A stretch of DNA of 64,000 bases, taken from positions 186,001 through 250,000 of the IMG/VR virus record IMGVR_UViG_3300023179_000009; one strand, written 5' to 3'. The notes under the pieces were generated by a model. It ran no database searches, was not told the DNA's origin, and saw only the letters and a program-made list of their open reading frames with translations. This document shows, one piece after another, positions 1 through 64,000 of this stretch. The first letter of the stretch is position 1. Every line of letters begins with the position of its first letter. The position numbers were made by a program, and so were the translations under genes.

Positions 1-1
1 A

Positions 2-265
2 ATTATATTAAATGAGTTTAACAAAGATGACAAAAGATCTAAAATAATTTGCCCAAAAACCGAAAACAGCATTCGAGAAGTTGCACAAATAATATCTGAT
101 AACTTTAATTATAAAGATAAAATTGTTTTTGATTCAACAAAATCAGATGGGCAATTCAAAAAAACGGCCGCATGTGATATAAATTATAATTTTACAAAAA
201 TTGAAGATGGGATAAAAGAAACCGTAGATTGGTTTAATAAAAATTATTTACAAGCTCGAAAGTGA
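2..265 (+). CDS. fcl: GDP-L-fucose synthase, C-terminal fragment (runs off left edge)
   Basis: Frame 2 translated by hand: ...IVFDSTKSDGQFKKTA...IKETVDWFNKNYLQARK*, a typical Fcl/FX C-terminus; TGA overlaps the next start. Confidence 0.8.
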   Translation: MILNEFNKDDKRSKIICPKTENSIREVAQIISDNFNYKDKIVFDSTKSDGQFKKTAACDINYNFTKIEDGIKETVDWFNKNYLQARK

Positions 266-789
266 ACCGCATGAAAAAAACATTGATTAAAGAAATTAAA
301 GATGCTTTCATTTTAGAAATAGAAAAGCACGAAGATAATCGTGGGTATTTTCAAGAGACATTCTCTGTATACAAATACATCACGGAGTGTTGGCGTCCAG
401 CACAAGTAAACGTAAGTTCTTCTAAAAAAAATGTAGTAAGAGGTTTGCACATTGCTCCTTTTAGTAAATTATGCACGTGCATTCGTGGAAAATTATTTGA
501 TGTGGTTGCGGATTGTAGAAGAAATTCTTCAACATTTGGTAGTTGGTTTGGGATTTGGTTAGATGAAAATTGCAATAAACAAATATATGTGCCAGCGGGA
601 TGCGCTCACGGCTTTTACTCAGCAGAGGACGATACTATTTTGCTTTATCAGCAAGATTTTCCTTATACTCCAAGCATTGAAAAGCAAATACACTGGAAAG
701 ATCCTCTGTTTTCTATAGAATGGCCAAACGCAGACAATTATATATTATCTGATAAAGATGCCAACGCTGGAGTTTATGATGTTAATTAG
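262..789 (+). CDS. rmlC: dTDP-4-dehydrorhamnose 3,5-epimerase
   Basis: DNRGYFQE, SKKNVVRGLH, DVVADCR, VPAGCAHGF, LSDKD motifs. Confidence 0.92.
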   Translation: MNRMKKTLIKEIKDAFILEIEKHEDNRGYFQETFSVYKYITECWRPAQVNVSSSKKNVVRGLHIAPFSKLCTCIRGKLFDVVADCRRNSSTFGSWFGIWLDENCNKQIYVPAGCAHGFYSAEDDTILLYQQDFPYTPSIEKQIHWKDPLFSIEWPNADNYILSDKDANAGVYDVN

Positions 790-1240
790 AAAAATTGATC
801 ATATTGATTTAAAAGAAATTGAAGAATTGGCAAATAACACCTATCCGGATAATTTTTTTGAATCAGCCGAATCTTTTAGTTCTAAAATTCTAGGATTTCC
901 AGACGGTTGTTTTGTTTGTGAAGTTGACAAAAAATTAGTTGGATACGTTGTTAGTTTCCCGTCTCGAATAAATTTCGTTGAACCTTTGAACAAGATTTAC
1001 AAAAAGTGCGAAAACGCAAATTGCCACTATATTCACGACGTTTGTGTTAATTCAAATTTTAGAAAAATGGGCGTAGCGAATAACTTATTGAAAAAAATAT
1101 TTGATAAATTTTTTGTTGATTTTGCTCTTGTGGCCGTAATGGGATCAGCAAGTTTTTGGCAAAAATTTGGATTTGAAGTTGTCCAGCAGATCGATTATTA
1201 TAATTCACAGGCCCACTATATGGTTAAAAAACATGGCTAA
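776..1240 (+). CDS. GNAT family N-acetyltransferase
   Basis: HDVCVNSNFRKMGVA acetyl-CoA motif A; FWQKFGF motif B. Confidence 0.85.
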   Translation: MMLIRKIDHIDLKEIEELANNTYPDNFFESAESFSSKILGFPDGCFVCEVDKKLVGYVVSFPSRINFVEPLNKIYKKCENANCHYIHDVCVNSNFRKMGVANNLLKKIFDKFFVDFALVAVMGSASFWQKFGFEVVQQIDYYNSQAHYMVKKHG

Positions 1241-1604
1241 AAATAATTGTGTTTGCTCTATATGCGGACAGCAAATGGATTTAATTGTATTAAGCCACAA
1301 AAATAAGCCTTTTGTGGATGGAAATTGTTATCCAAAAATTTGCTTTGGTTGTTTTCAAGTTCCAAAACAATTTATAGATTCTTATGACCAAGAGGGATTT
1401 TTAACCTCCCAAGAAGGTCCATTTTATAGTTATAAAGTTTTACACTCTCCGCAAGAACTTGTTGATATCGGATCTGCCGACAATTTGAAACAAGCAAAAA
1501 TTTGTGTTCGTGCGGTAAAAGAAGCAATCAAAAAATCTGATTTGAGCAAACTCAAAAAAACACAATTAAAAAAACCACAACCCGATTTTGAATTAAATGA
1601 TTGA
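1233..1604 (+). CDS. hypothetical protein with two CxxC pairs
   Basis: ORF coupled to upstream gene; CSIC...CFGC. Confidence 0.6.
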   Translation: MAKNNCVCSICGQQMDLIVLSHKNKPFVDGNCYPKICFGCFQVPKQFIDSYDQEGFLTSQEGPFYSYKVLHSPQELVDIGSADNLKQAKICVRAVKEAIKKSDLSKLKKTQLKKPQPDFELND

Positions 1605-1741
1605 CTATAAATATTTTTGTTATTAAAATAGAATTATGCATAATTTTGTTTTTTTAATCTTCTTACTTTTACTTATTTTTGTTTTTCTTATTGCTGTTCT
1701 TTTTTGGGGGTTTTTATTTTTTGAATCGTTAAAGAATTTTT

Positions 1742-2008
1742 GTGAGCAAAATGAAAATAGAAAAAACAAAAAAAGTAAAAACAGTCGATGAAATAATTTG
1801 TGATATTTGCGGCTGTTCTTGCAAAGATATAAATTGCGGAAACGAATATGCTTTTTTAATGGCCGACTGGGGCTATGCATCTAAAAAAGATGGAGCAAAA
1901 TATGATATTCATTTTTGCGAAAATTGCTTTGATGAAACAATAAGATTTTTAAAAAATAAAAGAACAAGCCAACACAAACCCGATCCGCTAGAACCAAATT
2001 TTGAATAA
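1742..2008 (+). CDS. hypothetical phage zinc-ribbon protein
   Basis: CDIC...WGYASKKDG...FCENC. Confidence 0.65.
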   Translation: MSKMKIEKTKKVKTVDEIICDICGCSCKDINCGNEYAFLMADWGYASKKDGAKYDIHFCENCFDETIRFLKNKRTSQHKPDPLEPNFE

Positions 2009-2292
2009 TGTTAAACAAGAGTACATTTGAAACCGAAGATTCTTTTTTTGATCTTTTTTACAATGAAAATATTTCTAATCATTGCTTTTTGTTAAAAATA
2101 CAAACTGGCTGGAGTGAAACTTCTTATGTAAACATTAGTTTGAATAAAAAAGAAATGAAAGGATTGGCAGATTTTTTTAACAAATTTGTTGAAAATACAA
2201 AAAAAAAGAAAAAAATTAAAATCAAAAAAAGAGACCCAGCAAGAAACAACAAAAGAATATCTTTGAGGAGAAAAAATGAAAAAAACCCGTGA
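2008..2292 (+). CDS. hypothetical protein
   Basis: ORF track, translationally coupled. Confidence 0.55.
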   Translation: MLNKSTFETEDSFFDLFYNENISNHCFLLKIQTGWSETSYVNISLNKKEMKGLADFFNKFVENTKKKKKIKIKKRDPARNNKRISLRRKNEKNP

Positions 2293-2890
2293 GCAAATTA
2301 TTGAATCTATGTGCCTTACCTGGAGACACGATTTCAACTTAATGAGATCTCCGGAGAACAAGTTTTCTGGTATGACCATAGAAGAACGTGAGTTTTTGTA
2401 TAAACAAATGTCTCAGGTTTTTGATAATGTAATTTCTAAAATTTTAAAAGAATTACAACAAGAGAACAAAAATTTAGAAGATTATGTATTAAAATTATCT
2501 TTAAATAAAAATTATCTCGGAGAATGTAAAAGTTTTAGCTACAATAACCCGATCTCAGAAAAATTAAAAAATTTAAGTAGCAGTTGTTCCCAAATTAAAA
2601 ACTCAGTAAACTCTGTCTATGATGTATTGTCATGCAAAAACAAAAACAAAGATGAACACAAACAATGCTTTAAATCGAAAGCAGAAGTACCGAGCGACTT
2701 TAAACAACTACAGGTTGGCGTTAGATTTTTGCACAAGCCCAATACTTATCTTAAAGATTTGATAGAAAGTGTTATTGAAGAGTGGTCTCCATCTAAGAAT
2801 TACATAAAATTAAAAAACGTAGGCTGGATTGAATTTGATCAATTTTCAAAGTATAATATAGTTGAGATACTAAGTTGCCAGGAAAAATAA
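2276..2890 (+). CDS. hypothetical protein
   Basis: GAGGAG SD, 204 aa ORF. Confidence 0.65.
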   Translation: MKKTREQIIESMCLTWRHDFNLMRSPENKFSGMTIEEREFLYKQMSQVFDNVISKILKELQQENKNLEDYVLKLSLNKNYLGECKSFSYNNPISEKLKNLSSSCSQIKNSVNSVYDVLSCKNKNKDEHKQCFKSKAEVPSDFKQLQVGVRFLHKPNTYLKDLIESVIEEWSPSKNYIKLKNVGWIEFDQFSKYNIVEILSCQEK

Positions 2891-2891
2891 A

Positions 2892-3644
2892 ATGTTTTAC
2901 AGGAACCGACTTCACCATTGGACTTGTGGCAAATTTGCTGATTGGGTGCGAGGAGAAAAGAAGCCATATGCTTTGACTTTAGAAGAATGGGATGATTGGG
3001 AAGAAAAACAAAAAAAACAAAGACCAATAAGATTTTGGTTAGCGGATACTTTTTTAAGAAAATTACAAAATTTTTTTTGTTTTCCATTAGATGTTTATAA
3101 AAATATTCGTTGCTATTTTCGTAATAGGTTTATCGATAAAACTCATTACCTAAAAACTGGTCTTGAACCAGGAAATTATTATGATTTAGACCATAGAATC
3201 CTTCATGGTTTGTTCAATGAATTGGTCGAGTTTGTTGAATGCGACTGCGCTTTAATGCAGGACGATAGAAATAAAAATTACCAATTTGTTAAAGGCAGAT
3301 GCATCGAAGCTGGTTTAGATTATTTGGGTTGGGCTTCTAATTTGACTTATGAGGATTGTGGTTTTAATCAAGAGAAAGAATCACAAGTTGCCAAAGAACT
3401 TACACCTCAAGCAAAGTCCGCAATAGAAATATTAAAAATTTATCATTGGTGGAAAAACAGACCCAATCGAAAAGAACCAATGGAAGAAAGCGGTTGGTCA
3501 AAAATATGTGAAACCAAAAACCCAGATCCGCAAGAAAAAGATATTGCTTTTAATAAATTACAAGAACTTGAAAATCAAATGGATCAAGAAGATGAAGATA
3601 TGTTAATTAGTTTAATTAAGGTAAGAAAGAGTTTATGGACTTAA
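2892..3644 (+). CDS. hypothetical phage protein
   Basis: 250 aa ORF in operon. Confidence 0.7.
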   Translation: MFYRNRLHHWTCGKFADWVRGEKKPYALTLEEWDDWEEKQKKQRPIRFWLADTFLRKLQNFFCFPLDVYKNIRCYFRNRFIDKTHYLKTGLEPGNYYDLDHRILHGLFNELVEFVECDCALMQDDRNKNYQFVKGRCIEAGLDYLGWASNLTYEDCGFNQEKESQVAKELTPQAKSAIEILKIYHWWKNRPNRKEPMEESGWSKICETKNPDPQEKDIAFNKLQELENQMDQEDEDMLISLIKVRKSLWT

Positions 3645-3744
3645 ATTGGATCAAGGCTATAATATCAATAGCATTCGAATGCTCTGTGTTCTTGGCGATA
3701 GCTTTTTTGATTTTTTATTTTTTTAAAATTTGAATAAATTTATC

Positions 3745-5015
3745 GTCAATTACCCACCCCCTAAAGGGAGTGGGCTTGTAAATCACCGGAGCCTTCTCCA
3801 CAGTGTCTACTATAAGCCAATTGACACATGGCTCGTTCCTCAACAGCTTGCCGTTGAAGAAGCGACCGGAGTGCTACATTTTTAGCACCGACACGGTCTG
3901 CGTTGTCCGAGAACTTGCAGGCAACGCACCGAAAAACCAGTCCATTTCGGTTGGACTTATCAACACAACCACAACAAGGACAACCCCTGCTCGTATTTTT
4001 TGCAGGAACATTGTCAACGGTTATCCCAACAGAATTAGCCTTGTATGTGACAAAAAACTCAAGCATAAAGTAGGGCCACCTGTTATTCCTTGATCTCTGC
4101 TTGTGGTGTTGTTTTTTGTTTTCCTTGGTAAATTTCTGTTTGAAGCCGGTCAACTTTTCCAATGTTATGGTTCTTGCATCGTTCAAACTTGCAAAATTAA
4201 CCAATTGCTTACTTGCAATGTGTAATATATTCTGTGTTACGGCTTTTTCTCTTCCGCTTAACCGCTTTAGTAAACGGCGTGCTGAACGAGTGCCAACACT
4301 GGCTACTTTTGCTCTTGTTTGTCTGATGCAAAGTCTTTTGTGATTTAGTTCACCTCCCTTGATGTAAAGTGTCTTGTTTGAATTAGGGTCTATTGCAACG
4401 AGTATGTTTTTCTGTCCACGGTCAACCCCAATTATTCCGCCTTCAACTCTTGGTTCAACTTGGTCAATTTCAACTGTCAAGCACAACCACCATTGACCTT
4501 TACTGAATTTCAACTTTGAGTCACTCCATTTGCCTTTAGGAAGCGGTCGTGACTTGTAGGAAACCAGTTCGCCCCAGATGCTCATTCCCTTTTTTCTGAT
4601 GTTGAAATCCCGTTTCCAGCAAAGTGGCAAACTTGTCTTGTTGTATGTCGCAAGGCTCCAATTCTTGTTGCTTTTCATGCTTCTGTATGTTCCAACCACA
4701 TGGCGGAACAAGGAGCAAGTCAATTGGCTGGGAAGATTGAATTTTTCTCTCACCATGCCGTAGAACTCTTTGCTCAATTGACCCGGAGTGTTGACTTTCT
4801 TGCGAGAATAGATTATCTTAGACAGCCAGTTTGCGGCATCCTTGTAGGATTCGGCGTATTGGCTGAACTTGGAATGCTCGCTTGTTATTTTGAGTTTGTA
4901 TGTTCGCAAAACTTTCATACAAACTTATATAGTAAGTTTGTGACGAAAATTATTAGGGAGGTAACGGCAATTCCTCCCAGCCCCTAAAGGGACTGGGTTT
5001 CCTTGCCGGATTCAG
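3745..5015 (-). mobile_element. IS200/IS605-family tnpB-only element (IS1341-like)
   Basis: Subterminal hairpins at 3753-3776 and 4976-5000. On the minus strand the right end finishes in TGAC with guide CAAG, and the left end follows TCAT with guide GAAA, both fitting IS608-type guide/cleavage pairing. No tnpA. Confidence 0.85.
3761..4918 (-). CDS. tnpB: TnpB RNA-guided endonuclease
   Basis: RuvC D (GVDRG), E (LEKL), D (NADRVGA) intact; zinc finger CPCC...CVAC. Confidence 0.93.
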   Translation of the reverse strand: MKVLRTYKLKITSEHSKFSQYAESYKDAANWLSKIIYSRKKVNTPGQLSKEFYGMVREKFNLPSQLTCSLFRHVVGTYRSMKSNKNWSLATYNKTSLPLCWKRDFNIRKKGMSIWGELVSYKSRPLPKGKWSDSKLKFSKGQWWLCLTVEIDQVEPRVEGGIIGVDRGQKNILVAIDPNSNKTLYIKGGELNHKRLCIRQTRAKVASVGTRSARRLLKRLSGREKAVTQNILHIASKQLVNFASLNDARTITLEKLTGFKQKFTKENKKQHHKQRSRNNRWPYFMLEFFVTYKANSVGITVDNVPAKNTSRGCPCCGCVDKSNRNGLVFRCVACKFSDNADRVGAKNVALRSLLQRQAVEERAMCQLAYSRHCGEGSGDLQAHSL

Positions 5016-5285
5016 ATGAAAATTAAAAAAATTGAATCAGGGACGGTCGTGGTTTTTGATGAAAATTTAATTAATTCTTTTGTTTGGAATCGAATGTCAC
5101 AAGAAGAAAAAGTTAAAAATTATGGGTTCTTAGGATACAGATCTGACAAGATCAAAAGATTCGTTTTTTTGTGCGAAATCAAAAATGCCCCCGGTCATTG
5201 CGTTATAGTTGATCTTGAAACCCAAAAATTGTTAACCATGATACACACAAATATATTAAGGGAAGTGAAACCGGAAGAATTTTGA
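5016..5285 (+). CDS. hypothetical protein
   Basis: 89 aa ORF starting exactly at the IS boundary. Confidence 0.65.
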   Translation: MKIKKIESGTVVVFDENLINSFVWNRMSQEEKVKNYGFLGYRSDKIKRFVFLCEIKNAPGHCVIVDLETQKLLTMIHTNILREVKPEEF

Positions 5286-5896
5286 TAATGTTAAAGTTGA
5301 AAAAACAAAAACACAACGCAGTTCTAGTATCAGCCGATTCTCAAGAAGAATTGGCTGACTCTTTTATGAGATTTCAAGAGCATTATGAAAACCCATATTG
5401 GGCCGGAAAAATCTTCACTGTTGGACAAGTAAAAAAATGGTATTCTGAGCGGTATGGCGCAGACACTTATCGTTTTGATTGGCACGGGTTTAACTTTCCT
5501 AGTTTTGTCTTAGAATCTTTTAAAGAAGGTCTCTTCGACCCACTGACGGAAAATGAACAGCGAATTTTGAGTTTTTTTAAATATCGAAATGACGATTTTT
5601 ATATCATAGGCTCAAATACTGATGATGTTTTAAAACACGAATTGAACCATGCTCTTTTTTACACAAACAAAGATTACAAAAAACAAGTTGATGGTTTGAT
5701 AGATTCTAACAAGAAACACTTGAAAAAAGCATTTGATCATATCTTAAAACTGGGGTATCATAAAAAAGTGTTAAATGATGAACTACAGGCTTATTGCTTA
5801 GATGAGGGTTATTTCGAAAAACATAATATTGAAATACCTTTGAGTTTTATTTCGAAACTCAAAGGTATAAACAAAACATGCTCACGTTCAAAGTAA
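5282..5896 (+). CDS. hypothetical protein with HExxH (zincin-like) motif
   Basis: LKHELNHA...DELQAY. Confidence 0.55.
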   Translation: MIMLKLKKQKHNAVLVSADSQEELADSFMRFQEHYENPYWAGKIFTVGQVKKWYSERYGADTYRFDWHGFNFPSFVLESFKEGLFDPLTENEQRILSFFKYRNDDFYIIGSNTDDVLKHELNHALFYTNKDYKKQVDGLIDSNKKHLKKAFDHILKLGYHKKVLNDELQAYCLDEGYFEKHNIEIPLSFISKLKGINKTCSRSK

Positions 5897-5982
5897 TCAC
5901 GGCTTTCGCTTGTCTTTTTTTTGTTGTTGAGAATAGCCATAGAATATGTTGTGATCAATTACTTTACGGACCAATTTTAATA

Positions 5983-6642
5983 ATGAAAGACTTTTTTTAC
6001 AAGCCAATAAAAATACAAGACAAAGAAGACAATATCTTCTTTTGGTCCGATATGCACTTGGGTCATCGTTGCGTTCATTGGGATAATCCCTTATACAAAC
6101 AAAGAGGGTTTAACACGGTGGAGGAACACGACGCTACTCTTGTAAAAAGATGGAACGAAACAGTATCTTTCGATTCTATTGTTTTTAATCTTGGTGATAT
6201 GCTTTTTGGCAACAATGGATTTCAAAGATTGATTAATTATTTTGAAATGTTAAATTTTAAAACTATGTATTTGCTGTTTGGCAATCACACGGCTGGAACA
6301 AAGCAAGTTTTTGAAAGTATCGAAGGAAATGTTTTTGATGTGAACTCTGAGAAACAAGTTATATTTTGCCCAAATTATGTTGAGTTTTTTATCAATGGTT
6401 TTCCTTGTGCATTGAGTCATTATGCAATTGCTTCTTTTAACGGCCAAAGCAAAGGTGGCTTTATGATACATGGCCACTCTCATGGAAATTTGTACAAGTC
6501 TGAATTGGGAAAAACTCTTTATCAGGCTAGAATAATCGATGTTGGAGTAGAAAACTGTTCGCATCCTATTTCATTTCATCAAATAAAAAGTAAATTTAAA
6601 GACAAACCCGTAAGTTTCGATCATCACGGAGAAGGAACTTGA
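5983..6642 (+). CDS. calcineurin-like metallophosphoesterase
   Basis: SDMHLGH, LGD, GNH, HGHSH, DVGV motifs. Confidence 0.9.
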   Translation: MKDFFYKPIKIQDKEDNIFFWSDMHLGHRCVHWDNPLYKQRGFNTVEEHDATLVKRWNETVSFDSIVFNLGDMLFGNNGFQRLINYFEMLNFKTMYLLFGNHTAGTKQVFESIEGNVFDVNSEKQVIFCPNYVEFFINGFPCALSHYAIASFNGQSKGGFMIHGHSHGNLYKSELGKTLYQARIIDVGVENCSHPISFHQIKSKFKDKPVSFDHHGEGT

Positions 6643-6848
6643 AAAAAATAATCATAATTTTTGCACTATCTGGTTGTTCTCAACCAGATGCGATTCAATT
6701 AAAAAAATATGCCGTTGTCTCTGTATTCAACGAAACAGTTTTAGAAACGGAGAACAAATCTGAGGCTTACGAAACAGCCCACAATCTCACTTTAATGGGT
6801 CGGGTCTTCTCCTCAAAGCCTGTTTATTTTGTTAAAGAAAAAAAGTGA
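6639..6848 (+). CDS. small putative lipoprotein
   Basis: MKKIIIIFALSGC lipobox-like N-terminus. Confidence 0.5.
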   Translation: MKKIIIIFALSGCSQPDAIQLKKYAVVSVFNETVLETENKSEAYETAHNLTLMGRVFSSKPVYFVKEKK

Positions 6849-6858
6849 AATATTTTTC

Positions 6859-6886
6859 TTGATTGTTTTCCAACCGATTGTAAAAT
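6859..6886 (+). promoter_or_regulatory. sigma70-like promoter feeding a leaderless gene at 6893
   Basis: TTGATT-16 nt-TAAAAT, ATG 6 nt downstream. Confidence 0.5.
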
Positions 6887-6892
6887 GTTTGT

Positions 6893-7420
6893 ATGAGTAG
6901 AAGAACTAAAAAAATTGTCGGCATGGTCAACTTTCCTGTTGACTCAGAAGAATACAAATGTTCCAACGAAGGTGGAATGTTTGTTGAATTGTGGGTCGTT
7001 GAACAAGATTTTATGGAATGCGGTGCTTGTTGCGGCTACGGTAACATCACAAGCCACTATGCCGAATCTCTAGTAGGAACAGAGCAAAAGCCCAACCACG
7101 ATAATTATAGCCAAATGAATGAAGAGGAATTATCTAAAGTTTTCGAGAACAATGTTGGACAACGATTCTTTTTAGAAGAAGAACTGTTTCCGTTCATGCA
7201 CAACAGCAAAGAAGAAAATGTTGAAAGATATCAATCATTACCACTTCTTGCTTGCATCACAATGGGCAGCACCGGATGGAGTGGGTACGGAGGGAAACAC
7301 CAAGATTATTGGCGTTGTCAATATAAAGATCTAAACGAAAGTGGTAAACTTGTTTACGACACGCTCAAAAAACAATATCCTAAAGCCGAGTTGTTGTTGG
7401 TTACTTGGCTAGATACTTAG
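6893..7420 (+). CDS. hypothetical protein
   Basis: 175 aa ORF. Confidence 0.65.
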   Translation: MSRRTKKIVGMVNFPVDSEEYKCSNEGGMFVELWVVEQDFMECGACCGYGNITSHYAESLVGTEQKPNHDNYSQMNEEELSKVFENNVGQRFFLEEELFPFMHNSKEENVERYQSLPLLACITMGSTGWSGYGGKHQDYWRCQYKDLNESGKLVYDTLKKQYPKAELLLVTWLDT

Positions 7421-7430
7421 GAGAAACATT

Positions 7431-8117
7431 ATGGGAATGTTTGATTATATTAAAATAGATGAATCTATTCATTTACCTCTACCAGAGGAAATGAAGAAAT
7501 TTAATATTGAGTTTCAAACAAAGTCTCTCGACAATTCCATGTCCACTTATCTTATAGCAGATGATCGCAATTTGTATGAATTAGATGCACTTTGGGATTG
7601 TGAAAAGAAATCAAACGAACCAGTTAAAAAAATAAATCTTCAATATCATGGGAAAATAAGATTTTACGCATACGAACAAACAGACACTTTGGATTTTTGC
7701 GCAGATTTTGAAGCCAAGTTCACAGATGGGGTTTTATATGCGATAAATTTAATAGATTATAAAAAAATTGAACACGAATCTATTAAATTAAAGATGCAAA
7801 AATTCTTAGAAAAAGATAAAAAAGAACGCAATAAAATATCTTATAGATTTAAAAAATTCATTAAAAACAAAACTCTTTCTATATTTAAAATAAAATCTAA
7901 TCAACTAAGATTTACCTCACCAGAGGTTCTTTTATTTTTTTCAAAGCCAAGAGAAAAAGAAAATAATTATGGTTTGTATTTTAATAAAATCGACACAGGT
8001 TTTAAGTTTACAAAAACAGATTTCTATATGGAAGTAAAAATGCAAGTTTTAGGATTTGGTTTTATTTTTCAAAAATTTAATCTCGACCAACCCTCTTTAG
8101 ATGCGGGGTCGAAATGA
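7431..8117 (+). CDS. hypothetical phage protein (MGMFDYI...FQTKSLD type)
   Basis: AGGAG SD; N-terminus of a type common in phage hypotheticals. Confidence 0.7.
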   Translation: MGMFDYIKIDESIHLPLPEEMKKFNIEFQTKSLDNSMSTYLIADDRNLYELDALWDCEKKSNEPVKKINLQYHGKIRFYAYEQTDTLDFCADFEAKFTDGVLYAINLIDYKKIEHESIKLKMQKFLEKDKKERNKISYRFKKFIKNKTLSIFKIKSNQLRFTSPEVLLFFSKPREKENNYGLYFNKIDTGFKFTKTDFYMEVKMQVLGFGFIFQKFNLDQPSLDAGSK

Positions 8118-9007
8118 TTAAATTTTTAGTATCCTCAGTGGCAGCAACCACATGTTCAATTGTTATTGCTATGTGTGTGTTGTTTATTTTGGGTCTTATT
8201 GTAAATTTATTTAAATTAAATTATGGTCGAGATGCCTATTGGGTTTTTTCCGCTTCTTTTATCGCAATGATAATAGTCTGGGTGGTTTGTTTTGGTTTTT
8301 TTATGAGTGAAGAAAAAATAAGACCAATGCCACAAGACTCGCCGCCAGTGTTAATTCCAAAAACTAGAAAAAAATTACCTGAACCTATTAGTTATCTTTC
8401 TTCAAAAGTCAACGGAACCGTTCAAAGCATTCATATTGGAGGAAGAAGAGAAATTGTTCCTGTAGTTCAAGTTGAGTTAACAAGATATTTTCATGAAGAA
8501 AATTTATGGGTGTTGGGTGGAGGTACTCCAAACGGAGGAATAATTCAACCAATAGGTAGAAAAAATTACTTTATGCCTGTATTGAGTGGAAATTTAGACT
8601 TTAATTGGAAGGTCTCCAAACCACCTGTTACGCAGTTGTTTGAAGCATCGCATTTGGAAAATGATGAAGATGGTGAGACTAAGGCTTGGAGTGAATTTAG
8701 AGTTGCAAATATAATTTTCAAAGACGAGGAGCCTGTTTCTTTACTATTTAAACATTATGCATATGAAGATGGCAAGTGGAGTGAAATTGCCGGTTACGAA
8801 GCATTTTTTGACGGAAAAGGAATGAGGACTCCGGACGATCCTGTTGTTAAAAGAGAGAATAAAGTTTTTGAACACCCGTTATTCACAGAGCATGCTAAAA
8901 AATGTAAACAATGCTCGGTTAAAGCAATCTCTGGGGAAGATGGCCCAGTGCATCTATGTGAAAAGGGTTTTAAATTACTTCAACAAGATGCAATAAACGA
9001 TCAATGA
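8114..9007 (+). CDS. hypothetical membrane protein (2 N-terminal TM helices)
   Basis: Hydrophobic N-terminal segments. Confidence 0.65.
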   Translation: MIKFLVSSVAATTCSIVIAMCVLFILGLIVNLFKLNYGRDAYWVFSASFIAMIIVWVVCFGFFMSEEKIRPMPQDSPPVLIPKTRKKLPEPISYLSSKVNGTVQSIHIGGRREIVPVVQVELTRYFHEENLWVLGGGTPNGGIIQPIGRKNYFMPVLSGNLDFNWKVSKPPVTQLFEASHLENDEDGETKAWSEFRVANIIFKDEEPVSLLFKHYAYEDGKWSEIAGYEAFFDGKGMRTPDDPVVKRENKVFEHPLFTEHAKKCKQCSVKAISGEDGPVHLCEKGFKLLQQDAINDQ

Positions 9008-9150
9008 AAACATTATTCATTTACTTGGCTGTTGCTCCTTGGTTTTTAGGATCTGTTGTTTCTTTTTTGTTGTTTGTTTATAATTTGTATGAGTTAATTT
9101 ACTATCTTCTCCATCCAGAAATTAAAACTATTGATGTTGGACCAAAATGA
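9004..9150 (+). CDS. small membrane protein (48 aa, not in ORF track)
   Basis: MKTLFIYLAVAPWFLGSVV...GPK*, ATGA overlaps at both ends. Confidence 0.55.
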   Translation: MKTLFIYLAVAPWFLGSVVSFLLFVYNLYELIYYLLHPEIKTIDVGPK

Positions 9151-9332
9151 TTGTAGAATTTTTTGGAGGTATTAAAGATGGGGAATTTCTTTATTTGCCT
9201 AATTTAGAAAAGATTTTGAGTTTTTCAAGTTTTGATTCTATATCGATGAAAGAGAGAAAACATGAGTACGGGCTTGTAGAAGATTGTGATTTAATTTACT
9301 ATCGTTTTTTGGACACGAAAGAAAAAAATTAA
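9147..9332 (+). CDS. hypothetical protein
   Basis: FFGGIKDG motif, coupled ORF. Confidence 0.55.
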   Translation: MIVEFFGGIKDGEFLYLPNLEKILSFSSFDSISMKERKHEYGLVEDCDLIYYRFLDTKEKN

Positions 9333-9449
9333 TGAGCGAAGACCACTTGCTTTGGTTGTGTATTCTTGTTTGGTATTTGTATGTTGATTCTTGGGACACT
9401 GCTTTCCGATTAAGGGGCATTTATAGGAGACTTGAGAAATTAGAAAATC

Positions 9450-9830
9450 ATGAAGAATAAAAAACAAAAATTCAATTGCGATGTTAATGGCGGCATTATG
9501 GTTGTTGGTGCTCTAAGGTACGCTTTAGGTCGCCACACTTATGTTCCAAAGGCAACCCAAGATTGGGTCACCGAGAACTGGGAAAGTTTAGACACTAAAA
9601 CAAAATGTGTTATTGTTCGTGATGTCCTAGAACATCTTTACGACGAAAATAAAAAATCTCAATCCCCAATAACCGATATTGATGTAAAAGATTGGCAAAA
9701 ATTTGCTATCGAAAGATACTCCGCACTAAATTACGAAGAACGCAAATACGTTGATCAAAGCACGAAACAGCGAGAGGATATGTTTCTTTGGTTTGAAAAA
9801 TTTTTTTACGGTTCAAAAATTAAAGTTTAA
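9450..9830 (+). CDS. hypothetical phage protein
   Basis: ALRYALGRHTY motif. Confidence 0.65.
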   Translation: MKNKKQKFNCDVNGGIMVVGALRYALGRHTYVPKATQDWVTENWESLDTKTKCVIVRDVLEHLYDENKKSQSPITDIDVKDWQKFAIERYSALNYEERKYVDQSTKQREDMFLWFEKFFYGSKIKV

Positions 9831-9835
9831 TTTTT

Positions 9836-10054
9836 ATGGTACTTTTTATAGATTATTTATTTTTTGTTTTGGGTTTATTTTTTGTTTTTAAAATATTTCC
9901 AATTTTTATTCCTGGATTGGTGGGTGAAAAGTATTGTTGGTTAGTTTATGGTGATCCGAGGGGCATGGTGTTTGCTTATTTTGTACAATGGTTGTTTTTG
10001 GAATTACTAATTGGTTTAATTTTTGTTGTAATTTCAAAATGGGTAATTGCGTAA
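9836..10054 (+). CDS. small membrane protein
   Basis: Two hydrophobic segments. Confidence 0.5.
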   Translation: MVLFIDYLFFVLGLFFVFKIFPIFIPGLVGEKYCWLVYGDPRGMVFAYFVQWLFLELLIGLIFVVISKWVIA

Positions 10055-10409
10055 CCACCAGACCCTTCACAAGAATGAATTGAAATTGAATTATTTTTGC
10101 TACGATCCTAAATGGCCTCACGGAATTCCTAGAAGTGAGCCACCATACACTTACGACTACGTTAAAGATTTAAGGTATGTTTTTTTAAACCAAAATTTTT
10201 TTAAAAACAAATTTCCAGAAGGTAAAAATCGATTAAAAAATGCTTTTACGTCTGATGGAAAAGTTATTTACCAAGTTCAGTTTAACGATAAATTGACAAC
10301 AGTTTATCAGATTAGTTTTCATAAAACTGAAGAAAAAATTGATGATTTCTTGGATTGGCTCAATCAACAAATAAAATTTTCAAACAAAATAAGCGAAAAC
10401 ACAAAATGA
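10047..10409 (+). CDS. hypothetical protein
   Basis: ORF track. Confidence 0.55.
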   Translation: MRNHQTLHKNELKLNYFCYDPKWPHGIPRSEPPYTYDYVKDLRYVFLNQNFFKNKFPEGKNRLKNAFTSDGKVIYQVQFNDKLTTVYQISFHKTEEKIDDFLDWLNQQIKFSNKISENTK

Positions 10410-10642
10410 CTAAAGAAGAGCAAATCGAATATGTAAAGTCTGGAAAGCCATATCGAACAACCGATGGAAAAGTTTTTCAAAATGGAATTCGGTTATCTTT
10501 GCATAAAGGTTTTTGGTGGCTTGATGTTGGTTGTGCAGTTGCCCCAGAAGGTCAAGAAAAAAATCTTCCTTTGATTGATTTAGATGTTTTTCCTAAAATT
10601 ACTCCTAATTGGATTTTTGTGGGTGGAAAGAAGAAGTCTTGA
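10406..10642 (+). CDS. hypothetical protein
   Basis: ATGA overlap with previous gene. Confidence 0.55.
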   Translation: MTKEEQIEYVKSGKPYRTTDGKVFQNGIRLSLHKGFWWLDVGCAVAPEGQEKNLPLIDLDVFPKITPNWIFVGGKKKS

Positions 10643-10667
10643 TTTTTTTAGTTAAAAATTATATGAT
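10639..10667 (+). promoter_or_regulatory. sigma70-like promoter upstream of candidate sRNA
   Basis: TTGATT-17 nt-TATGAT. Confidence 0.55.
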
Positions 10668-10673
10668 AAAATC

Positions 10674-10765
10674 CGACAGGCAGAGATTTGCCGTATCTCG
10701 TGGCTAGGTGTGGGCAAACCTGAACATTTTTGGTGTCACAGAAACCACGGGCGACCTGTTTTTTT
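10674..10765 (+). ncRNA. candidate structured RNA (multi-stem, loop-loop pseudoknot), family not recognised
   Basis: GC-rich intergenic island. Stems ACAGG/CCTGT, GAGAT/ATCTC, CGTGG/CCACG, AGGT/ACCT; loops TTGCC and GGCAA are complementary; ends in T7. Confidence 0.5.
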
Positions 10766-10777
10766 AGAAAGTAAATT

Positions 10778-11068
10778 GTGATTGAAAAACAAGTACCTCT
10801 ATACGAACTTCTGGCATCTGTGCCGGAAGACCACCGGTTGGTCATCCATGGGGAAGGAAATTTTCCGTCCAGCACCAGCATTCCAGTGGGGCGACTGTGC
10901 CATGAGGCATCAAAGGAGTTAGAAAAACAATTTGAACTCCGCTGTGTCGTCAGACGACTCTTGGACGATGTGAATGCCCGACACCCGGACAAGAACCCTA
11001 AAAAGTGGAACTGTCCTCACATGCAGGCTTTGGATGACATGACAAGGATAAAAAATGAAAATGATTGA
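10778..11068 (+). CDS. hypothetical protein (GC-richer than flanks)
   Basis: ORF track. Confidence 0.6.
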   Translation: MIEKQVPLYELLASVPEDHRLVIHGEGNFPSSTSIPVGRLCHEASKELEKQFELRCVVRRLLDDVNARHPDKNPKKWNCPHMQALDDMTRIKNEND

Positions 11069-11318
11069 AGTCTATCTGTGTGATAGATGCGAAAAGATGA
11101 TAATGCCTACGCCAAACGACAAATCTCCCCCTAATGGATTTGTCGTCGAGGGCAACATATACGTTGCAGAAAAAAGATTGGGCGGTCTTATTGGTTGCAA
11201 TTTTCAAAAAGCTGACAAGGATGGCGTAATTAACATCAAAGAAATTGGGAAAAATTGCTTTTGTAGAGATTGTTTTTTGAAAGTTTTGCACATCGAAACT
11301 ATAGGAATTAGATCATGA
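11055..11318 (+). CDS. hypothetical zinc-ribbon protein
   Basis: CDRC...CRDC. Confidence 0.6.
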   Translation: MKMIEVYLCDRCEKMIMPTPNDKSPPNGFVVEGNIYVAEKRLGGLIGCNFQKADKDGVINIKEIGKNCFCRDCFLKVLHIETIGIRS

Positions 11319-11518
11319 ACAAAACAAAAGATTTAGTGACTTATTATGTTTGTTACGACAAAAACGCTCCAAAGCCTATGAGTAAATGGATCTGTGTCAG
11401 AACCAGCAAAGATGGAGAAATTGTCGGTTATTTCAATCCAGACTTCAGCACCGCTGGGTTAAGTGCATTAGATTATATCACAAACAACACAAAGCAAATT
11501 GAGCAGACCGATGACTGA
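11315..11518 (+). CDS. hypothetical protein
   Basis: Coupled ORF. Confidence 0.5.
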   Translation: MNKTKDLVTYYVCYDKNAPKPMSKWICVRTSKDGEIVGYFNPDFSTAGLSALDYITNNTKQIEQTDD

Positions 11519-12278
11519 TTTAAATCAATACACCGTCGAAGTTGAAAAAGTGCCAACTAAACCGGGTTGTTGGGATTATTTAAATGTTAAAATACTTTAC
11601 GAAGGAAAACAAATAGGTTCTTATCAAAGAAACTATTCTAGTTTTTTTGATACATTTTGTCCTTTTGAACAAAATGGCAAGATTTATGCCCTGTATTCTA
11701 AAGATTATACCGGAACAAGAGTCATGAGTCTGCCTGATTGTGTAGATATTTGTGGCGAAGAAAGAGATGGGTGTGGATTTTGTCCAATAGAGTTTTACGT
11801 TCCAAAAGAAGGTAAGGGACAGTATGGATTTGTTTCTGGGTGTGTTTGGGGCGATGACCACAGCGACAAATTGCAATTTTTAGATTTGGGTCAAATTGAA
11901 CAAGGCATATTTAAAAGAGAAGATAGATTTGGATACATCGAACTGCCATCAAGTTTACAATTAAAAGACTGTGTTAGGATTGGTGGTTGCGATGAAAAAG
12001 ACCCAATAGATGTTTGGGTTAATATAATAGAAGAAAAGCACTATAGACTTAATGATACTAGAGAAAATATAGCCTGGATTAAATTAGTTGACGAATTGGT
12101 CATAGGCAACCAAATGGTTAAACTAATTGATTATTTGAATAAAAAATATTGCAAAAAGTGTGGGTATTATCTTGAATCAAGAACGTATTTTAAGGACGTT
12201 GTAAAAGAAGATGGATCCAAAGAGAGGATAAAGTGTAATTTTGAAAATGATGAATTGGCGTGTAAGTGTAGTGAATAA
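11511..12278 (+). CDS. hypothetical protein
   Basis: 255 aa ORF, GCVWGDD motif. Confidence 0.7.
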   Translation: MTDLNQYTVEVEKVPTKPGCWDYLNVKILYEGKQIGSYQRNYSSFFDTFCPFEQNGKIYALYSKDYTGTRVMSLPDCVDICGEERDGCGFCPIEFYVPKEGKGQYGFVSGCVWGDDHSDKLQFLDLGQIEQGIFKREDRFGYIELPSSLQLKDCVRIGGCDEKDPIDVWVNIIEEKHYRLNDTRENIAWIKLVDELVIGNQMVKLIDYLNKKYCKKCGYYLESRTYFKDVVKEDGSKERIKCNFENDELACKCSE

Positions 12279-12372
12279 AATCAACTACCAACAACAAAAC
12301 AAAAAGTCTTAAGTGTTCTTTAGAAAACAAACCATTCTTAAGACTCAATCATCAAACACATGGGCGAAATCA

Positions 12373-12564
12373 ATGGCAAGGATCTATGCCACAACCGAAG
12401 ACGGACGGTGTGTACTGCATGAGATTCAATGCGATTCCTGCGGAGTAAAAATTAAGCCCGGAAGCGATGTCTATGGTTGGCTTGTTGTAGGCTCAGACAA
12501 CGGGCCGGGAACCGATAAAACAAGGCTGTACTACTGCCATGAATGCCGCAACAAGATCGTATAA
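12373..12564 (+). CDS. small zinc-ribbon protein
   Basis: CDSC...CHEC. Confidence 0.55.
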   Translation: MARIYATTEDGRCVLHEIQCDSCGVKIKPGSDVYGWLVVGSDNGPGTDKTRLYYCHECRNKIV

Positions 12565-12590
12565 TGCCGAACAAATGAAAAGGAAAAGAA

Positions 12591-12866
12591 ATGAAATTAA
12601 AAAAAGACGAAATGATTCAGAGTGTGGTCATTACGTTTAACGATGGATCTACGGCTACTTTTAGTGGCCCAGCGGTTTGTTTTAAGGGTGAGAAAAAGAA
12701 AATATTAGACATAAGTTTCACTGAACCCAAGGCTCTTCCTAAAGATTGCAGTTGGAACATTACCGAAGGCGACTCGCTTTCAAATGTAAAAAAACAAAAT
12801 GGAAGACCTATGCCTAAAGGGCCACCACCACCGTTGAAAGTAAAAAATGAAACCCGAAGCAATTAA
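12591..12866 (+). CDS. hypothetical protein
   Basis: AAGGA SD. Confidence 0.6.
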   Translation: MKLKKDEMIQSVVITFNDGSTATFSGPAVCFKGEKKKILDISFTEPKALPKDCSWNITEGDSLSNVKKQNGRPMPKGPPPPLKVKNETRSN

Positions 12867-13041
12867 AAAATTAGTTTTAATTTATTCGTTCGCTTTATTT
12901 TTCATAATATCCTGCTATTTCCAGCAAACATCACTCTGTTTACTTTTTGCAGGGTTTATATTAGGATTTTTAGCTAACGAGTCTTTTTTTGTAAATGATC
13001 ACAATCATCGAAATGATGTCTTTCCCCTTGAGGATAACTAA
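12847..13041 (+). CDS. small membrane protein
   Basis: Two hydrophobic segments. Confidence 0.5.
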   Translation: MKPEAIKKLVLIYSFALFFIISCYFQQTSLCLLFAGFILGFLANESFFVNDHNHRNDVFPLEDN

Positions 13042-13042
13042 A

Positions 13043-13297
13043 ATGAATGTCGGCAAAGAACTAGTTCATAGACTAAAGCATGTTAATGAAATGATTGAAG
13101 CAGGTAATCCAAAAACGTGGGTTGAATATTTTAAGCCCAAAACAATTTTTAGTGGCAAAATTTACGGCAAAGAGAACAGTCAGTGTTTGCACGATAATTG
13201 TTCTATGTGCGATGGAACTGGAATAAGAAAAGATGGCTTGGGTGCGTGTATCCACATGATGAGTTGCTCTTGCCGAAAATGCAAATTAAATGATTAA
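13043..13297 (+). CDS. Cys-rich hypothetical protein
   Basis: CLHDNCSMCDGTG...CIHMMSCSCRKC. Confidence 0.6.
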   Translation: MNVGKELVHRLKHVNEMIEAGNPKTWVEYFKPKTIFSGKIYGKENSQCLHDNCSMCDGTGIRKDGLGACIHMMSCSCRKCKLND

Positions 13298-13559
13298 AAA
13301 ATACAGAGTGATCAAAAAAGACAACCAATACGGTTTTCATGTTGTGTTTTTTGACGAAAAAGACAGTATTCTTAGAATAGAAGAGGATCCTCTTTTTTCT
13401 GGCGAAGGACTTTTGGGTCTTTTGCGAGAATGGGAGAAAGTGCAAGAAGCGTGGGGTGAATCGGTGGTGAACTTTCACACCTACGAAGAAGATCATTCAC
13501 ATAACTCTTTAAATAAAACTAATTGGGAGAAAGCGGTCACTAGGATTTCCGAAACATGA
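13290..13559 (+). CDS. hypothetical protein
   Basis: Coupled ORF. Confidence 0.6.
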   Translation: MIKKYRVIKKDNQYGFHVVFFDEKDSILRIEEDPLFSGEGLLGLLREWEKVQEAWGESVVNFHTYEEDHSHNSLNKTNWEKAVTRISET

Positions 13560-13822
13560 TCCAACCGCAAGAAAAACACACAACTGAATCGAATCAAACA
13601 ATGAGATTAAAAATGTTTGTAACCGAGAGAGATTGGCCTTTTTTTGTTTTTTGTTCTTTTCTTTTTATGGTCGGCATGATTTTAGGAGTCCAAGCAGAAA
13701 AATTCGCAACACACGAATTCAAAAAAGAAGCAGTTAAAAATAATGCTGCACGCTGGGTCGTTGACGAAGAAGGCAATACAAAGTTTGAATGGAACTCACC
13801 AATAGAAAAGGAAACAAAATGA
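13556..13822 (+). CDS. hypothetical membrane protein
   Basis: One TM; KEAVKNNAARW...FEW motif. Confidence 0.6.
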   Translation: MIQPQEKHTTESNQTMRLKMFVTERDWPFFVFCSFLFMVGMILGVQAEKFATHEFKKEAVKNNAARWVVDEEGNTKFEWNSPIEKETK

Positions 13823-14025
13823 GTGACGACAAGCTATACAAATTAATTATTTTAAAAATTATGATCATCATTATGATCGCATTATTCATAATGACCTTTA
13901 ATTCATATAAGATAAGTGAAGATGTAAAAAACATCAGATATGATGTTTATGAATTACGAGCCAGACACCAATGGCCTAATTTGTTTCCGCCATATCGACC
14001 AGAAAATGAAAGAACCCCAAAATGA
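13819..14025 (+). CDS. small membrane protein
   Basis: One TM helix, ATGA overlaps. Confidence 0.55.
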   Translation: MSDDKLYKLIILKIMIIIMIALFIMTFNSYKISEDVKNIRYDVYELRARHQWPNLFPPYRPENERTPK

Positions 14026-14489
14026 ACGAATACGAAACAATATTGCCTTCTCCGACAAATATTCGCAGAAAAGCTATCCAAGAGTCTGTGCAATTGTTTT
14101 TAACGTTGCTTGCACTTTTAGTAATGATTTTTTTTCTTGCTTATTGTGATTATGCGTGGCGAAACACAATGAATTCTGCTATATTTTGTCCCAATGATAT
14201 TAATCCGAACAATGTCGTGGAAAAATATCATGAATATCACTTAATTAAAGTTTTGGATAAAAACACAGATGAAATTAAGAGATCTTATGGTGAAAATTAC
14301 GATGTAAGACTAAGACTTTTAGGCAAAGACTCATTCGTGACTGAAGTATCTGTTTTGGAGGATTCTAAAAAATTACCCAAAACTGTTCTGGTGATGAATA
14401 AAATAGACTCTGATGAGTATTTGTATTTTGAAACAAGATATAAAAATTTTAATAAAAAAGACTGGGGATTAAAAAATGGAAACCCTTAA
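14022..14489 (+). CDS. hypothetical membrane-anchored protein
   Basis: One TM helix. Confidence 0.6.
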   Translation: MNEYETILPSPTNIRRKAIQESVQLFLTLLALLVMIFFLAYCDYAWRNTMNSAIFCPNDINPNNVVEKYHEYHLIKVLDKNTDEIKRSYGENYDVRLRLLGKDSFVTEVSVLEDSKKLPKTVLVMNKIDSDEYLYFETRYKNFNKKDWGLKNGNP

Positions 14490-15201
14490 CCTCGTTGACA
14501 AGTCAATACTCTGGATCCCGGTGACTGAACGTCTTCCAGAAGACGAATCCGATGTGCTTGTTGTGGTGCATCCGTGTTGGTCTACACAACCGTACCACGA
14601 GATCGGTCAGTGGAGAAAGGGCCGGTACTGGTGCGTGCCCGATGATGCCTCGCCGGTCACTCACTGGGCTCCTTTGCCTACAATTCCCGAACCACAAACG
14701 AATAAATATATAGAAAATATTATTTTGTATCTTAACCATATAGAAGGAGATAATTTAGAAAAATGTCTAAGCTTATTAAGGTTTTTTACGACCAACCATA
14801 GAGATGCACCAGGATCTTCAAATAATCATCAAGCATACAAATCAGGATATTACAAACATATTAATGATGTGCTTGATTATGCGTTGTTTTTATATAGTGA
14901 ATTATCATCAAGAGAACCACTGGATTTTAGTCTAGCCGATGCTATTTTAGTTTTATTTTTACACGATATAGAAAAGCCCATTAAATATTCTAAAGATTAT
15001 AATGGAATTAAAGATTCAGAAACTATTCGAAATAATCTTATCAAGCAATTCGATATACAATTGACCGAAGAACAAAACTTAGCAATAAAATATATTCATG
15101 GAGAAAATTTAGACTATAAAAAAAATGAAAGGGTCATGTCTCCCCTATGTGCTTTTTGCCACTGTTGCGATATAATCAGTGCGAGAATATTTTGTAATTA
15201 A
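14476..15201 (+). CDS. DUF551-like N-terminus fused to HD-domain phosphohydrolase
   Basis: WIPVTERLP...VTHWAPLP; then HQAY..GY..H, LHDIEK, HG, CD. Confidence 0.75.
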   Translation: METLNLVDKSILWIPVTERLPEDESDVLVVVHPCWSTQPYHEIGQWRKGRYWCVPDDASPVTHWAPLPTIPEPQTNKYIENIILYLNHIEGDNLEKCLSLLRFFTTNHRDAPGSSNNHQAYKSGYYKHINDVLDYALFLYSELSSREPLDFSLADAILVLFLHDIEKPIKYSKDYNGIKDSETIRNNLIKQFDIQLTEEQNLAIKYIHGENLDYKKNERVMSPLCAFCHCCDIISARIFCN

Positions 15202-15214
15202 AAAGGACTAGTCA

Positions 15215-15511
15215 ATGGGATATTTTGTAACTAAACATGGCGAATCTTGGCAAAATTGCTTAGATGCAGTTGTTGGAAACATACATTTGATTAAAACGGC
15301 TGGCGATATAGATTATGACTATTTATTTGATTTTGCAGAAGGGTATCTTAAAGAAGCAAAGCAAAAATATATTGAAAATAGAAAAAACTACGAGCGTTGT
15401 TTAAATTGTCAAAAATTTGTATTAAAAACAAACGCAATCAAGATAAATGACAGATATTTCTGTGACGACTACTGTTGTCTAAAATATAAACAGGAAGAGT
15501 TTGGAGAGTGA
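15215..15511 (+). CDS. hypothetical protein
   Basis: AAGGA SD; CLNC...FCDDYC. Confidence 0.6.
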   Translation: MGYFVTKHGESWQNCLDAVVGNIHLIKTAGDIDYDYLFDFAEGYLKEAKQKYIENRKNYERCLNCQKFVLKTNAIKINDRYFCDDYCCLKYKQEEFGE

Positions 15512-15517
15512 ATAACA

Positions 15518-15904
15518 TTGAAGAAAACACCTGATAAGAAAGATTTTTTCTTGGTTAATTTAATCAACAACAAAACCGATTGGTTTACGGTGACTATTTG
15601 TGCATTTTTTTTAACAATTTTTGTTGTATTTGTGGCTTCAATAGAATCACGCCAATCAATACTTAAAAAAATAGACCCTGAAAAAACATATACTATTGTT
15701 GATGTAACCGACAGTAGCGGGAAAAATTATCGAAATTTAATAGAATTGACCAAATACACCTTTAGAGATTATCATGGTAATGTTTACAATTTTAATGGAA
15801 ATTTCACAGCAATAACAAGACAAGTCACTGGAGAGCAACTTTTAAAGGAAGTTCAACAACTAGAAAAAAGTCATGGTCGTTTTCCAATTGAGTCAATATA
15901 TTAA
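15518..15904 (+). CDS. hypothetical membrane-anchored protein
   Basis: One TM helix. Confidence 0.55.
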   Translation: MKKTPDKKDFFLVNLINNKTDWFTVTICAFFLTIFVVFVASIESRQSILKKIDPEKTYTIVDVTDSSGKNYRNLIELTKYTFRDYHGNVYNFNGNFTAITRQVTGEQLLKEVQQLEKSHGRFPIESIY

Positions 15905-15905
15905 T

Positions 15906-16151
15906 ATGAAATTTTTTCTATTAACTATGGGCAGTTACTACTATCCCCAATCCGGTGATGGAGATTGGATAGGAACATTTTGCTCAAGAGAGGAAGCGAT
16001 AGATTCTTTCACGGTTATTGCTAAAGAATCCGGAACTTTTGATCTGAATGGGCTTCAATACAAAAAAGAACCAGAGATACAATATTTGCATATCGATACT
16101 AATAAAATATACGATTGGTATAATATCATTGATCTAAGAGAATGGATTTAA
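15906..16151 (+). CDS. hypothetical phage protein
   Basis: YYPQSGDGDWIG...DWYNIIDL. Confidence 0.6.
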   Translation: MKFFLLTMGSYYYPQSGDGDWIGTFCSREEAIDSFTVIAKESGTFDLNGLQYKKEPEIQYLHIDTNKIYDWYNIIDLREWI

Positions 16152-16152
16152 A

Positions 16153-16824
16153 ATGACATTTAAAAAATTTATTGATAGCGTTGATTATGAACATCAAGAG
16201 GAAAGTCTTCTTAAAAATAAACCTCGAAGATACGGCCAGATACTCATGCAAAAACTTCAGGAAATATGGCCTGATAAATATAACAGAACAATAGGAACAG
16301 AGAAGGATCCTTCTTTGGCTTTTGGCAAAGAGGATAATAAAATTATAAGAGACTTTTTGTACAATTTAGAAGCAGCATGGCCTGCCTGTCCCGTTAATTT
16401 GAATAAAGACCAAGTTCGTGTTCAACGACTAGAAAAGAAAATTAAGAAATTACAAAAAAGAAGTAAAAGTCAAAAAGAAAAATTAGATTTTTATCAAAAT
16501 CTTTTAGTTACATTTCCTTCTTTACAAGGATATAATGAATTAAGCAAAAGAAATTTTGAATATGCTAAAAAACTTAGCGAACTACAAGAACAAATAAAAG
16601 AAAAAAATTGGGCAATTAGAGGATTACGAGAGACATTAAATGTTGCTCTTATGATCAGCGACAAAGATTTTGAAATATTTGAAGATTTGCCCAGGCTAAT
16701 TGGCGATTCATTTGTTGCTGCACGGGATTCTGACGGCAAAGCAATCGAGGGCAAGCCTATAATTGAAAAGGCAGTTTGTATATTAAGATCCTTTAGGAAC
16801 AGGATCAAAGATGAAACAAAATAA
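16153..16824 (+). CDS. hypothetical protein, RYGQ domain + coiled coil
   Basis: N-terminal domain shared with 18809..19336. Confidence 0.65.
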   Translation: MTFKKFIDSVDYEHQEESLLKNKPRRYGQILMQKLQEIWPDKYNRTIGTEKDPSLAFGKEDNKIIRDFLYNLEAAWPACPVNLNKDQVRVQRLEKKIKKLQKRSKSQKEKLDFYQNLLVTFPSLQGYNELSKRNFEYAKKLSELQEQIKEKNWAIRGLRETLNVALMISDKDFEIFEDLPRLIGDSFVAARDSDGKAIEGKPIIEKAVCILRSFRNRIKDETK

Positions 16825-16996
16825 AAAATTAAGTTACAATGATTTCAAAGCCAAATACTTGGCAAAAATCCCACATGAAACAATCGCCCAACTAGAAAAA
16901 CTACACAGGATGAGCAATTTAGAAGAAATTATTGAACAAGATTCTTTAAATCAATACAATGATTATTTGAAAAGATTATCTACAAATGATAAATGA
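16811..16996 (+). CDS. hypothetical protein
   Basis: AGGA SD, coupled. Confidence 0.55.
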   Translation: MKQNKKLSYNDFKAKYLAKIPHETIAQLEKLHRMSNLEEIIEQDSLNQYNDYLKRLSTNDK

Positions 16997-17243
16997 ATTT
17001 GGGTACGACGAGGCAGATAGTATCGAAGACTTTTTTCAAAAAGTGGTTGTTTGGAAAAATGATATTAAACCATCAAAAATTGCGGTAGAAACGGCCAGAA
17101 AATTTGTAGAAACGATTCAAGAAAAGCCAAAATCTTTAAGTGTTTTTGAAGATACGATTATAATTGATTACAACCATAGTTTAATAGAAGTAAAAGATAA
17201 TGTTGGTGAGTTTTTGTACACAAAAATAAGCGGCGAAAATTAA
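16986..17243 (+). CDS. hypothetical protein
   Basis: ORF track. Confidence 0.55.
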   Translation: MINEFGYDEADSIEDFFQKVVVWKNDIKPSKIAVETARKFVETIQEKPKSLSVFEDTIIIDYNHSLIEVKDNVGEFLYTKISGEN

Positions 17244-17843
17244 ATGAATTACGAAGAAGCAAAACAAAAAGTTTTAAATTCTATTTGGAAAATTGATGTT
17301 TGCCATGTTGGTGAAGAATGTTGGTGTAGATCTATACGCCCAGCAGAAGACATAAAATACACCAGAAAATCTAACGGCGAATTAGATAATGTAGAATTTG
17401 TAATTCACGAAGCATCGATAGATGAAAAAACAGCAAAGTATATTGTTGAACTCCACAACAACTTTATTGAAAAAAAGCCATCAATATCTTTTGAAAATTT
17501 TAAAAAAATAAATCATGCTCATAATAATTATGATGAAGCGCAACAATATAGTTTGAATATTCTTTGGAAATTAGAATTTTGCAATGTTGGGGAAAAATGT
17601 TGGTGCAGACTAATACTTCCAACACAAAAAATAGAATATGTTCACAAATATAGTAGTGGCAACGAAACAGTTTGTGAACTTGATTGTATAGTCCCAGACG
17701 GGGCAATAGATAAAGATCTAGCAGAATATATTGTTAATCTTCACAATGAACGATTAAATAAATTATGTACCTGTCCGGTATTAGATGATCACAAGGTAAC
17801 TGGATCATCTTGTAAGATACACGGACTTCCTTTTTGTGAGTAA
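17244..17843 (+). CDS. hypothetical protein with internal tandem domain duplication
   Basis: Two copies of NY.EA....WK...C.VGE.CWCR.I.P...ID...A.YIV.LHN. Confidence 0.7.
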   Translation: MNYEEAKQKVLNSIWKIDVCHVGEECWCRSIRPAEDIKYTRKSNGELDNVEFVIHEASIDEKTAKYIVELHNNFIEKKPSISFENFKKINHAHNNYDEAQQYSLNILWKLEFCNVGEKCWCRLILPTQKIEYVHKYSSGNETVCELDCIVPDGAIDKDLAEYIVNLHNERLNKLCTCPVLDDHKVTGSSCKIHGLPFCE

Positions 17844-17848
17844 AAATA

Positions 17849-18199
17849 ATGGTAAAGAATCAACCTAGAACTTGGTTTATAGATTTCGATGGAACTCTTG
17901 TAACCCAACAAAGTCATATGCGTTCCGAAGATACTATTCTTTCGGGAACAAAACCTTTTTTCTCGGAGATTGTCAAAGAAGAAGATGTTGTGATAATCAC
18001 GACAGCAAGAACTTGCGATGACAAGGAAAGAATAGAAAACTTTTTAAAATCACACAACATTAGATTTGATTTGGTAATATGCGGTTTACCCACGGGAACC
18101 AGAATGTTAATCAACGACACCAAGACTGATGGTACTTTGACCGCATATGCTTATAATTTAGAAAGGGACAAGGGAATAGACGTTTCCTTATTTGCATGA
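17849..18199 (+). CDS. HAD-family phosphatase (PNKP 3'-phosphatase-like)
   Basis: IDFDGT, ITTAR, IND motifs. Confidence 0.8.
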   Translation: MVKNQPRTWFIDFDGTLVTQQSHMRSEDTILSGTKPFFSEIVKEEDVVIITTARTCDDKERIENFLKSHNIRFDLVICGLPTGTRMLINDTKTDGTLTAYAYNLERDKGIDVSLFA

Positions 18200-18792
18200 A
18201 AAACTTTAATGAATGGCTCAATGAAAGCAAAAATAATCAAATGATTACACAAGAAATGAAAGATCATTTTAAAAAAAGAACTAAATATCACATAAATTTA
18301 GTAGGTAAATTTTGCGACAAAATTGCCGAATATGATCCCGAAAGATTTGGTGAATTGAGAGAGCGAAAAAAAGTTCATGACGATAGCAAATTTGAAGAAC
18401 CAGAGTATACTCCTTACCTTTTTATTTCTTGGCAATACAAATGTAAAGATGAAAACCAAGAATTTAAAGTTCCTCAAGACATTTTAAACAAAATGTCAGA
18501 AGCCACCTTACATCATGTAACAAGCAACTCTCATCACCCTGAATATCATAGCCCAACAAAAACAGGGCTGATTAATAGAGAAAATCGTGACAAACCACCC
18601 AAAGAGATTGTAGACGCAACAAAAATGCCAGACATTGATATTGCAGAAATGTGTGCTGATTGGATGGGCATGTCAAAAGAGAAAGGCAGCAATCCAAAAG
18701 ATTGGGCAGATAAAAATGTCAATATAAGATGGAAGTTTACCGATAAACAAAAAGAATTAATTTATGAAATCATTAAAAATATTTGGGATTAA
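18196..18792 (+). CDS. HD-type DUF5662-like protein with capsid-targeting-like N-terminus
   Basis: HDDSKF, HHVTSNSHHPEYH, EMCADW; starts MKNFNEWLNE. Confidence 0.75.
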   Translation: MKNFNEWLNESKNNQMITQEMKDHFKKRTKYHINLVGKFCDKIAEYDPERFGELRERKKVHDDSKFEEPEYTPYLFISWQYKCKDENQEFKVPQDILNKMSEATLHHVTSNSHHPEYHSPTKTGLINRENRDKPPKEIVDATKMPDIDIAEMCADWMGMSKEKGSNPKDWADKNVNIRWKFTDKQKELIYEIIKNIWD

Positions 18793-18808
18793 AAAAGGAG
18801 ATTTAACA

Positions 18809-19336
18809 ATGATATCTTTCCCTGAATTTGTTGAAAAAGTAGATCAGATATACTATGGTCAAAAAATAAGTATTTCTAATAAAAAAAGTAATTTACGATA
18901 CGGTCAGGTTATTATGAATGTTTTATTTGATGCTTGGTTTGAAAAATACATAGAAATTAATGGGAGTAAATTAGATTGTTTTTACAATGAAGATATAGTA
19001 GATTTAGTTTTATCTAAGCTTGAATTAGATTGGCCAAATTCTTCAAGTAATATCCAGGATGTTTTAGAAGCAGAAAAAAGTTTTCACATGACAATTGATG
19101 AATTTTTAGAAAAAAATCCTCCGCTTCCATATAGACCCGGTACTTTTCACAATGAAGACATGGATGCTATAGAGGTTCATTTTAAAAATGAAAGTTTTTA
19201 CGTTCAGCCCTTGAACGAAGCCATAGAACTATACCTCTCTCATGAAACAGATGAGGTGGTGGGCTTGAATGTTTTAAAAATTAAAAAATTGCTTAGAGAA
19301 AAAATTTTGCCCTCTTTAGAAAATGAGAAAAAATGA
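18809..19336 (+). CDS. hypothetical protein, RYGQ domain
   Basis: AAGGAG SD; N-domain paralogous to 16153. Confidence 0.65.
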   Translation: MISFPEFVEKVDQIYYGQKISISNKKSNLRYGQVIMNVLFDAWFEKYIEINGSKLDCFYNEDIVDLVLSKLELDWPNSSSNIQDVLEAEKSFHMTIDEFLEKNPPLPYRPGTFHNEDMDAIEVHFKNESFYVQPLNEAIELYLSHETDEVVGLNVLKIKKLLREKILPSLENEKK

Positions 19337-19575
19337 AATCATATAGTTTGATAATTTTAGTTTTTTTGTCTATTTTTTTTGGATGTTCTAAATCAGATGT
19401 TGACTTTCAAGATGTAACATCCAACTATAAACTTCCCCCAGAGTTGAAAGGTGCTAAAATTTTTGTTCTAGGTGGCGGCTGGTCTGCGACAAAGCCTGTG
19501 TGGATTGTTGTTACTCCCAAAAACTCTGATTTTGAAGCAATAACAGAAGATAATACGGCGGAGATCGTTCCTTGA
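19333..19575 (+). CDS. putative lipoprotein
   Basis: Signal-like N-terminus ending FFGC. Confidence 0.55.
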   Translation: MKSYSLIILVFLSIFFGCSKSDVDFQDVTSNYKLPPELKGAKIFVLGGGWSATKPVWIVVTPKNSDFEAITEDNTAEIVP

Positions 19576-20336
19576 AAATCATAGCCGAAATTATAGGTGG
19601 TAGTCACCTTTATGGTCTCGACACTCCTTCTTCGGATGTGGATAAACGTGGTGTTTTTTTAAATACGGAATTTGACAAAATTTTGGGGTTGAATCGATTT
19701 GATGTTTTGAAGCAATCCTCCGAAGATTCACTTTATTTTGAACTTGTTCATTATCTGAGAGGCTTAAAAAAAACAAACACGCAAATGCTTGAAATTTTGT
19801 TTGCTGATGAAGATGATTTTATTCTCATCACAGATGAGTTCAAAGAAATTCGCAGTCACAAGTACAATTTAATAAATAGCGAAAGTTTCTATAAAAGTTT
19901 ATTGGGATATATTGAAAACGAAAAAAGATTAGCAAACGGAGAAAGAACAGGCAGCTTGGGAAGCAAAAGAAAAAACACAATAGAATCTTTTGGTTTTAGC
20001 CCTAAAAACTTTTCTCATTTATTTAGACTTTCTTTTTGTGGTCAAACTTTTTTTGAAACAGGTGTTTATCCGGTTAATATAAGTAAAATCGACAAACAAT
20101 TTCGTGATCTTATTTTTTCCATCAAAACAGAACCCGAGAAATATAATAAAGATTATTTGAACATGATGTGCGACAAATCACTTCAAAAATTGTCTATTTC
20201 TTTTAAAAATAGGAAAGAAAATTTTGAATTCGATGTTGATTTAGCTAATGAATTTTGTAGAAAATTTTATCTTCCTTTTTTGGGAAAAAACACCAATCTG
20301 GCTATTGACAAAAAAAATAAAATAATTAATATATAG
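19572..20336 (+). CDS. Pol-beta-superfamily nucleotidyltransferase (RlaP-like)
   Basis: GGSHLYGLDTPSSDVDKRGVF (hG[GS]x9-13DxD); K..SHL.RL. Confidence 0.85.
   Translation: MKIIAEIIGGSHLYGLDTPSSDVDKRGVFLNTEFDKILGLNRFDVLKQSSEDSLYFELVHYLRGLKKTNTQMLEILFADEDDFILITDEFKEIRSHKYNLINSESFYKSLLGYIENEKRLANGERTGSLGSKRKNTIESFGFSPKNFSHLFRLSFCGQTFFETGVYPVNISKIDKQFRDLIFSIKTEPEKYNKDYLNMMCDKSLQKLSISFKNRKENFEFDVDLANEFCRKFYLPFLGKNTNLAIDKKNKIINI
20305..20332 (+). promoter_or_regulatory. sigma70-like promoter for candidate sRNA
   Basis: TTGACA-16 nt-TAATAT. Confidence 0.55.
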
Positions 20337-20339
20337 ATT

Positions 20340-20492
20340 TATTGCCAGTAAGGGTTAGTTGTTGTGTCGCCCCTTGCTGGTTGTTAGATGTTGTCAACTT
20401 ACCGGCAAAGTTGACCGCTGTTTAGCCGGTTAACAGCGTTACGTCCCCCACCGGGTGGAGAACCTCGTCCCTTCTCCCCGGTGGGGTTTTTT
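20340..20492 (+). ncRNA. candidate four-hairpin small RNA ending in an intrinsic terminator
   Basis: Hairpins 20344-20381, 20393-20415, 20416-20438, 20446-20486 followed by T6; GC-rich island in AT-rich DNA. Confidence 0.6.
20446..20492 (+). terminator. Rho-independent terminator
   Basis: CCCCACCGG...CCGGTGGGG + TTTTTT. Confidence 0.75.
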
Positions 20493-20506
20493 GTTATAAT
20501 ATTTCT

Positions 20507-21448
20507 ATGAGTTGGCAAAAAAAAATAAAATTATTGCGATCTGGCGATTATGAAAGTGGTTGGCCAGAACATAATGATATTGTAGTAGGAACTGGGAATA
20601 ATATTTTTTCTTTGAGTCCGAATTACAACAAACCTGTTTGGAATGGGCAAAAAGAAAATATTACATTATTGATTGATGCTCTTTTTGGCGATGGCGACAC
20701 CATACAGTTTCTTAGATTTGTTGAAAATGCTAAAAAATTAGTTAAAAAAGTAATTTTGCGTTGTAATGAAGAATTTAAAATTTTGTTTCAAGATTTAGAG
20801 GTAGTTGATAAGCAAAAGCAACCTCCTGATTTCGATAAAGTTATTCACATGATGGCTTTACCTAAAGTTTTAAATATTAAAAAAAATGAAATAAAAGGTA
20901 TGCCATATTTGCTTCCAAACTCTTCCGTTACTTTAAACCCGGCAATTCAAGTTTTACCTTTGTTAAAATTTCCAAAAGTAGGAGTCTGCTGGTCCGGTAA
21001 TCCATTTAATGCTCTTGATTATAAAAGATCAATACCAGTTAACTTGCTAGACATTTTGAATATTCATGAAAATTTTAAATTTTTTAGTTTATGTAGAATT
21101 TTTGATCCTCCAAAAAATTGTTTCGATTATCGAAATGCAATGACAGACTGGAACCAAACAGCACACCTAGTTAAAAGTATGGATTTGGTAATCACTGTGG
21201 ACACATCGATAGCTCATCTAGCGGGGTCTATGGGTGTGAAGACTTGGCTTTTGTCGGACCCTGAAGTTGGCGAATGGAGGTGGGGAGATGATCAAAAAAC
21301 AATTTGGTACGATAGTTTACAAATACTTAGAAAGAAAGACGACTGGCAAACTTTACTCTTGGAGGTGAGCGAAGATATAAAAATATTTTTAGAAGATTAT
21401 CAAAAAAATAAAAAAAGAATGCGTTTGCAAACCATCAGCCGTTCTTGA
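20507..21448 (+). CDS. GT9-like (GT-B) glycosyltransferase, TPR-less form
   Basis: GDGDTIQFLRF, VGVCWSGNP, DLVITVDTSIAHLAGSMG, WRW, WYDS. Confidence 0.85.
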   Translation: MSWQKKIKLLRSGDYESGWPEHNDIVVGTGNNIFSLSPNYNKPVWNGQKENITLLIDALFGDGDTIQFLRFVENAKKLVKKVILRCNEEFKILFQDLEVVDKQKQPPDFDKVIHMMALPKVLNIKKNEIKGMPYLLPNSSVTLNPAIQVLPLLKFPKVGVCWSGNPFNALDYKRSIPVNLLDILNIHENFKFFSLCRIFDPPKNCFDYRNAMTDWNQTAHLVKSMDLVITVDTSIAHLAGSMGVKTWLLSDPEVGEWRWGDDQKTIWYDSLQILRKKDDWQTLLLEVSEDIKIFLEDYQKNKKRMRLQTISRS

Positions 21449-21457
21449 GTCTTTTAT

Positions 21458-21805
21458 TTAGTTTTTTTTCAAAACTTTGTTTTTGATTTCTGCTTCTTCA
21501 ACTCTTGAACTCTTTAGTAGCCATTCTAGAAGATTGTTTTTTTCTCTTCTTGTAAAGAGCGTTATTTCATATTGATTATTTGTTTTATCAACCTGACGTA
21601 TTTCTTTGAGTCGGCAATCTACAGGTACGATCTGCTTTAAAGCAAAAAAGGGATCCTCATTATCTTTTAGACTCACCACAACTTTGATTTCTTGTTGAGC
21701 AAATTCGTTATATCCTATTGTTCCCAGCGTAACTAATAAAGCGAGACACGCAATTCCCGCCAGTATTTTGTCCAACACAATATTTAACTTTATTTTATTT
21801 ATCAT
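21458..21805 (-). CDS. hypothetical membrane-anchored protein
   Basis: N-terminal TM; AAGGT SD. Confidence 0.65.
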   Translation of the reverse strand: MINKIKLNIVLDKILAGIACLALLVTLGTIGYNEFAQQEIKVVVSLKDNEDPFFALKQIVPVDCRLKEIRQVDKTNNQYEITLFTRREKNNLLEWLLKSSRVEEAEIKNKVLKKN

Positions 21806-21848
21806 AATCTACCTTTTAATTATTTATCACTAATTTCATAAATATTGT

Positions 21849-22307
21849 ATGTCTTCCTTCAAAGAATTTAATAATTTTATTGACCTCATAATAAATGAGT
21901 TTGATAACAATCAAACTCAGTCAAATCAATTATCACCGCAGCAGCAAAATATTGAAGTTGAAGAAAAACCCTGGTCTGCTAAAAAAGCAGAGATTCTTAG
22001 GTTTTGGAAAGCACTCAAACCTGATATGCCCATAGTTATCCACCCCATGACAGAAAAACCCGAAGGTGTCGAACGATCAAGTTATGGAGAAGACGGAATA
22101 AGAATCTCAGGATCCTATGAGTTTATAATTTCTGTACTTGGGAAATTAAAACAAATTTTGACTTATGAAAATCCAAACACAAGACTAAGACTCATCTTTA
22201 GATCTGTTGACCGCAGCAAATTATTGGTGCCCAATAAAAGGTCATATGTATTTTATATTAATTTAGAAAATAGATCCAAGAAAAGAAAAAGAAAAAATAT
22301 AATCTAA
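21849..22307 (+). CDS. hypothetical protein, probable virion/internal protein
   Basis: MSSFKEF...INE N-terminus; CATAAATA just upstream. Confidence 0.65.
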   Translation: MSSFKEFNNFIDLIINEFDNNQTQSNQLSPQQQNIEVEEKPWSAKKAEILRFWKALKPDMPIVIHPMTEKPEGVERSSYGEDGIRISGSYEFIISVLGKLKQILTYENPNTRLRLIFRSVDRSKLLVPNKRSYVFYINLENRSKKRKRKNII

Positions 22308-22322
22308 AAACTAATATATTCT

Positions 22323-22526
22323 ATGCTTATACAAGATATTAAAAAATTAAGTGATGATTTGGTTGATTTTGAAAAAGATATCAACAACATCTCTGTGAAT
22401 GTTGTTGTTAAAGATGGACAAAAGCCCTCAGATCTTTTGCAGAAAATAAAAAAAATGGGCTACGCAGCTTTCCTTAGAGCAGATGCTTTTGGTATCGAAG
22501 TCGTTATTACTGATTCTTTGAATTAA
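22323..22526 (+). CDS. hypothetical protein
   Basis: Leaderless ORF after ACTAATATA. Confidence 0.55.
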   Translation: MLIQDIKKLSDDLVDFEKDINNISVNVVVKDGQKPSDLLQKIKKMGYAAFLRADAFGIEVVITDSLN

Positions 22527-22609
22527 TTTTTAAATCGATACACGATTGAATAATCTCTGCGATTATTTATCATAAATATATCGTATAAAAAGAGAATCAT
22601 ATACAAGAT

Positions 22610-23359
22610 TTATCTTTGCGTAAAATTTTCATAATCTCCCCAGGATGGGGATTTCATGGATGGTTTTGCATGATGCAAAAGAGGCAAGGATGCCTCAATT
22701 TTTTTTGCAATAACTAAAATATAACTTCTATTTGCTTTTAATTGATAATTTTTATTTTCTTTTTTTATATTAATTTTTTCGAGATAATCTTCAATGTATT
22801 TTGTGTTAGAAAATTTTTGTTTATAATTTTCTTCCTTTATTTCTACCTCAAATTTTGAAAAATATTTAAATATTTCTTGTTTAGAAAAAAATATTTTTTC
22901 TCTAGTTTTTAAATTTAATAAATTATTTAAATCATTTTTTTCTTGAATTCTTAATATTGCTGATCCGTTTGGGCTTAGTCTATTGGTGAAAATATCAGCC
23001 ATACAATTTAAATCAACATAATCTTTCCTGATAGCGCAATCGCTCACTATCACATCAAATGATTTATTTATCTCGCCCCACAGATTTGGATCACCAAAAT
23101 CCCCACACACAAAATCAATCGAAGCATTCGACTCAGAAGCTTTTTCAATTAAACTCTTACATAAATCTATTCCATAAACTTTTTTAAATAACGGTTCAAT
23201 GTATTTTGTTAACCTACCACCAGCACAACCTAAATCAATCGCAATTGATTTTTTGTTTTGGTGTTTTTTGATTGCTTCTTGAAGAATTTTTGGAACTTTA
23301 GTTTTTTTTAACCAATATTGCTCGTCAAGATTTAAGCCATTGGTGGTCGATTTTTCCAT
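22610..23359 (-). CDS. class I SAM-dependent methyltransferase
   Basis: IDLGCAGG, YGIDL, FDVIV. Confidence 0.85.
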   Translation of the reverse strand: MEKSTTNGLNLDEQYWLKKTKVPKILQEAIKKHQNKKSIAIDLGCAGGRLTKYIEPLFKKVYGIDLCKSLIEKASESNASIDFVCGDFGDPNLWGEINKSFDVIVSDCAIRKDYVDLNCMADIFTNRLSPNGSAILRIQEKNDLNNLLNLKTREKIFFSKQEIFKYFSKFEVEIKEENYKQKFSNTKYIEDYLEKINIKKENKNYQLKANRSYILVIAKKIEASLPLLHHAKPSMKSPSWGDYENFTQR

Positions 23360-25494
23360 TTGAAAAAACTATCCGAGTAATGATCGGCTATACGTTTGGC
23401 AATTTCTTTGCCAACCTCCGGTCCCGGTTTTGATAATCCTAATTCTTTTTGTATTTCTTCGCCATTATATTTTGGCATTTCATATTGTCCCAAATGATGC
23501 AGGTGGTCCTTATCGACATCATCGTGTGTTATATGACGAGAACGTGACAATAAATCAATTCTATTTGGCTTTTTAGATATTTCTTGGGCAACCCTACTCA
23601 TCGATTCAGGCGAGGGTTTTTTTGCTGCTTCCCAAGATTTTAAAATAAACGCCACGCCGTCACTCACCTCGTTTGGCCATTCTAGTTTATTTAATTCTGA
23701 GCGAATTTTATCTGGAGATCCGTTTTTTCTCAACAACAAAGCAAGAACTAGAACGGCATGATTGAATCCATTCGTTTTCGTTTGGTGAATTTCTTCGTGA
23801 TTCAAACGATCAACCGATTCCATGTCTAGTTCCATTCCTGGGAACACAGTTGACAGCAGACCCAAAGATTCATAATTTTTTAAATATGAAACCGTATCAG
23901 CAGATTTTTTGAGTCCACTCCAAAATTCTGCTTGTATACGTGGGCCTGTAACGCCATGATTTCTCATGTCTTTATATTGATCTATAGCATCCAGTGTTGA
24001 TTGATCTAAAACGCCCCTTATGTCATCATTGTTATAATAAGAGTGGAAACGAGGAATTCTGGCAATTCTAAGTTTGTCTTCTCCTATCCTTTCAAAAGGA
24101 TCGCCAATCATTCTAACTCGCCAATTTTTGATATCTTCAAATCCTTGACCGCCGCTTGGATCAACAAAAACACCTTCTTCATTGGGCGATGCTGGAATTT
24201 GATAATAAATAGCATTCATGGTTAGATCACGACGCTTGTAATCTGTGTGCATATCTGCCCACCGAACTTTATCAGGGCGACGACCATCGCTATACCCCAA
24301 GTCTTCACGAAAAGTTGCTATCTCGTAATCTTCCCCATTTATGTTTGCAACCATCACTCCAAAAGATTTACCTTTATCAAAATTTTTAATTCCGGCTCGG
24401 TTTAACATATCCTCTACTTGATCCGGAGTCGCATCTGTTGTTAGATCTATGTCTTTTGTTTTGTTTGTATCAAAAGGTTCATCGGGTTTTGTAAAATAGT
24501 GTCTTAAAAAGTCTCTTGGGGCTCCGCCGATTACGTATATCTGGTGTCCGTTTTCTTTAAAAACTTTTGCCAAAGTAAAAACATCTTTTTCCAAAGGTAG
24601 TCTTGCCCTTATTTCGTGTTCTGTTGCTTCTATGAATGTTTTAAATCTTATTCTCGATTCTCCCAGTAGATTTTTAATATCTTCATCATTTAAATTTGGA
24701 AATCTGCCTTTTAAAGCTGATTTGATTATTTCATTAGATTTGCCTTTTTCACGCATGTTTGCAACAAAGCCAACAGGGTCATTAGACATAGGCTTGCTTG
24801 CACGAGCAGATATTTTATCAAGATCTTTTTTATACAAGTGTGCGGTGGTGTCTATACCGCCTAGTCCTTTCTCCGCTGCTGGTGTGTTGCTTTGGGCAAA
24901 TTGTTTTGCTTTTTGCCAAGGTATTCTGCTTTCCCCACCACGGCCCATTCGATCCATCAATAAAAACACCAATAACAATTTAATTTTACGATCTGATTTG
25001 TATTTCCCTTGATCATCTAATAATTCTTTTTTAAGCGATTTGTTTTGAAAACCTTGTTCATCCTTGAGGCTCATGTGGTATTTTATAACCCACCATAAAT
25101 CTTCTTTATCAATCGAGTTGGCTTTGCTGTACATGTTATGCCACGCTGGTCCTAGTCTTTGCATGGCTTTTTCAAAGTTCGCTGGATCTTCATGACCGTG
25201 GGCACTTAACGTTTTCGGATCTAGTGTGTCGCCCTTACCTATATCGTGCAGCAAACCAGCAAGACGCAATATATTCACATCTTCTGAGGTAAAACTTAAA
25301 TCGAGATTAGACAATGGACCATTTGGGTCGTCTTTTTGTTTTTCTTGTAAAATTTTTATAGCTGGCTCCAATGCCGAACGCACCATCATTGTGTGGCGAT
25401 CCACAGACCCTTCGGGGTGGTGCTTAGGATTTTGTGGTACTTTTAATTGTTGTCTCAGCGAGGATTCAACAAGCCATTCATTAAAACTTTTCAT
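23332..25494 (-). CDS. cca: N-terminal HD domain fused to class II tRNA nucleotidyltransferase (CCA-adding/poly(A) polymerase family)
   Basis: HD: HHPEGSVDRHT, LLHDIGK, HM, D. NTase: IGGAPRD, DIDL, EIATFRED, DGRRP, RRDLTMNA, EDKLRIAR. Confidence 0.88.
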   Translation of the reverse strand: MKSFNEWLVESSLRQQLKVPQNPKHHPEGSVDRHTMMVRSALEPAIKILQEKQKDDPNGPLSNLDLSFTSEDVNILRLAGLLHDIGKGDTLDPKTLSAHGHEDPANFEKAMQRLGPAWHNMYSKANSIDKEDLWWVIKYHMSLKDEQGFQNKSLKKELLDDQGKYKSDRKIKLLLVFLLMDRMGRGGESRIPWQKAKQFAQSNTPAAEKGLGGIDTTAHLYKKDLDKISARASKPMSNDPVGFVANMREKGKSNEIIKSALKGRFPNLNDEDIKNLLGESRIRFKTFIEATEHEIRARLPLEKDVFTLAKVFKENGHQIYVIGGAPRDFLRHYFTKPDEPFDTNKTKDIDLTTDATPDQVEDMLNRAGIKNFDKGKSFGVMVANINGEDYEIATFREDLGYSDGRRPDKVRWADMHTDYKRRDLTMNAIYYQIPASPNEEGVFVDPSGGQGFEDIKNWRVRMIGDPFERIGEDKLRIARIPRFHSYYNNDDIRGVLDQSTLDAIDQYKDMRNHGVTGPRIQAEFWSGLKKSADTVSYLKNYESLGLLSTVFPGMELDMESVDRLNHEEIHQTKTNGFNHAVLVLALLLRKNGSPDKIRSELNKLEWPNEVSDGVAFILKSWEAAKKPSPESMSRVAQEISKKPNRIDLLSRSRHITHDDVDKDHLHHLGQYEMPKYNGEEIQKELGLSKPGPEVGKEIAKRIADHYSDSFFKWKNRPPMA

Positions 25495-25571
25495 ATTAAT
25501 ATTTAGTTTTTAGTTTTAAAATTAACCCTACTAATATTCATACATATTTTTGATTTTAAATTGGAGAACTT

Positions 25572-25856
25572 ATGGCTATAAAAGTAAAAAATGATAATTT
25601 GGTCTCTACTTATGACCTTAGATTACCCCATCCTGATATTGTTGACATGATGAATGATCCTCATGTTTTGATCGAAGGCGGCAATGTCGCTAATAACCAA
25701 GTTTTTGAAATAATTGTTCGAAAGTCCAACGGCACAGAGGTTTCTTTTAATAAAACCGTAGACCCGACAGACACTTTGATAATAAGGTATAAAAAGGTTA
25801 TAATTACTGAGGTTGCCAACAATTTGGGCGATGTTGATGTTTTGCCTGTTACTTGA
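25572..25856 (+). CDS. hypothetical protein
   Basis: GGAG SD. Confidence 0.65.
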   Translation: MAIKVKNDNLVSTYDLRLPHPDIVDMMNDPHVLIEGGNVANNQVFEIIVRKSNGTEVSFNKTVDPTDTLIIRYKKVIITEVANNLGDVDVLPVT

Positions 25857-25859
25857 GAT

Positions 25860-26042
25860 ATGTTATTTTTAGTATTTTCGGTAGTTTTATTTTTGTATTT
25901 TGTTGAGTGTTATACTTTTTTAACACAACAACATAATTCTCACAATGTTTTAAATAATATTAATCATTATATTTCAAGTGATTATTTAGTAAAAATTAAA
26001 GGATCAAATAAAAACATAAATTGGGGAAAAGAAGGCTTTTAA
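25860..26042 (+). CDS. small membrane protein ending W-x-x-EGF
   Basis: N-terminal TM; C-terminus NWGKEGF. Confidence 0.55.
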   Translation: MLFLVFSVVLFLYFVECYTFLTQQHNSHNVLNNINHYISSDYLVKIKGSNKNINWGKEGF

Positions 26043-26668
26043 TGACTTTAACATTACAACAAAGAAAATGTCTAGTGCTGAATAAAAATTGGAGACCTGT
26101 TTCCGCAATCGGATTAGACGATGCTATTTGCAAAGTCTTTAGCACATATGCTGACGGCACCCCCAAAGCCACAATAATAGAACCTGAAACTTATCAAACT
26201 TTCACCTGGGCAGATTGGAGTCGATTAGAGCCCAATGAAAATGAAGACAGAATTTACGCTAGTTCATATAGTTTCAAAATTCCTGAAATTATATTGTTAA
26301 GCCGATATGAAAAATTACCCAAGCCAAAACTTAATTTTTCTAGAAGAAATTTATACAAAAGAGATTCAAGCCAATGCCAATACTGCGGTTGTAAACCGGG
26401 AACAGAGGAGTTAACTATAGAACACGTTGTTCCTAGATCTCATGGTGGCGAAACAACTTGGGAAAATTGTGTTTTAGCCTGTGTTTCTTGTAATAGAAAA
26501 AAAGCCGATAGAACACCGGATCAAGCCGGTATGAAACTTTTAAAGCAACCAAAAAAGCCAGAAGGACACTCATTTAGATTTAGTGACTGCAAGCCTGTAA
26601 AATCTTGGCAAGCCTTCCTAGGTCAGGCTTATTGGCTTGTTGAATTAGAAAACAAAAACATTGATTAG
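26042..26668 (+). CDS. HNH endonuclease (McrA-like)
   Basis: LVLNKNWRP, RD..CQYC, TIEHVVPRSHGG, WENCVLACVSCN. Confidence 0.9.
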   Translation: MTLTLQQRKCLVLNKNWRPVSAIGLDDAICKVFSTYADGTPKATIIEPETYQTFTWADWSRLEPNENEDRIYASSYSFKIPEIILLSRYEKLPKPKLNFSRRNLYKRDSSQCQYCGCKPGTEELTIEHVVPRSHGGETTWENCVLACVSCNRKKADRTPDQAGMKLLKQPKKPEGHSFRFSDCKPVKSWQAFLGQAYWLVELENKNID

Positions 26669-26677
26669 GAGAAAAGT

Positions 26678-26824
26678 ATGAGTGCTTGGCTTATTCTTGT
26701 AACTGGTTTGATATATGCGTATGTTGCTTTAGAGCAGTTATACAAAGGGAATACAGGTATGTTTATAGCATATAGTGGGTACAGTTTTTCAAATATCGGT
26801 TTGTATATGCTAGCTTCTAAGTGA
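26678..26824 (+). CDS. small membrane protein (48 aa, not in ORF track)
   Basis: AGGAG SD; MSAWLILVTGLIYAYVALEQ...SNIGLYMLASK*. Confidence 0.7.
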   Translation: MSAWLILVTGLIYAYVALEQLYKGNTGMFIAYSGYSFSNIGLYMLASK

Positions 26825-26825
26825 A

Positions 26826-28661
26826 TTATTTGTTGTCCCAGTAGTCCAACAATCCCAAAACATCTTCCCAATCAACTGACTCTTTTGGGTAATCTCCGGG
26901 ATTGCCGAACAAAGGACGATCTTCTTCTCGTCTTTTTTGTGCTGCTTTGAGTCTGGCCATTTGGGTACTCAACTTGCTTCCGTACATGCTTCCAGTGGGC
27001 GTTCCATCATCGCTTCTGTCTACCTCAGCTAACTCATCTTTGGTCTTAACGTAGATTTTTGTTTTTGGATCTGTGATGTCTGCACCTTTTTCAACTTTAA
27101 AAAAGTTGAATGGTCTTTGATAGGCTTGAACCATCTCTGGTCCATCTTCTTTGCCAATGCCAGAAGACCTGCTTCTGTTGGGGTCTCCCAACTCAAAACT
27201 GCTTCTTTTTCTTGTTGGGTTTCTCATTGGTTGCCTTCCGAAAGGTCTGGCACCCATTGGTTGTTCATCTGCTTTTTTGCGTGTTCTTGAAACTTTGATC
27301 ATGTACGAAACCGCCGCCAAATCAACTTCATCTACTAGTTTTCCTTCAAGGCCACCCTTTAGTCCACCGTCCACTAAACTTGTTAGTTTCTCTGCTAGTG
27401 CTTCGATTGTTCCTTTAAATCCTTGGACTCTTTCTAATTGTTTTTCAAACTTCAAGGCACGAACAATCACAGGAATCATGTCAGGGTTAGATTCTGAAGG
27501 AGCAGCAAGAGCCTGTCTGTAAGTAATGTTATATTCTGGCTCTTCGCCGTCTCTTGATATTCTCAATAAGTTAAGAACATATCTGAAAACTTTTTGAAAG
27601 TCCACAGCAGCCATAACAAGCTCTTGAACTTTGCTTGTTCTTTCTTTTGCCGCTTCGCCTCTTGATCCTTCTAAAGATACTTCAAACTCTCCAGTTTTGA
27701 TTGCTTCTTTCGGACCTTCCGCACTATTATATGTTTGCAAATCTACTTCTTTGTTGTTGACAAAGTATAATGTTTTAACTGGCGGCATGACATAAGGCAT
27801 ATCTAACTCTTCTATGGCAAGACGAGTATAAAAACTGTATGCCGTACCTCTTAAAGCGCCATTATAAAATTCTAAATTCTCCGCTATTCTGCGGAATTCA
27901 TTTTGAGAAAGTGGTTTGCTTCTAGATTTGGCAATTGCCACGTTAGGATCTGGGCCTTTTGGCGTGTTTTGTGCGATTGCGTCTTTATCTAATTCGATTG
28001 GATTGGCACTATCATTTCCTTGTTCTTCTTCGCTTTCGGCTGGAAGTGCATCCTTTATTGCTTCTTCTACGCTTGAATAAACACTTCTTGGATCGGTTTT
28101 TCTTGCTTTGTCATTTAAGTAAGAGAACAGGTCTGTTTCCACACCTTTGTCTTTGTCGTTTGTTTCCTCTCCTGTATTCGGATCCACCAACACTTTCTCT
28201 GCTTGCAAGATGATGGCGATCTTTTTCACACTTTTTGTTTTTTTTCTTGCATTTAAAACTAAATTTGTAAAGCGTTCCCAGGCTTGCTGATATTTCTTTA
28301 AGTTCTCTGTGCGTTGAAGTTCCGCTATAGCTGCTGCTTTTTTCTCTTGTTGCTTTGCTAGTTCTTTTTCGCTGCGTTGATCAACTTGTGATTGAACCAA
28401 AGGATCCACCTCTCTTGAGGGCTTCGATGGTTCTTTCATTTTTTCTAGTTCTTCTGGTGTATAGTCCATCCATTTGCCGTTTACAACCCTGCCTGAATTA
28501 TGACTTCGAATTGTGCCAGCTTCAGGATGAGGATTTTCTTTTGAATATTGGGGCTTTGGCTCGATGGCAGGTTCAACTGTAGCGTTTGGTTCTACTGCTG
28601 GTTCTTTAACAGTTGATTTTTTGGCTTCCAACAATCCCAACATTTCAAAAAAAGATAACAT
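26826..28661 (-). CDS. large hypothetical protein, probable internal virion protein
   Basis: GAGGAG SD; MLSFFEMLGLLEA N-terminus; charged and Cys-free. Confidence 0.7.
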   Translation of the reverse strand: MLSFFEMLGLLEAKKSTVKEPAVEPNATVEPAIEPKPQYSKENPHPEAGTIRSHNSGRVVNGKWMDYTPEELEKMKEPSKPSREVDPLVQSQVDQRSEKELAKQQEKKAAAIAELQRTENLKKYQQAWERFTNLVLNARKKTKSVKKIAIILQAEKVLVDPNTGEETNDKDKGVETDLFSYLNDKARKTDPRSVYSSVEEAIKDALPAESEEEQGNDSANPIELDKDAIAQNTPKGPDPNVAIAKSRSKPLSQNEFRRIAENLEFYNGALRGTAYSFYTRLAIEELDMPYVMPPVKTLYFVNNKEVDLQTYNSAEGPKEAIKTGEFEVSLEGSRGEAAKERTSKVQELVMAAVDFQKVFRYVLNLLRISRDGEEPEYNITYRQALAAPSESNPDMIPVIVRALKFEKQLERVQGFKGTIEALAEKLTSLVDGGLKGGLEGKLVDEVDLAAVSYMIKVSRTRKKADEQPMGARPFGRQPMRNPTRKRSSFELGDPNRSRSSGIGKEDGPEMVQAYQRPFNFFKVEKGADITDPKTKIYVKTKDELAEVDRSDDGTPTGSMYGSKLSTQMARLKAAQKRREEDRPLFGNPGDYPKESVDWEDVLGLLDYWDNK

Positions 28662-28709
28662 TTCTCATCTCCTCAAATATTTTAATATTTCACATTATAT
28701 ATAATCCAA

Positions 28710-29093
28710 ATGAAAAGTTTTAATGAATATAAATCGGGAAATAGCATTGGTTCTTTTTTTGGAAAATCATTCGCTGTAAGGCAAAATGCTCATATTTTGC
28801 ATTTATCTTCCAAAAGTTATGCAGAACACAAGGCTTTAGGTTCATTTTACGAGCAACTAACAGACCTTACAGACCAGTTGATTGAAACCTATCAAGGTCA
28901 ATATGGCTTGGTTGAAGTTGATGTAGCTGTTTCAAAAGAAAAAAATGCAGTTTCTCTTTTGAACGATTTTGCCGAGGATACCATGAATTCTCGTGATTTG
29001 TTTGATAAAAAAGATACTCATTTACACAACATTTTAGATGAAATATTGAGTTTAACTTATCAAACTCTTTATAAATTAAAATTTCTCAAATAA
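28710..29093 (+). CDS. ferritin/Dps-like four-helix protein (DUF5856-like)
   Basis: H..HL...SYAEHKALG.FY...D..IETYQG; YKLKFLK; MKSFNEY start. Confidence 0.75.
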   Translation: MKSFNEYKSGNSIGSFFGKSFAVRQNAHILHLSSKSYAEHKALGSFYEQLTDLTDQLIETYQGQYGLVEVDVAVSKEKNAVSLLNDFAEDTMNSRDLFDKKDTHLHNILDEILSLTYQTLYKLKFLK

Positions 29094-30027
29094 CGTGTAG
29101 GCCATTTGTGAATTTCATTAATTCATAATGACCTTTTTCATTTTTTATCCATTCAAGATAATCAACATTATCTAATAAACTAAATCTTTTGTTTTCAAAA
29201 TAATCGAGATTTTTTTCACCAAAAATAGCAACAAGATCCTGTTTGCTTAATATTTTTGTAATGTTTTCATAGAATTCTTGAACCATTAGACACAACAATC
29301 CTCTTGAGTGAGTTTCGTCGCAAGTTGGACTAGGAACGTAAGATCCGTTTCCGTGAAAAACCTTTAAGTTATTAACTTTGCATTGGCTCAAATTCCTACT
29401 CGTTGAGTGTTCGTCCACCGAAATTAGGTTGAAAAACTCAGGATGTTTATTCTTCATGTATCCTAAAACCATTTCATCCCAAACTTCATACCAATCATCA
29501 TATCCAATATATTTTTTCATGGACTGTCTGGTTTCTTTTGATTGTATGGCATCAATTGTATATTTTTTAAATAAATCAAAGAATTGTTGGTATTTTTTTT
29601 CATTTGGATTGAAATAAAAATAGCCTGTGTTCCATCCATCGTAACAAAAGCGATCCCTAGTTTTTTCTAATGGCAGTGGGTTTTTTAAAAAGAATACATC
29701 CGAATCAACATAAATCACATCACCTACATAATTTTGGTTTTCGCACCAATTGTGGATATCAAAAATTCTTGAAAGGTGTTTGTAGCCCTTCACAAAATTT
29801 GAATATTGTTCCAGATAAAAATTAGTTTTAACTACTTGAAAATTTAATTTTTCTTGCAAATAACCCCATCTATGAGGCCGTTCGGGGCTGCAATCTAAAA
29901 CTACAATATCTACATCAGAAACGCTTCGTAGTGTGGCTATCGAAGGAACCACACTGGTTCTTAAATTTTTATAAGGATCGGGTTCGTGATCTAGTGACCA
30001 ACAATGGTAAATTGCTGTTGTTTTCAC
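29086..30027 (-). CDS. GT-A fold nucleotide-sugar transferase
   Basis: YVDSDVFF, NTGYFY, DE, H. Confidence 0.7.
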   Translation of the reverse strand: MKTTAIYHCWSLDHEPDPYKNLRTSVVPSIATLRSVSDVDIVVLDCSPERPHRWGYLQEKLNFQVVKTNFYLEQYSNFVKGYKHLSRIFDIHNWCENQNYVGDVIYVDSDVFFLKNPLPLEKTRDRFCYDGWNTGYFYFNPNEKKYQQFFDLFKKYTIDAIQSKETRQSMKKYIGYDDWYEVWDEMVLGYMKNKHPEFFNLISVDEHSTSRNLSQCKVNNLKVFHGNGSYVPSPTCDETHSRGLLCLMVQEFYENITKILSKQDLVAIFGEKNLDYFENKRFSLLDNVDYLEWIKNEKGHYELMKFTNGLHVI

Positions 30028-30806
30028 ATTAACTTTCTATGATTTTCTATTTCTTCCTTAAACCAATCGGGATATTCAATATTCCATTTCCTACAGTACC
30101 TGATTCCATTATTTATAAATAAGCGTTTTTGATTTGTTTTGCCGTATGTTTGAGATGGGTGCCATAAGTGCAATTCGATTTCATCTCTAAAAATTGACTT
30201 TACTCCAATTTCTTTCATTTTGTTGGTCATGTCGCTATCTGCCCAACCATATCCAACATACCCTTCATCCATCATGTCAGCTTCAAAAAAATCATCACGC
30301 CAAAAGGCCGTGTTGCCAGACCACATGTTTCTTACGCCAATGTGGTTTTCTTCACTTCTAAATTCATCGTTGTATTCAAAAGACTCATTTGTTATTTCTT
30401 CGTCGTTTGCAGTTTTGGTTAGTTTTTTCATACACTTACAAGTGATACAAATTTTTGGTTTTATTTCATTTTCTACATTTTTAAAATAATCTTTTGGAAG
30501 AATTCTATCACTTTCTAGAACTATAACTTTGTTTAAAGAACAATTTCTTACCCCTACATTTATCATTTTGGCAAGAATCATTTCATTTTCTTCCATATTA
30601 AAGTGTTTGTTGACTTTAAATTCACCCGACAGATCGGATAGTTCTTTTGTTTGATTGTTTACTAAAAACTCTATTGAGTCTTGACACACAGTCACCAACT
30701 CAGAACCTTTGATGATTTCGTTATGATTTTTTGTTAAAAATCTCAGTGTTTGCAAAAGATTATCAAATCTTGCTGTGTGGAATGGGATTATAAAAGAAAT
30801 GTTCAT
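30024..30806 (-). CDS. GT2/GT7-like glycosyltransferase
   Basis: ISFIIPF, LESDRIL, DEGYVGYGWADSD, HLWH. Confidence 0.8.
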   Translation of the reverse strand: MNISFIIPFHTARFDNLLQTLRFLTKNHNEIIKGSELVTVCQDSIEFLVNNQTKELSDLSGEFKVNKHFNMEENEMILAKMINVGVRNCSLNKVIVLESDRILPKDYFKNVENEIKPKICITCKCMKKLTKTANDEEITNESFEYNDEFRSEENHIGVRNMWSGNTAFWRDDFFEADMMDEGYVGYGWADSDMTNKMKEIGVKSIFRDEIELHLWHPSQTYGKTNQKRLFINNGIRYCRKWNIEYPDWFKEEIENHRKLM

Positions 30807-30851
30807 TTGAATTCGGTAGCGTGTGTTTAATTGACTACAAATATATATTTT

Positions 30852-31608
30852 TTAAAAGAATAATTTAACGTTTATATTTGGAAATAATAATTTATTTAAT
30901 TCTATTGTTTCTTTGTCAAAAAAAGGAAAAGATGATATGTTCTTGTATCTATTTAACACATCCATTTTTTGAGCATTTTGATTATATTTCACACGATCAA
31001 AACTGCTACCTCCTCCAAAAAGAGTAACGTCATTGATCCCATTGTCATTAAAATCAATATCTATTTTTTTACATAATTCTTTTCTATATTCGAAATTACT
31101 AAACCATTCGTTGTAGTTTATGCCAATTGGATTTTTTAGTATTTTTGTTATTCTTAGAAATTCTTTTGCATGATTTTTCCATATTTTTAAAAAGTTATTT
31201 ATAGAGTCTTTAGAATTAACTCTCATTTTTTTTCTTCATTCCGATCTCTGCTAACAAACAAATTAAATGCGTCACGTAAAACTATAATTTCTATTGCATT
31301 TTCCATATCAAAAGGGCATATGTTTTTTAAAAAATTTAATTTTGATATCGAATCTTCGATAGTCTCATCTTCAATATTGTAGACCCAAATACAGGCACTT
31401 ACTTCACTATGTTCCTTTGGGTTTTTAAGATAATTTTTTACTTTTTTAGGTTTTAATATATCATTTGAAAAAAGGATAATTTTTTTTTATTCCATTTTTC
31501 GCAAGAATTTTTTTGAATGTCAAAACAAGCATCAATCTGCCTACAAATCCAATTAATTATGGCATGATGCCCAGACCTTTTCATTGCATAAATTCTAATT
31601 TGTTTCAT
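30852..31608 (-). pseudogene. sulfotransferase-like gene with two homopolymer frameshifts
   Basis: MKQIRIYAMKRSGHHAIINW (start 31608), IIVLRDAFNLFVSR and the 30852..31226 ORF lie in three frames; adding one A to the A9 run (~31480-31488) and the A8 run (~31226-31233) restores one ORF. Confidence 0.7.
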
Positions 31609-31906
31609 TTATTATAAATCTTAAATAGTTAATTTTATTAACAATAATATTTGTTTTTTAAAAAGATGAAGTATCTCAAATTATAAAAAAATTTCACAAG
31701 AGATATTTTACTTTTACAAATTTAGAAGAAAGTAAATAATCTATAAAAAATAAATGTAAAAATATCAAGTATTGGGGTCAAAAAAATTTAAATGATGTAA
31801 AACTTTTATCTTTTTCCAAGATAGATAATTATAAGATATTCCTAAGATGTCAATCTATGATATATTTAAGGACTCAAGTTCTATAACTAATTTATTTTTT
31901 TAAATT

Positions 31907-32260
31907 ATGTTAAATTTACAAGATATAATAAGAAAACAAAAAACTATACTTGATTTTGAAATTATTTATTTAATAGAAAGCAGGATGCGTGATTGGCAGA
32001 AAACTTGGAATAAAAAATTTATTTCAATTAATAAAAATCAATTATCGAGTATAGTATCAAAAAATAAAGTTTTTAGTTTCTATTGTACAGACACGGACCC
32101 TGTTTTGTTATGGATCGGTTTGAATTCCGCAGAAGATTTTTTGATTTCTCAAAATAAATGTTTTTTTATTAAAAAAAGTAATTTTTTAGATTTTTTAGAT
32201 TTTTTAGATGAACTTAAATTTGGCAAAAAAAAATTGATTTGGCCACAGGAAGGATTCTAA
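31907..32260 (+). CDS. hypothetical protein ending W-x-x-EGF
   Basis: C-terminus IWPQEGF. Confidence 0.55.
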   Translation: MLNLQDIIRKQKTILDFEIIYLIESRMRDWQKTWNKKFISINKNQLSSIVSKNKVFSFYCTDTDPVLLWIGLNSAEDFLISQNKCFFIKKSNFLDFLDFLDELKFGKKKLIWPQEGF

Positions 32261-32264
32261 TAAA

Positions 32265-32903
32265 ATGAAAATTGCAATAATGCAACCTTATTTTTTCCCC
32301 TATATAGGTTATTTTGAATTAATCAAGAGTGTTGATATTTTTGTTTTTTTGAATGATGTTCAATTTACAAAAAGAGGATGGATCAACAGAAATAGAATAA
32401 GGTCTTTGCATAAAGAAAACGAAAATATAGTTATACCAGTGAAGAGCCACAAACAAAAAACCAATATTAGCGAAATAACGCCTGCTTGCTCAAATTGGAA
32501 TGCTCATATATACAAGAAGATAATTTGCACTTATGGAAATAAGAATAAAATATTTTTAAATTATTTTTTGTCTCTTTCGGGCCACGCAAAACTAAAAGAT
32601 ATTCTTTGTGATTCAATAACTTGGACATCTCGCTATTTGGGATTAAACACTATCTTTGAAAACTCAGAAAACATATCAAAAGATTCGGGTTTTAAAAAAT
32701 TAATTGAGATTTGCAAGCATTTTAATTGTAATCATTACATCAATGCCTGTGGCGGAATCAATCTTTACAATAGAGAAGATTTTGAAAAAGAAGGCGTGTT
32801 TTTAGAATTTTTAGAGCCTACTAAATTTAGCAATAAACTTTCTATAATAGATTTGATATTAACACAAGAAGAAGAAACCAAATTATGGCTCAAGAAGTCC
32901 TAA
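32265..32903 (+). CDS. WbqC-family protein
   Basis: IMQPYFFPYIGYF, DDVQ-like NDVQF, GWINRNRI, YINACGG..LY, LSIID. Confidence 0.9.
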   Translation: MKIAIMQPYFFPYIGYFELIKSVDIFVFLNDVQFTKRGWINRNRIRSLHKENENIVIPVKSHKQKTNISEITPACSNWNAHIYKKIICTYGNKNKIFLNYFLSLSGHAKLKDILCDSITWTSRYLGLNTIFENSENISKDSGFKKLIEICKHFNCNHYINACGGINLYNREDFEKEGVFLEFLEPTKFSNKLSIIDLILTQEEETKLWLKKS

Positions 32904-33523
32904 TATTCGGCACAGAAGACACATCGTCATTGGCCAGTTTTTATTTAAAAAATGATTCTCAGTACAAGCCTGTGGCTTTTTGTGTTGACGGTGATTTTTT
33001 AAAAGAAACTAACTTTGAAGGTCTTCCGGTTGTTTCTTTTGAGGAAGTAGATAAACAATTTCCAAATAGTGAATTTAAATTTTTTGCTTCAATATATGAC
33101 AATCAACTTAGGTCAAAAAAAAGCAATGAAATTAAACAAAAGGGATATGAATTGATCTCATATGTTAGCAGCAAATCCTCTGTATTTTCTCCCGTAGGCG
33201 AAAATTGTTTCATTATGGAAGACAATACAATTCAGCCTTTTGTTAAGGTTGGCAACAACATTATTATGTGGTCTGGAAATCACATAGGACACCATTCTGT
33301 AATTGAGGATAATAATTTTTTATCCTCGCACGTTGTTGTGTGCGGCCATTGCCATATTAAATCTTTTTGTTGGATAGGCGTCAATTCTTCAATCAAAGAT
33401 CACATTGTTTTAGAAGAAGGAACATTTGTTGCTATGTCTTCTATGGTTACAAAAAACACAAAACCCTACAAAAAGTATACGGGAGTTCCAGCCAAAGAGT
33501 ATGGCGATAATTATAACCAGTAG
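32885..33523 (+). CDS. NeuD/PglD-type sugar O/N-acyltransferase (hexapeptide repeat)
   Basis: IGHHSVIED, hexapeptide repeats, GVPAK. Confidence 0.88.
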   Translation: MAQEVLIFGTEDTSSLASFYLKNDSQYKPVAFCVDGDFLKETNFEGLPVVSFEEVDKQFPNSEFKFFASIYDNQLRSKKSNEIKQKGYELISYVSSKSSVFSPVGENCFIMEDNTIQPFVKVGNNIIMWSGNHIGHHSVIEDNNFLSSHVVVCGHCHIKSFCWIGVNSSIKDHIVLEEGTFVAMSSMVTKNTKPYKKYTGVPAKEYGDNYNQ

Positions 33524-33905
33524 GGGGTTGAATTCTTTATTTGTTGCAAAAATAATTTCAACAAATTTAAATATTCCCATTAAATTTATCGAAGATGATC
33601 CAAAAATAGATCAATATGATGAATTTTTTTTTGTTGTTTCCAATAGAGGCGATGAAGAGTTACCGGAGTGCTTTGAGAATTTTTTAAATAATTTGATTAC
33701 TTTAAATAAAAAGTATTACATTTGCGAAATAGGAAATTATTTTGGTTTTGAATATGAATTTTTTGGTAGTAGAAAAATAGTTGATTTTATTTTAAAAAGA
33801 TTAGGCTGGCAAGAAGTCTCCTCTCTGTCAGTCGATTCCATGCCAGCAATCGATGAAGAAAGATTGATTGATTGGATCGATCAAATTAAAAAGGATTTTC
33901 TATGA
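33501..33905 (+). CDS. flavodoxin-like protein
   Basis: SRGLNS..VA, VSNRGDEELP, IGNYFG pattern. Confidence 0.65.
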   Translation: MAIIITSRGLNSLFVAKIISTNLNIPIKFIEDDPKIDQYDEFFFVVSNRGDEELPECFENFLNNLITLNKKYYICEIGNYFGFEYEFFGSRKIVDFILKRLGWQEVSSLSVDSMPAIDEERLIDWIDQIKKDFL

Positions 33906-34603
33906 AATTAATTATCGAAGTGAATTGCAATAATAAAATAGGCAAAAAAATAAAAAAATTTTTGCATGATTATAAAGTTGTCATTATTCGAAATTCGCCA
34001 ACCCACGACAGTTTTTGGGCCGAACAAGCCTCCGAAATTGGGAAATTAGTTCCTATGAAGGAGGATATAAAAACAGGAAACAAAACGGGAGAATTTTGGA
34101 CCGATATTAAATATGATGCCAAGCTATCGCATACTTTTTCTCACTCTAACACACGCCAACCTTTACACACAGATGGTTCTTATGAATCACTTGCTCCTAA
34201 TGTTACTTTTTTCTTTTGTCTAAAGCCCGCTAAAGTGGGAGGATCTACTACTTGTTTGGATTTAGATCTTTTAAAAAAATGTTTAAAAATAGAAAAGCCG
34301 GACCTGCTTGAAAAATTAAAAGCAACTGAGATACTTTTTTCAAAAGGAAATGATTTTAAAACAAGTAAAATTATAAATGGAAAGAAATGTAATTGGAATT
34401 ATTTTAGAGCAGCCAAAAGCGATTTAACGGAAGAGTTTCACATTTATCTAGAGCAAAGAATAGTACAAATGGGTGTTTTAACTAATATCAATCTTAAAAA
34501 AGGCGATGCTGTCTTTTTTAATGATGAGTTAATTCTTCATGGAAGAAATGCTTTTATAGGTGATCGTTGGTTGAAAAAAGGAGGGTTGACATGGAGTGGT
34601 TAA
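33902..34603 (+). CDS. TauD/TfdA-family 2OG-Fe(II) dioxygenase
   Basis: PLHTDGSY, GGST, GDAVFFND..LHGR.AF...R. Confidence 0.85.
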   Translation: MKLIIEVNCNNKIGKKIKKFLHDYKVVIIRNSPTHDSFWAEQASEIGKLVPMKEDIKTGNKTGEFWTDIKYDAKLSHTFSHSNTRQPLHTDGSYESLAPNVTFFFCLKPAKVGGSTTCLDLDLLKKCLKIEKPDLLEKLKATEILFSKGNDFKTSKIINGKKCNWNYFRAAKSDLTEEFHIYLEQRIVQMGVLTNINLKKGDAVFFNDELILHGRNAFIGDRWLKKGGLTWSG

Positions 34604-35391
34604 AGAACTCAGATCTAAGTTTCTTTAATACGGATAATCCTTTTGAAAACGACATACGCCACCTCCCAAATAAACACGAAATAGTTACAAAATTTGCTGA
34701 TCTAGATTATTTAAAAACAATTAACTTAAGAAAATGTAGATTAAGTCACCTCCCTGTTTTTAAAAGTAAACAAATTGAGTTTCTAGATTTAAGCTGCAAT
34801 AATTTAAGTGTTTTCCCAGAGTGGGTGTTGGGTTTAAAAAATTTAAAGTATTTAAACTTGGGTTCAAATTTTTTTGAACATTTGCCAAATTTAGAACATT
34901 TACCTTTAGAGACTTTGAAATTACATAAAAACAAGTTTTCTTATTTACAAATTCCTAAAACTATAAAGTTTTTAAATCTTTACCTAAACAATTTTTTAGA
35001 TATACCAGATATAACCCATTTAAAAAATTTGGAATTTTTTTCATTTGGTGTAACTAAAATCACAAGACTACCAGACTGGGTTTGTGATTTTAAAAACTTA
35101 AAGTGGTTGTCTTTGGTTGTAAATGATATAGAATACCTACCTGAAAATTTTTGTAATTTGCAAAATTTGGTCGGTTTGCGGCTCGCAAAAAACAAGTTAA
35201 GAGAATTACCAAATAATATTGGTTTTTGTAAAAGTTTAAAAGAAATTACCCTTTACTCTAATTGTATTAGTTGTTTACCAGATTCTTTTTATCAACTAAA
35301 TTTAGAAAAACTTAATTTATCTAAAAATTATTTAATTGATAAAAATAAAATAATAAATAAATTTTCGAATATAAATTTTTTTTCCTGTTAG
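34591..35391 (+). CDS. leucine-rich repeat protein
   Basis: About 9 LxxLxLxxNxLxxLP repeats. Confidence 0.9.
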   Translation: MEWLKNSDLSFFNTDNPFENDIRHLPNKHEIVTKFADLDYLKTINLRKCRLSHLPVFKSKQIEFLDLSCNNLSVFPEWVLGLKNLKYLNLGSNFFEHLPNLEHLPLETLKLHKNKFSYLQIPKTIKFLNLYLNNFLDIPDITHLKNLEFFSFGVTKITRLPDWVCDFKNLKWLSLVVNDIEYLPENFCNLQNLVGLRLAKNKLRELPNNIGFCKSLKEITLYSNCISCLPDSFYQLNLEKLNLSKNYLIDKNKIINKFSNINFFSC

Positions 35392-35399
35392 GGATCCTT

Positions 35400-35990
35400 A
35401 TGTCGATAGCTTATAAAGTGGTTCGTGATTTTGAAGAAGCCATGGCAGAATACGTCGGCAGCAAATATGCTGTTGCGGTGGATAGCTGCACCAATGCTTT
35501 GTTTTTATGTTGTTATTACTTAAAAGTTCAACAAGTTACCATTCCATCTAGAACGTATATCTCGGTCCCCTGTTCTATTATTCATGCAGGAGGCTCAGTT
35601 TTTTTTGAAGACATTAAATGGATTGGAAGTTATCAATTAAAGCCATACCCGATTTATGATAGTGCTTGTAAATTATCAAGAGGCATGTACGAATCGGGAA
35701 CTTTTCAATGTGTGTCTTTTAGTCCAAATAAAATTTTGAATATAGGCAAAGGCGGTATGATATTCACCGATGATGAAATTGCAAGAGATTGGTTTAAACT
35801 TGCTAGGTATGAAGGTAGAGAAGAATTATCTTTGATGGAACAAAATACTTTTGAGGTTATTGGCTGGAATATGTATATGACACCAGAGCAAGGCGCAAGA
35901 GGTTTAATTTTGTCAACATTTTTAAAAGATGAAAACATAAAGAAGCCCGATTACCCAGACCTGTCTTTGAGATTTAGACCTAAGAAATAA
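35400..35990 (+). CDS. DegT/DnrJ/EryC1/StrS aminotransferase (short form)
   Basis: AVAVDSCTNAL, DSA, SFSPNKILNIGKGGMI. Confidence 0.85.
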   Translation: MSIAYKVVRDFEEAMAEYVGSKYAVAVDSCTNALFLCCYYLKVQQVTIPSRTYISVPCSIIHAGGSVFFEDIKWIGSYQLKPYPIYDSACKLSRGMYESGTFQCVSFSPNKILNIGKGGMIFTDDEIARDWFKLARYEGREELSLMEQNTFEVIGWNMYMTPEQGARGLILSTFLKDENIKKPDYPDLSLRFRPKK

Positions 35991-36863
35991 TCAACCCTCA
36001 GCCTCGGCTAAACCTATGCCCGTTTTCCCAAATCCGTTTCCATTATAAAATAAATATTTCCCACACATAGCAGTGTAGCAGACCATCTTCGAGTCCCAAC
36101 CATTTTGCGATTTTTCTAAACCTTTTAAAGATTCGTTCATAATATTCCATTTTTTACCGCAGGTAGACTCAGCATATCCTAAACGATAACTTTTGTTTGG
36201 GTTTTTTTTATAATCTTTGGAGTTTCTATAAGAAAAAATCATTTTATATTTGTTTTTTTGTTGCCAAACCATAGGCCAGCCGATGGCACCCATTTCTTTT
36301 GAGTAGTTTATACAAGGATCTGAAAATCTTTTCCAATAAAATCCATCTTGAGATTCAGCATATCTGATTAGGTATATCGGATCATTTTTAATCCATCCGG
36401 TGCAAGAACAATACCACATTTTGTATATGTGTTTTTTAAAATCATAAATAACACAAGGGCTAGTACAAAAATAAGGTTCATCAATGTTCCTGTCCATAAC
36501 GGGTGCTTCTTTTTTAATCCACTTTTTATTTTGATACTCAGCAACGCCTATTGATAAATGATAGGGTGGAGAAATTTTTTTATTCCAACCTATTAGATAC
36601 ATTAGTTTTTTATCGCTGGATTCAACGATGCATCTTGCGGCGTGACCGTCATGATCAAAACCATTACTTCCCAATTCAAATAACGGCCCAGAGATGTTTT
36701 TTTTAATAATTTTTGGATTTTTTTTACACAACTCAATCTTGTATATTCTCGATTTATTATTCTTTATTTTAGAGAAATAAAGAATAATTTCTTTTTTATT
36801 TATATCAATAGTTGGGTAGCGTGCTTGCCCTCTATAAACTAAACCTATTTTTTTATAATTCAT
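35991..36863 (-). CDS. five-bladed beta-propeller glycoside hydrolase-like protein
   Basis: YKMWYCS, IRYAESQDG..W, YRLGYAES, FYNGNGFGKTGIGLA. Confidence 0.75.
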   Translation of the reverse strand: MNYKKIGLVYRGQARYPTIDINKKEIILYFSKIKNNKSRIYKIELCKKNPKIIKKNISGPLFELGSNGFDHDGHAARCIVESSDKKLMYLIGWNKKISPPYHLSIGVAEYQNKKWIKKEAPVMDRNIDEPYFCTSPCVIYDFKKHIYKMWYCSCTGWIKNDPIYLIRYAESQDGFYWKRFSDPCINYSKEMGAIGWPMVWQQKNKYKMIFSYRNSKDYKKNPNKSYRLGYAESTCGKKWNIMNESLKGLEKSQNGWDSKMVCYTAMCGKYLFYNGNGFGKTGIGLAEAEG

Positions 36864-36895
36864 AAAATTATAATAGAAATTTAAAATATAAATTT

Positions 36896-37507
36896 ATGCT
36901 TTTTTTAGATGAAAAACATTGTTTCGGTGATTTTATTTTTTTACACATACCAAAAACCGGCGGCACTAGTATAGAAAGATCTCTGGATATTCATGGATGT
37001 AATTGTCATTGGCACACGAAATCGGGAAATTTTTTATTTGGCGAAAAGGTTGACATAATAAAAACAAAAATAAAAAATTGGGAAAAAAAAATTAAATTTT
37101 GTTTTGTTAGAAATCCTTGGGATAGACTTGTTTCTACTTTTTTTTATTTAAAAAACTTAAAAACTTTAAAACACCAGCCATTGGGTAGTTACGAAACAGT
37201 TTATTTGTCAAAGGTTACTACTTTTGAAGATTGGATTATTAAACACGAAAATAAAGAACAAGGATTAGAAAATTTAAACGGTTTCTGGTTATCGCCTCAA
37301 ACAAACTGGGTAGGTGAAAATTTTTTTGATTTTATAGGTAGGTTTGAAAATTTAGAAATAGATTTTAAAAAATTATTTGATAAAAATTTACCACATTTAA
37401 ATAAAACTTTTCACAAAAATTACAAAAAATATTACACAACTAGAACTCAAGAAATTGTAGAAAAATGGTATTTTGAGGATATCAAAAAATTTGATTATAA
37501 ATTTTAA
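36896..37507 (+). CDS. sulfotransferase family 2
   Basis: HIPKTGGTS (5'-PSB), VRNPWDRLVS (3'-PB), IGRFENL. Confidence 0.9.
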   Translation: MLFLDEKHCFGDFIFLHIPKTGGTSIERSLDIHGCNCHWHTKSGNFLFGEKVDIIKTKIKNWEKKIKFCFVRNPWDRLVSTFFYLKNLKTLKHQPLGSYETVYLSKVTTFEDWIIKHENKEQGLENLNGFWLSPQTNWVGENFFDFIGRFENLEIDFKKLFDKNLPHLNKTFHKNYKKYYTTRTQEIVEKWYFEDIKKFDYKF

Positions 37508-38454
37508 AGAAACAAAATTTTTTGATAATAAAAATTTTTTGATATTTCTTTAAAATTTGCATCAACAAAATCTTCTACTAATAATATTTTTTTTCCTATT
37601 TTTTTATTTAACGAATCTCCTGTTGGTTGATCGCCCCATAGTTGAAAAGCTAATCTAGAAAAACCTCCAACAGAGGGAATTATATCTAATCCTCTTGCCA
37701 AAACAAATAAATCAATCACCGCATTTTCTAAAATTTTAGGATTTTTATCTCCCTCGGAGTGAAGATTTTTCTTGTTTAATTGAAAAATTATTTCTTCATT
37801 GAACAAGAAATCTTTATTTGTTTTTTTTATTAGTAACTCTAAAATATAAGCATCATCCGTAGAAACATACACTGGAATTTTTGATTGATTTATTTGTATT
37901 GAAACTTTTTCAATGTATTCGTTTATATTACTAAATCCGTATTTTCTATAGTCATTAGATCTGTCGGTTCCTCTTATGTGTACGGACATGTAATCTTGAT
38001 CGAGTTTATTTTTTTTTATGTAATTTTTTAATTTAATTTTAAATTTTTCTTTTAATTCTAAATTTTTTAATGCAAGAAAAGACCCAAAGTTTGTTTCATA
38101 ACAACAATTAAAAACATCTTCGGGAATTATTTTTTTGTTTAAGTATTGTTTTATACAAACACGCCTGTTACTCCTACACCTATCACAAAAAAAACAATAA
38201 TTATTTCCATTTATTTTTTTTATATATTGATTTTGAAAATATTGTAAGTTCTCAACATTTAATTTTTTTTCACCATAAGCGAATGGAATATCAAAATTAA
38301 ATTTAAAAATATCAAAAAAATTAGAAGATTTATAGTATTCGGTTTCAAAATGTATTAAATTAAAATTATTTTTTTTGCAGTAACGGTAGGTTCTATAAAG
38401 CTCCCTGAGTATATCCGCAAGTCCCCCGGTTGCATATAAATAGGCTTTTCTCAT
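37504..38454 (-). CDS. fucosyltransferase-like (NodZ/O-FucT, GT-B)
   Basis: GGLAD, SVHIRGTD, VYVSTDD, AVIDLFVLA, GGFS. Confidence 0.75.
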   Translation of the reverse strand: MRKAYLYATGGLADILRELYRTYRYCKKNNFNLIHFETEYYKSSNFFDIFKFNFDIPFAYGEKKLNVENLQYFQNQYIKKINGNNYCFFCDRCRSNRRVCIKQYLNKKIIPEDVFNCCYETNFGSFLALKNLELKEKFKIKLKNYIKKNKLDQDYMSVHIRGTDRSNDYRKYGFSNINEYIEKVSIQINQSKIPVYVSTDDAYILELLIKKTNKDFLFNEEIIFQLNKKNLHSEGDKNPKILENAVIDLFVLARGLDIIPSVGGFSRLAFQLWGDQPTGDSLNKKIGKKILLVEDFVDANFKEISKNFYYQKILFL

Positions 38455-38463
38455 ATATAATAT

Positions 38464-39168
38464 ATGCAAAATTTATCTCAAATTTCAAGCAAATATCTCA
38501 CCAGTGGGTCCAAAGGTGGCGATAAATGCATGAGGCACAATTATTGTGAAAAATATGATTTGCACTTTTTAAAATATCGAGATAAAAAATTGAATCTACT
38601 TGAAATAGGTGTAATGCAAGGGCGGTCGCTAGTTGCATGGCGAGACTATTTCCCAAACGCAAATATATTGGGGATAGACATTAAAGATTATTGCAAACGA
38701 TATGAAGATGATAGGATAAAAATAGAAATTGGAGATCAAAAAGACAAATCTTTTCTCACTGATTTAGAAAAAAAATACGGTCCATTTGAGGTTATAATAG
38801 ATGATGGTAGTCATTTTTGGGAAGATGTTGTAATCTCTTTTAAAATCTTATTTCCCTTGTTGAAACAAGGTGGAATTTATGTTATAGAAGATTTACATAC
38901 ATCTTATTGTAAAAGTTGTTCTCAAAACCACACAATATCTCCAATGGAGTACTTAAAAAATAGTATTGATAAAATTAATATGTTTGGGAAGTACACAGAA
39001 GATAATTTTGGAATCAACGCAAGGGCAGTTGACAAACAAAAATCAGTGCTAGAAAACAAATTATCAAAAATAGATTGTGACTACGATATCTACGCCCTGC
39101 ATTTTTACCCGAGCATTTGTTTTATAGAAAAAGAAAATTATGAAAAATTTAAAAGAAAAATATATTGA
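38464..39168 (+). CDS. sugar O-methyltransferase (class I SAM)
   Basis: LLEIGV..G.S, GIDI, IIDDGSH, YVIEDLHTSY. Confidence 0.85.
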   Translation: MQNLSQISSKYLTSGSKGGDKCMRHNYCEKYDLHFLKYRDKKLNLLEIGVMQGRSLVAWRDYFPNANILGIDIKDYCKRYEDDRIKIEIGDQKDKSFLTDLEKKYGPFEVIIDDGSHFWEDVVISFKILFPLLKQGGIYVIEDLHTSYCKSCSQNHTISPMEYLKNSIDKINMFGKYTEDNFGINARAVDKQKSVLENKLSKIDCDYDIYALHFYPSICFIEKENYEKFKRKIY

Positions 39169-39934
39169 AGAAGGTTTTATTTTAGTTAAAAATTTTTTTA
39201 ATGAAAAAGAAATAAAAATTGTAAAAAAAGATATAGAAAAAATTTTTAAAAATTATTGCGGTAAAAGCAGTGATGATGCCATAATAAAATTATTTCAAGC
39301 AGATTTTGAAGGATTTCATGGGTGTGCAAAAGCATGTCAAAATTTGATATCTTTATACCGAATGTCAACAAGTAAAAAAGTTACAAATTTTCTCAAACAT
39401 TTGGGTCTTAAATTTCCTTCTATAAACACCAAGCCTTTGCTGTCTTTTAGTTCACACAAAACAGCAAAAACAGAAATAAATTGGAAAGTTCCGGCACACC
39501 AAGACTGGCCATCTGTTCAAGGTAGTCTAAATGGCCTTACGTGCTGGATTCCTCTTGTGGATTTAAATGAAGATTTAGGATATTTGGAAATTGCTAAAAA
39601 AAGTCATAGGAGAGGTTGTTTAAATCACGAAATGCAAACCGTACCTGTTTTGGGTGAAGATAAACTATTAAATGAAAAATTTACGCCCATTAAAATGAAA
39701 CTAGGAGATTTGTTGGCATTTAACTTTTTTACAATACACAGATCTGGTTTAAATAAAACAAAAAACGAAATAAGAATTACAACTCATTTCAGATATAATG
39801 ATTTAGAAGAGGAAACATTTATACAAAGAAAGTTGCCGCATCATAGGGTTGACACTTTCAAAGCAGAAATATTATTTCCTGATTTTCCCAATCAAAAACA
39901 AATGAAATCTTTTTTAAGAAAACAGATTTTATAA
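39140..39934 (+). CDS. PhyH-family 2OG-Fe(II) dioxygenase
   Basis: PAHQDW, WIPLVD, GD.L.F....HRSG.N....R. Confidence 0.85.
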   Translation: MKNLKEKYIEEGFILVKNFFNEKEIKIVKKDIEKIFKNYCGKSSDDAIIKLFQADFEGFHGCAKACQNLISLYRMSTSKKVTNFLKHLGLKFPSINTKPLLSFSSHKTAKTEINWKVPAHQDWPSVQGSLNGLTCWIPLVDLNEDLGYLEIAKKSHRRGCLNHEMQTVPVLGEDKLLNEKFTPIKMKLGDLLAFNFFTIHRSGLNKTKNEIRITTHFRYNDLEEETFIQRKLPHHRVDTFKAEILFPDFPNQKQMKSFLRKQIL

Positions 39935-39952
39935 ACAATAAATTATAAACAT

Positions 39953-40867
39953 ATGAATTTTTATTGTTACAACGCAGATGAATTGATTAAAAAAATAGAT
40001 TTTTCAACAAAAAATGTTACTTTGCATAAACACTATAGTCATTATTGTAATAAATTTTTAACACAAGTAAAAAATTTTTCAAATAATGATAAACAAAAAA
40101 AATTATATTTTTTTGTACCAATAGTAATAAAAGCAAAAAAAGAATCTTCTATTGAGCAAATAAATGAATGCTTTATATATTTGTCAAAAAAATTAGATTA
40201 TTTTGAAGAATATGGGAACAATCATATTTTTTTTTGGGTAGGAGATAGTTTCTTGACACCTGATTTTGGTAATCAAGAGAATTTTTTTATGCAATCTTGT
40301 CATAAAAATAACCCTTGTAAGTCTTTGCATTATATTTCTTCAATTTGTGAAAAGCTTATATTTTCAAAAAATATAAATGAAGCCAAAATAGACGTATCTT
40401 TTCAGGGCAACTTTAAAACACACCAATGCAGAGAACGACTTAAAAATCTAAGATTAAACTTTAATACCAAAATTGTTTCAAGCCCATCTATACAACCTCA
40501 AAATCATACGGAAGAATGGATTGACTCTTATATCGATTTAATAGAAAATAGTAAATTTGTACTATGCCCAAGAGGTCAGGGCCTAAACTCCATCAGGTTT
40601 TTTGAAGCTATTTCCGCAGGAAGAATTCCCATATTAATTTCAAATGATACAAAATTACCACTAAGTAATATTATAGATTGGTCCGATATTATAATTCAAT
40701 TAAACGAAAATTTTAATGAGGATAATTTAAATTTAAAAATTAAAAATTTTTTAGATAAAAAAAATTTACCAGATGTTTCAAATAATTTAAAAAAAATTTG
40801 GAATGATTATTTTTTAAATATTAAAAATTTTTTTGAATATAATTATAAAAATTTTATGATTATTTAA
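39953..40867 (+). CDS. exostosin-family (GT47) glycosyltransferase
   Basis: SFQG, SKFVLCPRGQG.NS.RFFEA...G.IPILIS. Confidence 0.85.
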   Translation: MNFYCYNADELIKKIDFSTKNVTLHKHYSHYCNKFLTQVKNFSNNDKQKKLYFFVPIVIKAKKESSIEQINECFIYLSKKLDYFEEYGNNHIFFWVGDSFLTPDFGNQENFFMQSCHKNNPCKSLHYISSICEKLIFSKNINEAKIDVSFQGNFKTHQCRERLKNLRLNFNTKIVSSPSIQPQNHTEEWIDSYIDLIENSKFVLCPRGQGLNSIRFFEAISAGRIPILISNDTKLPLSNIIDWSDIIIQLNENFNEDNLNLKIKNFLDKKNLPDVSNNLKKIWNDYFLNIKNFFEYNYKNFMII

Positions 40868-40909
40868 AAAATAAAGATGATGCAAAAACTAGTATCGATT
40901 GATTATATA

Positions 40910-41647
40910 TTAGATTAAAAATTTGCTTGTATAATTGTTTAATATATTGATGTAAGTTTTACACCACTTAGCATAAATGGGCGGATCTCTAAATATAAAA
41001 TCATTTTCCTCTAAATAATTTGAATTGTGAAGCACACTGAATTGCCCGTTGTGCATTATTCTTGAGGAGATAATTTTATCTATATATTTGTAATTCATAT
41101 TGTTTATTTTTATTTCATAGCGAACTGTGTAGTGTCTTTTTATTATATTATTTAAAGAATCATTATTCATTTTTTTAATTTTTTCAATCTTTAAAGCATA
41201 TTGGCAACTTTGTAATATTTTACACTTCTCTTCTTTTCCTTCATTTAATTCAAATTTTCCTTCATGTATAAAATATCTTACAACATCCCCACACAAGAAA
41301 TCGATTTTTTCTTCCTCTTCCTCTATGTTTTTTTTAAATGATTTGCAAAACCAATCATCGTCATCAAAAGGAATGACCCAATCTTTTTTGTTTAGTTTTA
41401 ATATGTCTTTAGTCGAAATTTCTTCAATTTGAGCATCATGAAATGTTCTTTTGGAAATTATTTTTAATATATTTCTAAATTCATAATAATCAATTTTGTT
41501 CACCATGTTCCATTTGTTTATGATTTCTTTATATTTTTTAATTTGTTCAATAGGAGTCTTTTTTATTTGTTTTCTGTCGGCAAAAAAATCTATATTCAAT
41601 TCTTTTTTTTTCCAATCTATTGTATCTCTGTAGCAAAAGTATATCAT
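40910..41647 (-). CDS. putative GT-A glycosyltransferase
   Basis: IPFDDDDWF motif; context. Confidence 0.55.
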   Translation of the reverse strand: MIYFCYRDTIDWKKKELNIDFFADRKQIKKTPIEQIKKYKEIINKWNMVNKIDYYEFRNILKIISKRTFHDAQIEEISTKDILKLNKKDWVIPFDDDDWFCKSFKKNIEEEEEKIDFLCGDVVRYFIHEGKFELNEGKEEKCKILQSCQYALKIEKIKKMNNDSLNNIIKRHYTVRYEIKINNMNYKYIDKIISSRIMHNGQFSVLHNSNYLEENDFIFRDPPIYAKWCKTYINILNNYTSKFLI

Positions 41648-41650
41648 GGT

Positions 41651-43195
41651 TTATATCTTAATATTTGTTTTAATTATCTCATTTCCGAAAACAATTGCGT
41701 CTACTCCGTTTATCTCCAGGCACTGTTTTTTTAAAGAAACTATTGGTTTGCCCATGACATTAAACGAAGTATTTAACAAAACAGGAACCCCACTCAAATT
41801 TTTGTATTCTTTAATTAATTGATAAAAGCAAGGGTTGTCTGGTTCTTCTACTGTTTGAATCCTACAGGTTCTGTCTACGTGTGTTATGGCTGGTATTTTT
41901 TTTTCATCTAAAACTTTACAAGCATATAGCATATATTTGCTTTGATTCATATCAAAGTAAGAACTTGAGTTCTCTTGCAACACAGATCCCGCAAATGGTC
42001 TCCACGGCTCTCTCATTTTAACTTTTTTATTTATTTCATCTTTGTTTGATTTGTTTATTGGAGACATAAGGATAGATCTGTTCCCAAGTGCTCTTGGTCC
42101 TAATTCTCCAGACCCTTGAATCCAACCTATAATTTTATTTTCATTCAACATTTTTGCCATTAATTTTATGGTCTTATCTGTTGGCCTTTGTATAATATTA
42201 TCATCTTGCCAATAAGGAAAACCAATGCAATCAAACTGGTTTTCTCCAAAGTATAACCTTAAAAACTCTAAGCAACCCAGAGGTATTCCTCCATCATAAC
42301 AATGTGGTATAGGAAATAAATTGGGAAATTCTTTTTTAATTCTGTAATTAAATACAGTATTTTGAACACAGCCACCGGAATAACTTATAATAGACTTTTT
42401 ATCCAAAGAAGCAAATGTATTTTTTAAAATATAATTTAGCCAAAAATTATGCCACTCCGAATAAGTTTTATAAAATCCTTTTTTGATCATTTCTCGACAC
42501 CTGAACATCTCTGGTGACATGTATTTATAATTTTTTACATATTCATTTATACGATTTGAATTTACGTCTAGTTCAAGAAGTTTAGGTAAACCAAATTCTT
42601 TTATTTGATCCTCCGAGTACGCTTGCAACCCCATTATTTTACCTGCAAAATCAATTCCCACGGCACCTGTTTCTCTTGTTTCTTTTGCCGAAGCGCTAAA
42701 TCCCATAAGACCAGCAATCGCCCTGAATTCCAAACCCACAGAGGAACCAAATTCTTCATAAACAACTTCGGGATTTGTTGTTAAATTTTTTATGACTGTT
42801 GTTGATTTTTCATTATCGCCTTTTCCATCTATGCACACCCCATAATCTGTATTTACTGTTGGTATCACTGGCCAAGAACTCAAAATGTGAGCAAAGTGAT
42901 GGTCAATATTAAAACTTTTTATATCTAAGCCTAATTTTTTAAGTTGTCCTTTGCAAAATAATTCTTTTTTTGAACACTTACCAAGTCCTGATCTATCTCC
43001 GTCTGAGTATGCTATGCATTTAATGTCTTTTAATTTTATTTTCCAGTCATCTAATGCTTTAGAAACAAAATTAAAATTTCCTTTTTGATGTTTAATCCCA
43101 TGAATTCTCTCGAATTTTCTATATTTTATGTTGCCGTCCATTGAAACTGCAACACTGGCATCATGTCCTAGATAAAAAGATAAAAATATTGACAT
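41651..43195 (-). CDS. carbamoyltransferase (NodU/CmcH family)
   Basis: GHDASV, HHFAH, DGKGD, GKIMGL, SGGCVQN, ELGPRALGNRS, LLNTSFN. Confidence 0.92.
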   Translation of the reverse strand: MSIFLSFYLGHDASVAVSMDGNIKYRKFERIHGIKHQKGNFNFVSKALDDWKIKLKDIKCIAYSDGDRSGLGKCSKKELFCKGQLKKLGLDIKSFNIDHHFAHILSSWPVIPTVNTDYGVCIDGKGDNEKSTTVIKNLTTNPEVVYEEFGSSVGLEFRAIAGLMGFSASAKETRETGAVGIDFAGKIMGLQAYSEDQIKEFGLPKLLELDVNSNRINEYVKNYKYMSPEMFRCREMIKKGFYKTYSEWHNFWLNYILKNTFASLDKKSIISYSGGCVQNTVFNYRIKKEFPNLFPIPHCYDGGIPLGCLEFLRLYFGENQFDCIGFPYWQDDNIIQRPTDKTIKLMAKMLNENKIIGWIQGSGELGPRALGNRSILMSPINKSNKDEINKKVKMREPWRPFAGSVLQENSSSYFDMNQSKYMLYACKVLDEKKIPAITHVDRTCRIQTVEEPDNPCFYQLIKEYKNLSGVPVLLNTSFNVMGKPIVSLKKQCLEINGVDAIVFGNEIIKTNIKI

Positions 43196-43201
43196 ACTAA
43201 T

Positions 43202-43861
43202 TTATAAAAAAATTTTTTCACTATGTAAAGGTAAGTTTTTAATTTTTGAATTAGAATAAGAATAAGAGTGATCTTTTTTCTTCTGTTCCTGATTTCTCCA
43301 ATCAACATGTATAACATTAATATAATTGGTTAGATTTTTAACATTGATATTACTCTCTATAGCCGCAGTTCTGAATCTACTTTCGCAATGCCAGTATCCT
43401 AATTTAAAATCACAATAAAATTCACGAAGATTATCTTTATAAGCCCAAGCGTCCTGCGAGCATTTGGGGTTAATTTTTTTTCCAGAGTTGTGGAACACTT
43501 CACTCTCAATTATTTCGCCTTTTTTTGTTAAATCTTTTCTTGATAAAATTACCAAAGTGTTTTTCCATTCAATTTTGAGCAAACAACCAACAGTCTCATC
43601 AAGATAAACATCTGAGTTAGCTAAAATTTTTACACCTTTGTTTTTTTTTGAAAAATCAATCCAATCTTTATAAGAAATTCTTTTGTTAACTTCTACAAAT
43701 TCAATTTTTTCCTTATCAAACAAAGGAATATCACATTTTTTTTCAAAAAATAACACTATTTTGTTTATAAATTTATTTTTTAAATTCTTGTTTAAACAAT
43801 ACAGGTTGTAGCTCTCCACCTCTGGCGTGCATTTAAATATTTGTTGGTAAAGAGTTATCAT
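43202..43861 (-). CDS. putative GT-A glycosyltransferase
   Basis: LANSDVY, SQDAW, G..CE. Confidence 0.6.
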   Translation of the reverse strand: MITLYQQIFKCTPEVESYNLYCLNKNLKNKFINKIVLFFEKKCDIPLFDKEKIEFVEVNKRISYKDWIDFSKKNKGVKILANSDVYLDETVGCLLKIEWKNTLVILSRKDLTKKGEIIESEVFHNSGKKINPKCSQDAWAYKDNLREFYCDFKLGYWHCESRFRTAAIESNINVKNLTNYINVIHVDWRNQEQKKKDHSYSYSNSKIKNLPLHSEKIFL

Positions 43862-43864
43862 CTA

Positions 43865-44722
43865 TTATAAGAAGTATTTTATTTTATTATAATTATATAT
43901 TTTGTCTAAACAATACTTAATATTGTAATTTTCACAATTATAGTATTTTTTGTATAAATTTTTAATATTTTTTTCATTATAATAATGAAAAATTTTTATT
44001 TTTTTTGTATCTATGTTATTTTTTTTTATAAAGTTATCTACCATACTACTTGAAAAATTATATTCATAATTTAAATTTTTAAATGGCAGACCCGCCTCCA
44101 ATACAGATAAGCAAAAACATATCTGAGCTTTGAATTTATTTTTTAAATTATTTAAAGAATAAACATATTTTTTTATATAAGGTGCCAATTTATGCATTAA
44201 TTTTTTGTTTAATACTATAAAGCCATTATTAAAATAGCACGGCGGGCAATAATCGTTGTTCTTTATTTGTTTTTTGAATGATTTTAATTCAAGTTTTAAA
44301 TTAAATTGTTTTAAAACAATATCCCAACTCATTTTCTCTTCTTTAAAAGGACTTTCGTGTGCTAAAACTCCGTAAACCCCAACCTCAGATCTAACTTGTG
44401 TAATTATTTCTTTTAATGAATTTAGCACCAAAACATCTGCATCTAACATCACACAGACGGATGATTTAGACTCTAGAAAATATCTTATTGCTCCACTCCA
44501 TTTTGGCCTTAAATTGTCCTTGTTTTCATAGTATACAATGTCTGAGTTTTTTATAATGTACTTGTTTTTTATTTTTTGATTTTTTGGTAACATTATTGTA
44601 AAATAATAATTATCAAGGTCGCTAAAAAATTCTATTGATTTCATCAATGCAAAAACATTTTCTTCCATGTGTTCTTCTATTTTTAAGAAAAAATGAGCAT
44701 CATTTTTTGGAATTTTTATCAT
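43865..44722 (-). CDS. GT8-like glycosyltransferase
   Basis: LDADVL, YFNNGF, AQ, YNF, IFHY. Confidence 0.7.
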   Translation of the reverse strand: MIKIPKNDAHFFLKIEEHMEENVFALMKSIEFFSDLDNYYFTIMLPKNQKIKNKYIIKNSDIVYYENKDNLRPKWSGAIRYFLESKSSVCVMLDADVLVLNSLKEIITQVRSEVGVYGVLAHESPFKEEKMSWDIVLKQFNLKLELKSFKKQIKNNDYCPPCYFNNGFIVLNKKLMHKLAPYIKKYVYSLNNLKNKFKAQICFCLSVLEAGLPFKNLNYEYNFSSSMVDNFIKKNNIDTKKIKIFHYYNEKNIKNLYKKYYNCENYNIKYCLDKIYNYNKIKYFL

Positions 44723-44853
44723 TTTTGTAAAATTATTTATAATTAAAAAATAAAAAATAAGAGTCAAGTCTCTTTAATTTTATAGAATAAATTAAAAAAG
44801 ATGCATTATATTAACGATATGTGGAAAATATCCCGAGAAGCCATGGTGTAACA

Positions 44854-45582
44854 TTGAATTTAAGATATATTGTTACAGGCACTGGTCGCTGCGGAACTGT
44901 TTTTTTGGCTCGTTTTTTAACGAGTGTGGGGACGCCCTGTGGTCATGAATCAATTTTTGGGCCAGAAGGTTTGGATTTGGCAAAGTACAGATTATCTGGT
45001 TTATCCACACCTTGCCTGAGTTACTGTTCAAAAAATATTTTAAAAAGTGGTAAGTGGGAGCCTCTTCCGGATTGGATCACAGAAATAGAAAAAATACAGG
45101 CTGATTCTAGTTATTTGGCTGCTCCTTTTCTTCAGGAAAGTTGTTTGGAAAATTGTAAAAAAATTCATTTAGTTAGAGATCCGATTAAGGTGATTCATTC
45201 TTTTTGCAATCATATTGAATATTTCAAATCTGATGAGCCTAAAGATAAATTTGAAAAATTTATCTATGAAAAAGCACCAGAGTTGCAAACAAAAATGCCT
45301 CAATATGATCGTGCTTGTTTGTTTTATGTTCTTTGGAACAATATGATAGAAAAAAATAATATCGATTTATTTTATAAAGTAGAAGATTCAATTGAAGTTT
45401 TGTTTAATTTTTTGAACTTAGAAAAAAAAGAACACTTCTCCGATAACACTATAAACACTCATAAAAAATGGTCAAAAGAAAGTTTTGATGTTCATTTAAT
45501 ACAAAGCAAAGAAATAAAAAATGAATTTATAAAAATGGGCCGACGATACGGCTATAAAATGGTTTCTCCATTCATGGTTTAA
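44854..45582 (+). CDS. sulfotransferase-like protein
   Basis: VTGTGRCGT P-loop, GHE, HLVRDP..VIHS. Confidence 0.8.
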   Translation: MNLRYIVTGTGRCGTVFLARFLTSVGTPCGHESIFGPEGLDLAKYRLSGLSTPCLSYCSKNILKSGKWEPLPDWITEIEKIQADSSYLAAPFLQESCLENCKKIHLVRDPIKVIHSFCNHIEYFKSDEPKDKFEKFIYEKAPELQTKMPQYDRACLFYVLWNNMIEKNNIDLFYKVEDSIEVLFNFLNLEKKEHFSDNTINTHKKWSKESFDVHLIQSKEIKNEFIKMGRRYGYKMVSPFMV

Positions 45583-46595
45583 TATATTTGTTTATTAGCA
45601 TTGTCTGATGGCACTTCCAGAACATAGTCTACAAAATCAATTTCCATATAACTTTGTAGCACATCTACATTTTGCCAAACACGACACAATCTATCTAAAA
45701 TAGATTGATAATTCACAAAGAAATCTTCTACGCTGGTTTTGCTAACAAATTCATTTTTTACAAAAAGACCAGATTCTTTAAACCAATGTCTGTATGTTTC
45801 AAGTGGATTCACAACCTTTATATTGGGTTCACTTTGTAGCCCCAAACACCGCATCAATTCAATATCATCTAAAATTAAATGTATAAATGCCTTGTTCTTG
45901 CTGGTGTATAGATGTGATCCATGCCTGCTCGACCAAGGATGATTCCTGATATAAATTCGGCCCTCACCAGAAAGCAGCCCAGAGGTTTGTCTTAGAGCCT
46001 CTATTGGGTCAACTAAAGAAATATGATCCAACACATCGTGCATCAAAATAATATCAAATGGAGCATTGCATTTTACCAAATCAAAATTATCTGCGAAGTG
46101 ATTGCGGTCAAATTGATATTTGCTTGCATCAACATCATATCCTATGGCCAAAGAACATTCACGAGTTAAAGCTGCCGGAATTGTGTGGCCCTCCCCACAT
46201 CCAAAATCCAAAAATCTTTTATTTTTCATTCTTTCGCCAACTAGCAAATCCATTATGCTATCGGCTCTTTTTTGTTTATCTTCATTTGTTACACAAAGAA
46301 GATGCGGCTCCACAGCATGTGGCCACTCCTCTGATTCTAAAAGTTTTCTTATTTCTTCAAGTGATTTTTCATATTCACTTGCTTGTGGCAATCCATATTT
46401 TTTAAGATTGTTTGCAAGTTCTGCCATATCTCTTCGAATTTTGGCATTTTCAAATAAAAGTTGTTTTTCTTGACTTTCTCGAAGTGCATTTATTGATTCT
46501 TTTACTTCTTTGAGGACTCCCATAAAACTTTCTAATTTTCTCAAATGAGCATCTATTTCATAGGCAATTCCGTCGATTCTTTTCATATCTAACAT
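45579..46595 (-). CDS. class I SAM methyltransferase with N-terminal coiled coil (paralog 1 of 3)
   Basis: FLDFGCGEG, DVLDH, HPWSSRHGSHLY. Confidence 0.85.
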   Translation of the reverse strand: MLDMKRIDGIAYEIDAHLRKLESFMGVLKEVKESINALRESQEKQLLFENAKIRRDMAELANNLKKYGLPQASEYEKSLEEIRKLLESEEWPHAVEPHLLCVTNEDKQKRADSIMDLLVGERMKNKRFLDFGCGEGHTIPAALTRECSLAIGYDVDASKYQFDRNHFADNFDLVKCNAPFDIILMHDVLDHISLVDPIEALRQTSGLLSGEGRIYIRNHPWSSRHGSHLYTSKNKAFIHLILDDIELMRCLGLQSEPNIKVVNPLETYRHWFKESGLFVKNEFVSKTSVEDFFVNYQSILDRLCRVWQNVDVLQSYMEIDFVDYVLEVPSDNANKQIY

Positions 46596-46639
46596 AACAA
46601 TTATTCCAGAGAAAAACTATAATACATTAAAGGAATGAA

Positions 46640-47881
46640 CTACCCACCCGCTAAAGACGGGTGGGTTTCCGCTCCAACCAACAGCCCACCATAAGCGGGT
46701 CTTACATCAGGACAAGCGGCTAACTCGGTAGTTCCTACCGTTCTGTATTTTACTCCTTCGTCAAGTATATTCAAGGCTGCGTTTTGGTCACGGTCAATAT
46801 TTTCAAAACAGTTGAAACAAAACCATTCCCTATCGGTTGGTTTTAGTTCTTTGTTTTGAAAACCACAATTATTGCAAAGTTGACTTGATGGAAAGTATCT
46901 GTCAACCTTGATTAATTCACGACCATACCACTTCGCCTTGTAGGTCAATTTGTCAACAAAAGAGCGAAACCCACAATCGGCAATGTCTTTATGTCTGTTG
47001 CGTTCTTGATATCGTTTTTCTTCTCTTTTGTCGGGACTAACCTTTTTAAGCATGGATTCTACGCTCAAGTCTTCAACAATTATCACTTGGTTTTCGTTGA
47101 TGATGCGTCGTGTTAACTTGTGTAGAAAATCTTCACGCTTGTTGGTTATCTTCAAATGTAGTTTAGCCAACCTTCGGTTGGCTTTCTTCCTGCCATTACT
47201 TCCTTTTTCGCTTCGGCTCACACTTTTACTCAAAAGTTTAAGTCTTTGTTCGTACTGTTTCATGGGTCTTGGATTTTGTATCTTGTTGCCATTACTGTCC
47301 ACTATATTTTTTACATTAAGGTCAAATGCAATTACTTCCGACGAAGTCGGCAAACTAGAAATTTCTTTTTGAACAGTGACTGAAACGAAGCATTGTCCAA
47401 CTTTGTTTTTGCTTATTGTTGCAAACTTGATTTCGCCACTAAATTCACGGTCTTGAACAAAGTTGATTCCCGACAAGAACTTGGGGAAACAGAGTTTCTT
47501 GTCTTTGATTTTGATGTTCTGCTTTACTCGGAATGATTGTTTGTCATTTCTACGCTTGAATTTTGGGAAACCTTTTTTGCCCTTATTCTTTTGTTTGATC
47601 TTACGAAAAAAGTTGTCATACGCTGTTTGCAAACATTCAACTGCATATTGCAAACTTTGACTTCCTACTTCTTTCAACCAAGGATGGTCTTTCTTTAGAT
47701 TCGGAAGTTCTTTTTCGTTGTCTTTTCTACTTATTGACTTTTTACTGTTTTTGTATTCTTGTATTCGCTTATACAAAAAATGGTTGTACACGAACCTCCC
47801 GCAACCGAAGTGCTTATTCAGCAACGATTCTTGTTGTTTGGTTGGATACAACCTAAATTTGTAGGAATACAGATGGTTCAA
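46640..47881 (-). CDS. tnpB: TnpB RNA-guided endonuclease
   Basis: YKFRLYPT HTH, IAFDLN, VEDL, DRDQNAA, zinc finger CNNC...CFNC. Confidence 0.94.
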   Translation of the reverse strand: MNHLYSYKFRLYPTKQQESLLNKHFGCGRFVYNHFLYKRIQEYKNSKKSISRKDNEKELPNLKKDHPWLKEVGSQSLQYAVECLQTAYDNFFRKIKQKNKGKKGFPKFKRRNDKQSFRVKQNIKIKDKKLCFPKFLSGINFVQDREFSGEIKFATISKNKVGQCFVSVTVQKEISSLPTSSEVIAFDLNVKNIVDSNGNKIQNPRPMKQYEQRLKLLSKSVSRSEKGSNGRKKANRRLAKLHLKITNKREDFLHKLTRRIINENQVIIVEDLSVESMLKKVSPDKREEKRYQERNRHKDIADCGFRSFVDKLTYKAKWYGRELIKVDRYFPSSQLCNNCGFQNKELKPTDREWFCFNCFENIDRDQNAALNILDEGVKYRTVGTTELAACPDVRPAYGGLLVGAETHPSLAGG

Positions 47882-48027
47882 TTGTCCTCTTTGGTGTAGT
47901 TGACCATGAAATCACGGACTACTTCGCTTATTGTTTTGTAGTTTTCTTCACACTTTTTTTTGAATTGCTCAAACAATGATGGTTGAACACGAATCAGCAT
48001 ATCTTTTTCTTTGTTCTCTTTGCTCAT
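47878..48027 (-). CDS. ribbon-helix-helix (CopG-like) protein, 49 aa, not in ORF track
   Basis: MSKENKEKDMLIRVQPSLFEQFKKKCEENYKTISEVVRDFMVNYTKEDN*; stop overlaps the TTG of tnpB. Confidence 0.75.
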   Translation of the reverse strand: MSKENKEKDMLIRVQPSLFEQFKKKCEENYKTISEVVRDFMVNYTKEDN

Positions 48028-48147
48028 ACATTGTATATAGTGTGCCAGAACTGATTTTTGAACCGAATTTTAGGGGAATCGTTGAAAAAGACATGGGTTC
48101 TTACTAAATTATGACTATACGGCGATTCATCCCGCTACCCTAAAGAG

Positions 48148-48198
48148 GTTTGCCTATTTTGCTCGTTCGCTATCGCTCACGATCTGCAATAGGCAAAC
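48148..48198. repeat. palindromic insert within the IS left-end hairpin
   Basis: Perfect 11-bp inverted repeat GTTTGCCTATT/AATAGGCAAAC around TTGCTCGTTCGCTATCGCTCACGATCTGC. Confidence 0.7.
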
Positions 48199-48243
48199 TT
48201 TCTACGAAAGTAGGGGCGTTCTCGCCACAGGAAAGGTAAAAAG

Positions 48244-49044
48244 ATGACCAAACCGTTATTCCGCTGGACTTGCGGCAGTTGTTTGCAGCAAGGCTTGGAT
48301 ATTCTTGCTGAATCTATTAATCGAACAACAAAAAGTTTAGGTATACACAATTTTGATTGGGTGATATGTTATAATAATCTTTATAGAGATGATCTTGCTT
48401 TTTTACAAAAAGCAATAGGCGATAAACCTATTCAACTAATAGCTCAAAATTGGTCAACTTGTCCGGTTGACGACAACTGCCAGAATCCTCGTCGCAAAGA
48501 CGGTAGTTTTGAGTGGAATGGCAATCGCTGTGGAGGAACCATGTGGAAGGTTTGCCCTCCAAGATTGCGAATGGAAACACATGAAATTGTTATGGACAAC
48601 GATATAATTTTACTTAAAAAATTTCATCAAATCGATGATTTTTTAAATCAAACAAAAAAATGTTTAGTTTTAGAAGAGCCCATTCGTTTTTATGGAAGGT
48701 ACGACTGTTTGTTTGGAGACGCCACAACTTTTTTAAATTCTGGTTTTATGGGATTTCCTCCTGGTTACGATTATGGTGCTGAATTATTTAAAGTTTGGAC
48801 AAAATATTCAAAATACATGAATTTAACACAGGCTGACGAACAAGGATTGCTAATGTTTACATTGGACCAGCAGCCAAATATTCGTATTAAAAAAGAACAA
48901 ATGGTCGAAGTTTTAAATCGTGATTTCAAGGCCATCATCACAGGTCACGAAGAAGGAATACATTTTACTCAAGCAAATCGAATACCTAACCATTTTGCTT
49001 GGAAAATGTATCAAGAAGTTATTGGAAATCACACTATAATCTAG
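48244..49044 (+). CDS. putative GT-A glycosyltransferase
   Basis: MWK, MDNDII, LNSGF, DEQG, HF. Confidence 0.65.
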   Translation: MTKPLFRWTCGSCLQQGLDILAESINRTTKSLGIHNFDWVICYNNLYRDDLAFLQKAIGDKPIQLIAQNWSTCPVDDNCQNPRRKDGSFEWNGNRCGGTMWKVCPPRLRMETHEIVMDNDIILLKKFHQIDDFLNQTKKCLVLEEPIRFYGRYDCLFGDATTFLNSGFMGFPPGYDYGAELFKVWTKYSKYMNLTQADEQGLLMFTLDQQPNIRIKKEQMVEVLNRDFKAIITGHEEGIHFTQANRIPNHFAWKMYQEVIGNHTII

Positions 49045-49057
49045 TAGGATCAAAAAA

Positions 49058-50098
49058 ATGAATGAAGTAGAAGTTCGCAGATATTTGAATGTGATTAAGC
49101 GTGCCGTTTCTTTGATAGAGGGCATGTTGGATAATGATGACGGCGGGCTGCTTGAATCGCTAATGCCCCAAAATATACAAGAGGTAGTAGCCACAGCAGC
49201 AGCACAGGCTGTTGCCCAGGTTGTAGCCAACAAGCCCATTTCCCAACAACCAACAAATCAAGTTGAGCAACCAGTTCAAGTTCAACAAGAGCCAAAACCA
49301 GTTAACGAAGCGGCAAAGTTGGCACGAAAGAAACATATTGGCGATTTGATGGCGATTGATTGTTGGCCCGAGTCTGTCCCTCAATTCTTGGTTGCCAAAG
49401 ATGCTTCTTTTGAAGATCAAGTTAATCGGGCAAATGCCGTTTTAGACATGCTCCTAGACAGGCATGTCACTGGGTTGAATTTTCTAGATTTTGGTTGTGG
49501 AGAAGGATGGATAGCACAGCAAATATTGAAACGTGGTGCGATTGAGTCGATTGGCTATGATATCAAACAATATGATTCTTGGTCTAATTTAAAAGATGTT
49601 AAGTTTACGACAAACTTTAACGACTTAAAGCCTAATTATTTTGATGTGATATTCTTATACGACGTTCTCGATCACTGCGAAGATCCCGTTTTTTTAATGA
49701 GTCAGGTTCAAAATTTAATTAAACCCGGTGGGGTTGTTTATGTGAGGTGCCATCCTTGGACCAGCAAACACGCAACTCATTTGTATAAACAAGGTTTAAA
49801 TAAGGCATATGTTCATCTTTTTATGTCATATGACGAACTAAAAGAATTAATTCAGCAAGATCCAAATTTTACACGTATGGAAAAAAATCCAGTCGAGGCA
49901 TACCACTGGTGGTTTAACAATTTTGACATCAAGAAAGAAAGAGAAGTAAAAGAACCAGTGAATGGCTTTTTCCACGTTCCGGCTTTTAAAGAATTATTGG
50001 CAAATGAACAACAAATTCCAATGAAAGATATCGATAATTTTTTAAGACTGATGGAGATACAATTTGTTGATTTTTGTTTAGTTCCCAAAAAATCATGA
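49058..50098 (+). CDS. class I SAM methyltransferase (paralog 2 of 3)
   Basis: FLDFGCGEG, DVLDH, HPWTSKHATHLY. Confidence 0.85.
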   Translation: MNEVEVRRYLNVIKRAVSLIEGMLDNDDGGLLESLMPQNIQEVVATAAAQAVAQVVANKPISQQPTNQVEQPVQVQQEPKPVNEAAKLARKKHIGDLMAIDCWPESVPQFLVAKDASFEDQVNRANAVLDMLLDRHVTGLNFLDFGCGEGWIAQQILKRGAIESIGYDIKQYDSWSNLKDVKFTTNFNDLKPNYFDVIFLYDVLDHCEDPVFLMSQVQNLIKPGGVVYVRCHPWTSKHATHLYKQGLNKAYVHLFMSYDELKELIQQDPNFTRMEKNPVEAYHWWFNNFDIKKEREVKEPVNGFFHVPAFKELLANEQQIPMKDIDNFLRLMEIQFVDFCLVPKKS

Positions 50099-50907
50099 AA
50101 AAAAAATTAACTTTTGTTTTGATGACCTGCGGTGAACTTGCGGAGAAAAAATGTGTAGAGGCTATCAAGCCCCATCTTCATGAGGTCGAATTTTTTGAAG
50201 TTAGAAATGTTTTTCCGCAAATAAAAGCTTTGAATCAAATGATAAAGAAAGTCAAGACAGACTTTTTTATTCCTTTAGATGCCGATATTGTACTTGATAA
50301 AGATGCTTATCCCAGAATCAAAAATGCGATAAATAAAAACGAACACGATCCAAGTTGGCATTCGATTCTTTTTCCTTTGTATGACACACTTACAGAGAAA
50401 AGGATACTGGCATTAAAGATTTTGAGAACTAAAGTGATGAAAAAAAATGTTTTCAAACAAAGCACAACGCCCGATGTTGAACATTATCAAAGATTGACCA
50501 GTCTGGGGTATACTTGTATACATGATTATCTAAATCAAAGAACAATTGGAAAACACATAGTAGCAGGAAAACATTTTTGTTATCATAAATTTAGAGATGT
50601 TTATCAAACTTATAGAAATTATAATTTTGAGTGGGATAGTGGGGTTTTTATGGGCGGAAGCGACTTAAGAAGTCACGCAAAAGCACATTATGATTTTTTT
50701 ATGAAAAAATGGTCAAAAACTGGCAATAAAGACTATCTTCATTGTATTGCTGGTATGATGGACGGAATATTATCGCCCGTTGAAAATAAATCTAAAACTT
50801 TAAAATCAAAAAAATATAATATAAAAACAAAATGGGCAATTCATGCCTTTTTAGACTGGTATATGGCACCTTTATCGACTTCCAAATCAGCCAGTATGTT
50901 GTTCTAG
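50095..50907 (+). CDS. GT2-like glycosyltransferase
   Basis: ALNQM, FIPLDADIVL. Confidence 0.65.
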   Translation: MKKKLTFVLMTCGELAEKKCVEAIKPHLHEVEFFEVRNVFPQIKALNQMIKKVKTDFFIPLDADIVLDKDAYPRIKNAINKNEHDPSWHSILFPLYDTLTEKRILALKILRTKVMKKNVFKQSTTPDVEHYQRLTSLGYTCIHDYLNQRTIGKHIVAGKHFCYHKFRDVYQTYRNYNFEWDSGVFMGGSDLRSHAKAHYDFFMKKWSKTGNKDYLHCIAGMMDGILSPVENKSKTLKSKKYNIKTKWAIHAFLDWYMAPLSTSKSASMLF

Positions 50908-51560
50908 GATTGATAGGGCATTGATCCAAAATTAGGAACATTAGAACTGGAAAGTGCGGTATTGACAACATTCTTGACAGTGTTTTCTACACCACCGGTC
51001 AGTTGATTTTGTTTTTCAAATTTTCTTTCTAAATCTATTGATTTTCTTTTTGTTTCTTCCATCATTTGTTTTAATTTTTTGGTATCCAAACTATAAAAAG
51101 TTAACATCCCTCCTCCTTTTGGGTTTGGGGATTGATATCTTTTCATTATATTCATATTAATGGCTATTCCAAGTTGATTTGACTTTATCGAAGGATATCT
51201 GCCGATTACATCTTTTTCCGGCATTTGGTATAAAATTCCTGTTTTGGGATCAAAATCTATGTCTCTCATATAATTTTCTGCATTTTCTTCTCGTCCATCA
51301 CTTTTGGTTTTTTGTCTTATTTCCCAAGTTGCGTAAGCATTCTCAGCCAGTGATGCTAATTTATCTAGAAGATCTTTATTTTGCTCTAGTTGTTTTTTTT
51401 CAGGGTTTGTTTCTCTTTGAAATTGTTGTAATTGACCTAGCGATTTAAAGCCACCCACTGGAGCTTTTGTCGGATCATATTTGTCGCCCATGTCGGGAAA
51501 CTGAAAGTGACCGCTGTAGTACACTTCATTCAAATAAAAAAATTCACGAAATTTTCTCAT
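50904..51560 (-). CDS. hypothetical protein with capsid-targeting-like N-terminus
   Basis: MRKFREFFYLNE; CTATATA just upstream. Confidence 0.65.
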   Translation of the reverse strand: MRKFREFFYLNEVYYSGHFQFPDMGDKYDPTKAPVGGFKSLGQLQQFQRETNPEKKQLEQNKDLLDKLASLAENAYATWEIRQKTKSDGREENAENYMRDIDFDPKTGILYQMPEKDVIGRYPSIKSNQLGIAINMNIMKRYQSPNPKGGGMLTFYSLDTKKLKQMMEETKRKSIDLERKFEKQNQLTGGVENTVKNVVNTALSSSNVPNFGSMPYQS

Positions 51561-51599
51561 GTAATATATAGACAAACTTCGTTGAATTAGAGGCAAAAA

Positions 51600-52472
51600 T
51601 TGATAAGCATTTTTATAATGTATTCGACCGACAGATCACAAGCATTGGAATATACTATTTCTTGTTTAGAGCAAATGCCTTTATACTCAAAGTGCCAAAA
51701 AACATTAATTGTTGATGGAAAAATTGATCAAATTCCGAATGATTGGGAATGCATACAGGTTCCTAGGATAAATGATGATTTTTGTTGGGGCAGAATGTGG
51801 GACGCCGGTGTGTGCTCTGCTAAATATGAAAAAATATTCTATCTAGACTCTGACCGTCTTCTTTCGAGGTCTTTTTTAAAATTGATTGAAGAATATGTAG
51901 TTGATAATGTTTTTGCTTTCACCTCTAAACATTTTCTTATGAAAAATAAAATTTCTTTGGGCGATTGTAAAAAATCTCTTTTAGAAGACGACCTACAACA
52001 AATGTTTGTAAAAAATCCCGATATTTCTTCTTTTTTACAATATGAAACACGCCACGAACAACCTTTCCACGGTCCTGGGAAAAACGTTATGTCCGGAAGT
52101 ACGGCGTTTACTAGAGATACCTATTTAAAACTTGGTGGTGTTGACCAGTGGTATTGTGGACACGGAGCATTTGCTGATAGTGACTTTCACATGCAGGCCG
52201 CTTGTGCCGGTTGTAGTTTTTTGGATTTTGGAACACCAGAACTTCATTTTCCTCATGAAAAAATAGATAATCAAAGCAATAGTCTAACCGACAAGCAGAT
52301 TTGGAAATTAAGTTTAGATAATTTTATTTATTATTGCATTAAATGGAAGTTGCCCATAACTTTGGCTGAGAGTTTCGCCGTCAGATGCGAAATCAAAAAG
52401 CCGTCCTCTTACGTCAATAAGAAAGTTAAAGAAATCAAGGCAAACGCCAAGGTATTTTTTGAAAAAGTTTAG
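51600..52472 (+). CDS. GT2/GT7-like glycosyltransferase (paralog of 30024..30806)
   Basis: LDSDRLL, MSGSTAF, GG.D..Y.G.G..DSD, ELHFPH. Confidence 0.75.
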   Translation: MISIFIMYSTDRSQALEYTISCLEQMPLYSKCQKTLIVDGKIDQIPNDWECIQVPRINDDFCWGRMWDAGVCSAKYEKIFYLDSDRLLSRSFLKLIEEYVVDNVFAFTSKHFLMKNKISLGDCKKSLLEDDLQQMFVKNPDISSFLQYETRHEQPFHGPGKNVMSGSTAFTRDTYLKLGGVDQWYCGHGAFADSDFHMQAACAGCSFLDFGTPELHFPHEKIDNQSNSLTDKQIWKLSLDNFIYYCIKWKLPITLAESFAVRCEIKKPSSYVNKKVKEIKANAKVFFEKV

Positions 52473-53136
52473 CTTTATCTTCTAAAAGATTCGTATCAGG
52501 AAAATCTTCTTGTCTTGCTTCTAGGTGACTACCATGCCAGTGATGATAAACGACCGGAATTCCTTCAATATTCCATTCTTCTCCATTAAGTGTTCCGTAT
52601 CGATTCTCCGATGATTGTAAAAATCCAATATTAAAACCATCAGCCATTATTTTATAATACGCTTTTATTCCAACGTCATAACCGCCTGGAGTCACCCTAT
52701 TTCCCTTGAAGCCCTCGGAAGGCTCCCAATCATATTTTGACAGTTCTCTTTTCATAAACATACATGCGGGCCTTATCGGCTTTGATGGAACTCCTTTTCC
52801 TCCAAAAAGATCAAACTTTTTCATTTGTTCAATAAAGAGTTTTTCCCAGCCATAATTTAAAATGTGGCAATCTACATCTAAAAACATCATGTAGGGATAC
52901 CTTTTGCAAATCTCATCAGCTTTTGCCACCCCAAGATTAAGCCCCTTACCGTGTCCCACATTCTCTGGTAAAACAAATTGATAAGTATTTGGATAATCGA
53001 ATTTTAAACGACTTTGAGGATCGCTGTTGTCTATAACAATTAATTTGTACTCTAATGTAGAGTAGCGATCTAGCGACTCCATCAATAGCCACAAAAAATC
53101 GTAAGAATTATAATTAACTGTAACAATTCCTATCAT
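52435..53136 (-). CDS. GT2 glycosyltransferase
   Basis: IVTVNYNS, IDNS, NVGHGKGLN, FLDVD. Confidence 0.8.
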   Translation of the reverse strand: MIGIVTVNYNSYDFLWLLMESLDRYSTLEYKLIVIDNSDPQSRLKFDYPNTYQFVLPENVGHGKGLNLGVAKADEICKRYPYMMFLDVDCHILNYGWEKLFIEQMKKFDLFGGKGVPSKPIRPACMFMKRELSKYDWEPSEGFKGNRVTPGGYDVGIKAYYKIMADGFNIGFLQSSENRYGTLNGEEWNIEGIPVVYHHWHGSHLEARQEDFPDTNLLEDKAKLFQKIPWRLP

Positions 53137-53157
53137 GTTTTAAAGGAGTAAATTACT

Positions 53158-53628
53158 TTGCACTTTGAACCTTCGGATAACCGAATAGTAATTTGGGGTA
53201 TGAGTTGTGTTGGCAAAACGACTTTTGCCAACACAATGAAAAGCCACACCTACTATTGTTTTGACGCCTTGTTCCAGTGGCATTTAATTGAAACATTTGG
53301 TCTCTCCGCCACAGAAAACTTTAAATATATTCAAAGAACTTGTGATGCAAATAAATTTGTTATAGACGGTTGGAACTTAGCCGATAAAAAAGGAGAATTT
53401 TTTCCAAATGATTGCACCGTGTACATACTTTGGGCACCTTATGAAAAAATTATTTCGCAATACAGAGTGCCAGTTTTAGATCAATTAGAACACAAAAACA
53501 TGTACAAAAAGTGGTATCATGAAATTGATATTTCTTTTTTCCCAAAAGTTAAATTTTTTTTGAGTGATGATACATTCCAAGAAATATCCAAAAAAGATTA
53601 TCTTACTTTTTTAGAACATAATCAATAA
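53158..53628 (+). CDS. P-loop nucleotide-kinase-like protein
   Basis: GMSCVGKTT Walker A; VIDG. Confidence 0.7.
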   Translation: MHFEPSDNRIVIWGMSCVGKTTFANTMKSHTYYCFDALFQWHLIETFGLSATENFKYIQRTCDANKFVIDGWNLADKKGEFFPNDCTVYILWAPYEKIISQYRVPVLDQLEHKNMYKKWYHEIDISFFPKVKFFLSDDTFQEISKKDYLTFLEHNQ

Positions 53629-54568
53629 AATCCATTCCAAGTTGAAATTCCGGAAACTGCTTGGTTTTAACAGTTGTCATTATTCGTTCTGCTATTTTTG
53701 GTATTTTAAAGAAAGGATCAACTTTTGATGTTATTTCTCGCCTGTGAACTTTTGTCAAACCTGCATTTTCAATAAATTTATCATAGGTTGCCAAAGGTGT
53801 GGTAACTCCTATGTTGTCTTCTTCATATTTTCTTTCTGGAACTAATTTATTAAGTTCATCTGGAGTAAACACAAGGTGAATATAAGATTTATTTAAATGA
53901 TGATACAAGTGAGTTGCATGTTTTGATGTAAAAGGATGACATCTCATATAAATTTGTCCATCAGGGGCCAATGCATCTTTTACCTTTTTGAGAAAGTCAA
54001 CAGGGTTTTCATTTTTTAAATGATCTAGAACATCAAATATAACAATTACATTAAACGGTCCTTGCGACAGAACCTCATTAAAGTTAGTAGTCAAGAGCAG
54101 GCCGTCACGTTTCAAAGATTCCCACTTGCTATTTTCTTCAATATCGTAACCAACCGAAATCAAAGGTTCATACTCGGCTGCAACATGAGCAACATGACCT
54201 TCTCCGCAACCCATATCCAAAACTTTTAAACCCTTCAAATCTGGTTCGATCATAAGTTCTACTATTCCACGGCCACGTTCCAATTTATCATTCTCATTAT
54301 CTGGGTCGCAAATTAGATTAGGGTTGACAGCTTCGGGCCACTTTTCACTGTCTAGTGCTTTTTTAAGTGCTTCAAAACTTTCTAAATCTTCGCCAGCATA
54401 CTCGGGAGGAACCTCTGTGTTTTTTTGAGATGAAACATTATTTTTTTGATAAGATTGATTTGTTGTTGTGATTGGCGAATCGCCATCTTCTAAAATGGCT
54501 TGTTTTAGATCTAACAATCCTTTCATTATCAAATCTATGGTCGCATTAACTTTTTGCATATTTGGCAT
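53603..54568 (-). CDS. class I SAM methyltransferase (paralog 3 of 3)
   Basis: VLDMGCGEG, DVLDH, HPFTSKHATHLY. Confidence 0.85.
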   Translation of the reverse strand: MPNMQKVNATIDLIMKGLLDLKQAILEDGDSPITTTNQSYQKNNVSSQKNTEVPPEYAGEDLESFEALKKALDSEKWPEAVNPNLICDPDNENDKLERGRGIVELMIEPDLKGLKVLDMGCGEGHVAHVAAEYEPLISVGYDIEENSKWESLKRDGLLLTTNFNEVLSQGPFNVIVIFDVLDHLKNENPVDFLKKVKDALAPDGQIYMRCHPFTSKHATHLYHHLNKSYIHLVFTPDELNKLVPERKYEEDNIGVTTPLATYDKFIENAGLTKVHRREITSKVDPFFKIPKIAERIMTTVKTKQFPEFQLGMDFIDYVLKK

Positions 54569-54623
54569 GTTTACCTCAAATTTTTTAATTTGTTTCTATT
54601 ATTATAGTGATTATTTTTAAAAA

Positions 54624-55442
54624 TTGGATTATTTAGTGACAAAATTAGCAGTTGTTTTAAATGTTCACGATAAACCGGATGTGGTGAGGGACACAATAGA
54701 ATCCATACAAACCTTTGCAACTAAAAATATAGTTGTCTTAGTCGATGGTGCTTGTTGGTCTAAAATGAAAAAAGAACCAATGGATGCAGCTAAAGTCGAG
54801 GGGTTTTATCACAATACTCATAAAGCACCATATAGAAACGTCGCACTGTCTTTGCAAACGATTGCAGATGTTTACCCAGAGTCAGATTGGTATTGTTACA
54901 CAGAGTACGATGTACTTTTTGCTTCTGAGAGATTCAGATATAATTTAAAAATGGCTGAGGAAAAAGGAATATGGATGTTAGGAAATGATGGTCGTGTGGA
55001 TTATGAAAAAATGCCTTTAATACAAGCCATGTTTGATAAACCTTTTAAAAGTATTTATTATTTGCTTGGATGTTGTTTGTTTTTTCATAAAAACTTTATA
55101 AACAAATTAAAAGAAATCGATTTCTTTAATCGTTTTTTAAATTTGACCAACGGTTTTACAGGAGGATTTTTTCCTTTTTATCGAGGGTATGATCTAAGTG
55201 AACATTTATACCCAACAATTTGCAGACACCTCGGCGGCAACATAGGTGTTTTTGCACACTATGAACAAACAGGTAATTGGCATGGCTCTCATAAGTTTTT
55301 TCCTGTTCGTTGGATGCCGGAAATCGACCCCGTAAAAGAAAACTTTCCCGAAGCTAGCATAATACACCCATTAAAATCTTTCGATCATCCGATTCGTGTT
55401 TATCACCGTGAAAAGAGGAAAAATGCAAAACTCTCAATTTGA
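54624..55442 (+). CDS. putative GT-A glycosyltransferase
   Basis: VLVDG, TEYDVL, IHPLK. Confidence 0.55.
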   Translation: MDYLVTKLAVVLNVHDKPDVVRDTIESIQTFATKNIVVLVDGACWSKMKKEPMDAAKVEGFYHNTHKAPYRNVALSLQTIADVYPESDWYCYTEYDVLFASERFRYNLKMAEEKGIWMLGNDGRVDYEKMPLIQAMFDKPFKSIYYLLGCCLFFHKNFINKLKEIDFFNRFLNLTNGFTGGFFPFYRGYDLSEHLYPTICRHLGGNIGVFAHYEQTGNWHGSHKFFPVRWMPEIDPVKENFPEASIIHPLKSFDHPIRVYHREKRKNAKLSI

Positions 55443-56022
55443 AGCAAAAAGTTTAGGAATTGTTTTTGATTTATCGGCAAGGCTTGAAAAAGAAGGAAGA
55501 CGAATTGTTGATATCGTCAAAAAAAACATGATCGATATTGTTCGCAAATGTTTAATTGATGGCGAGGATAGCATGTACCTTTACAACCCTGATTTAATAG
55601 ATGCTTATTTTAAACATGGGGAGCAAGTTTGTGCATTAGGAAATTACAATACAGACGGATATTCGTTTGATCTTTCGATGGCTCTTCGTCAAACTTTGTA
55701 TGTCCTAATGTCTGAAGACGAGGATTTTCAAAAGTACCTACTGTTCGTCACCGACAGGCTAGCGAACAAGTCTGCTTTAGAAAAAGCTTTTCATATCAAT
55801 AAAAAAGAAAAAATAGGATGCAAGTTCATATTAGTTGGAGTAGGCGATTACTATAATAAAAATATATTAGAAAATTATGCTAAAAAAGAAAATGTTTTTT
55901 ATATTCATTTAAACAATCCAGCAGAATTAAAATTTCCCCAAATTAAGGAGTATTTGGATGGCAAAATCCAATCATGTGGCACGACCGATGAACGATGTGA
56001 GCTTATTCAACTCTCAAGTTGA
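55423..56022 (+). CDS. von Willebrand A-like domain protein
   Basis: IVFDLS, LFVTD, ILVGVG. Confidence 0.6.
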   Translation: MQNSQFEAKSLGIVFDLSARLEKEGRRIVDIVKKNMIDIVRKCLIDGEDSMYLYNPDLIDAYFKHGEQVCALGNYNTDGYSFDLSMALRQTLYVLMSEDEDFQKYLLFVTDRLANKSALEKAFHINKKEKIGCKFILVGVGDYYNKNILENYAKKENVFYIHLNNPAELKFPQIKEYLDGKIQSCGTTDERCELIQLSS

Positions 56023-56767
56023 TATCATAGTGCCGTTTTACGGTCAATATGACAAAGTAATGAAACTGATCGATAGCCTTTTTAGGTTGACTAGAAGTAA
56101 TTATTATCAACTTATTCTAGTAGACGATTGTTCACCCAACCCAGATTTTATAAGAAATATAGATTTAAATGCTCAAAAAAATTCACAAAGGTTGCGACAA
56201 AGAAATGTTGTAAGGGCAATAAGAACCGAGGAGCAAAAAGGCTTTGCTGGTGCTTGCAAGGTCGGTTTTGAAGCTGGTGAAAGTCCATATGTTTGTTTTT
56301 TAAATTCCGACTGCATTATAGAAGACGCTGGTTGGTTAAAAAACATGGGTGAAAGTTTGCTAAAATTAAAGTCGGAAGGAGTTCGTGTCGTTTCGGCTGT
56401 GACCAACAATCCTGTTGGCGGTGATATATCCCAAAAAGGCGAAAGATTCGTTCGAGAGGAAAACGATGTGATTCTTAAAGACGATAGTTTTTTAAGTTTA
56501 TTTTGCTTTATGTGCCATAGAGAGTTGTTTTCTAAAATTGATGGTTTTATTAAGGAATATCCTTTTGGTTATTATGAAGACGAAGAATTCGCAGCACGAT
56601 TAAAAAAATATAGTTTTAAACAAGCGGTTTGTAGAAGTGCTTATGTTTATCATGAAGGACAAGCAACAGTTCATCAGATATGGAAGTCGCATCCAACAGC
56701 AAGAAAAATTATGGAAGAAGACAACCGAAAAAGGTGCATAGAAGACATGAAATTACTCAAATCTTAG
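55958..56767 (+). CDS. GT2 glycosyltransferase
   Basis: DIIVP, LVDDCS, GFAGAC, FLNSD, YYEDEE. Confidence 0.88.
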   Translation: MAKSNHVARPMNDVSLFNSQVDIIVPFYGQYDKVMKLIDSLFRLTRSNYYQLILVDDCSPNPDFIRNIDLNAQKNSQRLRQRNVVRAIRTEEQKGFAGACKVGFEAGESPYVCFLNSDCIIEDAGWLKNMGESLLKLKSEGVRVVSAVTNNPVGGDISQKGERFVREENDVILKDDSFLSLFCFMCHRELFSKIDGFIKEYPFGYYEDEEFAARLKKYSFKQAVCRSAYVYHEGQATVHQIWKSHPTARKIMEEDNRKRCIEDMKLLKS

Positions 56768-56843
56768 ATTTTTTTTGATTTTGAAATGCAAATAATTAAT
56801 CATAGATATTTGCGAAACCGGTATTCTAAACAGGAGGTATAAA

Positions 56844-57083
56844 ATGGCTGCTATTTTAGTTCCAGCTATTACTGGAAACAAATGTGTTGGATCTTACACC
56901 GATGGCAGTGTTCTTCGCAAACACTTTTGCAAAAAAGGCACTGATGCTAATGGTGACGCAATTTACACCTGTGCCACATGGCGCAGATTTAGAGTAAACT
57001 GCCCAAAAATTAATTTTCAATGCAGTTCTTTGTCAGAAGCTTGGGTGGCTGCTGCTGTAGTTTGTCGCCAAAGACTCTTCTAA
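56844..57083 (+). CDS. small Cys-rich hypothetical protein
   Basis: Strong AGGAGG SD; own terminator. Confidence 0.7.
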   Translation: MAAILVPAITGNKCVGSYTDGSVLRKHFCKKGTDANGDAIYTCATWRRFRVNCPKINFQCSSLSEAWVAAAVVCRQRLF

Positions 57084-57109
57084 ATCATCAAAATTTTGTT
57101 AAGATGGTT

Positions 57110-57143
57110 AAGAGACGCACTTTTTGTGCGTCTCTTTTTTTTT
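57110..57143 (+). terminator. Rho-independent terminator
   Basis: AAGAGACGCAC/GTGCGTCTCTT + T run. Confidence 0.85.
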
Positions 57144-57146
57144 AGG

Positions 57147-57318
57147 TTGACAACTCGTATCTTACACGTAGAATGTTCGCCAGTTCGGATTTTTTGGTCC
57201 GAAAAAGCCAACTGGATGGCTTGAATATTCTCAGCCATACGCTGGTTTTTCGATTTGGATCCCAAGAAATTTTACCAACAGGAGTTGGTGTTTCTGGGTT
57301 TTTTGAAAGGATGCTGCC
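57147..57318 (+). promoter_or_regulatory. sigma70 promoter and structured 5' leader of parB with GGA motifs
   Basis: TTGACA-16-TAGAAT; hairpin ACCAAC-AGGA-GTTGGT; SD AAAGGATG. Confidence 0.6.
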
Positions 57319-58788
57319 ATGCAATCGAAAATTAATCGCAACGATTCGGCCTCAAACAAGTTCAGCCTTATTCCGCTATCGGAAATAGTTATCGTGGAAA
57401 GACCAGCGGAAGGCGAAGAAAATGAAAAACTGTTCTTCAATCCACGTGGTCCGAGTTCTTTTACTCCGGATCGAATGATGCAACTTCAGTATTCAATCCG
57501 CACAGACGGCATTCAACAACCTCCGATTGTAAGATTAAATGAAGATTCTTATGAATTGATCGCTGGCGAAAGAAGGATTCGTTCATGCCAGAGCATCGTA
57601 GAGAGTGATTTGCCATGTTTTGATGAAGATAATCCTCGTCGTGATTCTTACGATAAAGGAGATATTGTTCTTTATAAAGGTCGCTTCGGCACTGTTGTTA
57701 AAGAATTGAGTGATGAAATCATCGTGGATTTCGATGATGATTGCATTGGATCTCAAGAAAGAAAAAATTGTCCGATTGAAGATGTTTTTGCCACGGTTTC
57801 TGGCAGCGAACTGTATGAGAACGTTCCCTGCAAAATTGTAACCGACTGTTCTGATCAAAGAGCGTTGAGACTCGCTTTTACAGAAAATGACCAGTCGGAG
57901 CCTTTGACTATTGCCGAAGAAGTTGCTTTAGTTGAGCGGCTTTCAAGGTCCGGGTTAAAGCAAGAAGAAATTGCCGAACTGCTTGGCTCAAACATAACTT
58001 GGGTGTGCCAAACAGGCAATTTTAGATCTCAATTGCCAAATAAAGCATTTGATAAACTTCTTAAAGGCGAAATGACTCGTCATGTTGCCGTGAATTTTTT
58101 GAGTTACTCTCCTGACGATAGAGAAGAATTATTTGAAGCAACACTTGAGGCAGAAACCCAAGAGACTCAAGAAAAAATTGCTGAACTGACAGAGGAGAAG
58201 GAACGCCTGGAGGACGAAGAAGAAATAGCAATATCGGATGCAATCAAGGCCGATGATGATGGCGACGAAAAAACCGCCAGGAAACTTCGTAAGAAAGCCG
58301 CTGGTCTTGCTTCGAAAGCAACAAAGGCCGCAGGCCGTCTTGAACGTGTGAAGCGTGAAAAGGGCAACATCAAGCAAGGTCACGTTAAGTCTGGGGCCAA
58401 AGCGAAAGGGTTGCAGCCCAAGAAGATCAAGTCGTTAGACAAAAACGATATTGAGGCCATCTTTGTTGATGGAATTCAAGAGTTCCTTGAGGGAGAAGGC
58501 GTTTGTGGAATAACCGGAGAAACAGTTCCAGCAGAATATGCTGCTATTGTTTTATCAACAGCAAAAGCGATTATTGCTGGCATCTCCGATCCTGTTCACC
58601 CAATTCGTGAATATATGTGCGAAATTGGTGTTTGGGAATTGCCCAAGCGTAAAAAGAAAAAGAAGGAAGAAATATCTTTTGATGAAGATGATATCGAAGA
58701 AGATGAAACCATTAGCGAAGATGATGATTTTGAAAATCACTTGAAGAGTTACGATGATGATGAAGACGAGCAAATTGATGATGAGTGA
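57319..58788 (+). CDS. ParB/RepB/Spo0J-family protein with insertion and acidic tail
   Basis: NPR, SIRTDGIQQPPIV, LIAGERRIR, LAFTEN, HTH (GLKQEEIAELLG). Confidence 0.88.
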   Translation: MQSKINRNDSASNKFSLIPLSEIVIVERPAEGEENEKLFFNPRGPSSFTPDRMMQLQYSIRTDGIQQPPIVRLNEDSYELIAGERRIRSCQSIVESDLPCFDEDNPRRDSYDKGDIVLYKGRFGTVVKELSDEIIVDFDDDCIGSQERKNCPIEDVFATVSGSELYENVPCKIVTDCSDQRALRLAFTENDQSEPLTIAEEVALVERLSRSGLKQEEIAELLGSNITWVCQTGNFRSQLPNKAFDKLLKGEMTRHVAVNFLSYSPDDREELFEATLEAETQETQEKIAELTEEKERLEDEEEIAISDAIKADDDGDEKTARKLRKKAAGLASKATKAAGRLERVKREKGNIKQGHVKSGAKAKGLQPKKIKSLDKNDIEAIFVDGIQEFLEGEGVCGITGETVPAEYAAIVLSTAKAIIAGISDPVHPIREYMCEIGVWELPKRKKKKKEEISFDEDDIEEDETISEDDDFENHLKSYDDDEDEQIDDE

Positions 58789-58811
58789 TTCTCTCTCAAA
58801 TTAATAACATG

Positions 58812-58848
58812 AACGGCTCCGATGAAAACATCGGAGCCGTTTTTTTTT
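58812..58848 (+). terminator. Rho-independent terminator
   Basis: AACGGCTCCGATG/CATCGGAGCCGTT + T run. Confidence 0.9.
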
Positions 58849-58865
58849 AAATTTTAATATATATT

Positions 58866-59153
58866 ATGATGCTAATTATGTGTCCTTATTGCGGCTATCA
58901 CTTATCTAAACCATTAACAAATGGAATATGTTCTTGTGTCAATTGTAAAAGAGTGTTTGATAGTTCCAGACTCAACTCCCTCCTCTCTGCTAGTTGGGTT
59001 GTGAAAAGAAAAAATATCACCAACCCAATAGATCTTGCAAATCGATGCAAAATTTCAGAGGATGATGCCAATCTTGTGATCGATTTAGTAAATGATCAAT
59101 GTTACGACTTTCAAGAATTTTTAAAAATTCTTGAAAACATGGTTGAGCAATAA
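58866..59153 (+). CDS. zinc-ribbon hypothetical protein
   Basis: CPYC...CVNC. Confidence 0.65.
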   Translation: MMLIMCPYCGYHLSKPLTNGICSCVNCKRVFDSSRLNSLLSASWVVKRKNITNPIDLANRCKISEDDANLVIDLVNDQCYDFQEFLKILENMVEQ

Positions 59154-59198
59154 TTATTTTTGTGTTATGATTTTGTCTCTTTATTTTCGTTAGATAAA

Positions 59199-60263
59199 AT
59201 GACCGAGCAACAAGAAAATTCTCCAAGATATGTTCGACCAATAAAAATATTTGGTTTAAATGCAACAAAGAATTATGCAAAAAAAGTTGCAAATCATTTG
59301 CACCTAGATCTGACCCCCATCACAGAAAAATATTATGATGACGGTGAGCCTTACGTAAAAAGTGGAATTGAATATAGCGACAGTCCGGTGGGGAATGTTC
59401 GTGGACACGATGTTTTTGTTATTCAATCTCTTTATAGCGACAACTCTGAATCGATTAGCGACAAGATGATGAAATTGTGTATATTTTGCGGAAGTTTAAA
59501 AGATGCTTCTTCCCATGAAGTTATTCCAATAATTCCTCATCTTGGTTGGGCAAGACAAGATAGAAAAACAGAGAGCAGAGCGCCAATTGCCACAAAATAC
59601 ATTGCTAGAATTTTGGAATCAGTTGGCATAAGTCGAGTTTTACTCTTTGAGTGCCACAATATAGCAGCCGAGCAAAATGCGTTTAATGTTCCAATAGATA
59701 ATCTAGAAGCAAAAAATTTAATTGCCGATTGGTGTGCCTCAGAATTAATAAAAGAAAATAAAACAAAAAATATCAAAGTCCTCAGTCCCGACAGCGGGGC
59801 TTTAGGCAGATGTGAACGATTTAGAAATTCGCTTCTCAAAAAATTACGTGATAGAAATGTTATGTTGGATGATATTGAAATTGTTATTTTTGATAAATTG
59901 AGAATAAAGGGCCAAGTTAAAGGTGGAAGAATAGTTGGAGATGTTAAGGGAGCAGATGTTATAGCCTTTGATGACATGATATCTACTGGATCAACTATGG
60001 GCAAAGCCTCAAAAGCAGTTCAAGAGAATGGTGGTAAAATTTGGTCTATTTGTGCTACACATGGATTATTTTGCGGCAAAGCTAATGATGTATTGAGAGA
60101 AATAGATGCAAAAGTAGTTGTTACCGATACTGTTGAGCCTTTTAGGCTGACAGATGAGAATAAAAGCAAACTTTATATTGTAGATACTTCAAAAATGGTA
60201 GCCGATGCCGTCAAAAGAATTCATAACGGCACCGGCTCCATAAGCGAACTTCTTCGCACTTAA
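59199..60263 (+). CDS. prs: ribose-phosphate pyrophosphokinase family protein
   Basis: DGE, VRGHDVFVIQS, ARQDRK, SPDSG, DDMISTGST, ATHGLF, VTDT. Confidence 0.92.
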   Translation: MTEQQENSPRYVRPIKIFGLNATKNYAKKVANHLHLDLTPITEKYYDDGEPYVKSGIEYSDSPVGNVRGHDVFVIQSLYSDNSESISDKMMKLCIFCGSLKDASSHEVIPIIPHLGWARQDRKTESRAPIATKYIARILESVGISRVLLFECHNIAAEQNAFNVPIDNLEAKNLIADWCASELIKENKTKNIKVLSPDSGALGRCERFRNSLLKKLRDRNVMLDDIEIVIFDKLRIKGQVKGGRIVGDVKGADVIAFDDMISTGSTMGKASKAVQENGGKIWSICATHGLFCGKANDVLREIDAKVVVTDTVEPFRLTDENKSKLYIVDTSKMVADAVKRIHNGTGSISELLRT

Positions 60264-60466
60264 TTCGTTGTCAAATCACTCAGAGTGTTAAGATTTGAAG
60301 TGTTTTTGTCAACTAATTCACTTCTTAGAATGGTAACAGAGTCTGAGGCTTGAATGCCTAACCTGACTTTGTTTGAATCAATTCTAACCACGGTCAGTTC
60401 GACTTGTTCTTTTTCGTTCAATTTCAAAAGGATTTTTTCATCCCTCTTTCTGGATAGGACTAGCAA
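60260..60466 (-). CDS. csrA: carbon storage regulator CsrA/RsmA
   Basis: MLVLSRK..EKI...VVRI..NKVRLGIQA...ILRSEL; GGGAGG SD, TTG start. Confidence 0.92.
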   Translation of the reverse strand: MLVLSRKRDEKILLKLNEKEQVELTVVRIDSNKVRLGIQASDSVTILRSELVDKNTSNLNTLSDLTTN

Positions 60467-60541
60467 TTTGGGCCTCCCTTCTCTAGTGTCCTAATAATAG
60501 AGTAGTTATCCAATAAAATTTAATTTTTTTTTGCAAAGGTC

Positions 60542-60569
60542 TTGTCGTTGTGTTTTTCAAACGTATACT
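60542..60569 (+). promoter_or_regulatory. sigma70-like promoter
   Basis: TTGTCG-16-TATACT upstream of a hairpin leader. Confidence 0.5.
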
Positions 60570-60656
60570 GTTAGTGTGATGCCGGAAAAAACAAATGTGG
60601 CCAGTTTTTTCAGGCATTTAAAAAAAAATTTGGCTACTTTGTTTAAGGGTTGATCA

Positions 60657-61253
60657 ATGAAGACGATGACTAAGGGTGGTTTTGGTGTTCGGTTTCAGCA
60701 AATTGAGCAGATTCAGCAAGAGGCTCGTGAAAAGTTTCAAGAGTATCAGCGTTCTCTCAAGGAAGCCCAGGTTGCCTTGAGGAAGTTGGCCGAGGTTGCA
60801 TCGGAAACTTGCGACAATGTTGGAGAAGGTGTTGATTTTGCCACCATGGCTCCTGCAAAGCGGCGAAAAGGTCGCCCTGCAAAGGCCAAGGCTACTGTGG
60901 TCAAGAATGGTCGCAGAAAGTCTCGCAAGATTGGTGCCAAGACCAAAACCCGTGTGCGTGCTGCTTCCAACGGCGAAAGCAAGATTGGCTTGAAACGGTA
61001 TACTTTTGAATTGCTTGGCCGTCCCGCTGCCAGCATCAAGAAGGTGATTTCGGGCTATCCCGAGAACGGCAAGGGTCTAAAGGTTAGCGAGATCAAGGAG
61101 ATCATCGAGAACGAAGGCAAGTGGAGTACTGAGAGTGAAATCGGGCCTCAAATCCATAACGCTCTGTTCGCCTTGCGCAACGCCAAGAAGGTTGAGCGTA
61201 ACGAAGAAGATCGTCGCTATCACCTTGTTGAAGGTGCCGAATACGACGCTTGA
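60657..61253 (+). CDS. putative nucleoid-associated/histone-like DNA-binding protein
   Basis: N-terminal coiled coil, K/R/A-rich linker with AT-hook-like RRKGRPAK, C-terminal winged-helix-like region. Confidence 0.6.
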   Translation: MKTMTKGGFGVRFQQIEQIQQEAREKFQEYQRSLKEAQVALRKLAEVASETCDNVGEGVDFATMAPAKRRKGRPAKAKATVVKNGRRKSRKIGAKTKTRVRAASNGESKIGLKRYTFELLGRPAASIKKVISGYPENGKGLKVSEIKEIIENEGKWSTESEIGPQIHNALFALRNAKKVERNEEDRRYHLVEGAEYDA

Positions 61254-61283
61254 TAATTGTTTAAAAACACAATTATTTAAGGG

Positions 61284-61312
61284 AAAAGCCCAACCTTGTG
61301 TTGGGCTTTTTT
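61284..61312 (+). terminator. Rho-independent terminator
   Basis: AAAAGCCCAAC/GTTGGGCTTTT + T run. Confidence 0.85.
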
Positions 61313-61342
61313 CTTTTTGTACCTTAGTTACTAAGATAGTTT

Positions 61343-62167
61343 ATGATTAATGCTCAAGAATCACTTCCAAAAATTAGTTGCTTGATGGTCACAGCCAATA
61401 ATCGTTTTGATTATTTTAAAAAAAGTGTGCAATGTTATGTTGATCAAACTTACCCAAACCGTGAATTAGTTATAGTAACCGAAGCACCAAGAGATTATCA
61501 AAAAAAAATTAAAGATTATCTCTCAGGGAGGGATGATGTTCATTTTGTTTTTTTAAATGGATGGTATTCCTTGGGTGCCTTAAGAAACATTTCTATGTCT
61601 CTTTGTTATGGAGATGTTTTTGTTCAATGGGACGATGATGATTTTAATGCCCCAGAAAGATTAGCCGTTCAATATAGTTACTTGTCTAGACATCCAAAGG
61701 CACGTGTGTGTTTCCTGTCGGATCAACTTCATTATTACTTCAATTCCGGTTATTTATTTTGGGAAGATTGGGCACAATATTGTTCTAATGGTATTAAAAA
61801 ATGCAGTTTGATACCAGGAACTATTATGGCTTATAGGAGACATTTTCATAATAAATATCCATCTGCCGGGAGTTACTGCTCCGCTGGCGAAGATTCTGTT
61901 TTAACTACAACTCTTTGCGAGAATGATATTGATAATGATCAAGTTGTTTTAATGTCCAACTATGGATATATGCAAATGTACACATTTCATGGGAATAATG
62001 TTTGGGATGAAGAACACCATTTAAAAATATCAAAAAACAGATCGTTGCCTGTGAGTTATATCAATAGAAACAGACAAAGAATCTGCGATACAATAAATTA
62101 TTTGGAACTTGAAGGAACAATAAAAGTTATGGGCCGAGAGGGCTTGGCATTCACTCATGAGGTTTAA
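61343..62167 (+). CDS. GT2 glycosyltransferase
   Basis: ISCLMVT, QTYPN.EL, LGALRN, QWDDDD, GED. Confidence 0.88.
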   Translation: MINAQESLPKISCLMVTANNRFDYFKKSVQCYVDQTYPNRELVIVTEAPRDYQKKIKDYLSGRDDVHFVFLNGWYSLGALRNISMSLCYGDVFVQWDDDDFNAPERLAVQYSYLSRHPKARVCFLSDQLHYYFNSGYLFWEDWAQYCSNGIKKCSLIPGTIMAYRRHFHNKYPSAGSYCSAGEDSVLTTTLCENDIDNDQVVLMSNYGYMQMYTFHGNNVWDEEHHLKISKNRSLPVSYINRNRQRICDTINYLELEGTIKVMGREGLAFTHEV

Positions 62168-62169
62168 AA

Positions 62170-62988
62170 ATGATTTCAGGAAAACTGCCATTAATTTCTT
62201 GTGTTTGTGTTACCAAAGATCGTTTTGAATTATTAAAAAAATCAATTTTTTGTTATTTAAATCAAAATTACCAAAATAAAAATTTAATCATATTGAGTCA
62301 AAGCAATGATGACACTAATAAAAAAATAGAAAAATACATAAAAGATTTATCAAGAGAAGATATTCTTTTTCTTGCTGCTCCAACTATGTTGACGTTAGGG
62401 GCCATGAGAAACACATCTATTGAATTGGCCACCGGCGAAATAATTTGTCAATGGGACGATGACGATTTGTATCACCCCAACAGACTGACTAATCAATATA
62501 AGTGTTTAAAAAGCGATAATAGAAATGTTGCTTCTTTGTATTCAAATTTTTTAAAGTATTTTGCCAATTCAAAAGAAGTATATTGGTGTGATTGGTTAAA
62601 CGAATCAGAGTACTCCCACAGATTTTTGTGTGGTTCGGTGATGTTTTACAAATCTCTTTTTCATATGTGGGAAAATTTTTATCCTGAGCGTGGTGCTCAG
62701 AGTTGTTGTGAGGAAGATTTAAATGTTCTTGAGAAGTTGATGTTAAAAGGGTCCATAGCCCCAGTCTTGGATGGCAATGAATATGTTTATGTTTATCACG
62801 GCGTTAACACCTATGATTTAGATCACCACAAATTAACCTTGGACATTAGATGGGGTAAAAAAGTTTATACAAAAGAAGATTTATTAAAAAAGCAAGATTT
62901 GATTGAGGAAACTTTTGATTTGATACAAATGGACGATATTGTTAAAATTAAGAGTTTAGGAGAAGTTGCTTTTACTTACACAATATGA
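62170..62988 (+). CDS. GT2 glycosyltransferase (tandem paralog)
   Basis: ISCVCVT, LGAMRN, QWDDDD, EED, YHG.NT. Confidence 0.88.
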   Translation: MISGKLPLISCVCVTKDRFELLKKSIFCYLNQNYQNKNLIILSQSNDDTNKKIEKYIKDLSREDILFLAAPTMLTLGAMRNTSIELATGEIICQWDDDDLYHPNRLTNQYKCLKSDNRNVASLYSNFLKYFANSKEVYWCDWLNESEYSHRFLCGSVMFYKSLFHMWENFYPERGAQSCCEEDLNVLEKLMLKGSIAPVLDGNEYVYVYHGVNTYDLDHHKLTLDIRWGKKVYTKEDLLKKQDLIEETFDLIQMDDIVKIKSLGEVAFTYTI

Positions 62989-64000
62989 AATTCGAACAAA
63001 AGTACCCCACGGCTTTATCAAACGAGAGATTTGAATTTGAATACTCTTATGTGACCAAAAGCCCAAAACTAGGACAGTGTCGTTGGTGTTCTTCTTTTAC
63101 CAAATGGATAGATGTTCTTTTTCAAGTTAACGTTTGTAGCGAAGAGTGCAACGCTGAGATGTGGCACCGCTATAGGAATGATCAAAAATTAAATGGTACT
63201 TATAAAAATTTTGAGGATCATTTTGAACAAGTAAAAAAAGAATTAAAATTGGGAGAAAAGGCCACGGATGATTGGAAAGACATATTAATTGTTGTTCATG
63301 ATCAACTTGACTATATCAAAGATTGCGTTGATTCGGTACAAAAATATACAAAAAATTACCATTTGTTTATTTGGGACAATGCATCCGGCAAAGAGACTCA
63401 AGAATATATACAAAATTTATTGTTAAAATATGATCCAAACAAAGATAAGCATTATAAATTAACAACTATAAGAAGAGAGAAAAATGTTGGATTTGTGGTT
63501 CCAAATAATGAAATGATTGCTCTCGGGGAAAGTCCCTATATCATCCTACTAAATTCTGATACCAAAGTTTTTGAAAATTGGGACAATACCATGATAGCAT
63601 TTTTAAAAAACAACCCGGAATATGCCCAGGTTGGCTATTGGGGAGGACACCTTAATGCTGATGGGCGTGGATTTGGCGGGGCGAATGGAGAACGTGTTGA
63701 CTATATCCCAGGTTGGTGCTTTTGCATACCACGTGAGACCTACGATCAATTTGGTTTGTTCGATGAACATCTCAAATTCGCTTATTGCGAAGACTCTGAT
63801 TTTTCTTTGAGACTGAAAGAAGGTGGAAAAAAGATTTATTCACTTTACGCTCCACTTGTTCACCACTATCAAAACAAAACTGTAAAACAAGTCGAAAAAG
63901 AAGGTGAATTGGATCTTCAAGCAACTTTTGATCACAATCATTCCTACTTTAAAAATCGTTGGAAAGAATATTTGTCTAAAAATCGAGTTCTTTTGGATCA
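62985..64000 (+). CDS. GT2 glycosyltransferase with N-terminal Cys4 domain (runs off right edge; not in ORF track)
   Basis: Hand translation: CRWC...CSEEC, DILIVVHDQL, IWDNAS, NVGF..PNN, LLNSD, YCEDSDFSLR. Confidence 0.85.
   Translation, partial: MKFEQKYPTALSNERFEFEYSYVTKSPKLGQCRWCSSFTKWIDVLFQVNVCSEECNAEMWHRYRNDQKLNGTYKNFEDHFEQVKKELKLGEKATDDWKDILIVVHDQLDYIKDCVDSVQKYTKNYHLFIWDNASGKETQEYIQNLLLKYDPNKDKHYKLTTIRREKNVGFVVPNNEMIALGESPYIILLNSDTKVFENWDNTMIAFLKNNPEYAQVGYWGGHLNADGRGFGGANGERVDYIPGWCFCIPRETYDQFGLFDEHLKFAYCEDSDFSLRLKEGGKKIYSLYAPLVHHYQNKTVKQVEKEGELDLQATFDHNHSYFKNRWKEYLSKNRVLLD

What the first reader, a model, noticed from the sequence alone, without database searches (positions are those of the whole stretch)
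20305..20492. Stand-alone four-hairpin sRNA with complementary loops and an alternative fold
Seen: TTGACA/TAATAT promoter, about 150 nt of GC-rich hairpins and a strong terminator. The downstream gene has its own TG-n-TATAAT. The loop of hairpin 2 (ACCGGC, 20401-20406) is the exact complement of the loop of hairpin 3 (GCCGGT, 20425-20430). The stems abut with no linker, which may favour intermolecular kissing, as in phi29 pRNA hand-in-hand oligomers. The 5' strand TTGCCAGTAAG can pair with either CTTGCTGG (20373) or CTTACCGGCAA (20398), a switch-like arrangement. It lies directly after the RlaP-like nucleotidyltransferase. I do not recognise the family.
Basis: partly seen in the sequence, partly recalled or inferred. 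Interest (0 to 1): 0.65.

Follow-up and report, generated by a model that had tools for sequence, protein, structure and literature searches.

The report
New structured RNA in huge phages
A roughly 155-base RNA gene in a 459-kb freshwater phage folds into a three-way junction plus a long hairpin, and related phages keep that shape through compensating mutations, so it is a real, undescribed RNA family whose job is still unknown.

Summary
Window 20305-20492 carries a TTGACA-16-TAATAT promoter, about 155 nt of GC-rich structure and a strong intrinsic terminator. It matches no Rfam family and is single-copy in a 458,813-bp phage record.

I found seven further homologues in three clades. Across the eight sequences, 26 of 49 base pairs change on both sides while 96.8% of cells stay paired; shifted registers give 40-50%. 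The conserved core is a closing stem with two hairpins (H2, H3), then hairpin H4. Hairpin H1 is variable.

Three loop motifs are invariant:
- CCGGC in the H2 loop
- GCCGG in the H3 loop, its complement
- CGUCCC in the H4 loop

- The 5'-strand "switch" costs 10 kcal/mol and is not conserved.
- RlaP adjacency is not universal.

A GT9-like glycosyltransferase gene lies downstream on the same strand in all eight loci.

Best reading: in this lineage it is a separately transcribed structured RNA that works through its fold and loops, probably by binding a protein. It is unlikely to be a seed-pairing sRNA or a riboswitch. Expression is untested. Whether the loops pair within one molecule or between molecules is open.

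The parts
20305..20332 (+). Sigma70-type promoter: -35 TTGACA (20305-20310), 16-nt A-rich spacer, -10 TAATAT (20327-20332). The predicted start is near 20337-20341.
   Evidence: The hexamers are visible. The block is conserved across the four clade-1 variants. In two of them (L002, L065) the RlaP frame already stops at the TGA inside TTGACA, so the rest of the block is non-coding there yet still conserved. The same promoter type is enriched in intergenic DNA of this genome and sits 8-52 nt before genes.
20325..20336 (+). AT-rich block ATTAATATATAG (consensus roughly AATAYATRG) at the 5' edge of the RNA in every homologue.
   Evidence: Seen in the alignment of upstream regions and as AAATACATGG in G030. 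The motif is unique to this locus in the genome. Whether it is the -10/start region or the 5' end of the RNA is not settled.
20344..20381 (+). H1: an 11-bp hairpin with a 16-nt G/U-rich loop. It is the variable domain.
   Evidence: Folds. The stem covaries: 7 of 11 pairs change on both sides. Sequence, length and the G/U-rich loop are not conserved, and H1 is absent in G030.
20387..20445 (+). Three-way junction: closing stem P (20387-20391 with 20441-20445) enclosing H2 and H3.
   Evidence: Folds. P changes on both sides at 4 of 5 pairs with 100% of cells paired. The junction strands are 1-2, 0 and 1-3 nt long and vary in sequence.
20393..20415 (+). H2: 8-bp stem with loop ACCGGCA (20401-20407). 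CCGGC is invariant.
   Evidence: 7 of 8 stem pairs change on both sides. The loop motif is invariant in 8 of 8 sequences.
20416..20438 (+). H3: 7-bp stem with loop UAGCCGGUU (20423-20431). GCCGG is invariant and is the complement of the H2 loop motif.
   Evidence: 3 of 7 stem pairs change on both sides. The loop motif is invariant in 8 of 8 sequences. The loop-loop duplex is -11.6 kcal/mol.
20446..20492 (+). H4: 10-bp lower stem, 2-nt bulge, 5-bp upper stem, 9-nt C-rich loop containing CGUCCC, then U6. It is both a conserved domain and an intrinsic terminator.
   Evidence: -26.3 kcal/mol. The sequence is nearly invariant across clades, with compensatory C-G to U-A changes in L068 and L017 and a C-G to G-C change in G030. 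The loop CGUCCC is present in 8 of 8. The U-tract is present in 7 of 8 and missing in G030.
20492..20509 (+). Extended -10 element TGnTATAAT (20492-20500) and the ATG (20507) of the GT9-like gene, which implies a leaderless or near-leaderless mRNA.
   Evidence: Sequence. It is conserved in the four clade-1 variants. Other promoters of this genome lie 8-11 nt from their ORFs, and only 37% of genes have an SD-like motif.
19599..20336 (+). Upstream RlaP-family nucleotidyltransferase gene. Its 3' end overlaps the promoter.
   Evidence: Pfam PF10127 at E 8e-11 and PHROG nucleotidyltransferase at E 5e-25. The 245-aa form is the one seen in relatives.
20507..21448 (+). Downstream GT9-like glycosyltransferase gene. 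It is the only neighbour shared by all eight RNA loci.
   Evidence: Weak Pfam GT9 match. Its homologues are the C-terminal domains of TPR-glycosyltransferases. It lies downstream on the same strand in all eight loci.

Best explanation
This is a gene for a small structured non-coding RNA of a family not described before, carried by a lineage of freshwater and marine huge phages.

Shown or strongly supported:
- In the window's lineage it has a promoter of the host sigma70 type, inside the end of the RlaP gene, and ends at H4 plus a U-tract. This predicts an RNA of about 155 nt.
- The selected part is a core of about 100 nt. A short closing stem carries two hairpins of 7-8 bp, and a long bulged hairpin (H4) follows directly.
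- H1 in front of the core is a variable accessory hairpin.
- The H2 loop motif (CCGGC), the H3 loop motif (GCCGG) and the H4 loop motif (CGUCCC) are invariant.

Inferred mechanism:
- The two complementary loops pair with each other and lock H2 and H3 side by side into a compact fold.
- That fold, together with the sequence-conserved H4, is a recognition surface for a protein partner. The partner is possibly tied to the always-linked GT9-like gene or to the phage's RNA-repair genes.
- The RNA does not act as a single-stranded seed pairing with mRNAs, as a small-molecule riboswitch, or as a two-state switch.
For: Structure:
- Fold z = -4.97.
- 8 homologues in 3 clades were found with covariance models.
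- 96.8% of cells are paired against 40-50% for shifted registers. 26 of 49 pairs change on both sides, and 0 of 500 shuffles reach this.
- Single-sequence folds give the same architecture in 7 of 8 sequences.
- Many G.U pairs fit only the + strand.

Separate transcription unit in clade 1:
- TTGACA-16-TAATAT is conserved even where it is non-coding.
- The same promoter type is enriched in intergenic DNA: about 20 of 63 sites fall in 7.6% of the genome. One such promoter drives another RNA gene.
- The terminator is strong, and the next gene has its own extended -10 element.
- In L068 and L017 the RNA faces a convergent gene, so it is not that gene's leader.

Works by fold and loops rather than by a seed:
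- The loops and H4 are invariant while stems, H1, linkers and junction strands vary.
- H2 and H3 keep similar lengths in all clades.
- No target in the phage genome stands out.

New family:
- No Rfam match at E<=10.
- Single copy in its genome.
- Two conserved H4-region patterns gave no match in 185,579 prokaryote species genomes.
Against: - No transcript was seen. The one RNA library holding this phage has contigs only on neighbouring genes, which proves nothing either way.
- Clades 2 and 3 lack a good -35 hexamer. G030 lacks the U-tract and H1 and lies 20 nt before a gene start inside an apparent operon, which looks cis-acting.
- The covariation alignment was fitted to the model, and the eight sequences form only three clades. 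A MAFFT alignment recovers only H2 and H4.
- Loop-loop pairing cannot be tested by covariation because neither loop varies. Their invariance could equally mean that each loop binds something else.
- No partner protein is identified.
Confidence: 0.5

Rival explanations
1. It is a cis-acting leader or intercistronic element that controls the downstream GT9-like gene cluster. The conserved fold would be bound by a factor, or by RNA polymerase, and would set how much transcription passes H4 or how the next gene is translated.
For: - A GT9-like gene lies downstream on the same strand in 8 of 8 loci, although the upstream gene differs: RlaP in seven, a histidine phosphatase in G030.
- RlaP-carrying phages that lack this GT9-like gene next to RlaP lack the RNA.
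- In 6 of 8 loci the core ends 15-30 nt before a start codon.
- G030 has no U-tract and no obvious transcription unit of its own.
Against: - In L068 and L017 a convergent gene separates the RNA from the GT9-like gene.
- Clade 1 has a separate extended -10 promoter for the GT9-like gene.
- No alternative pairing competes with H4. With the H4 3' strand blocked the best fold loses 20 kcal/mol and forms no conserved anti-terminator. H4 stem changes in L068 and L017 are not matched by loop changes.
- The junction nucleotides are few and variable, so there is no conserved ligand pocket.
- Part of the GT9 linkage comes from how the loci were found.
Confidence: 0.25
2. It is a self-assembling RNA. H2 and H3 stack end to end, their loops point in opposite directions, and CCGGC of one molecule pairs with GCCGG of the next.
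For: - The loops are complementary and invariant in 8 of 8 sequences.
- There is no linker between H2 and H3 in 7 of 8 sequences. By the usual rules for three-way junctions (my own knowledge) that favours coaxial stacking.
- Both loops contain the palindrome CCGG.
Against: - pRNA loops covary between relatives, whereas these do not vary.
- G030 has mismatches or a 5-nt linker at the base of H2.
- The equal lengths of H2 and H3 also fit side-by-side packing.
- The ends of the RNA do not pair as pRNA's do.
- No oligomer data exist.
Confidence: 0.1
3. It is only an elaborate terminator and 3'-end stabiliser for the upstream operon, with no function of its own.
For: - It follows a long run of + strand genes.
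- H4 is a strong terminator.
- Stable GC-rich hairpins protect 3' ends (my own knowledge).
Against: - Terminators do not keep invariant loop sequences or a covarying three-way junction across clades whose flanking proteins are 42-65% identical.
- G030 keeps the fold without a U-tract.
- A conserved promoter sits directly in front of the RNA.
Confidence: 0.07
4. It is a two-state RNA switch that alternates between the H2 + H3 fold and one long hairpin in which the two loop motifs pair as an ordinary helix.
For: The alternative fold lies only 1.1-3.7 kcal/mol above the minimum in clade 1, and 4.2-7.4 kcal/mol above it in clade 2.
Against: - The covariation supports H2 and H3, not the helices that flank the alternative pairing. 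Those helices differ from sequence to sequence.
- The energy gap grows in the other clades.
Confidence: 0.05

Closest known systems
phi29-family packaging RNA (pRNA)
   Same: A phage-encoded RNA of 120-170 nt built around a three-way junction, with two loops that are complementary to each other.
   Different: - No match to any Rfam family at E<=10.
- pRNA's 5' and 3' ends pair into a helix; here the ends are H1 and a terminator hairpin.
- pRNA loops covary among relatives, but these are invariant.
- pRNA is known only from small phi29-like phages, while these genomes are 240-540 kb.
- Oligomerisation is untested here.
Purine-riboswitch type 'tuning fork' aptamers (closing stem, two parallel hairpins, loop-loop pairing, then a terminator)
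   Same: A closing stem with two hairpins of 7-8 bp whose loops can pair, followed directly by an intrinsic terminator and a gene.
   Different: - The junction strands are only 0-3 nt long and vary in sequence, so there is no conserved pocket.
- No conserved anti-terminator exists.
- No Rfam match.
- H4 is conserved in sequence, unlike an expression platform.
C4 antisense RNA of phages P1 and P7 (my own knowledge)
   Same: A small structured phage RNA whose function resides in two hairpin loops.
   Different: C4's loops pair with two sites in a downstream mRNA of the same operon. Here the two loops complement each other, and no matching target pair was found nearby.
HK022 put RNA and the Bacillus EAR element (cis-acting anti-termination RNAs; my own knowledge)
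   Same: Adjacent hairpins in a nascent phage or polysaccharide-operon transcript, lying upstream of terminators and of glycosyltransferase-type genes.
   Different: There is no evidence here of read-through or of action on RNA polymerase. The RNA ends at its own strong terminator in 7 of 8 loci.
Bacterial Y RNA (YrlA) with Ro/Rsr
   Same: A non-coding RNA in a phage that also carries RNA-repair genes. This genome does encode a TROVE protein.
   Different: The TROVE gene is 45 kb away and has its own tRNA-like RNA next to it. This RNA has no terminal stem, no tRNA-like module and no Rfam match.

Membership tests
Any Rfam 15 family (4227 models) | A covariance-model match at or near the gathering score | tested here: not met
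   There were no matches at gathering score over the whole window. At E<=10 over 20100-20700 the best overlapping match was PrrF at 17 bits against a 90-bit threshold.
phi29 pRNA | The 5' and 3' ends pair into a terminal helix that closes the three-way junction | tested here: not met
   The ends are H1 and H4. The junction is closed by an internal 5-bp stem.
phi29 pRNA | Two loops that pair between molecules to form rings | not testable with these tools
   The complementarity exists and is conserved. Whether pairing is within or between molecules needs gels or scattering.
Purine-type three-way-junction riboswitch | Closing stem, two hairpins of similar length, pairing loops | tested here: met
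   P is 5 bp, H2 is 8 bp, H3 is 7 bp, and the loops are complementary over 5-6 nt.
Purine-type three-way-junction riboswitch | Conserved junction nucleotides that form the ligand pocket | tested here: not met
   The junction strands are 1-2, 0 and 1-3 nt long. They read U, UU, AU or GG on one side and UU, AAU, AUU or A on the other.
Riboswitch or attenuator in general | An alternative pairing that competes with the terminator | tested here: not met
   Blocking the H4 3' strand costs 20 kcal/mol and yields no conserved helix. H4 stem changes are not accompanied by changes elsewhere.
Intrinsic (Rho-independent) terminator | A GC-rich hairpin directly followed by a U-tract | tested here: met
   -26.3 kcal/mol plus U6 in the window. 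U5-U7 is present in 7 of 8 homologues and absent in G030.
Sigma70-type promoter | -35 and -10 hexamers at 16-18 nt spacing, conserved in relatives | tested here: inconclusive
   It is a good match (10 of 12 hexamer bases) and conserved in the four clade-1 variants. Clade 2 keeps only TAATAC and has no good -35. Consensus matches in this AT-rich DNA occur at the chance rate overall.
Seed-pairing (Hfq-type, GcvB-like) sRNA | A conserved single-stranded seed region | tested here: not met
   The G/U-rich H1 loop and linker are confined to clade 1. No phage target exceeds background. The phage has no hfq.
Y RNA / YrlA | A terminal stem from paired ends, a tRNA-like module, and a gene next to rsr | tested here: not met
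   None of the three is present. The TROVE gene is 45 kb away with its own tRNA-like neighbour.
IS200/IS605 end or TnpB guide RNA | Lies at the end of a tnpB element, or is repeated in the genome | tested here: not met
   It is single copy. The TnpB element in L012 is inserted after the terminator and shares no sequence with the RNA.

The most novel reading that the evidence does not exclude
The RNA is a self-assembling scaffold. Its two invariant, mutually complementary loops sit at opposite ends of a stacked H2-H3 rod and join molecules hand in hand into rings or filaments. That would be a pRNA-like principle in huge phages, outside the phi29 family. An equally novel alternative is that the fold is a new class of protein- or ligand-sensing control element for a phage glycosyltransferase cluster.
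Probability: 0.12. Interest if true: 0.85.

Novelty: new variant of a known kind. Interest (0 to 1): 0.55.

Why it matters
- Few structured RNAs are known from huge phages beyond tRNAs, tmRNAs, introns and CRISPR RNAs.
- This candidate has a small, well-defined core of about 100 nt. Its stems are supported by compensating changes, and three loop motifs stay fixed while everything around them drifts.
- That pattern points to a specific molecular partner and makes the RNA easy to test by structure probing, loop swaps, gel shifts and oligomer assays.
- Its constant linkage to a glycosyltransferase gene, in a neighbourhood of RNA-repair genes, gives concrete candidates for that partner.

Tried and rejected
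**Ideas tested and dropped**
1. G/U-rich H1 loop and linker as GcvB-like seeds. They are not conserved outside clade 1.
2. Targets in the phage genome. Duplex energies of six exposed segments, and of the joined H1-loop-plus-linker stretch, against 636 translation-start regions stay within background. The top hits lie in a high-GC block.
3. It folds at -51.6 against -61.9 kcal/mol and is lost in L065 and the other clades.
4. H2 or H3 loop as an anti-terminator against H4. H4 changes in L068 and L017 without any loop change.
5. Y RNA. The TROVE gene is elsewhere and has its own tRNA-like RNA.
6. Mobile element, IS end or repeated promoter-hairpin cassette. The RNA is single copy and the upstream motif is unique.
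7. tRNA or tmRNA. None found.

**Searches that found nothing new**
8. A loop pattern and two H4 patterns in IMG/VR found only the known relative plus chance hits.
9. A linker pattern in JGI metagenomes found only the window's own contig and one chance hit.
10. The two H4 patterns in 185,579 prokaryote genomes found nothing.
11. Whole-record model searches of 28 more distant IMG/VR records that carry RlaP found nothing.
12. Model searches of the other fetched loci with RlaP or GT9 homologues (L014-L016, L067, L069-L076) found nothing.
13. Four further records with distant GT9 homologues also had no match.
14. No close relative of G030 is in IMG/VR.

**Inconclusive**
15. Expression. One freshwater metatranscriptome holds two small contigs of this phage, on RlaP and on the minus-strand ORF at 21458-21805, but none on the RNA. 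These are contigs only, so this shows nothing either way.
16. MAFFT plus RNAalifold recovers H2 and H4 but misaligns H3 and P, because loop lengths differ between clades.
17. Whether the RNA is among the 10,006 unnamed candidates of Fremin et al. 2023 (PMC10690425) could not be checked. No supplement is held.

Full report
**Setting**

The window is bases 186001-250000 of a single 458,813-bp IMG/VR virus record. The record has 34.9% GC, 12 tRNA genes and a CheckV completeness of 91%. Near-identical DNA occurs in freshwater and lake metagenomes. Relatives about 93% identical occur in runs labelled seawater.

The genes are densely packed and phage-like. They include HNH, DUF551 and TnpB genes and a set of RNA-metabolism genes:
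- RlaP at 19599-20336
- an FtsJ-like methyltransferase at 22610-23359 (-)
- a 720-aa HD plus CCA-adding-type enzyme at 23332-25494 (-)

**The observation**

- The + strand from 20335 to 20495 folds at -61.9 kcal/mol with z = -4.97.
- The fold is H1 (20344-20381), then a 5-bp closing stem P (20387-20391 with 20441-20445) that encloses H2 (20393-20415, loop ACCGGCA) and H3 (20416-20438, loop UAGCCGGUU).
- H4 follows directly (20446-20486, -26.3 kcal/mol) and is followed by U6.
- There is no Rfam match, even at E<=10, no tRNA or tmRNA, and no second copy in the genome.
- Outside a high-GC block far away, this is the most GC-rich intergenic stretch of the genome.

**Promoter and neighbours**

Sigma70-like consensus matches in this AT-rich region occur at the chance rate: 32 found against 29.6 expected. 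The hexamers alone therefore prove nothing. Three further observations support the promoter.
- The block from TTGACA to the TAG is conserved in the four close variants. In L002 and L065 the RlaP frame already ends at the TGA inside TTGACA, so the rest of the block is non-coding there. Just upstream, the coding sequence carries an 11-nt indel.
- Genome-wide, about 20 of 63 TTGAC[AT]-N15-18-TAnnnT sites fall in the 7.6% of the genome that is intergenic. Most of those sit 8-52 nt before a gene on the same strand. One sits 7 nt before a tRNA-like RNA gene.
- The GT9-like gene's TGnTATAAT lies 6 nt before its ATG. That fits this genome's habit of very short leaders and weak Shine-Dalgarno use: 37% of genes have an SD-like motif against 11.5% background.

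**Finding relatives**

DNA patterns taken from the loops, the linkers and H4 found only one IMG/VR relative, G001 at 177 kb.

Following the flanking proteins was more productive.
- RlaP homologues led to near-identical RNA copies in L012 and L013.
- RlaP homologues of 66-69% identity (L014, L016) have no spacer after the gene and no RNA.
- GT9-like homologues led to L065, L066 and L068.
- A covariance model run without filters then found diverged copies in L065, L066 and L068. It also found one in L017, a locus first fetched through RlaP. Scores were 63-182 bits.
- A second model found a third clade in IMG/VR record G030 at 39.5 bits, E about 1e-9.
- Twenty-eight more distant IMG/VR records with RlaP have no match when searched whole, and neither do four records with distant GT9 homologues.
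- Twelve other fetched loci with RlaP or GT9 homologues also lack it.

**Covariation**

The figures below come from the eight sequences.

| Measure | Result |
|---|---|
| Cells forming standard pairs | 96.8% |
| Same, with partners slid 1-3 columns | 40-50% |
| Pairs changed on both sides | 26 of 49 |
| Shuffles reaching the observed values | 0 of 500 |

| Helix | Pairs changed on both sides |
|---|---|
| H1 | 7 of 11 |
| P | 4 of 5 |
| H2 | 7 of 8 |
| H3 | 3 of 7 |
| H4 | 3 of 15 |

- The three H4 changes are clean C-G to U-A or G-C swaps.
- Numerous G.U pairs would be A.C mismatches on the other strand, so the + strand RNA is the selected molecule.
- Caveats: the alignment was fitted to the model, and the eight sequences form three clades. 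A MAFFT alignment recovers only H2 and H4.
- Independent single-sequence folds give the same architecture in seven of the eight.

**What is conserved**

- Variable: H1 (sequence, length and, in G030, presence), the linkers, and the junction strands.
- Invariant: CCGGC in the H2 loop, GCCGG in the H3 loop, CGUCCC in the H4 loop, and most of H4.
- An AT-rich block, roughly AATAYATRG, marks the 5' edge everywhere. It is unique to this locus in the genome.

- The pairing of the H1 5' strand with the H2 loop region costs 10 kcal/mol and is not conserved.
- A different alternative replaces H2 and H3 with one long hairpin in which the loop motifs pair. It lies only 1.1-3.7 kcal/mol above the minimum in clade 1 and 4.2-7.4 kcal/mol above it in clade 2. 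Its flanking helices are not conserved, and the covariation supports H2 and H3.
- No pairing competes with H4. Blocking its 3' strand costs 20 kcal/mol, and H4 stem changes are not mirrored in the loops.
- The junction has no conserved unpaired nucleotides. A purine-riboswitch-type pocket is therefore excluded, although the overall architecture is similar.
- Intermolecular kissing cannot be tested here. The zero-length linker that motivated it is not kept in G030.

**Context**

| Loci | Upstream | Downstream |
|---|---|---|
| Clade 1 (window, L002, L013, L065) | RlaP | GT9-like ATG 15 nt after the U-tract |
| L066 | RlaP | GT9-like gene with an SD about 30 nt after the U-tract |
| L068, L017 | RlaP | convergent small membrane-protein gene, then GT9-like gene |
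| G030 | histidine phosphatase gene | NADAR gene, then GT9-like gene; no U-tract |

- RlaP is therefore not the constant neighbour. A GT9-like gene downstream on the same strand is present in 8 of 8 loci.
- Two GT9 homologues of 50-54% identity lack the RNA.
- Part of this linkage reflects how the loci were found.
- RlaP itself adds one or two nucleotides to damaged RNA 3' ends during tRNA repair (PMC12776372) and is common in jumbo phages (PMC7824862). Nothing links it directly to this RNA.

**Conclusion**

The RNA family and its fold are well supported. In the window's lineage it is most likely a separate transcription unit. Conservation is concentrated in three loops and one hairpin, with free drift elsewhere. 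That argues for a fold-dependent function with a specific partner, and I take a protein as the likeliest partner. The two complementary loops most simply pair with each other.

A cis-regulatory role for the GT9-like cluster is the main rival. Expression, the partner and the oligomeric state all need experiments.

Noticed in passing
G000:C1:159864-161634 (loci L063, L064), about 45 kb before the window: A 547-aa open frame with a TROVE (Ro/Rsr) domain has its own TTGACA-type promoter. It is followed by a second such promoter and an 88-nt tRNA-like gene. Aragorn calls that gene tRNA-Thr, and Rfam's tRNA model scores it 43.7 bits with a 21-nt insertion in the anticodon loop. It is a likely phage Ro plus YrlA-type Y RNA pair. 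The genome has no RtcB and no Hfq.
   Followed up: partly
L012:3446-4832 (JGI contig whose RlaP is 97% identical to the window's): A TnpB (OrfB_IS605 / Cas12f-like) element is inserted 9 nt into the GT9-like gene, just after the RNA terminator. It is flanked by a duplicated ATGAGTTGG, which leaves the gene start intact. The RNA is untouched.
   Followed up: partly
window 46640-48243: A 413-aa TnpB gene lies on the minus strand (Pfam OrfB_IS605, TNB and HTH domains). A structured GC-rich end region at 47882-48243 resembles, in reverse complement, the left end of the element inserted in L012.
   Followed up: partly
G000:C1:118122-118553 and 122787-123454 (outside the window): Two intergenic stretches share long blocks that look like group I intron cores. 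They were judged by eye only and not run against Rfam.
   Followed up: no
G000:C1:322000-359000 (outside the window): A block of about 37 kb reaches 73% GC inside a 35% GC genome. It has a recurring motif, close to CTAGTTGGTATC, in front of many of its genes. It may be a foreign insert, a different expression module or an assembly chimera.
   Followed up: no
L065:1841-2793 (501-kb JGI contig): The GT9-like gene is called as three pieces of 68, 198 and 76 aa, while the RNA just upstream is intact and covaries in H1. This is either frameshifts or sequencing errors.
   Followed up: no
window 19572-25494: A cluster of RNA-metabolism genes surrounds the RNA: DUF5662, RlaP, an FtsJ-like methyltransferase and a 720-aa fusion of an HD domain with a CCA-adding-type nucleotidyltransferase. 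Relatives carry PTH2 near RlaP.
   Followed up: partly
whole genome G000: Sigma70-type promoters lie only 8-11 nt before several ORF starts, and only about 37% of genes have an SD-like motif. This suggests many leaderless or near-leaderless mRNAs in this phage.
   Followed up: partly

Follow-up and report, generated by a model that had tools for sequence, protein, structure and literature searches.

The HD–CCA fusion gene and its product

The window analysed here, a stretch of 64,000 nucleotides (positions 186,001 to 250,000 of IMG/VR record IMGVR_UViG_3300023179_000009), belongs to an uncultured phage found repeatedly in lake metagenomes dated 2011 to 2025. It contains an open reading frame (ORF) of 720 amino acids, the start of which reads MKSFNEWLVESS, that joins an HD domain to a CCA-adding enzyme. 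A first-pass annotation had delimited this ORF correctly; as a correction, it lies on the minus strand, the plus-strand frame being riddled with stops. The features of the locus are listed below in window coordinates.

23332..25494, minus strand: HD–CCA fusion ORF, 720 aa, stop codon included, with tag, HD, junction tag and class II tRNA nucleotidyltransferase
25500..25505, minus strand: TAAATA box of the HD–CCA gene, 5 nt upstream of the ATG, no Shine-Dalgarno
25465..25494, minus strand: N-terminal tag MKSFNEWLVE, residues 1-10, then S11; resembles the T4 capsid-targeting sequence, with proposed cleavage after E10
24664..25464, minus strand: HD phosphohydrolase domain, residues 11-277, with the Pfam HD core (residues 67-157) at 25024-25296
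24619..24663, minus strand: junction peptide GESRIRFKTFIEATE, residues 278-292, the relic of the 5'UTR and N-terminal tag of a once-separate CCA gene
23335..24618, minus strand: class II tRNA nucleotidyltransferase, residues 293-720, with head, neck, body and tail and motifs A-E all present

As already noticed in the first reading of the sequence, the HD domain (PF01966, residues 67-157, 26.8 bits for a cut-off of 22) precedes the nucleotidyltransferase (PolyA_pol head, PF01743, residues 319-460, 81 bits for a cut-off of 23), the reverse of E. coli-type Cca. AlphaFold yields a confident two-domain model of the fusion (pLDDT 93), in which the only low-confidence parts are the N-terminal peptide (residues 1-10, mean pLDDT 52) and the junction (residues 280-291, pLDDT below 50). 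The H...HD...D metal ligands of the HD domain (H34, H83-D84, H101, H140 and D181) are invariant in 51 HD sequences, as are H26, E28, G29, G86 and K87. Modeled separately, this domain reaches a pLDDT of 93.3, and its best fold matches all have the HD fold (SAMHD1, YhaM, CC-adding enzyme, GlnD), yet they are weak (E at least 1e-3, TM at most 0.46), the nearest being the HD domains of CC-/CCA-adding enzymes (E 1e-3, TM 0.46). The HD domain of E. coli Cca, as Yakunin et al. reportedly found in 2004, acts as a 2',3'-cyclic phosphodiesterase, 2'-nucleotidase and phosphatase. From this precedent and the fusion to a CCA enzyme, the phage HD domain is predicted to heal, probably, 2',3'-cyclic-phosphate or phosphate RNA ends.

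Over their full length, the C-terminal 428 residues match the CCA enzymes of Bacillus and Planococcus, human TRNT1 and the phage enzymes of PHROG 2244 (tRNA nucleotidyltransferase; residues 316-700, profile positions 2-378 of 392), stand-alone class II enzymes to which the fusion adds the N-terminal tag, the HD domain and the junction tag. Motifs A-E are invariant in an alignment of 57 sequences, and the query carries GGAPRD at 323, DIDLTT at 348, RRD at 421, motif C (DPSGGQGFEDI) at 445, EDKLR at 472 and RIQAEF at 519. Its best PDB matches are CCA enzymes with E-values of 2e-23 to 3e-18, versus 1e-8 for poly(A) polymerase. Since every NCBIfam equivalog score falls under its cut-off (e.g., 131.5 versus 290), this nucleotidyltransferase is a diverged member of the family. 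A second nucleotidyltransferase paralogue is encoded in the genome, which makes a split arrangement of CC-adding and A-adding enzymes conceivable.

Identity with the bacterial multifunctional Cca (NTase-HD) is ruled out by the N-terminal position of the HD domain; NF008137 scored 61 bits against a cut-off of 451, over profile positions 2-212 only. The phage protein shares with E. coli Cca the combination of a class II nucleotidyltransferase and an HD domain in a single polypeptide, but, besides the reversed order, its nucleotidyltransferase keeps its own full body and tail rather than an HD tail, its HD domain is very diverged (TM below 0.5) and the fusion is independent, made from two phage genes.

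Two tagged genes turned into one

Relatives of the phage protein include both of its halves as separate proteins. Nineteen stand-alone HD proteins carry the first peptide at their start and end just before GES, and dozens of stand-alone CCA enzymes begin with the second peptide, in column-for-column register with the fusion junction. The DNA of the fusion linker, CTG GGA GAA TCG AGA ATA, aligned with ctgggagaaaacATG in a stand-alone CCA gene, matches a Shine-Dalgarno plus ATG. The earlier idea that two once-separate tagged proteins had fused is thereby borne out, and the linker DNA reads as a fossil: a read-through Shine-Dalgarno followed by a former start codon. The fusion arose by stop-codon loss: once the stop of the tagged HD gene had disappeared, the frame continued across the ribosome-binding site and the ATG of the tagged CCA gene. 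The HD–CCA fusion is thus an unusually clean record of the passage from two genes to a possible polyprotein, with the old ribosome-binding site and start codon still legible.

The second peptide lies exactly at the HD/nucleotidyltransferase junction, as first described, although the alignment then proposed was off: its true register is (M to I)RFKTFIE/A, where the old Met has become I282 (here and below a slash follows the Glu of a cleavage site or candidate site). It fills the gap that separates the last HD helix (270-277) from the first strand of the nucleotidyltransferase (294-297), overlapping the sole internal segment modeled with low confidence. The junction offers two candidate cleavage sites, LLGE/S and FIE/A, the former being an extra (third) candidate located just before the second peptide.

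We aligned 43 of the ~45 full-length fusions found, ranging from 95% to about 33% identity, and both peptides are kept across these 43 homologues, in agreement with the conservation expected from the first-pass annotation. The N-terminal tag follows the pattern M-x-x-F-x-x-W-[LI]-x-E-S-S (F4 in 37/41, W7 in 38/42, E10 in 39/43 and S11 in 33/43), and the junction the pattern E-S-x-x-x-F-[KR]-x-F-x-E-[SA] (E279 in 39/40, F284 in 43/43, K/R285 in 40/43, F287 in 42/43, E289 in 42/43 and S/A290 in 36/43). The (near-)invariance of F284, F287 and E289 inside a disordered linker, down to about 33% identity, implies that the tag acts at the protein level.

Beyond these fusions, the nearest GenBank relative, LR756511, has a capsid protein 78% identical to that of our phage and encodes a tagged CCA enzyme together with other tagged ORFs, and of five near-complete IMG/VR genomes that carry related CCA genes, four encode an S77 protease. 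In six cultured phages from outside the clade, the CCA enzymes have no such N-terminal extension and start directly at the first head-domain helix. In the T4-like jumbo phages GAP32 and Atu_ph07 these enzymes are untagged, which counts against the packaging explanation given below.

A T4-like tag on many proteins of the phage

The capsid-targeting sequence of T4 has been described for a few small internal proteins, those of T-even coliphages. The resemblance of MKSFNEWLVE/S to it, pointed out in the first-pass annotation, is real: in the T4 sequences (NC_000866), ipII and ipIII read MKTYQEFIAE/A and gp24 reads MAKINELLRE/S, so that IPII, IPIII, the gp24 propeptide and the phage tag have in common a 10-residue amphipathic N-terminus of the form M-K-[ST]-aromatic-x-E-aromatic-aliphatic-x-E, then Ala or Ser. 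A pattern derived from the T4 tags, MK[ST][FY][QN]E[FWY][LIV]xE, matches three ORF starts genome-wide versus 2e-5 expected, with no further match elsewhere in the six frames of the genome.

The tag had been taken for a peculiarity of the HD–CCA protein, which it is not: the tag is modular and occurs at the N-termini of at least 36 otherwise unrelated ORFs of the phage. A loose regular expression recovered it in 44 of 881 first-ATG frames, compared with 16.4 +/- 3.9 after shuffling of the N-termini. Its carriers include an Arr-type ADP-ribosyltransferase, the second nucleotidyltransferase paralogue, an FMN reductase and many small orphans. Other tagged or tag-like ORFs in the window are the following.

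16153..16824, plus strand: tagged ORF MTFKKFIDSVD..., 223 aa
18196..18792, plus strand: tagged ORF MKNFNEWLNES..., DUF5662, 198 aa
18809..19336, plus strand: tagged ORF MISFPEFVEKV..., 175 aa
21849..22307, plus strand: tag-like ORF MSSFKEFNNFI..., 152 aa, with an upstream TAAATA box
26826..28661, minus strand: charged 611-aa protein, function unassigned, starting with the tag variant MLSFFEMLGLLE/A
28710..29093, plus strand: tagged ORF MKSFNEYKSG..., DUF5856, with the same first 19 nt as the HD–CCA gene
50904..51560, minus strand: tagged ORF MRKFREFFYLNE..., 218 aa, with an upstream TATATA box

In both halves of the fusion the tag is a short amphipathic peptide, aromatic-x-x-aromatic-aliphatic-(x)-Glu-Ser/Ala. 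Among ORFs of at least 100 aa, the strict junction-type pattern occurs four times, three of them at residues 3-4 of other proteins and the fourth at residue 284 of the HD–CCA fusion. Tag positions swap among aromatics (W/F) and among aliphatics (L/I/M) and the codons are not fixed, a mode of variation that shows the tag acting at the protein level. Across the tagged ORFs, the position of Glu after the hydrophobic pair varies and Ala or Ser comes next in only about a third, making their uniform processing doubtful. Tagged proteins show no basic bias relative to the other proteins of the phage, unlike T4 internal proteins.

Proposed packaging and injection of the fusion protein

The phage has a 459-kb T4-like genome that encodes an S77 prohead protease (88.5 bits), gp23 (288.7 bits), a portal and a scaffold-like protein; the T4-type protease, scaffold and gp23 required by a tag of this kind are therefore all present. 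Its capsid protein keeps LMNE/A where T4 reads FLTE/A. The situation is like that of T4 in that several unrelated proteins of one phage share a tag alongside an S77 protease, a gp22-like scaffold and gp23. It differs in that at least 36 ORFs bear the tag, some of them large enzymes (T4 has it on three small basic proteins), that its Glu spacing varies, that one copy lies inside a protein, where two domains meet, and that packaging and cleavage are here predicted.

The explanation that we favor, though we give it slightly less than an even chance, is that an HD–CCA fusion with capsid-targeting-like tags is packaged, processed and injected for tRNA 3'-end repair. The tag would be the counterpart in this phage of the T4 capsid-targeting sequence, the role of which has been described (PMC8442874, PMC5694885, PMC3012670), and would dock proteins on the prohead scaffolding core. 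The S77 prohead protease would then cut after Glu, which is certainly plausible at E10/S11 and possible at E279/S280 and/or E289/A290. The mature enzyme, or both halves, would be packaged and later injected with the DNA, restoring tRNA 3' ends ahead of any phage gene expression. That the protein enters the capsid, is cut at one site or the other, is injected and counters host defences is inference only. The description of the fusion as a bifunctional enzyme of tRNA 3' ends, encoded by a T4-like freshwater phage of 459 kb, shares this tentative standing, which applies to the whole explanation, packaging included.

A broader version, which seems rather unlikely to us, would have dozens of tagged proteins loaded and injected, with a cargo including the HD–CCA polyprotein cut at its internal tag, the second tRNA nucleotidyltransferase and the ADP-ribosyltransferase, as a pre-emptive counter to tRNA-targeting defences. 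At least 36 packaged species would be many for a T4-type head, which counts against packaging. Rnl1-type and Rnl2-type RNA ligases encoded by the phage provide a tRNA-repair context; both are untagged, which also counts against packaging. If the tag does work as in T4, it would offer a sequence-only readout of the injected proteome of a giant phage and would point to tRNA end-repair enzymes, able to act before phage transcription, as injected cargo of a new class.

Alternative explanations

None of the 12 tRNA genes of the phage encodes CCA, so that ordinary tRNA maturation would be a sufficient function without injection. The fusion might then be an ordinary cytoplasmic enzyme that provides CCA to these tRNAs, perhaps with some end repair, while its tag signals something other than capsid loading; docking on a chaperone, the ribosome or RNA polymerase, localisation and controlled turnover are candidate roles. 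Jumbo phages often encode CCA enzymes, which have been read as serving RNA repair or maturation without packaging (PMC7824862), the tag is borne by many enzymes without obvious need for injection (e.g., the FMN reductase), and its variable Glu and the lack of basic bias point in the same direction. We nevertheless consider this account doubtful, given the near position-for-position match of the tag to the T4 capsid-targeting sequence and gp24 propeptide, including Glu-Ser/Ala, and the matching protease and core encoded by the phage, whereas no alternative receptor for the tag is known. Packaging and a cytoplasmic role can, moreover, coexist: enzyme synthesised in the cell would, in addition, supply the 12 phage tRNAs with CCA.

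Two other explanations concern gene expression. The TAAATA box of the HD–CCA gene resembles a late promoter of T4, and a transcript started from it would have no leader or almost none. In about 40% of tagged genes, a TA[AT]ATA box stands 3-6 nt ahead of the ATG without Shine-Dalgarno, so some N-terminal conservation could serve expression. The conserved starts might even be an expression cassette, in which leaderless transcripts with an A/U-rich beginning (ATG AAA nnT TTT AAn GAA ...) favor initiation, the cassette spreads by recombination and the peptide itself has little function. In line with this, tag and box are strongly associated genome-wide (15/60/21/2651, odds ratio 31.6, p 3e-15), of the 37 box-ATG ORFs, 15 to 19 bear the tag, the genes at 25494(-) and 28710(+) have identical 19-nt starts and two unrelated genes share a near-identical 135-bp block of stem-loop, TATATA, RBS and first 8 codons, a promoter/RBS/tag cassette indicating that some tag sharing arose by DNA copying. 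However, the same peptide is kept inside the fusions, about 850 nt from the 5' end, with the (near-)invariant residues F284, F287 and E289 in the 43 homologues; residue classes (F/Y, W/F/Y, L/I/M/V) are conserved rather than codons, and the Trp codon TGG is not A/U-rich. Many tagged genes have a normal Shine-Dalgarno and no box. Furthermore, the box is no proof of a promoter, since the capsid gene carries TAAATA right before its ATG together with a Shine-Dalgarno, and a single-sequence search of the phage found no homologue of the late sigma factor gp55. A cassette devoid of peptide function is, in our opinion, improbable. Metatranscriptome matches amount to a single 273-nt contig. Internal initiation appears even less probable, a slim chance at best: the G-E codons of the linker would be a working Shine-Dalgarno (GGAGA) 6-7 nt before the old-Met start, and the gene would give rise to the fusion as well as to a free CCA enzyme with its tag, the halves not being separated by proteolysis. 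The linkers do retain the corresponding signals, GGGAGAA-N6-ATA in the query, AGGAGAA-N6-TTG in P0010 and GGGGAAGGA...ATC in P0032, and at position 282, 12 of 36 fusions have Met and another 18 have Val, Ile or Leu. Yet ATA in the source phage and ATC in P0032 are both very poor starts, ATG is kept in only about a third of the fusions despite the (near-)invariance of F284, F287 and E289, and [LIV]-[GK]-E-[SN] fits the L-x-E/S protease pattern of the N-terminus too. Should the tag prove to be no capsid signal, a conserved, modular N-terminal peptide tied to a promoter-like box at the start codon would still beg explanation.

Relation to known injected and repair proteins

The T4 ADP-ribosyltransferase Alt is a packaged, protease-processed and injected enzyme. 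It provides a precedent for the loading and injection of an enzyme and not a structural protein, and the phage studied here has its own tagged Arr-type ADP-ribosyltransferase. Alt is a component of the T4 core (PMC5694885). The HD–CCA protein is of a different enzyme class from Alt, and its loading is suggested here by sequence.

T4 Pnk and Rnl1 repair tRNAs cut in their anticodon loops by the anticodon nuclease PrrC, and are made after infection. Our phage resembles T4 in encoding tRNA repair, with both ligase types, whereas the fusion would act on the tRNA 3' end and may arrive ready-made, by injection. A review covers RNA repair in jumbo phages (PMC7824862). In giant phages of the phiKZ/SPN3US type, many head-internal proteins are cut after Glu by a T4-related prohead protease; the propeptides there span 80-130 residues and differ in sequence, whereas the tag described here is of the short T4 type (PMC5694885, PMC7411985).

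HD domain fused to a CCA-adding enzyme

The IMG/VR phage record (458,813 bp, 35% G+C, estimated to be 91% complete) encodes a 720-aa protein in which an HD domain is joined to a nucleotidyltransferase (NTase) and which carries two short similar peptides, one at the N-terminus (MKSFNEWLVE, residues 1-10, followed by S11; hereafter the tag) and one at the HD/NTase junction (residues 278-292). The first-pass annotation of an HD-CCA fusion with two tag-like peptides is confirmed overall; its coordinates stand, and its strand is corrected to minus because the plus-strand reading contains many stops.

Features at the fusion locus (window positions)
22610-23359, methyltransferase, overlapping the 3' end of the fusion gene by 28 nt
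23332-25494, minus strand, 720-aa HD-NTase fusion ORF (plus-strand frame full of stops)
25500-25505, minus strand, TAAATA box ahead of the ATG of the fusion gene
26021-26668, plus strand, HNH endonuclease (58.7 bits), between the fusion gene and a 611-aa tagged neighbour

Pfam places the HD domain at residues 67-157 (26.8 bits, cut-off 22) and a PolyA_pol head domain at residues 319-460 (81 bits), and PHROG 2244 (tRNA nucleotidyltransferase) spans residues 316-700 over nearly its entire profile. The HD domain thus precedes a complete CCA-type enzyme, the order already proposed for this protein and opposite to that of E. coli Cca, whose type model matches only the NTase head, far under its cut-off. 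The NTase has every one of the five class II motifs (GGAPRD, DIDLTT, RRD, motif C, EDKLR, RIQAEF), and its closest solved structures are CCA-adding enzymes (2e-23), poly(A) polymerase reaching only 1e-8. The HD domain retains all its metal ligands; its nearest folds, with weak matches, are HD domains of CC- and CCA-adding enzymes. An AlphaFold model built from 115 sequences has a mean pLDDT of 93.4 and only two poorly defined stretches, residues 1-10 (mean 52) and 280-291 (below 50), which are exactly the two peptides singled out by the first-pass annotation. A single 273-nt lake metatranscriptome contig, possibly DNA carry-over, is identical to window 24534-24806 and spans the HD/NTase junction.

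The surrounding region (window 20507-23359 and much of 29000-56000) is rich in glycosyltransferase and methyltransferase genes, as in a related locus, L033. We rejected the overlapping methyltransferase as a Hen1-like RNA-repair partner: its matches are only to generic SAM-methyltransferases, and synteny is not conserved in relatives, where the fusion lies amid a variety of methyl- and glycosyltransferases.

Origin of the fusion

The fusion arose, as the first-pass annotation had supposed, from two separately tagged genes, and both halves still exist on their own. A search for split relatives carrying the peptide recovered 19 stand-alone HD proteins (265-321 aa, 31-66% identical) that start with the N-terminal peptide of the fusion (as in MKKFQEWLAESSL and MLSFMEWLKESSL) and end immediately ahead of the junction GES, together with dozens of stand-alone CCA enzymes of about 400-460 aa that begin M-x-F-[KR]-x-[FW]-L-E-[NT]-x-E-E. 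The N-termini of the latter align column for column with the junction peptide, their Met falling on I282 of the fusion. The linker DNA of the fusion is CTG GGA GAA TCG AGA ATA, against ctgggagaaaacATG at the corresponding position of a stand-alone CCA gene. The linker residues L-G-E-S-R-I thus come from a Shine-Dalgarno sequence that is now translated and a start codon that has mutated, a fossil of the once-separate gene. Stand-alone HD genes adjoining a CCA gene, the arrangement expected before fusion, were not found within 6 kb at three loci on three contigs.

Conservation of the two peptides

A database search recovered about 45 full-length HD-NTase fusions, from 95% to about 32% identical to ours and all metagenomic, and the fusion is absent from catalogued phages, in that none of 138 records covers 80% of the protein. 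Conservation of both peptides in homologues, on which the packaging proposal had been made to depend beforehand, was found across 43 aligned fusions.

Peptide conservation over 43 aligned fusions (denominators vary by column)
N-terminus: F4 37/41; W7 38/42; L or I at position 8; E10 39/43; S11 33/43; S12 38/43
Junction: E279 39/40; S280 29/37; F284 43/43; K/R285 40/43; F287 42/43; E289 42/43; S/A290 36/43

Aromatic and acidic residues that stay invariant within a segment left disordered by the structure model are what marks a short linear motif; in a decaying relic they would be lost.

A genome-wide N-terminal tag

The tag occurs at the start of at least 36 ORFs of the genome, as M-x(0-4)-[FY]-x-x-[FWY]-[LIVMF], usually with Glu within a few residues. 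A loose regex matches 44 of 881 first-ATG frames against 16.4 +/- 3.9 in shuffled N-termini. A pattern derived from the T4 tag finds three ORF starts (2e-5 expected) and has no other match in six frames, while a strict junction-type pattern finds three N-termini and residue 284 of the fusion, and nothing else. Carriers include an Arr-type ADP-ribosyltransferase, an FMN reductase, DUF5662 and DUF5856 proteins and many small orphans, many of these with Gly/Pro-rich sequence following the tag. Three consecutive tagged ORFs lie 4 kb from the capsid gene.

Tagged genes (window positions, or positions in contig C1 of G000, the entire record)
Window starts 16153, 18196, 18809, 21849, 28710, plus strand, tagged genes
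Window starts 25494, 28661, 51560, minus strand, tagged genes
G000:C1:27016-27384 (locus L010), minus strand, 122-aa Arr-type (rifampin-ART family) ADP-ribosyltransferase (36.7 bits, cut-off 25), LYHGT motif
G000 361187-361795, further tagged ORF with SLYHGT
G000:C1 about 378772-380262 (L002:1030-2520), minus strand, second NTase paralogue, 496 aa, MKKSFVEFKILKES

In the second paralogue a 90-aa extension precedes the PolyA_pol head domain (60 bits), and N-V-E occupies the expected catalytic D-x-D position. Its layout is orthologous to that of the tagged CCA enzyme (start MRTTFLEFMGLKEA) of LR756511, a 595-kb uncultured phage that also has other tagged ORFs and is the closest GenBank record to ours (capsid protein 78% identical). 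In six cultured phages (Myrna, DSS3P8, GAP32, Atu_ph07, Kabachok and R16F) the CCA enzyme has nothing ahead of the first head-domain helix, so the tag is an addition outside the enzyme fold. A larger group of phage CCA enzymes (IMG/VR loci L050-L117) has another conserved N-terminal extension directly ahead of the catalytic domain, M-K-x-x-I-K-Q-I-L-R-E-G-L-[IV]-x-E; other enzymes have ...AGLLxE, and both types end in an L-x-E pattern. DNA of our phage recurs between 2011 and 2025 in metagenomes of fresh water and lakes.

Possible capsid targeting and expression cassettes

The tag (MKSFNEWLVE|S) resembles the starts of T4 ipII and ipIII (MKTYQEFIAE|A) and of gp24 (MAKINELLRE|S; all NC_000866). 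The T4 peptide, a capsid-targeting sequence, attaches internal proteins to the scaffolding core, is removed by the prohead protease and is enough for foreign proteins to be packaged (PMC8442874, PMC5694885, PMC3012670). Our phage has genes for a prohead protease of T4 type (Peptidase_S77, 88.5 bits; G000 440504-441199), a gp23-type major capsid protein (288.7 bits) that retains LMNE|A at the T4 maturation site FLTE|A, a portal and a scaffold-like coiled-coil protein, and these genes follow the T4 order. S77 occurs in four of five near-complete relatives, and the fifth has an untagged CCA enzyme; these genomes are too few to weigh tag against protease, and they are not independent. The tagged Arr-type ADP-ribosyltransferase recalls T4 Alt, a packaged enzyme. 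Because a T4-type protease and core are present, the best reading of the tag is that of a capsid-targeting propeptide, to which we give roughly even chances. The further step of cleavage at the junction, at LLGE|S and/or FIE|A, with release of two enzymes as in the first-pass annotation, is less likely than not; taken together, capsid targeting and a polyprotein would be a well motivated but unproven reading. The position of Glu differs between tags. No paper in the literature searched links 'capsid targeting' to either CCA-adding enzymes or tRNA nucleotidyltransferase. A likeness of the tagged set to the basic internal proteins of T4 is unsupported, since isoelectric points differ little between tagged and untagged ORFs (median 7.7 versus 6.9; above 8 in 46% versus 43%).

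Several observations favour a contribution of an expression cassette to the common N-terminus. In about 40% of tagged genes a TA[AT]ATA box stands 3-6 nt ahead of the ATG and there is no Shine-Dalgarno sequence (tag-box association: odds ratio 31.6, p 3e-15). The fusion gene (TAAATA at 25500-25505) and 17 or more other gene starts of the record (e.g., 72633-, 72666+, 150561-, 367157-) have this layout, with TAAATA or TATATA as the box. It suggests leaderless late-type transcripts: should the box act as a T4-like late promoter, the mRNAs of boxed tagged genes would be leaderless. The capsid gene likewise has TAAATA, but together with a Shine-Dalgarno sequence, and the T4 gp55 late sigma factor as query had no match in the genome. 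Moreover, two unrelated genes (G000:C1 about 27270-27410, minus, and about 455200-455335, plus) are preceded by a near-identical block of about 135 bp that ends inside the tag and contains an inverted repeat/stem-loop (CCCAGTCCCC..GGGGCTGGG), TATATA, an RBS and the first eight codons (MKSFNEW), and which by its sequence looks like a mobile regulatory/tag cassette. The fusion gene (25476-25494, minus) and a divergent gene 3.2 kb away (28710-28728, plus) have their first 19 nt identical, ATGAAAAGTTTTAATGAAT; with the block, this indicates that the tag also travels as DNA. Contig ends in assemblies of other samples fall at this 19-nt repeat. A cassette, however, cannot account for the internal conserved copy at the junction. 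Internal initiation instead of proteolysis is possible in homologues that retain ATG or TTG there, but unlikely in our protein, where the codon is ATA. The genome-wide tag set makes the capsid-targeting hypothesis directly testable.

Possible roles in tRNA repair

The kinds of element involved, a T4 capsid-targeting sequence, a class II CCA enzyme and an HD phosphohydrolase, are already known. That HD is joined to a CCA enzyme in about 45 homologues points to a substrate common to both domains, and the likely order of activities would be healing of tRNA 3' ends followed by rebuilding of CCA. Of the 12 tRNA genes of the phage (G000:C1 161547-343846; Thr x2, Pro, Gly, Cys, Met, Arg, Leu, Ile, Asn, Lys and Glu), none encodes its 3' CCA, and CCA addition to these tRNAs is a sufficient, ordinary role. 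Pre-emptive tRNA repair after injection is a more interesting possibility, and a counter-defence role is speculative. RtcB was not found in the phage genome, which has two untagged RNA ligases.

RNA ligase genes (record positions)
G000:C1:270872-272023, plus strand, Rnl1-type, 87 bits
G000:C1:280146-281210, plus strand, Rnl2-type, 75 bits

A weak PNK3P signal comes from a 581-aa ORF (445223-446968) located in the head region.

What the first reader, a model, noticed from the sequence alone, without database searches (positions are those of the whole stretch)
29086..64000. Phage-encoded glycan synthesis and tailoring arsenal of about 35 kb
Seen: about 15 GT-like genes (GT2, GT7-like, GT8-like, GT47 exostosin, fucosyltransferase-like), 3 sulfotransferase-like genes, 4 methyltransferases, a carbamoyltransferase, an acyltransferase, an aminotransferase, 2 dioxygenases and a GH-like propeller, plus fcl, rmlC and a GT9-like gene elsewhere. 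Genes switch strand often, and no flippase, Wzy/Wzz, ABC exporter or initiating phosphoglycosyltransferase is visible; the GTs lack obvious TM segments. Inference: this is not a host LPS/capsule locus but cytoplasmic decoration of virion proteins (or DNA) with a sulfated, methylated, carbamoylated glycan, reminiscent of giant-virus glycosylation.
Basis: partly seen in the sequence, partly recalled or inferred. Interest (0 to 1): 0.72.

Follow-up and report, generated by a model that had tools for sequence, protein, structure and literature searches.

The report
Megaphage glycan-building gene island
A 459-kb T4-like freshwater megaphage carries about 30 soluble sugar-building and sugar-tailoring genes and no export machinery; half of them lie in a block that keeps its gene order in huge phages whose DNA composition differs widely, so the glycan is probably made for the phage itself, most likely its particle.

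Summary
Window 29086-64000 carries 13 supported and 3 probable glycosyltransferase-like genes, 2 sulfotransferases, 4 methyltransferases, a carbamoyltransferase, a hexapeptide acyltransferase, a short DegT-type aminotransferase, WbqC, TauD and PhyH dioxygenases and a GH130-like propeller. The record is a tailed phage of 458,813 bp, with gp23-type capsid protein, portal and large terminase. It has no polytopic membrane protein, priming phosphoglycosyltransferase, Wzx or ABC-2 permease. All island genes are under purifying selection against a relative 86-89% identical in DNA (dN/dS 0.01-0.26).

The island has two parts. Part A (29086-44767, GC 0.28) recurs with shuffled gene order; its core cassette occurs in about 36 of 44 uncultivated viral loci. 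Part B (44821-64007, GC 0.36) is a 22-gene block, collinear in six or more other large contigs of up to 686 kb whose local GC runs 0.42-0.64.

That host-independent conservation favours an acceptor belonging to the phage, most likely virion proteins. This is inferred, not shown. Building on host lipid carriers remains a serious rival. DNA glycosylation is unlikely. I rate it a new variant of a known kind.

The parts
1..1240 (+). Outlying sugar-nucleotide trio: the C-terminal part of an SDR epimerase/dehydratase (cut by the window start, ends at 265), RmlC-type dTDP-sugar isomerase (262-789) and a GNAT acetyltransferase (758-1240).
   Evidence: PF01370 E 1.7e-46; PF00908 E 2.4e-49; PF00583 E 1.8e-10; dN/dS 0.09-0.14.
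29086..30806 (-). Start of Part A. A GT-A-like ORF (29086-30027, DSD motif), whose paralogue lies beside the second carbamoyltransferase beyond the window, and a GT7C-like gene (30024-30806).
   Evidence: dN/dS 0.07-0.08.
32265..33523 (+). WbqC-family gene (32265-32903) and hexapeptide acyltransferase (32885-33523). Both belong to the core cassette.
   Evidence: PF08889 E 1.3e-46 and PF00132 E 1e-12. They co-occur with the propeller gene in 36-38 of 44 viral loci.
33504..35391 (+). Possible flavodoxin-like ORF (33504-33905), TauD-family dioxygenase (33902-34603) and an LRR protein (34567-35391) that overlaps the end of TauD.
   Evidence: Flavodoxin E 0.035, weak. TauD E 5.5e-20 and LRR_8 E 4.7e-18. 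The TauD-LRR pair is also adjacent in L122.
35400..35990 (+). Short DegT/DnrJ/EryC1-type aminotransferase of 196 aa. It lacks profile positions 95-161 and the C-terminal domain.
   Evidence: It is conserved at about 200-215 aa in L121, L122 and other viral loci. dN/dS 0.06, so it is not a pseudogene.
35991..36863 (-). GH130-like five-bladed propeller. It is the marker gene of the core cassette.
   Evidence: 545 homologues, some carrying PF04041. In bacteria it sits between the hexapeptide transferase and DegT inside a Wzz/Wzm/Wzt locus. No hit in 50,697 GenBank phage records.
36896..37507 (+). Sulfotransferase (Sulfotransfer_2 family).
   Evidence: E 1.9e-9. PAPS-binding motifs PKTGGT and RNPWDR.
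37504..38469 (-). Fucosyltransferase-like gene (NodZ/FUT8/O-FucT clan).
   Evidence: Atlas feature score 0.96, with 199-204 shared features.
38464..39934 (+). Methyltransf_24 O-methyltransferase (38464-39168) and PhyH-family dioxygenase (39140-39934).
   Evidence: PhyH is part of the core cassette in 34 of 44 loci.
39953..40867 (+). GT47 exostosin-like glycosyltransferase.
   Evidence: PF03016 E 4.1e-19.
40910..41647 (-). ORF without a family and with a DDDD motif; possibly GT-A. The close relative G005 carries unrelated sequence here.
   Evidence: An orthologue with 53% identity lies in L121.
41651..43195 (-). NodU/CmcH-type O-carbamoyltransferase.
   Evidence: Carbam_trans_C E 1.6e-57. About 35% identical to the carbamoyltransferases of T4-like cyanophages and pelagiphage HTVC008M.
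43202..44767 (-). ORF homologous to a domain of the 1730-aa multi-GT protein (43202-43861) and a GT8-like GT-A gene (43865-44767). End of Part A.
   Evidence: structure TM 0.7-0.8 to clusters carrying GT8 or Nucleotid_trans.
44821..46595 (.). Start of the collinear Part B: sulfotransferase (44821-45582, +) and Methyltransf_23 paralogue a (45579-46595, -).
   Evidence: Collinear in L169, L173, L174, L175, L171 and L179.
46635..48235 (-). IS200/605-type element carrying only TnpB (46640-47881). It is inserted in the 44-nt spacer between two diverging block genes and is not part of the glycan system.
   Evidence: OrfB_IS605 E 6e-23. Precisely absent from G005.
48244..50907 (+). GT8-like gene (48244-49044), Methyltransf_23 paralogue b (49058-50098) and GT2 (50074-50907).
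   Evidence: dN/dS 0.01-0.03. 48-74% identity in the collinear relatives.
50904..51596 (-). Fast-evolving ORF without a family, rich in charged residues. It keeps its position in the block.
   Evidence: (dN/dS 0.17).
51600..53136 (.). GT7C-like paralogue (51600-52472, +) and GT2 (52435-53136, -).
53158..54568 (.). Small P-loop NTPase or kinase-like ORF (53158-53628, +; Walker A motif) and Methyltransf_23 paralogue c (53603-54568, -).
54624..56767 (+). GT-A-fold protein without a Pfam family (54624-55442), a weakly VWA-like ORF (55396-56022) and GT2 (55958-56767).
   Evidence: Model pLDDT 92 with Foldseek probability 1.0 to GT-A enzymes. More than 200 homologues at 53-73% identity on contigs of up to 691 kb. 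Also.
57319..60466 (.). Backbone genes inside the collinear block with no obvious glycan role: ParB_N protein (57319-58788, +), zinc-ribbon ORF (58866-59153, +), PRPP-synthetase-like gene (59160-60263, +) and CsrA (60260-60466, -).
61343..64000 (+). Three tandem GT2 genes (61343-62167, 62170-62988, and 62985 to 64007, which runs 7 bases past the window end).
   Evidence: Collinear in G011. dN/dS 0.02-0.05.

Best explanation
The region is a phage-encoded glycan assembly and tailoring system that contains only soluble enzymes. It belongs to a T4-like freshwater megaphage.

The phage takes primary nucleotide sugars from the host, because it has no sugar nucleotidyltransferase of its own. It remodels some of them with SDR and RmlC enzymes, a DegT-type aminotransferase, hexapeptide and GNAT acyltransferases, WbqC, the GH130-like propeller and 2OG dioxygenases. 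About 16 cytoplasmic glycosyltransferases then build the glycan stepwise. It is finished by O-methylation (4 methyltransferases), sulfation (2 sulfotransferases using host PAPS) and carbamoylation.

The 22-gene Part B would make a conserved inner glycan. Part A, which is low in GC and shuffled between relatives, would add lineage-specific outer residues.

I think the most likely acceptor is a protein of the phage itself, above all virion proteins glycosylated in the cytoplasm before or during assembly, as in giant viruses and mycobacteriophages.

Shown: the gene content, the phage identity, the lack of any membrane or export component, purifying selection, and conservation in relatives whose GC differs widely.

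Inferred: the order of the steps, the split into inner and outer glycan, and the acceptor.
For: - Enzyme inventory.
- Phage hallmarks.
- No TM segment in any island protein and no polytopic membrane protein in 459 kb. No Bac_transf, Wzx or ABC-2 permease, with positive controls. No NTP_transferase.
- Every island gene has dN/dS 0.01-0.26 against a relative with dS 0.2-1.3. This includes the short DegT and all ORFs without a family.
- Part B is collinear gene for gene in six or more other contigs of 239-686 kb at 35-81% protein identity. Their local GC is 0.42-0.64, against 0.36 here. A glycan system tied to the export machinery of one host would not be expected to stay intact across such a range.
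- Part A recurs as a gene set in L121 and L122, and its core cassette in about 36 of 44 viral loci.
- The structural neighbours of the new GT-A protein include the capsid-glycosylating enzyme A64R of PBCV-1 and many giant-virus GTs.
Against: - No result shows an acceptor.
- The island lies more than 130 kb from the structural genes, unlike the GT genes of mycobacteriophages.
- No Ser/Thr-rich acceptor-like protein was found.
- LR756511, whose capsid protein is 80% identical, keeps only two of the block's glycan genes and three of its backbone genes, so the block is not needed to build this kind of capsid.
- Bacterial homologues of the propeller cassette work inside a Wzm/Wzt-exported polysaccharide locus.
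- The published reading of comparable jumbo-cyanophage clusters is host-surface modification (PMC7824862).
- That the contigs of 477-686 kb are phages is inferred from synteny alone. They could not be searched for hallmark genes.
Confidence: 0.45

Rival explanations
1. Remodelling of the host envelope. The soluble phage GTs extend the host's own undecaprenyl-linked primers at the inner leaflet. The host's Wzx/Wzy or Wzm/Wzt machinery then exports the altered polysaccharide. The infected cell changes its surface, which could block superinfection, stop progeny being lost on cell debris, or deter grazers.
For: - The elongating GTs of bacterial O-antigen and capsule pathways are likewise soluble or peripheral (established knowledge).
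- Bacterial homologues of the hexapeptide-propeller-DegT cassette lie in a locus with Wzz, an ABC-2 permease and a Wzt_C ATPase.
- Part A is low in GC, shuffled between relatives and variable, as expected for surface-antigen genes.
- This is the published reading of the jumbo-cyanophage clusters (PMC7824862).
Against: - The phage has no priming, flipping, polymerising or exporting component.
- Part B stays collinear in contigs with GC 0.36-0.64, which I take to mean very different hosts with different exporters.
- Several block genes are nearly invariant (dN/dS 0.01-0.04). That does not fit an antigen arms race.
Confidence: 0.25
2. A soluble or secreted glycoconjugate. The enzymes would make an oligosaccharide or glycosylated small molecule, such as a Nod-factor-like, aminoglycoside-like or polymethylated polysaccharide, that acts inside or outside the infected cell.
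For: - The tailoring set (carbamoyl-, sulfo-, methyl-, acetyl- and fucosyl-transferases) mirrors Nod-factor decoration (established knowledge of NodU, NodH, NodS, NodL and NodZ).
- PhyH- and TauD-type dioxygenases, a DegT-type enzyme and radical SAM genes just beyond the window occur in glycoside antibiotic pathways.
- Iyer et al. proposed a secondary-metabolite role for a second cluster in cyanophages (PMC7824862).
Against: - About 16 GTs, six of them GT2, is far more than a small glycoside needs.
- No scaffold-forming enzyme such as NodC, 2-deoxy-scyllo-inosose synthase, PKS or NRPS was seen in the scanned ORFs.
- There is no exporter.
Confidence: 0.1
3. DNA hypermodification. The GTs would put glycans on modified bases of the phage genome to evade restriction and CRISPR, with the ParB_N protein and the P-loop protein as helpers.
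For: - Phage GTs related to LPS enzymes do glycosylate 5hmC (preprint 10.1101/2023.12.21.572611).
- ParB-like proteins and P-loop kinases occur in thymidine-hypermodification clusters (PMC13229309).
- A ParB_N protein and a P-loop ORF sit in Part B, next to nucleotide-metabolism genes.
Against: - The single thymidylate-synthase homologue scores as a true ThyA: 271 bits, with thymidylate synthases as best PDB matches at E 1e-58.
- No Tet_JBP match was found, though that search had no positive control.
- The only DNA methylase seen is of the N6/N4 type.
- Known DNA glycans carry one to three sugars. They do not need about 16 GTs plus sulfation and carbamoylation.
Confidence: 0.07
4. A bacterial polysaccharide locus wrongly assembled or binned into a viral contig.
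For: The enzyme families are those of bacterial surface-polysaccharide loci.
Against: - The window is the middle of a single 459-kb contig that carries terminase, portal and gp23-type capsid genes.
- The same island lies in the same place in an independently assembled relative and in other viral contigs.
- A public run holds the stretch in one contig.
Confidence: 0.01

Closest known systems
Polysaccharide (LPS/capsule) gene clusters of jumbo T4-like cyanophages, such as the 15-gene cluster of P-SSM2 and the second cluster of S-SSM6a (Iyer et al. 2021, PMC7824862)
   Same: - A T4-like phage with SDR epimerases, a cupin sugar isomerase, several GT families, O-methyltransferases, 2OG dioxygenases and NodU-like carbamoyltransferases, and no exporter.
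- The carbamoyltransferase here is about 35% identical to the cyanophage enzymes.
   Different: - About twice as many genes.
- It has sulfotransferases, GT47, a fucosyltransferase-like gene and the GH130-like cassette. These give no hits, or hits in one to four records, among 50,697 GenBank phage records, mostly other uncultured huge phages.
- It has no nucleotidyltransferase.
- Half of it is a strictly collinear block kept in contigs of widely differing GC. The cyanophage clusters are described as sporadic and polymorphic.
Autonomous glycosylation machinery of giant viruses (the capsid N-glycan enzymes of PBCV-1, such as A64R; the fibril glycan clusters of Mimivirus and the Megavirinae)
   Same: - Virus-encoded soluble GTs and sugar-nucleotide tailoring enzymes (aminotransferase, N-acetyltransferase, methyltransferases) that work in the cytoplasm without a membrane pathway.
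- Clusters conserved within a clade.
- Fold-level matches to A64R and to many giant-virus GTs.
   Different: - This is a tailed bacteriophage, not a member of the Nucleocytoviricota.
- The similarity is at the level of fold and family only (TM 0.4-0.6).
- Attachment of the glycan to the particle has not been shown here.
- As far as I know, sulfation and carbamoylation have not been described for those viral glycans (my own knowledge).
Virion glycosylation in mycobacteriophages (Freeman et al. 2023, as cited in PMC12619734)
   Same: Phage-encoded cytoplasmic GTs that decorate phage proteins.
   Different: There, one to a few GTs lie beside the structural genes and act on the C-termini of the capsid and tail-tube proteins. 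Here there are about 16 GTs more than 130 kb from the structural module, and no acceptor has been identified.
Gene clusters for glycan hypermodification of phage DNA (Pyle et al., preprint 10.1101/2023.12.21.572611; ParB-dependent T-dioxygenases, PMC13229309)
   Same: Phage GTs derived from LPS-type enzymes. ParB-like and P-loop genes lie nearby.
   Different: No 5mYOX/TET enzyme, no C5-methyltransferase and no hydroxymethylase was found. There are far more GTs and tailoring enzymes than one to three sugars require.
Bacterial O-polysaccharide loci of the ABC-transporter type
   Same: The hexapeptide transferase, GH130-like propeller and DegT cassette, the methyltransferases and the SDR enzymes occur together in such a locus in a 7.5-Mb bacterial genome.
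   Different: The phage has none of Wzz, Wzm, Wzt, a priming transferase or a ligase.

Membership tests
Bacterial surface-polysaccharide locus (Wzx/Wzy or ABC type) | Initiating phosphoglycosyltransferase (Bac_transf or WecA type) | tested here: not met
   PF02397 has no match in the genome, while the control rang in 9 of 14 genomes. No polytopic membrane protein is present, so there is no WecA/MraY type either.
Bacterial surface-polysaccharide locus (Wzx/Wzy or ABC type) | Flippase or ABC-2 exporter, polymerase, chain-length regulator | tested here: not met
   PF01943 and PF01061 have no match in this phage or in five relatives; the controls rang in 13 and 14 of 14 genomes. No protein in 459 kb has four or more TM-like segments.
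Bacterial surface-polysaccharide locus (Wzx/Wzy or ABC type) | Lies in a cellular chromosome | tested here: not met
   A single viral contig with terminase, portal and gp23-type capsid genes.
Jumbo-cyanophage polysaccharide clusters (PMC7824862) | Phage-borne cluster of SDR epimerases, a cupin isomerase and several GT families | tested here: met
Jumbo-cyanophage polysaccharide clusters (PMC7824862) | Own sugar kinase and nucleotidyltransferase ('complete complement') | tested here: not met
   NTP_transferase is absent from this genome, while the control rang in 14 of 14. The PfkB kinase was not searched for.
Jumbo-cyanophage polysaccharide clusters (PMC7824862) | Sporadic and polymorphic between related phages | tested here: inconclusive
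   Part A fits: its order is shuffled and segments are replaced. Part B does not fit: it is collinear in six or more contigs.
Giant-virus-type autonomous virion glycosylation | Virus-encoded soluble GTs and sugar-tailoring enzymes independent of a membrane pathway | tested here: met
Giant-virus-type autonomous virion glycosylation | The glycan is attached covalently to capsid or fibre proteins | not testable with these tools
   This needs virions. The scan for Ser/Thr-rich acceptors found nothing telling.
Mycobacteriophage virion glycosylation | GT genes adjacent to the structural genes whose products they modify | tested here: not met
   The island lies at genome 215-258 kb. The capsid, portal and terminase genes lie at 431-444 kb.
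Phage DNA glycan hypermodification cluster | An enzyme that makes the reactive base (TS-like hydroxymethylase, or C5-methyltransferase plus a 5mYOX/TET dioxygenase) | tested here: not met
   There is one TS homologue and it scores as ThyA. Tet_JBP has no match, but that search had no positive control. The only DNA methylase seen is of the N6/N4 type.
Carbohydrate sulfotransferases | PAPS-binding 5'-PSB and 3'-PB motifs | tested here: met
   36896-37507 has PKTGGT and RNPWDR. 44821-45582 has TGTGRCGT and VRDP.

The most novel reading that the evidence does not exclude
A clade of T4-like megaphages with genomes from about 0.24 to nearly 0.7 Mb, whose DNA spans GC 0.36-0.64, builds its own methylated and sulfated glycan coat on the virion. 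It does so in the bacterial cytoplasm, with a vertically inherited 22-gene block. Lineage-specific modules such as Part A here then add variable outer residues (N-acyl amino sugar, fucose, carbamoyl, extra sulfate). This would be a phage counterpart of the LPS core and O-antigen, and of giant-virus fibril glycans.
Probability: 0.35. Interest if true: 0.85.

Novelty: new variant of a known kind. Interest (0 to 1): 0.62.

Why it matters
Glycan gene clusters in large phages have been known since the cyanophage P-SSM2. They have been read as variable auxiliary genes that alter the host surface, and none has been tested.

Here the largest such set seen in a phage record splits in two. One part is variable. 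The other is a collinear block kept in huge-phage contigs of very different base composition. That points to a function intrinsic to the phage.

If the glycan sits on the particle, tailed phages would share with giant viruses an autonomous cytoplasmic glycosylation system, in this case with sulfation. That would bear on virion stability, adsorption, grazing and immune recognition, and on how very large virions are built.

The work also yields concrete handles for experiments:
- a new GT-A family with more than 200 members;
- a conserved short form of the DegT aminotransferase;
- a widespread viral cassette of WbqC, hexapeptide transferase, GH130-like propeller and PhyH, whose product is unknown.

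Tried and rejected
- **Other genetic codes.** None is needed. Table 11 gives 93% coding density.
- **Giant virus of eukaryotes.** I considered this because of the genome size and the Golgi-type enzyme families. It is rejected: terminase, portal and gp23-type capsid genes are present. The NCLDV capsid search found nothing, but it had no positive control.
- **Host from TnpB.** The best cellular homologues reach only 42% identity and are scattered over several phyla, so the host remains unknown.
- **Pairwise hhalign of ORFs without a family against the annotated island proteins.** It recovered only the paralogues already known (one search timed out).
- **phmmer of six such ORFs against PDB.** Nothing useful.
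- **Expression class from promoters.** TATAAATA lies within 80 nt upstream of 13 genes against 3.5 expected. Five are in the structural region and two are in or beside the island (38435 and 71845 in window coordinates). This is too sparse, and the upstream regions too AT-rich, to assign a class.
- **Transcription in nature.** Only one 170-nt contig (49704-49873) from one metatranscriptome matched. The tool itself warns that this does not show transcription.
- **Mucin-like or Ser/Thr-rich acceptor proteins.** None found.
- **Unusual strand switching as a mark of the island.** Not supported.
- **A third sulfotransferase.** Not found. The ORF at 30852-31226 has no family and is absent from the relative.
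- **Complex prediction.** I ran none, because the report claims no specific binding pair.

Full report
**What the record is.** The window is bases 186001-250000 of a single 458,813-bp contig, an IMG/VR virus record rated 91% complete by CheckV. GC is 0.349, and table 11 gives 653 ORFs at 93% coding density. Twelve tRNA genes lie outside the window. A large terminase (phrog_2, E 2.8e-45), a portal (phrog_213, E 1.5e-74) and a T4 gp23-type major capsid protein (PF07068, E 9e-87) lie at 431-444 kb. It is therefore a T4-like tailed megaphage, not a bacterial chromosome and not a giant virus of eukaryotes. The nearest GenBank record is the 595-kb uncultured phage LR756511, with 57% portal identity and 80% capsid-protein identity. 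Near-identical DNA occurs in lake and freshwater metagenomes from several studies dated 2011-2025. The host is unknown; TnpB homologues gave no clue.

**The observation.**
- six GT2 genes, GT47, and a GT7C-like gene just below the Pfam cut-off;
- two sulfotransferases, one with clear PAPS-binding motifs and one whose homologues carry Sulfotransfer_1/3/4;
- Methyltransf_24 and three paralogous Methyltransf_23 genes;
- a NodU-type carbamoyltransferase, a hexapeptide acyltransferase, WbqC, and TauD and PhyH dioxygenases;
- a DegT-type aminotransferase of only 196 aa.

Twelve ORFs had no Pfam family even at lax thresholds. Other methods placed five of them:
- 37504-38469 is fucosyltransferase-like.
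- 48244-49044 and 43865-44767 are GT8-like.
- 54624-55442 gave a model at pLDDT 92 with a GT-A fold.
- 35991-36863 belongs to a large family, some of whose members carry the GH130 domain.

Three more (29086, 40910, 43202) look GT-like only from acidic motifs and paralogy. The count is thus 13 supported and 3 probable GT-like genes, which matches 'about 15'. I could not find a third sulfotransferase. Outside the range, rmlC and an SDR epimerase cut by the window start are real and are followed by a GNAT acetyltransferase. The GT9-like hit is weak. Six of the genome's 13 GT2 matches fall in this 7.6% of the genome (P = 2e-4).

**No export machinery anywhere.** No island protein has a TM-like segment. 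No protein in the whole 459 kb has four or more such segments; the three with three are a 73-aa ORF, a 258-aa ORF and the 2705-aa giant protein. Bac_transf, Polysacc_synt (Wzx) and ABC2_membrane have no match, although the same searches rang in 9 to 14 of 14 control genomes. There is also no sugar nucleotidyltransferase, so primary nucleotide sugars must come from the host. Glycan genes also lie elsewhere in the genome. There are seven further GT2 matches, two more SDR enzymes and a full-length DegT. There is a 1730-aa protein combining GT4 and GT47 domains and a 743-aa protein combining GT1 and GT2 domains. A second carbamoyltransferase, with a paralogue of the 29086 ORF, lies just beyond the window.

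**The genes are maintained by selection.** A 177-kb IMG/VR contig (G005) is syntenic with window 26836-67138 at 86-89% nucleotide identity. Against it, every island gene has dN/dS between 0.01 and 0.26 at dS 0.2-1.3. This includes the short DegT (0.06) and all ORFs without a family. The differences between the two phages are as follows:
- A 1.6-kb element carrying only TnpB (46635-48235) is present here and absent there. It is inserted precisely in the 44-nt spacer between two diverging genes.
- 30807-31904 is extra here.
- 40835-41649 is replaced by unrelated sequence.
- The PRPP-synthetase allele is divergent (52% identity).

**The island has two parts with different histories.**

Part A (29086-44767) has GC 0.282, against 0.349 for the genome. 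Two more distant contigs (L121, L122) carry most of its genes at 37-75% identity, but in other orders. They include the LRR protein next to TauD and the short DegT. A core cassette of WbqC, hexapeptide transferase, GH130-like propeller and PhyH, often with DegT, is present in about 36 of 44 IMG/VR loci found with the propeller. The propeller has no match in 50,697 GenBank phage records. In bacteria its homologues sit between a hexapeptide transferase and DegT. In one 7.5-Mb genome this cassette lies inside a polysaccharide locus with Wzz, an ABC-2 permease and a Wzt_C ATPase.

Part B (44821-64007) has GC 0.358. It is a 22-gene block in this order: sulfotransferase, methyltransferase, GT8-like, methyltransferase, GT2, unknown, GT7C-like, GT2, P-loop, methyltransferase, new GT-A, VWA-like, GT2, small ORF, ParB_N, zinc-ribbon, PRPP synthetase, CsrA, basic protein, and three GT2 genes. 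This order is kept gene for gene at 35-81% identity in six or more other contigs of up to 686 kb. The local GC of those contigs is 0.42, 0.46, 0.48, 0.50, 0.60 and 0.64. The new GT-A family has more than 200 members at 53-73% identity, on contigs of up to 691 kb. The sulfotransferase family reaches contigs of 693 kb. The block is not universal. LR756511 keeps only the new GT-A gene, one methyltransferase and the ParB_N, PRPP-synthetase and CsrA genes.

**What it most likely does.** The chemistry is readable from the families. Host nucleotide sugars are remodelled into 6-deoxy, amino and N-acyl sugars. About 16 soluble GTs assemble them. The product is then methylated, sulfated and carbamoylated. 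The acceptor is the open question.

That argument is not sound, because bacterial elongating GTs are also soluble. A phage could build on host undecaprenyl primers and use host exporters, which is also the published view of jumbo-cyanophage clusters (PMC7824862).

What shifts my odds towards a phage-intrinsic acceptor is Part B. A block that stays collinear and nearly invariant (dN/dS 0.01-0.05 for most of its genes) in phages whose base composition spans GC 0.36-0.64 is hard to reconcile with dependence on one host's primer, flippase and ligase. It is also hard to reconcile with an antigenic arms race. Virion proteins are the most plausible constant acceptor, by analogy with giant viruses and mycobacteriophages. 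I put this at 0.45.

Several facts weigh against it. The island is far from the structural genes. No acceptor-like protein was found. A relative with an 80% identical capsid protein lacks most of the block.

**Rivals.** Host-envelope remodelling stays at 0.25. A free glycoconjugate is at 0.10.

DNA glycosylation is at 0.07, for these reasons:
- The only thymidylate-synthase homologue is a true ThyA.
- No TET/JBP dioxygenase was detected, though without a control.
- The one DNA methylase seen is of the N6/N4 type.
- Known DNA glycans have one to three sugars (preprint 10.1101/2023.12.21.572611).

The ParB_N and P-loop genes in the block recall thymidine-hypermodification clusters (PMC13229309), so this rival is not zero.

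**Novelty.** Large glycan clusters in T4-like jumbo phages are known, and the carbamoyltransferase has relatives about 35% identical in 143 phage records. Several things are new:
- the scale of the set;
- sulfotransferases, GT47, a fucosyltransferase-like gene and the GH130-like cassette, which give no hits, or hits in one to four records, among GenBank phage records, mostly other uncultured huge phages;
- above all, the split into a shuffled variable module and a collinear block kept in contigs of widely differing GC.

I file it as a new variant of a known kind, with interest 0.62.

Noticed in passing
G000:C1:260000-360000 (outside the window, downstream): The 10-mer ATACCAACTA occurs 98 times, always on the + strand and only between 260 and 360 kb. 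It usually lies 0-110 nt upstream of small + strand genes and is often followed by TAG and a GC-rich hairpin. It looks like a phage-specific promoter or regulatory signal for one gene class. None lies in the island.
   Followed up: partly
window 46635-48235; also 3761-4918; genome 25831-26994 and 455812-456978: There are four TnpB (IS605 OrfB / Cas12f-like) genes. The one at 46640-47881 is a recent, precise insertion into the 44-nt spacer between two diverging block genes. It is absent from the close relative and has a terminal hairpin (CCCACCCG...CGGGTGGG). The copy at 3761-4918 also has no orthologue in the relative.
   Followed up: partly
L002:3131-9955 (window coordinates 66131-72955, beyond the window end): Three paralogous radical SAM genes have the SPASM domain N-terminal to the radical SAM core, the reverse of the usual order. 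Two of them flank a LAGLIDADG homing endonuclease gene that the close relative lacks. The second carbamoyltransferase and a GT-like paralogue lie between the second and the third.
   Followed up: no
window 35400-35990: The DegT-type aminotransferase is only 196 aa. It matches profile positions 23-94 and 162-231 and has no C-terminal domain. This short form is conserved in 15 viral loci and is under strong purifying selection, so it is a distinct family variant and not a relic.
   Followed up: partly
window 32265-38469: Synonymous divergence from the relative G005 is 0.2-0.35 across most of this stretch (the propeller gene at 35991-36863 is an exception at 1.3), against 0.5-1.3 in most neighbouring genes. 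This suggests recent recombination between the two phage lineages. Conversely, the PRPP-synthetase gene (59160-60263) is only 52% identical between flanks that are about 95% identical.
   Followed up: no
window 60260-60466: A phage-encoded CsrA homologue (E 1.9e-16) is 59-81% identical in all relatives that carry the collinear block. It may be a tool for taking over host post-transcriptional control.
   Followed up: no
window 19572-25494: A group of RNA-related genes: an RlaP-type nucleotidyltransferase (19572-20336), an FtsJ-like methyltransferase (22610-23359) and a 720-aa protein combining an HD domain with a PolyA_pol head domain, like CCA-adding enzymes (23332-25494).
   Followed up: no
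L120 (genome 442142-443587), capsid-protein residues about 132-248: This insertion region of the gp23-type capsid protein has copies 32-39% identical inside other proteins of related phages, for example an 1107-aa protein in G002 and G003 and several ORFs in LR756511. It is a shared surface module that could be a decoration or binding domain.
   Followed up: no
G000:C1:458600-458813 (3' end of the contig): The contig ends in tandem repeats of about 63 nt. On the minus strand they encode 21-residue units rich in Gly, Ala, Ser and Thr. This is probably a repetitive fibre-like gene at which the assembly broke.
   Followed up: no
window 33902-35391: The LRR protein overlaps the 3' end of the TauD dioxygenase gene by 37 nt. 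The same pair is adjacent in the distant contig L122, and both genes also occur, apart, in L121. The conserved pairing is unexplained. The LRR could be an adaptor to a protein substrate.
   Followed up: no
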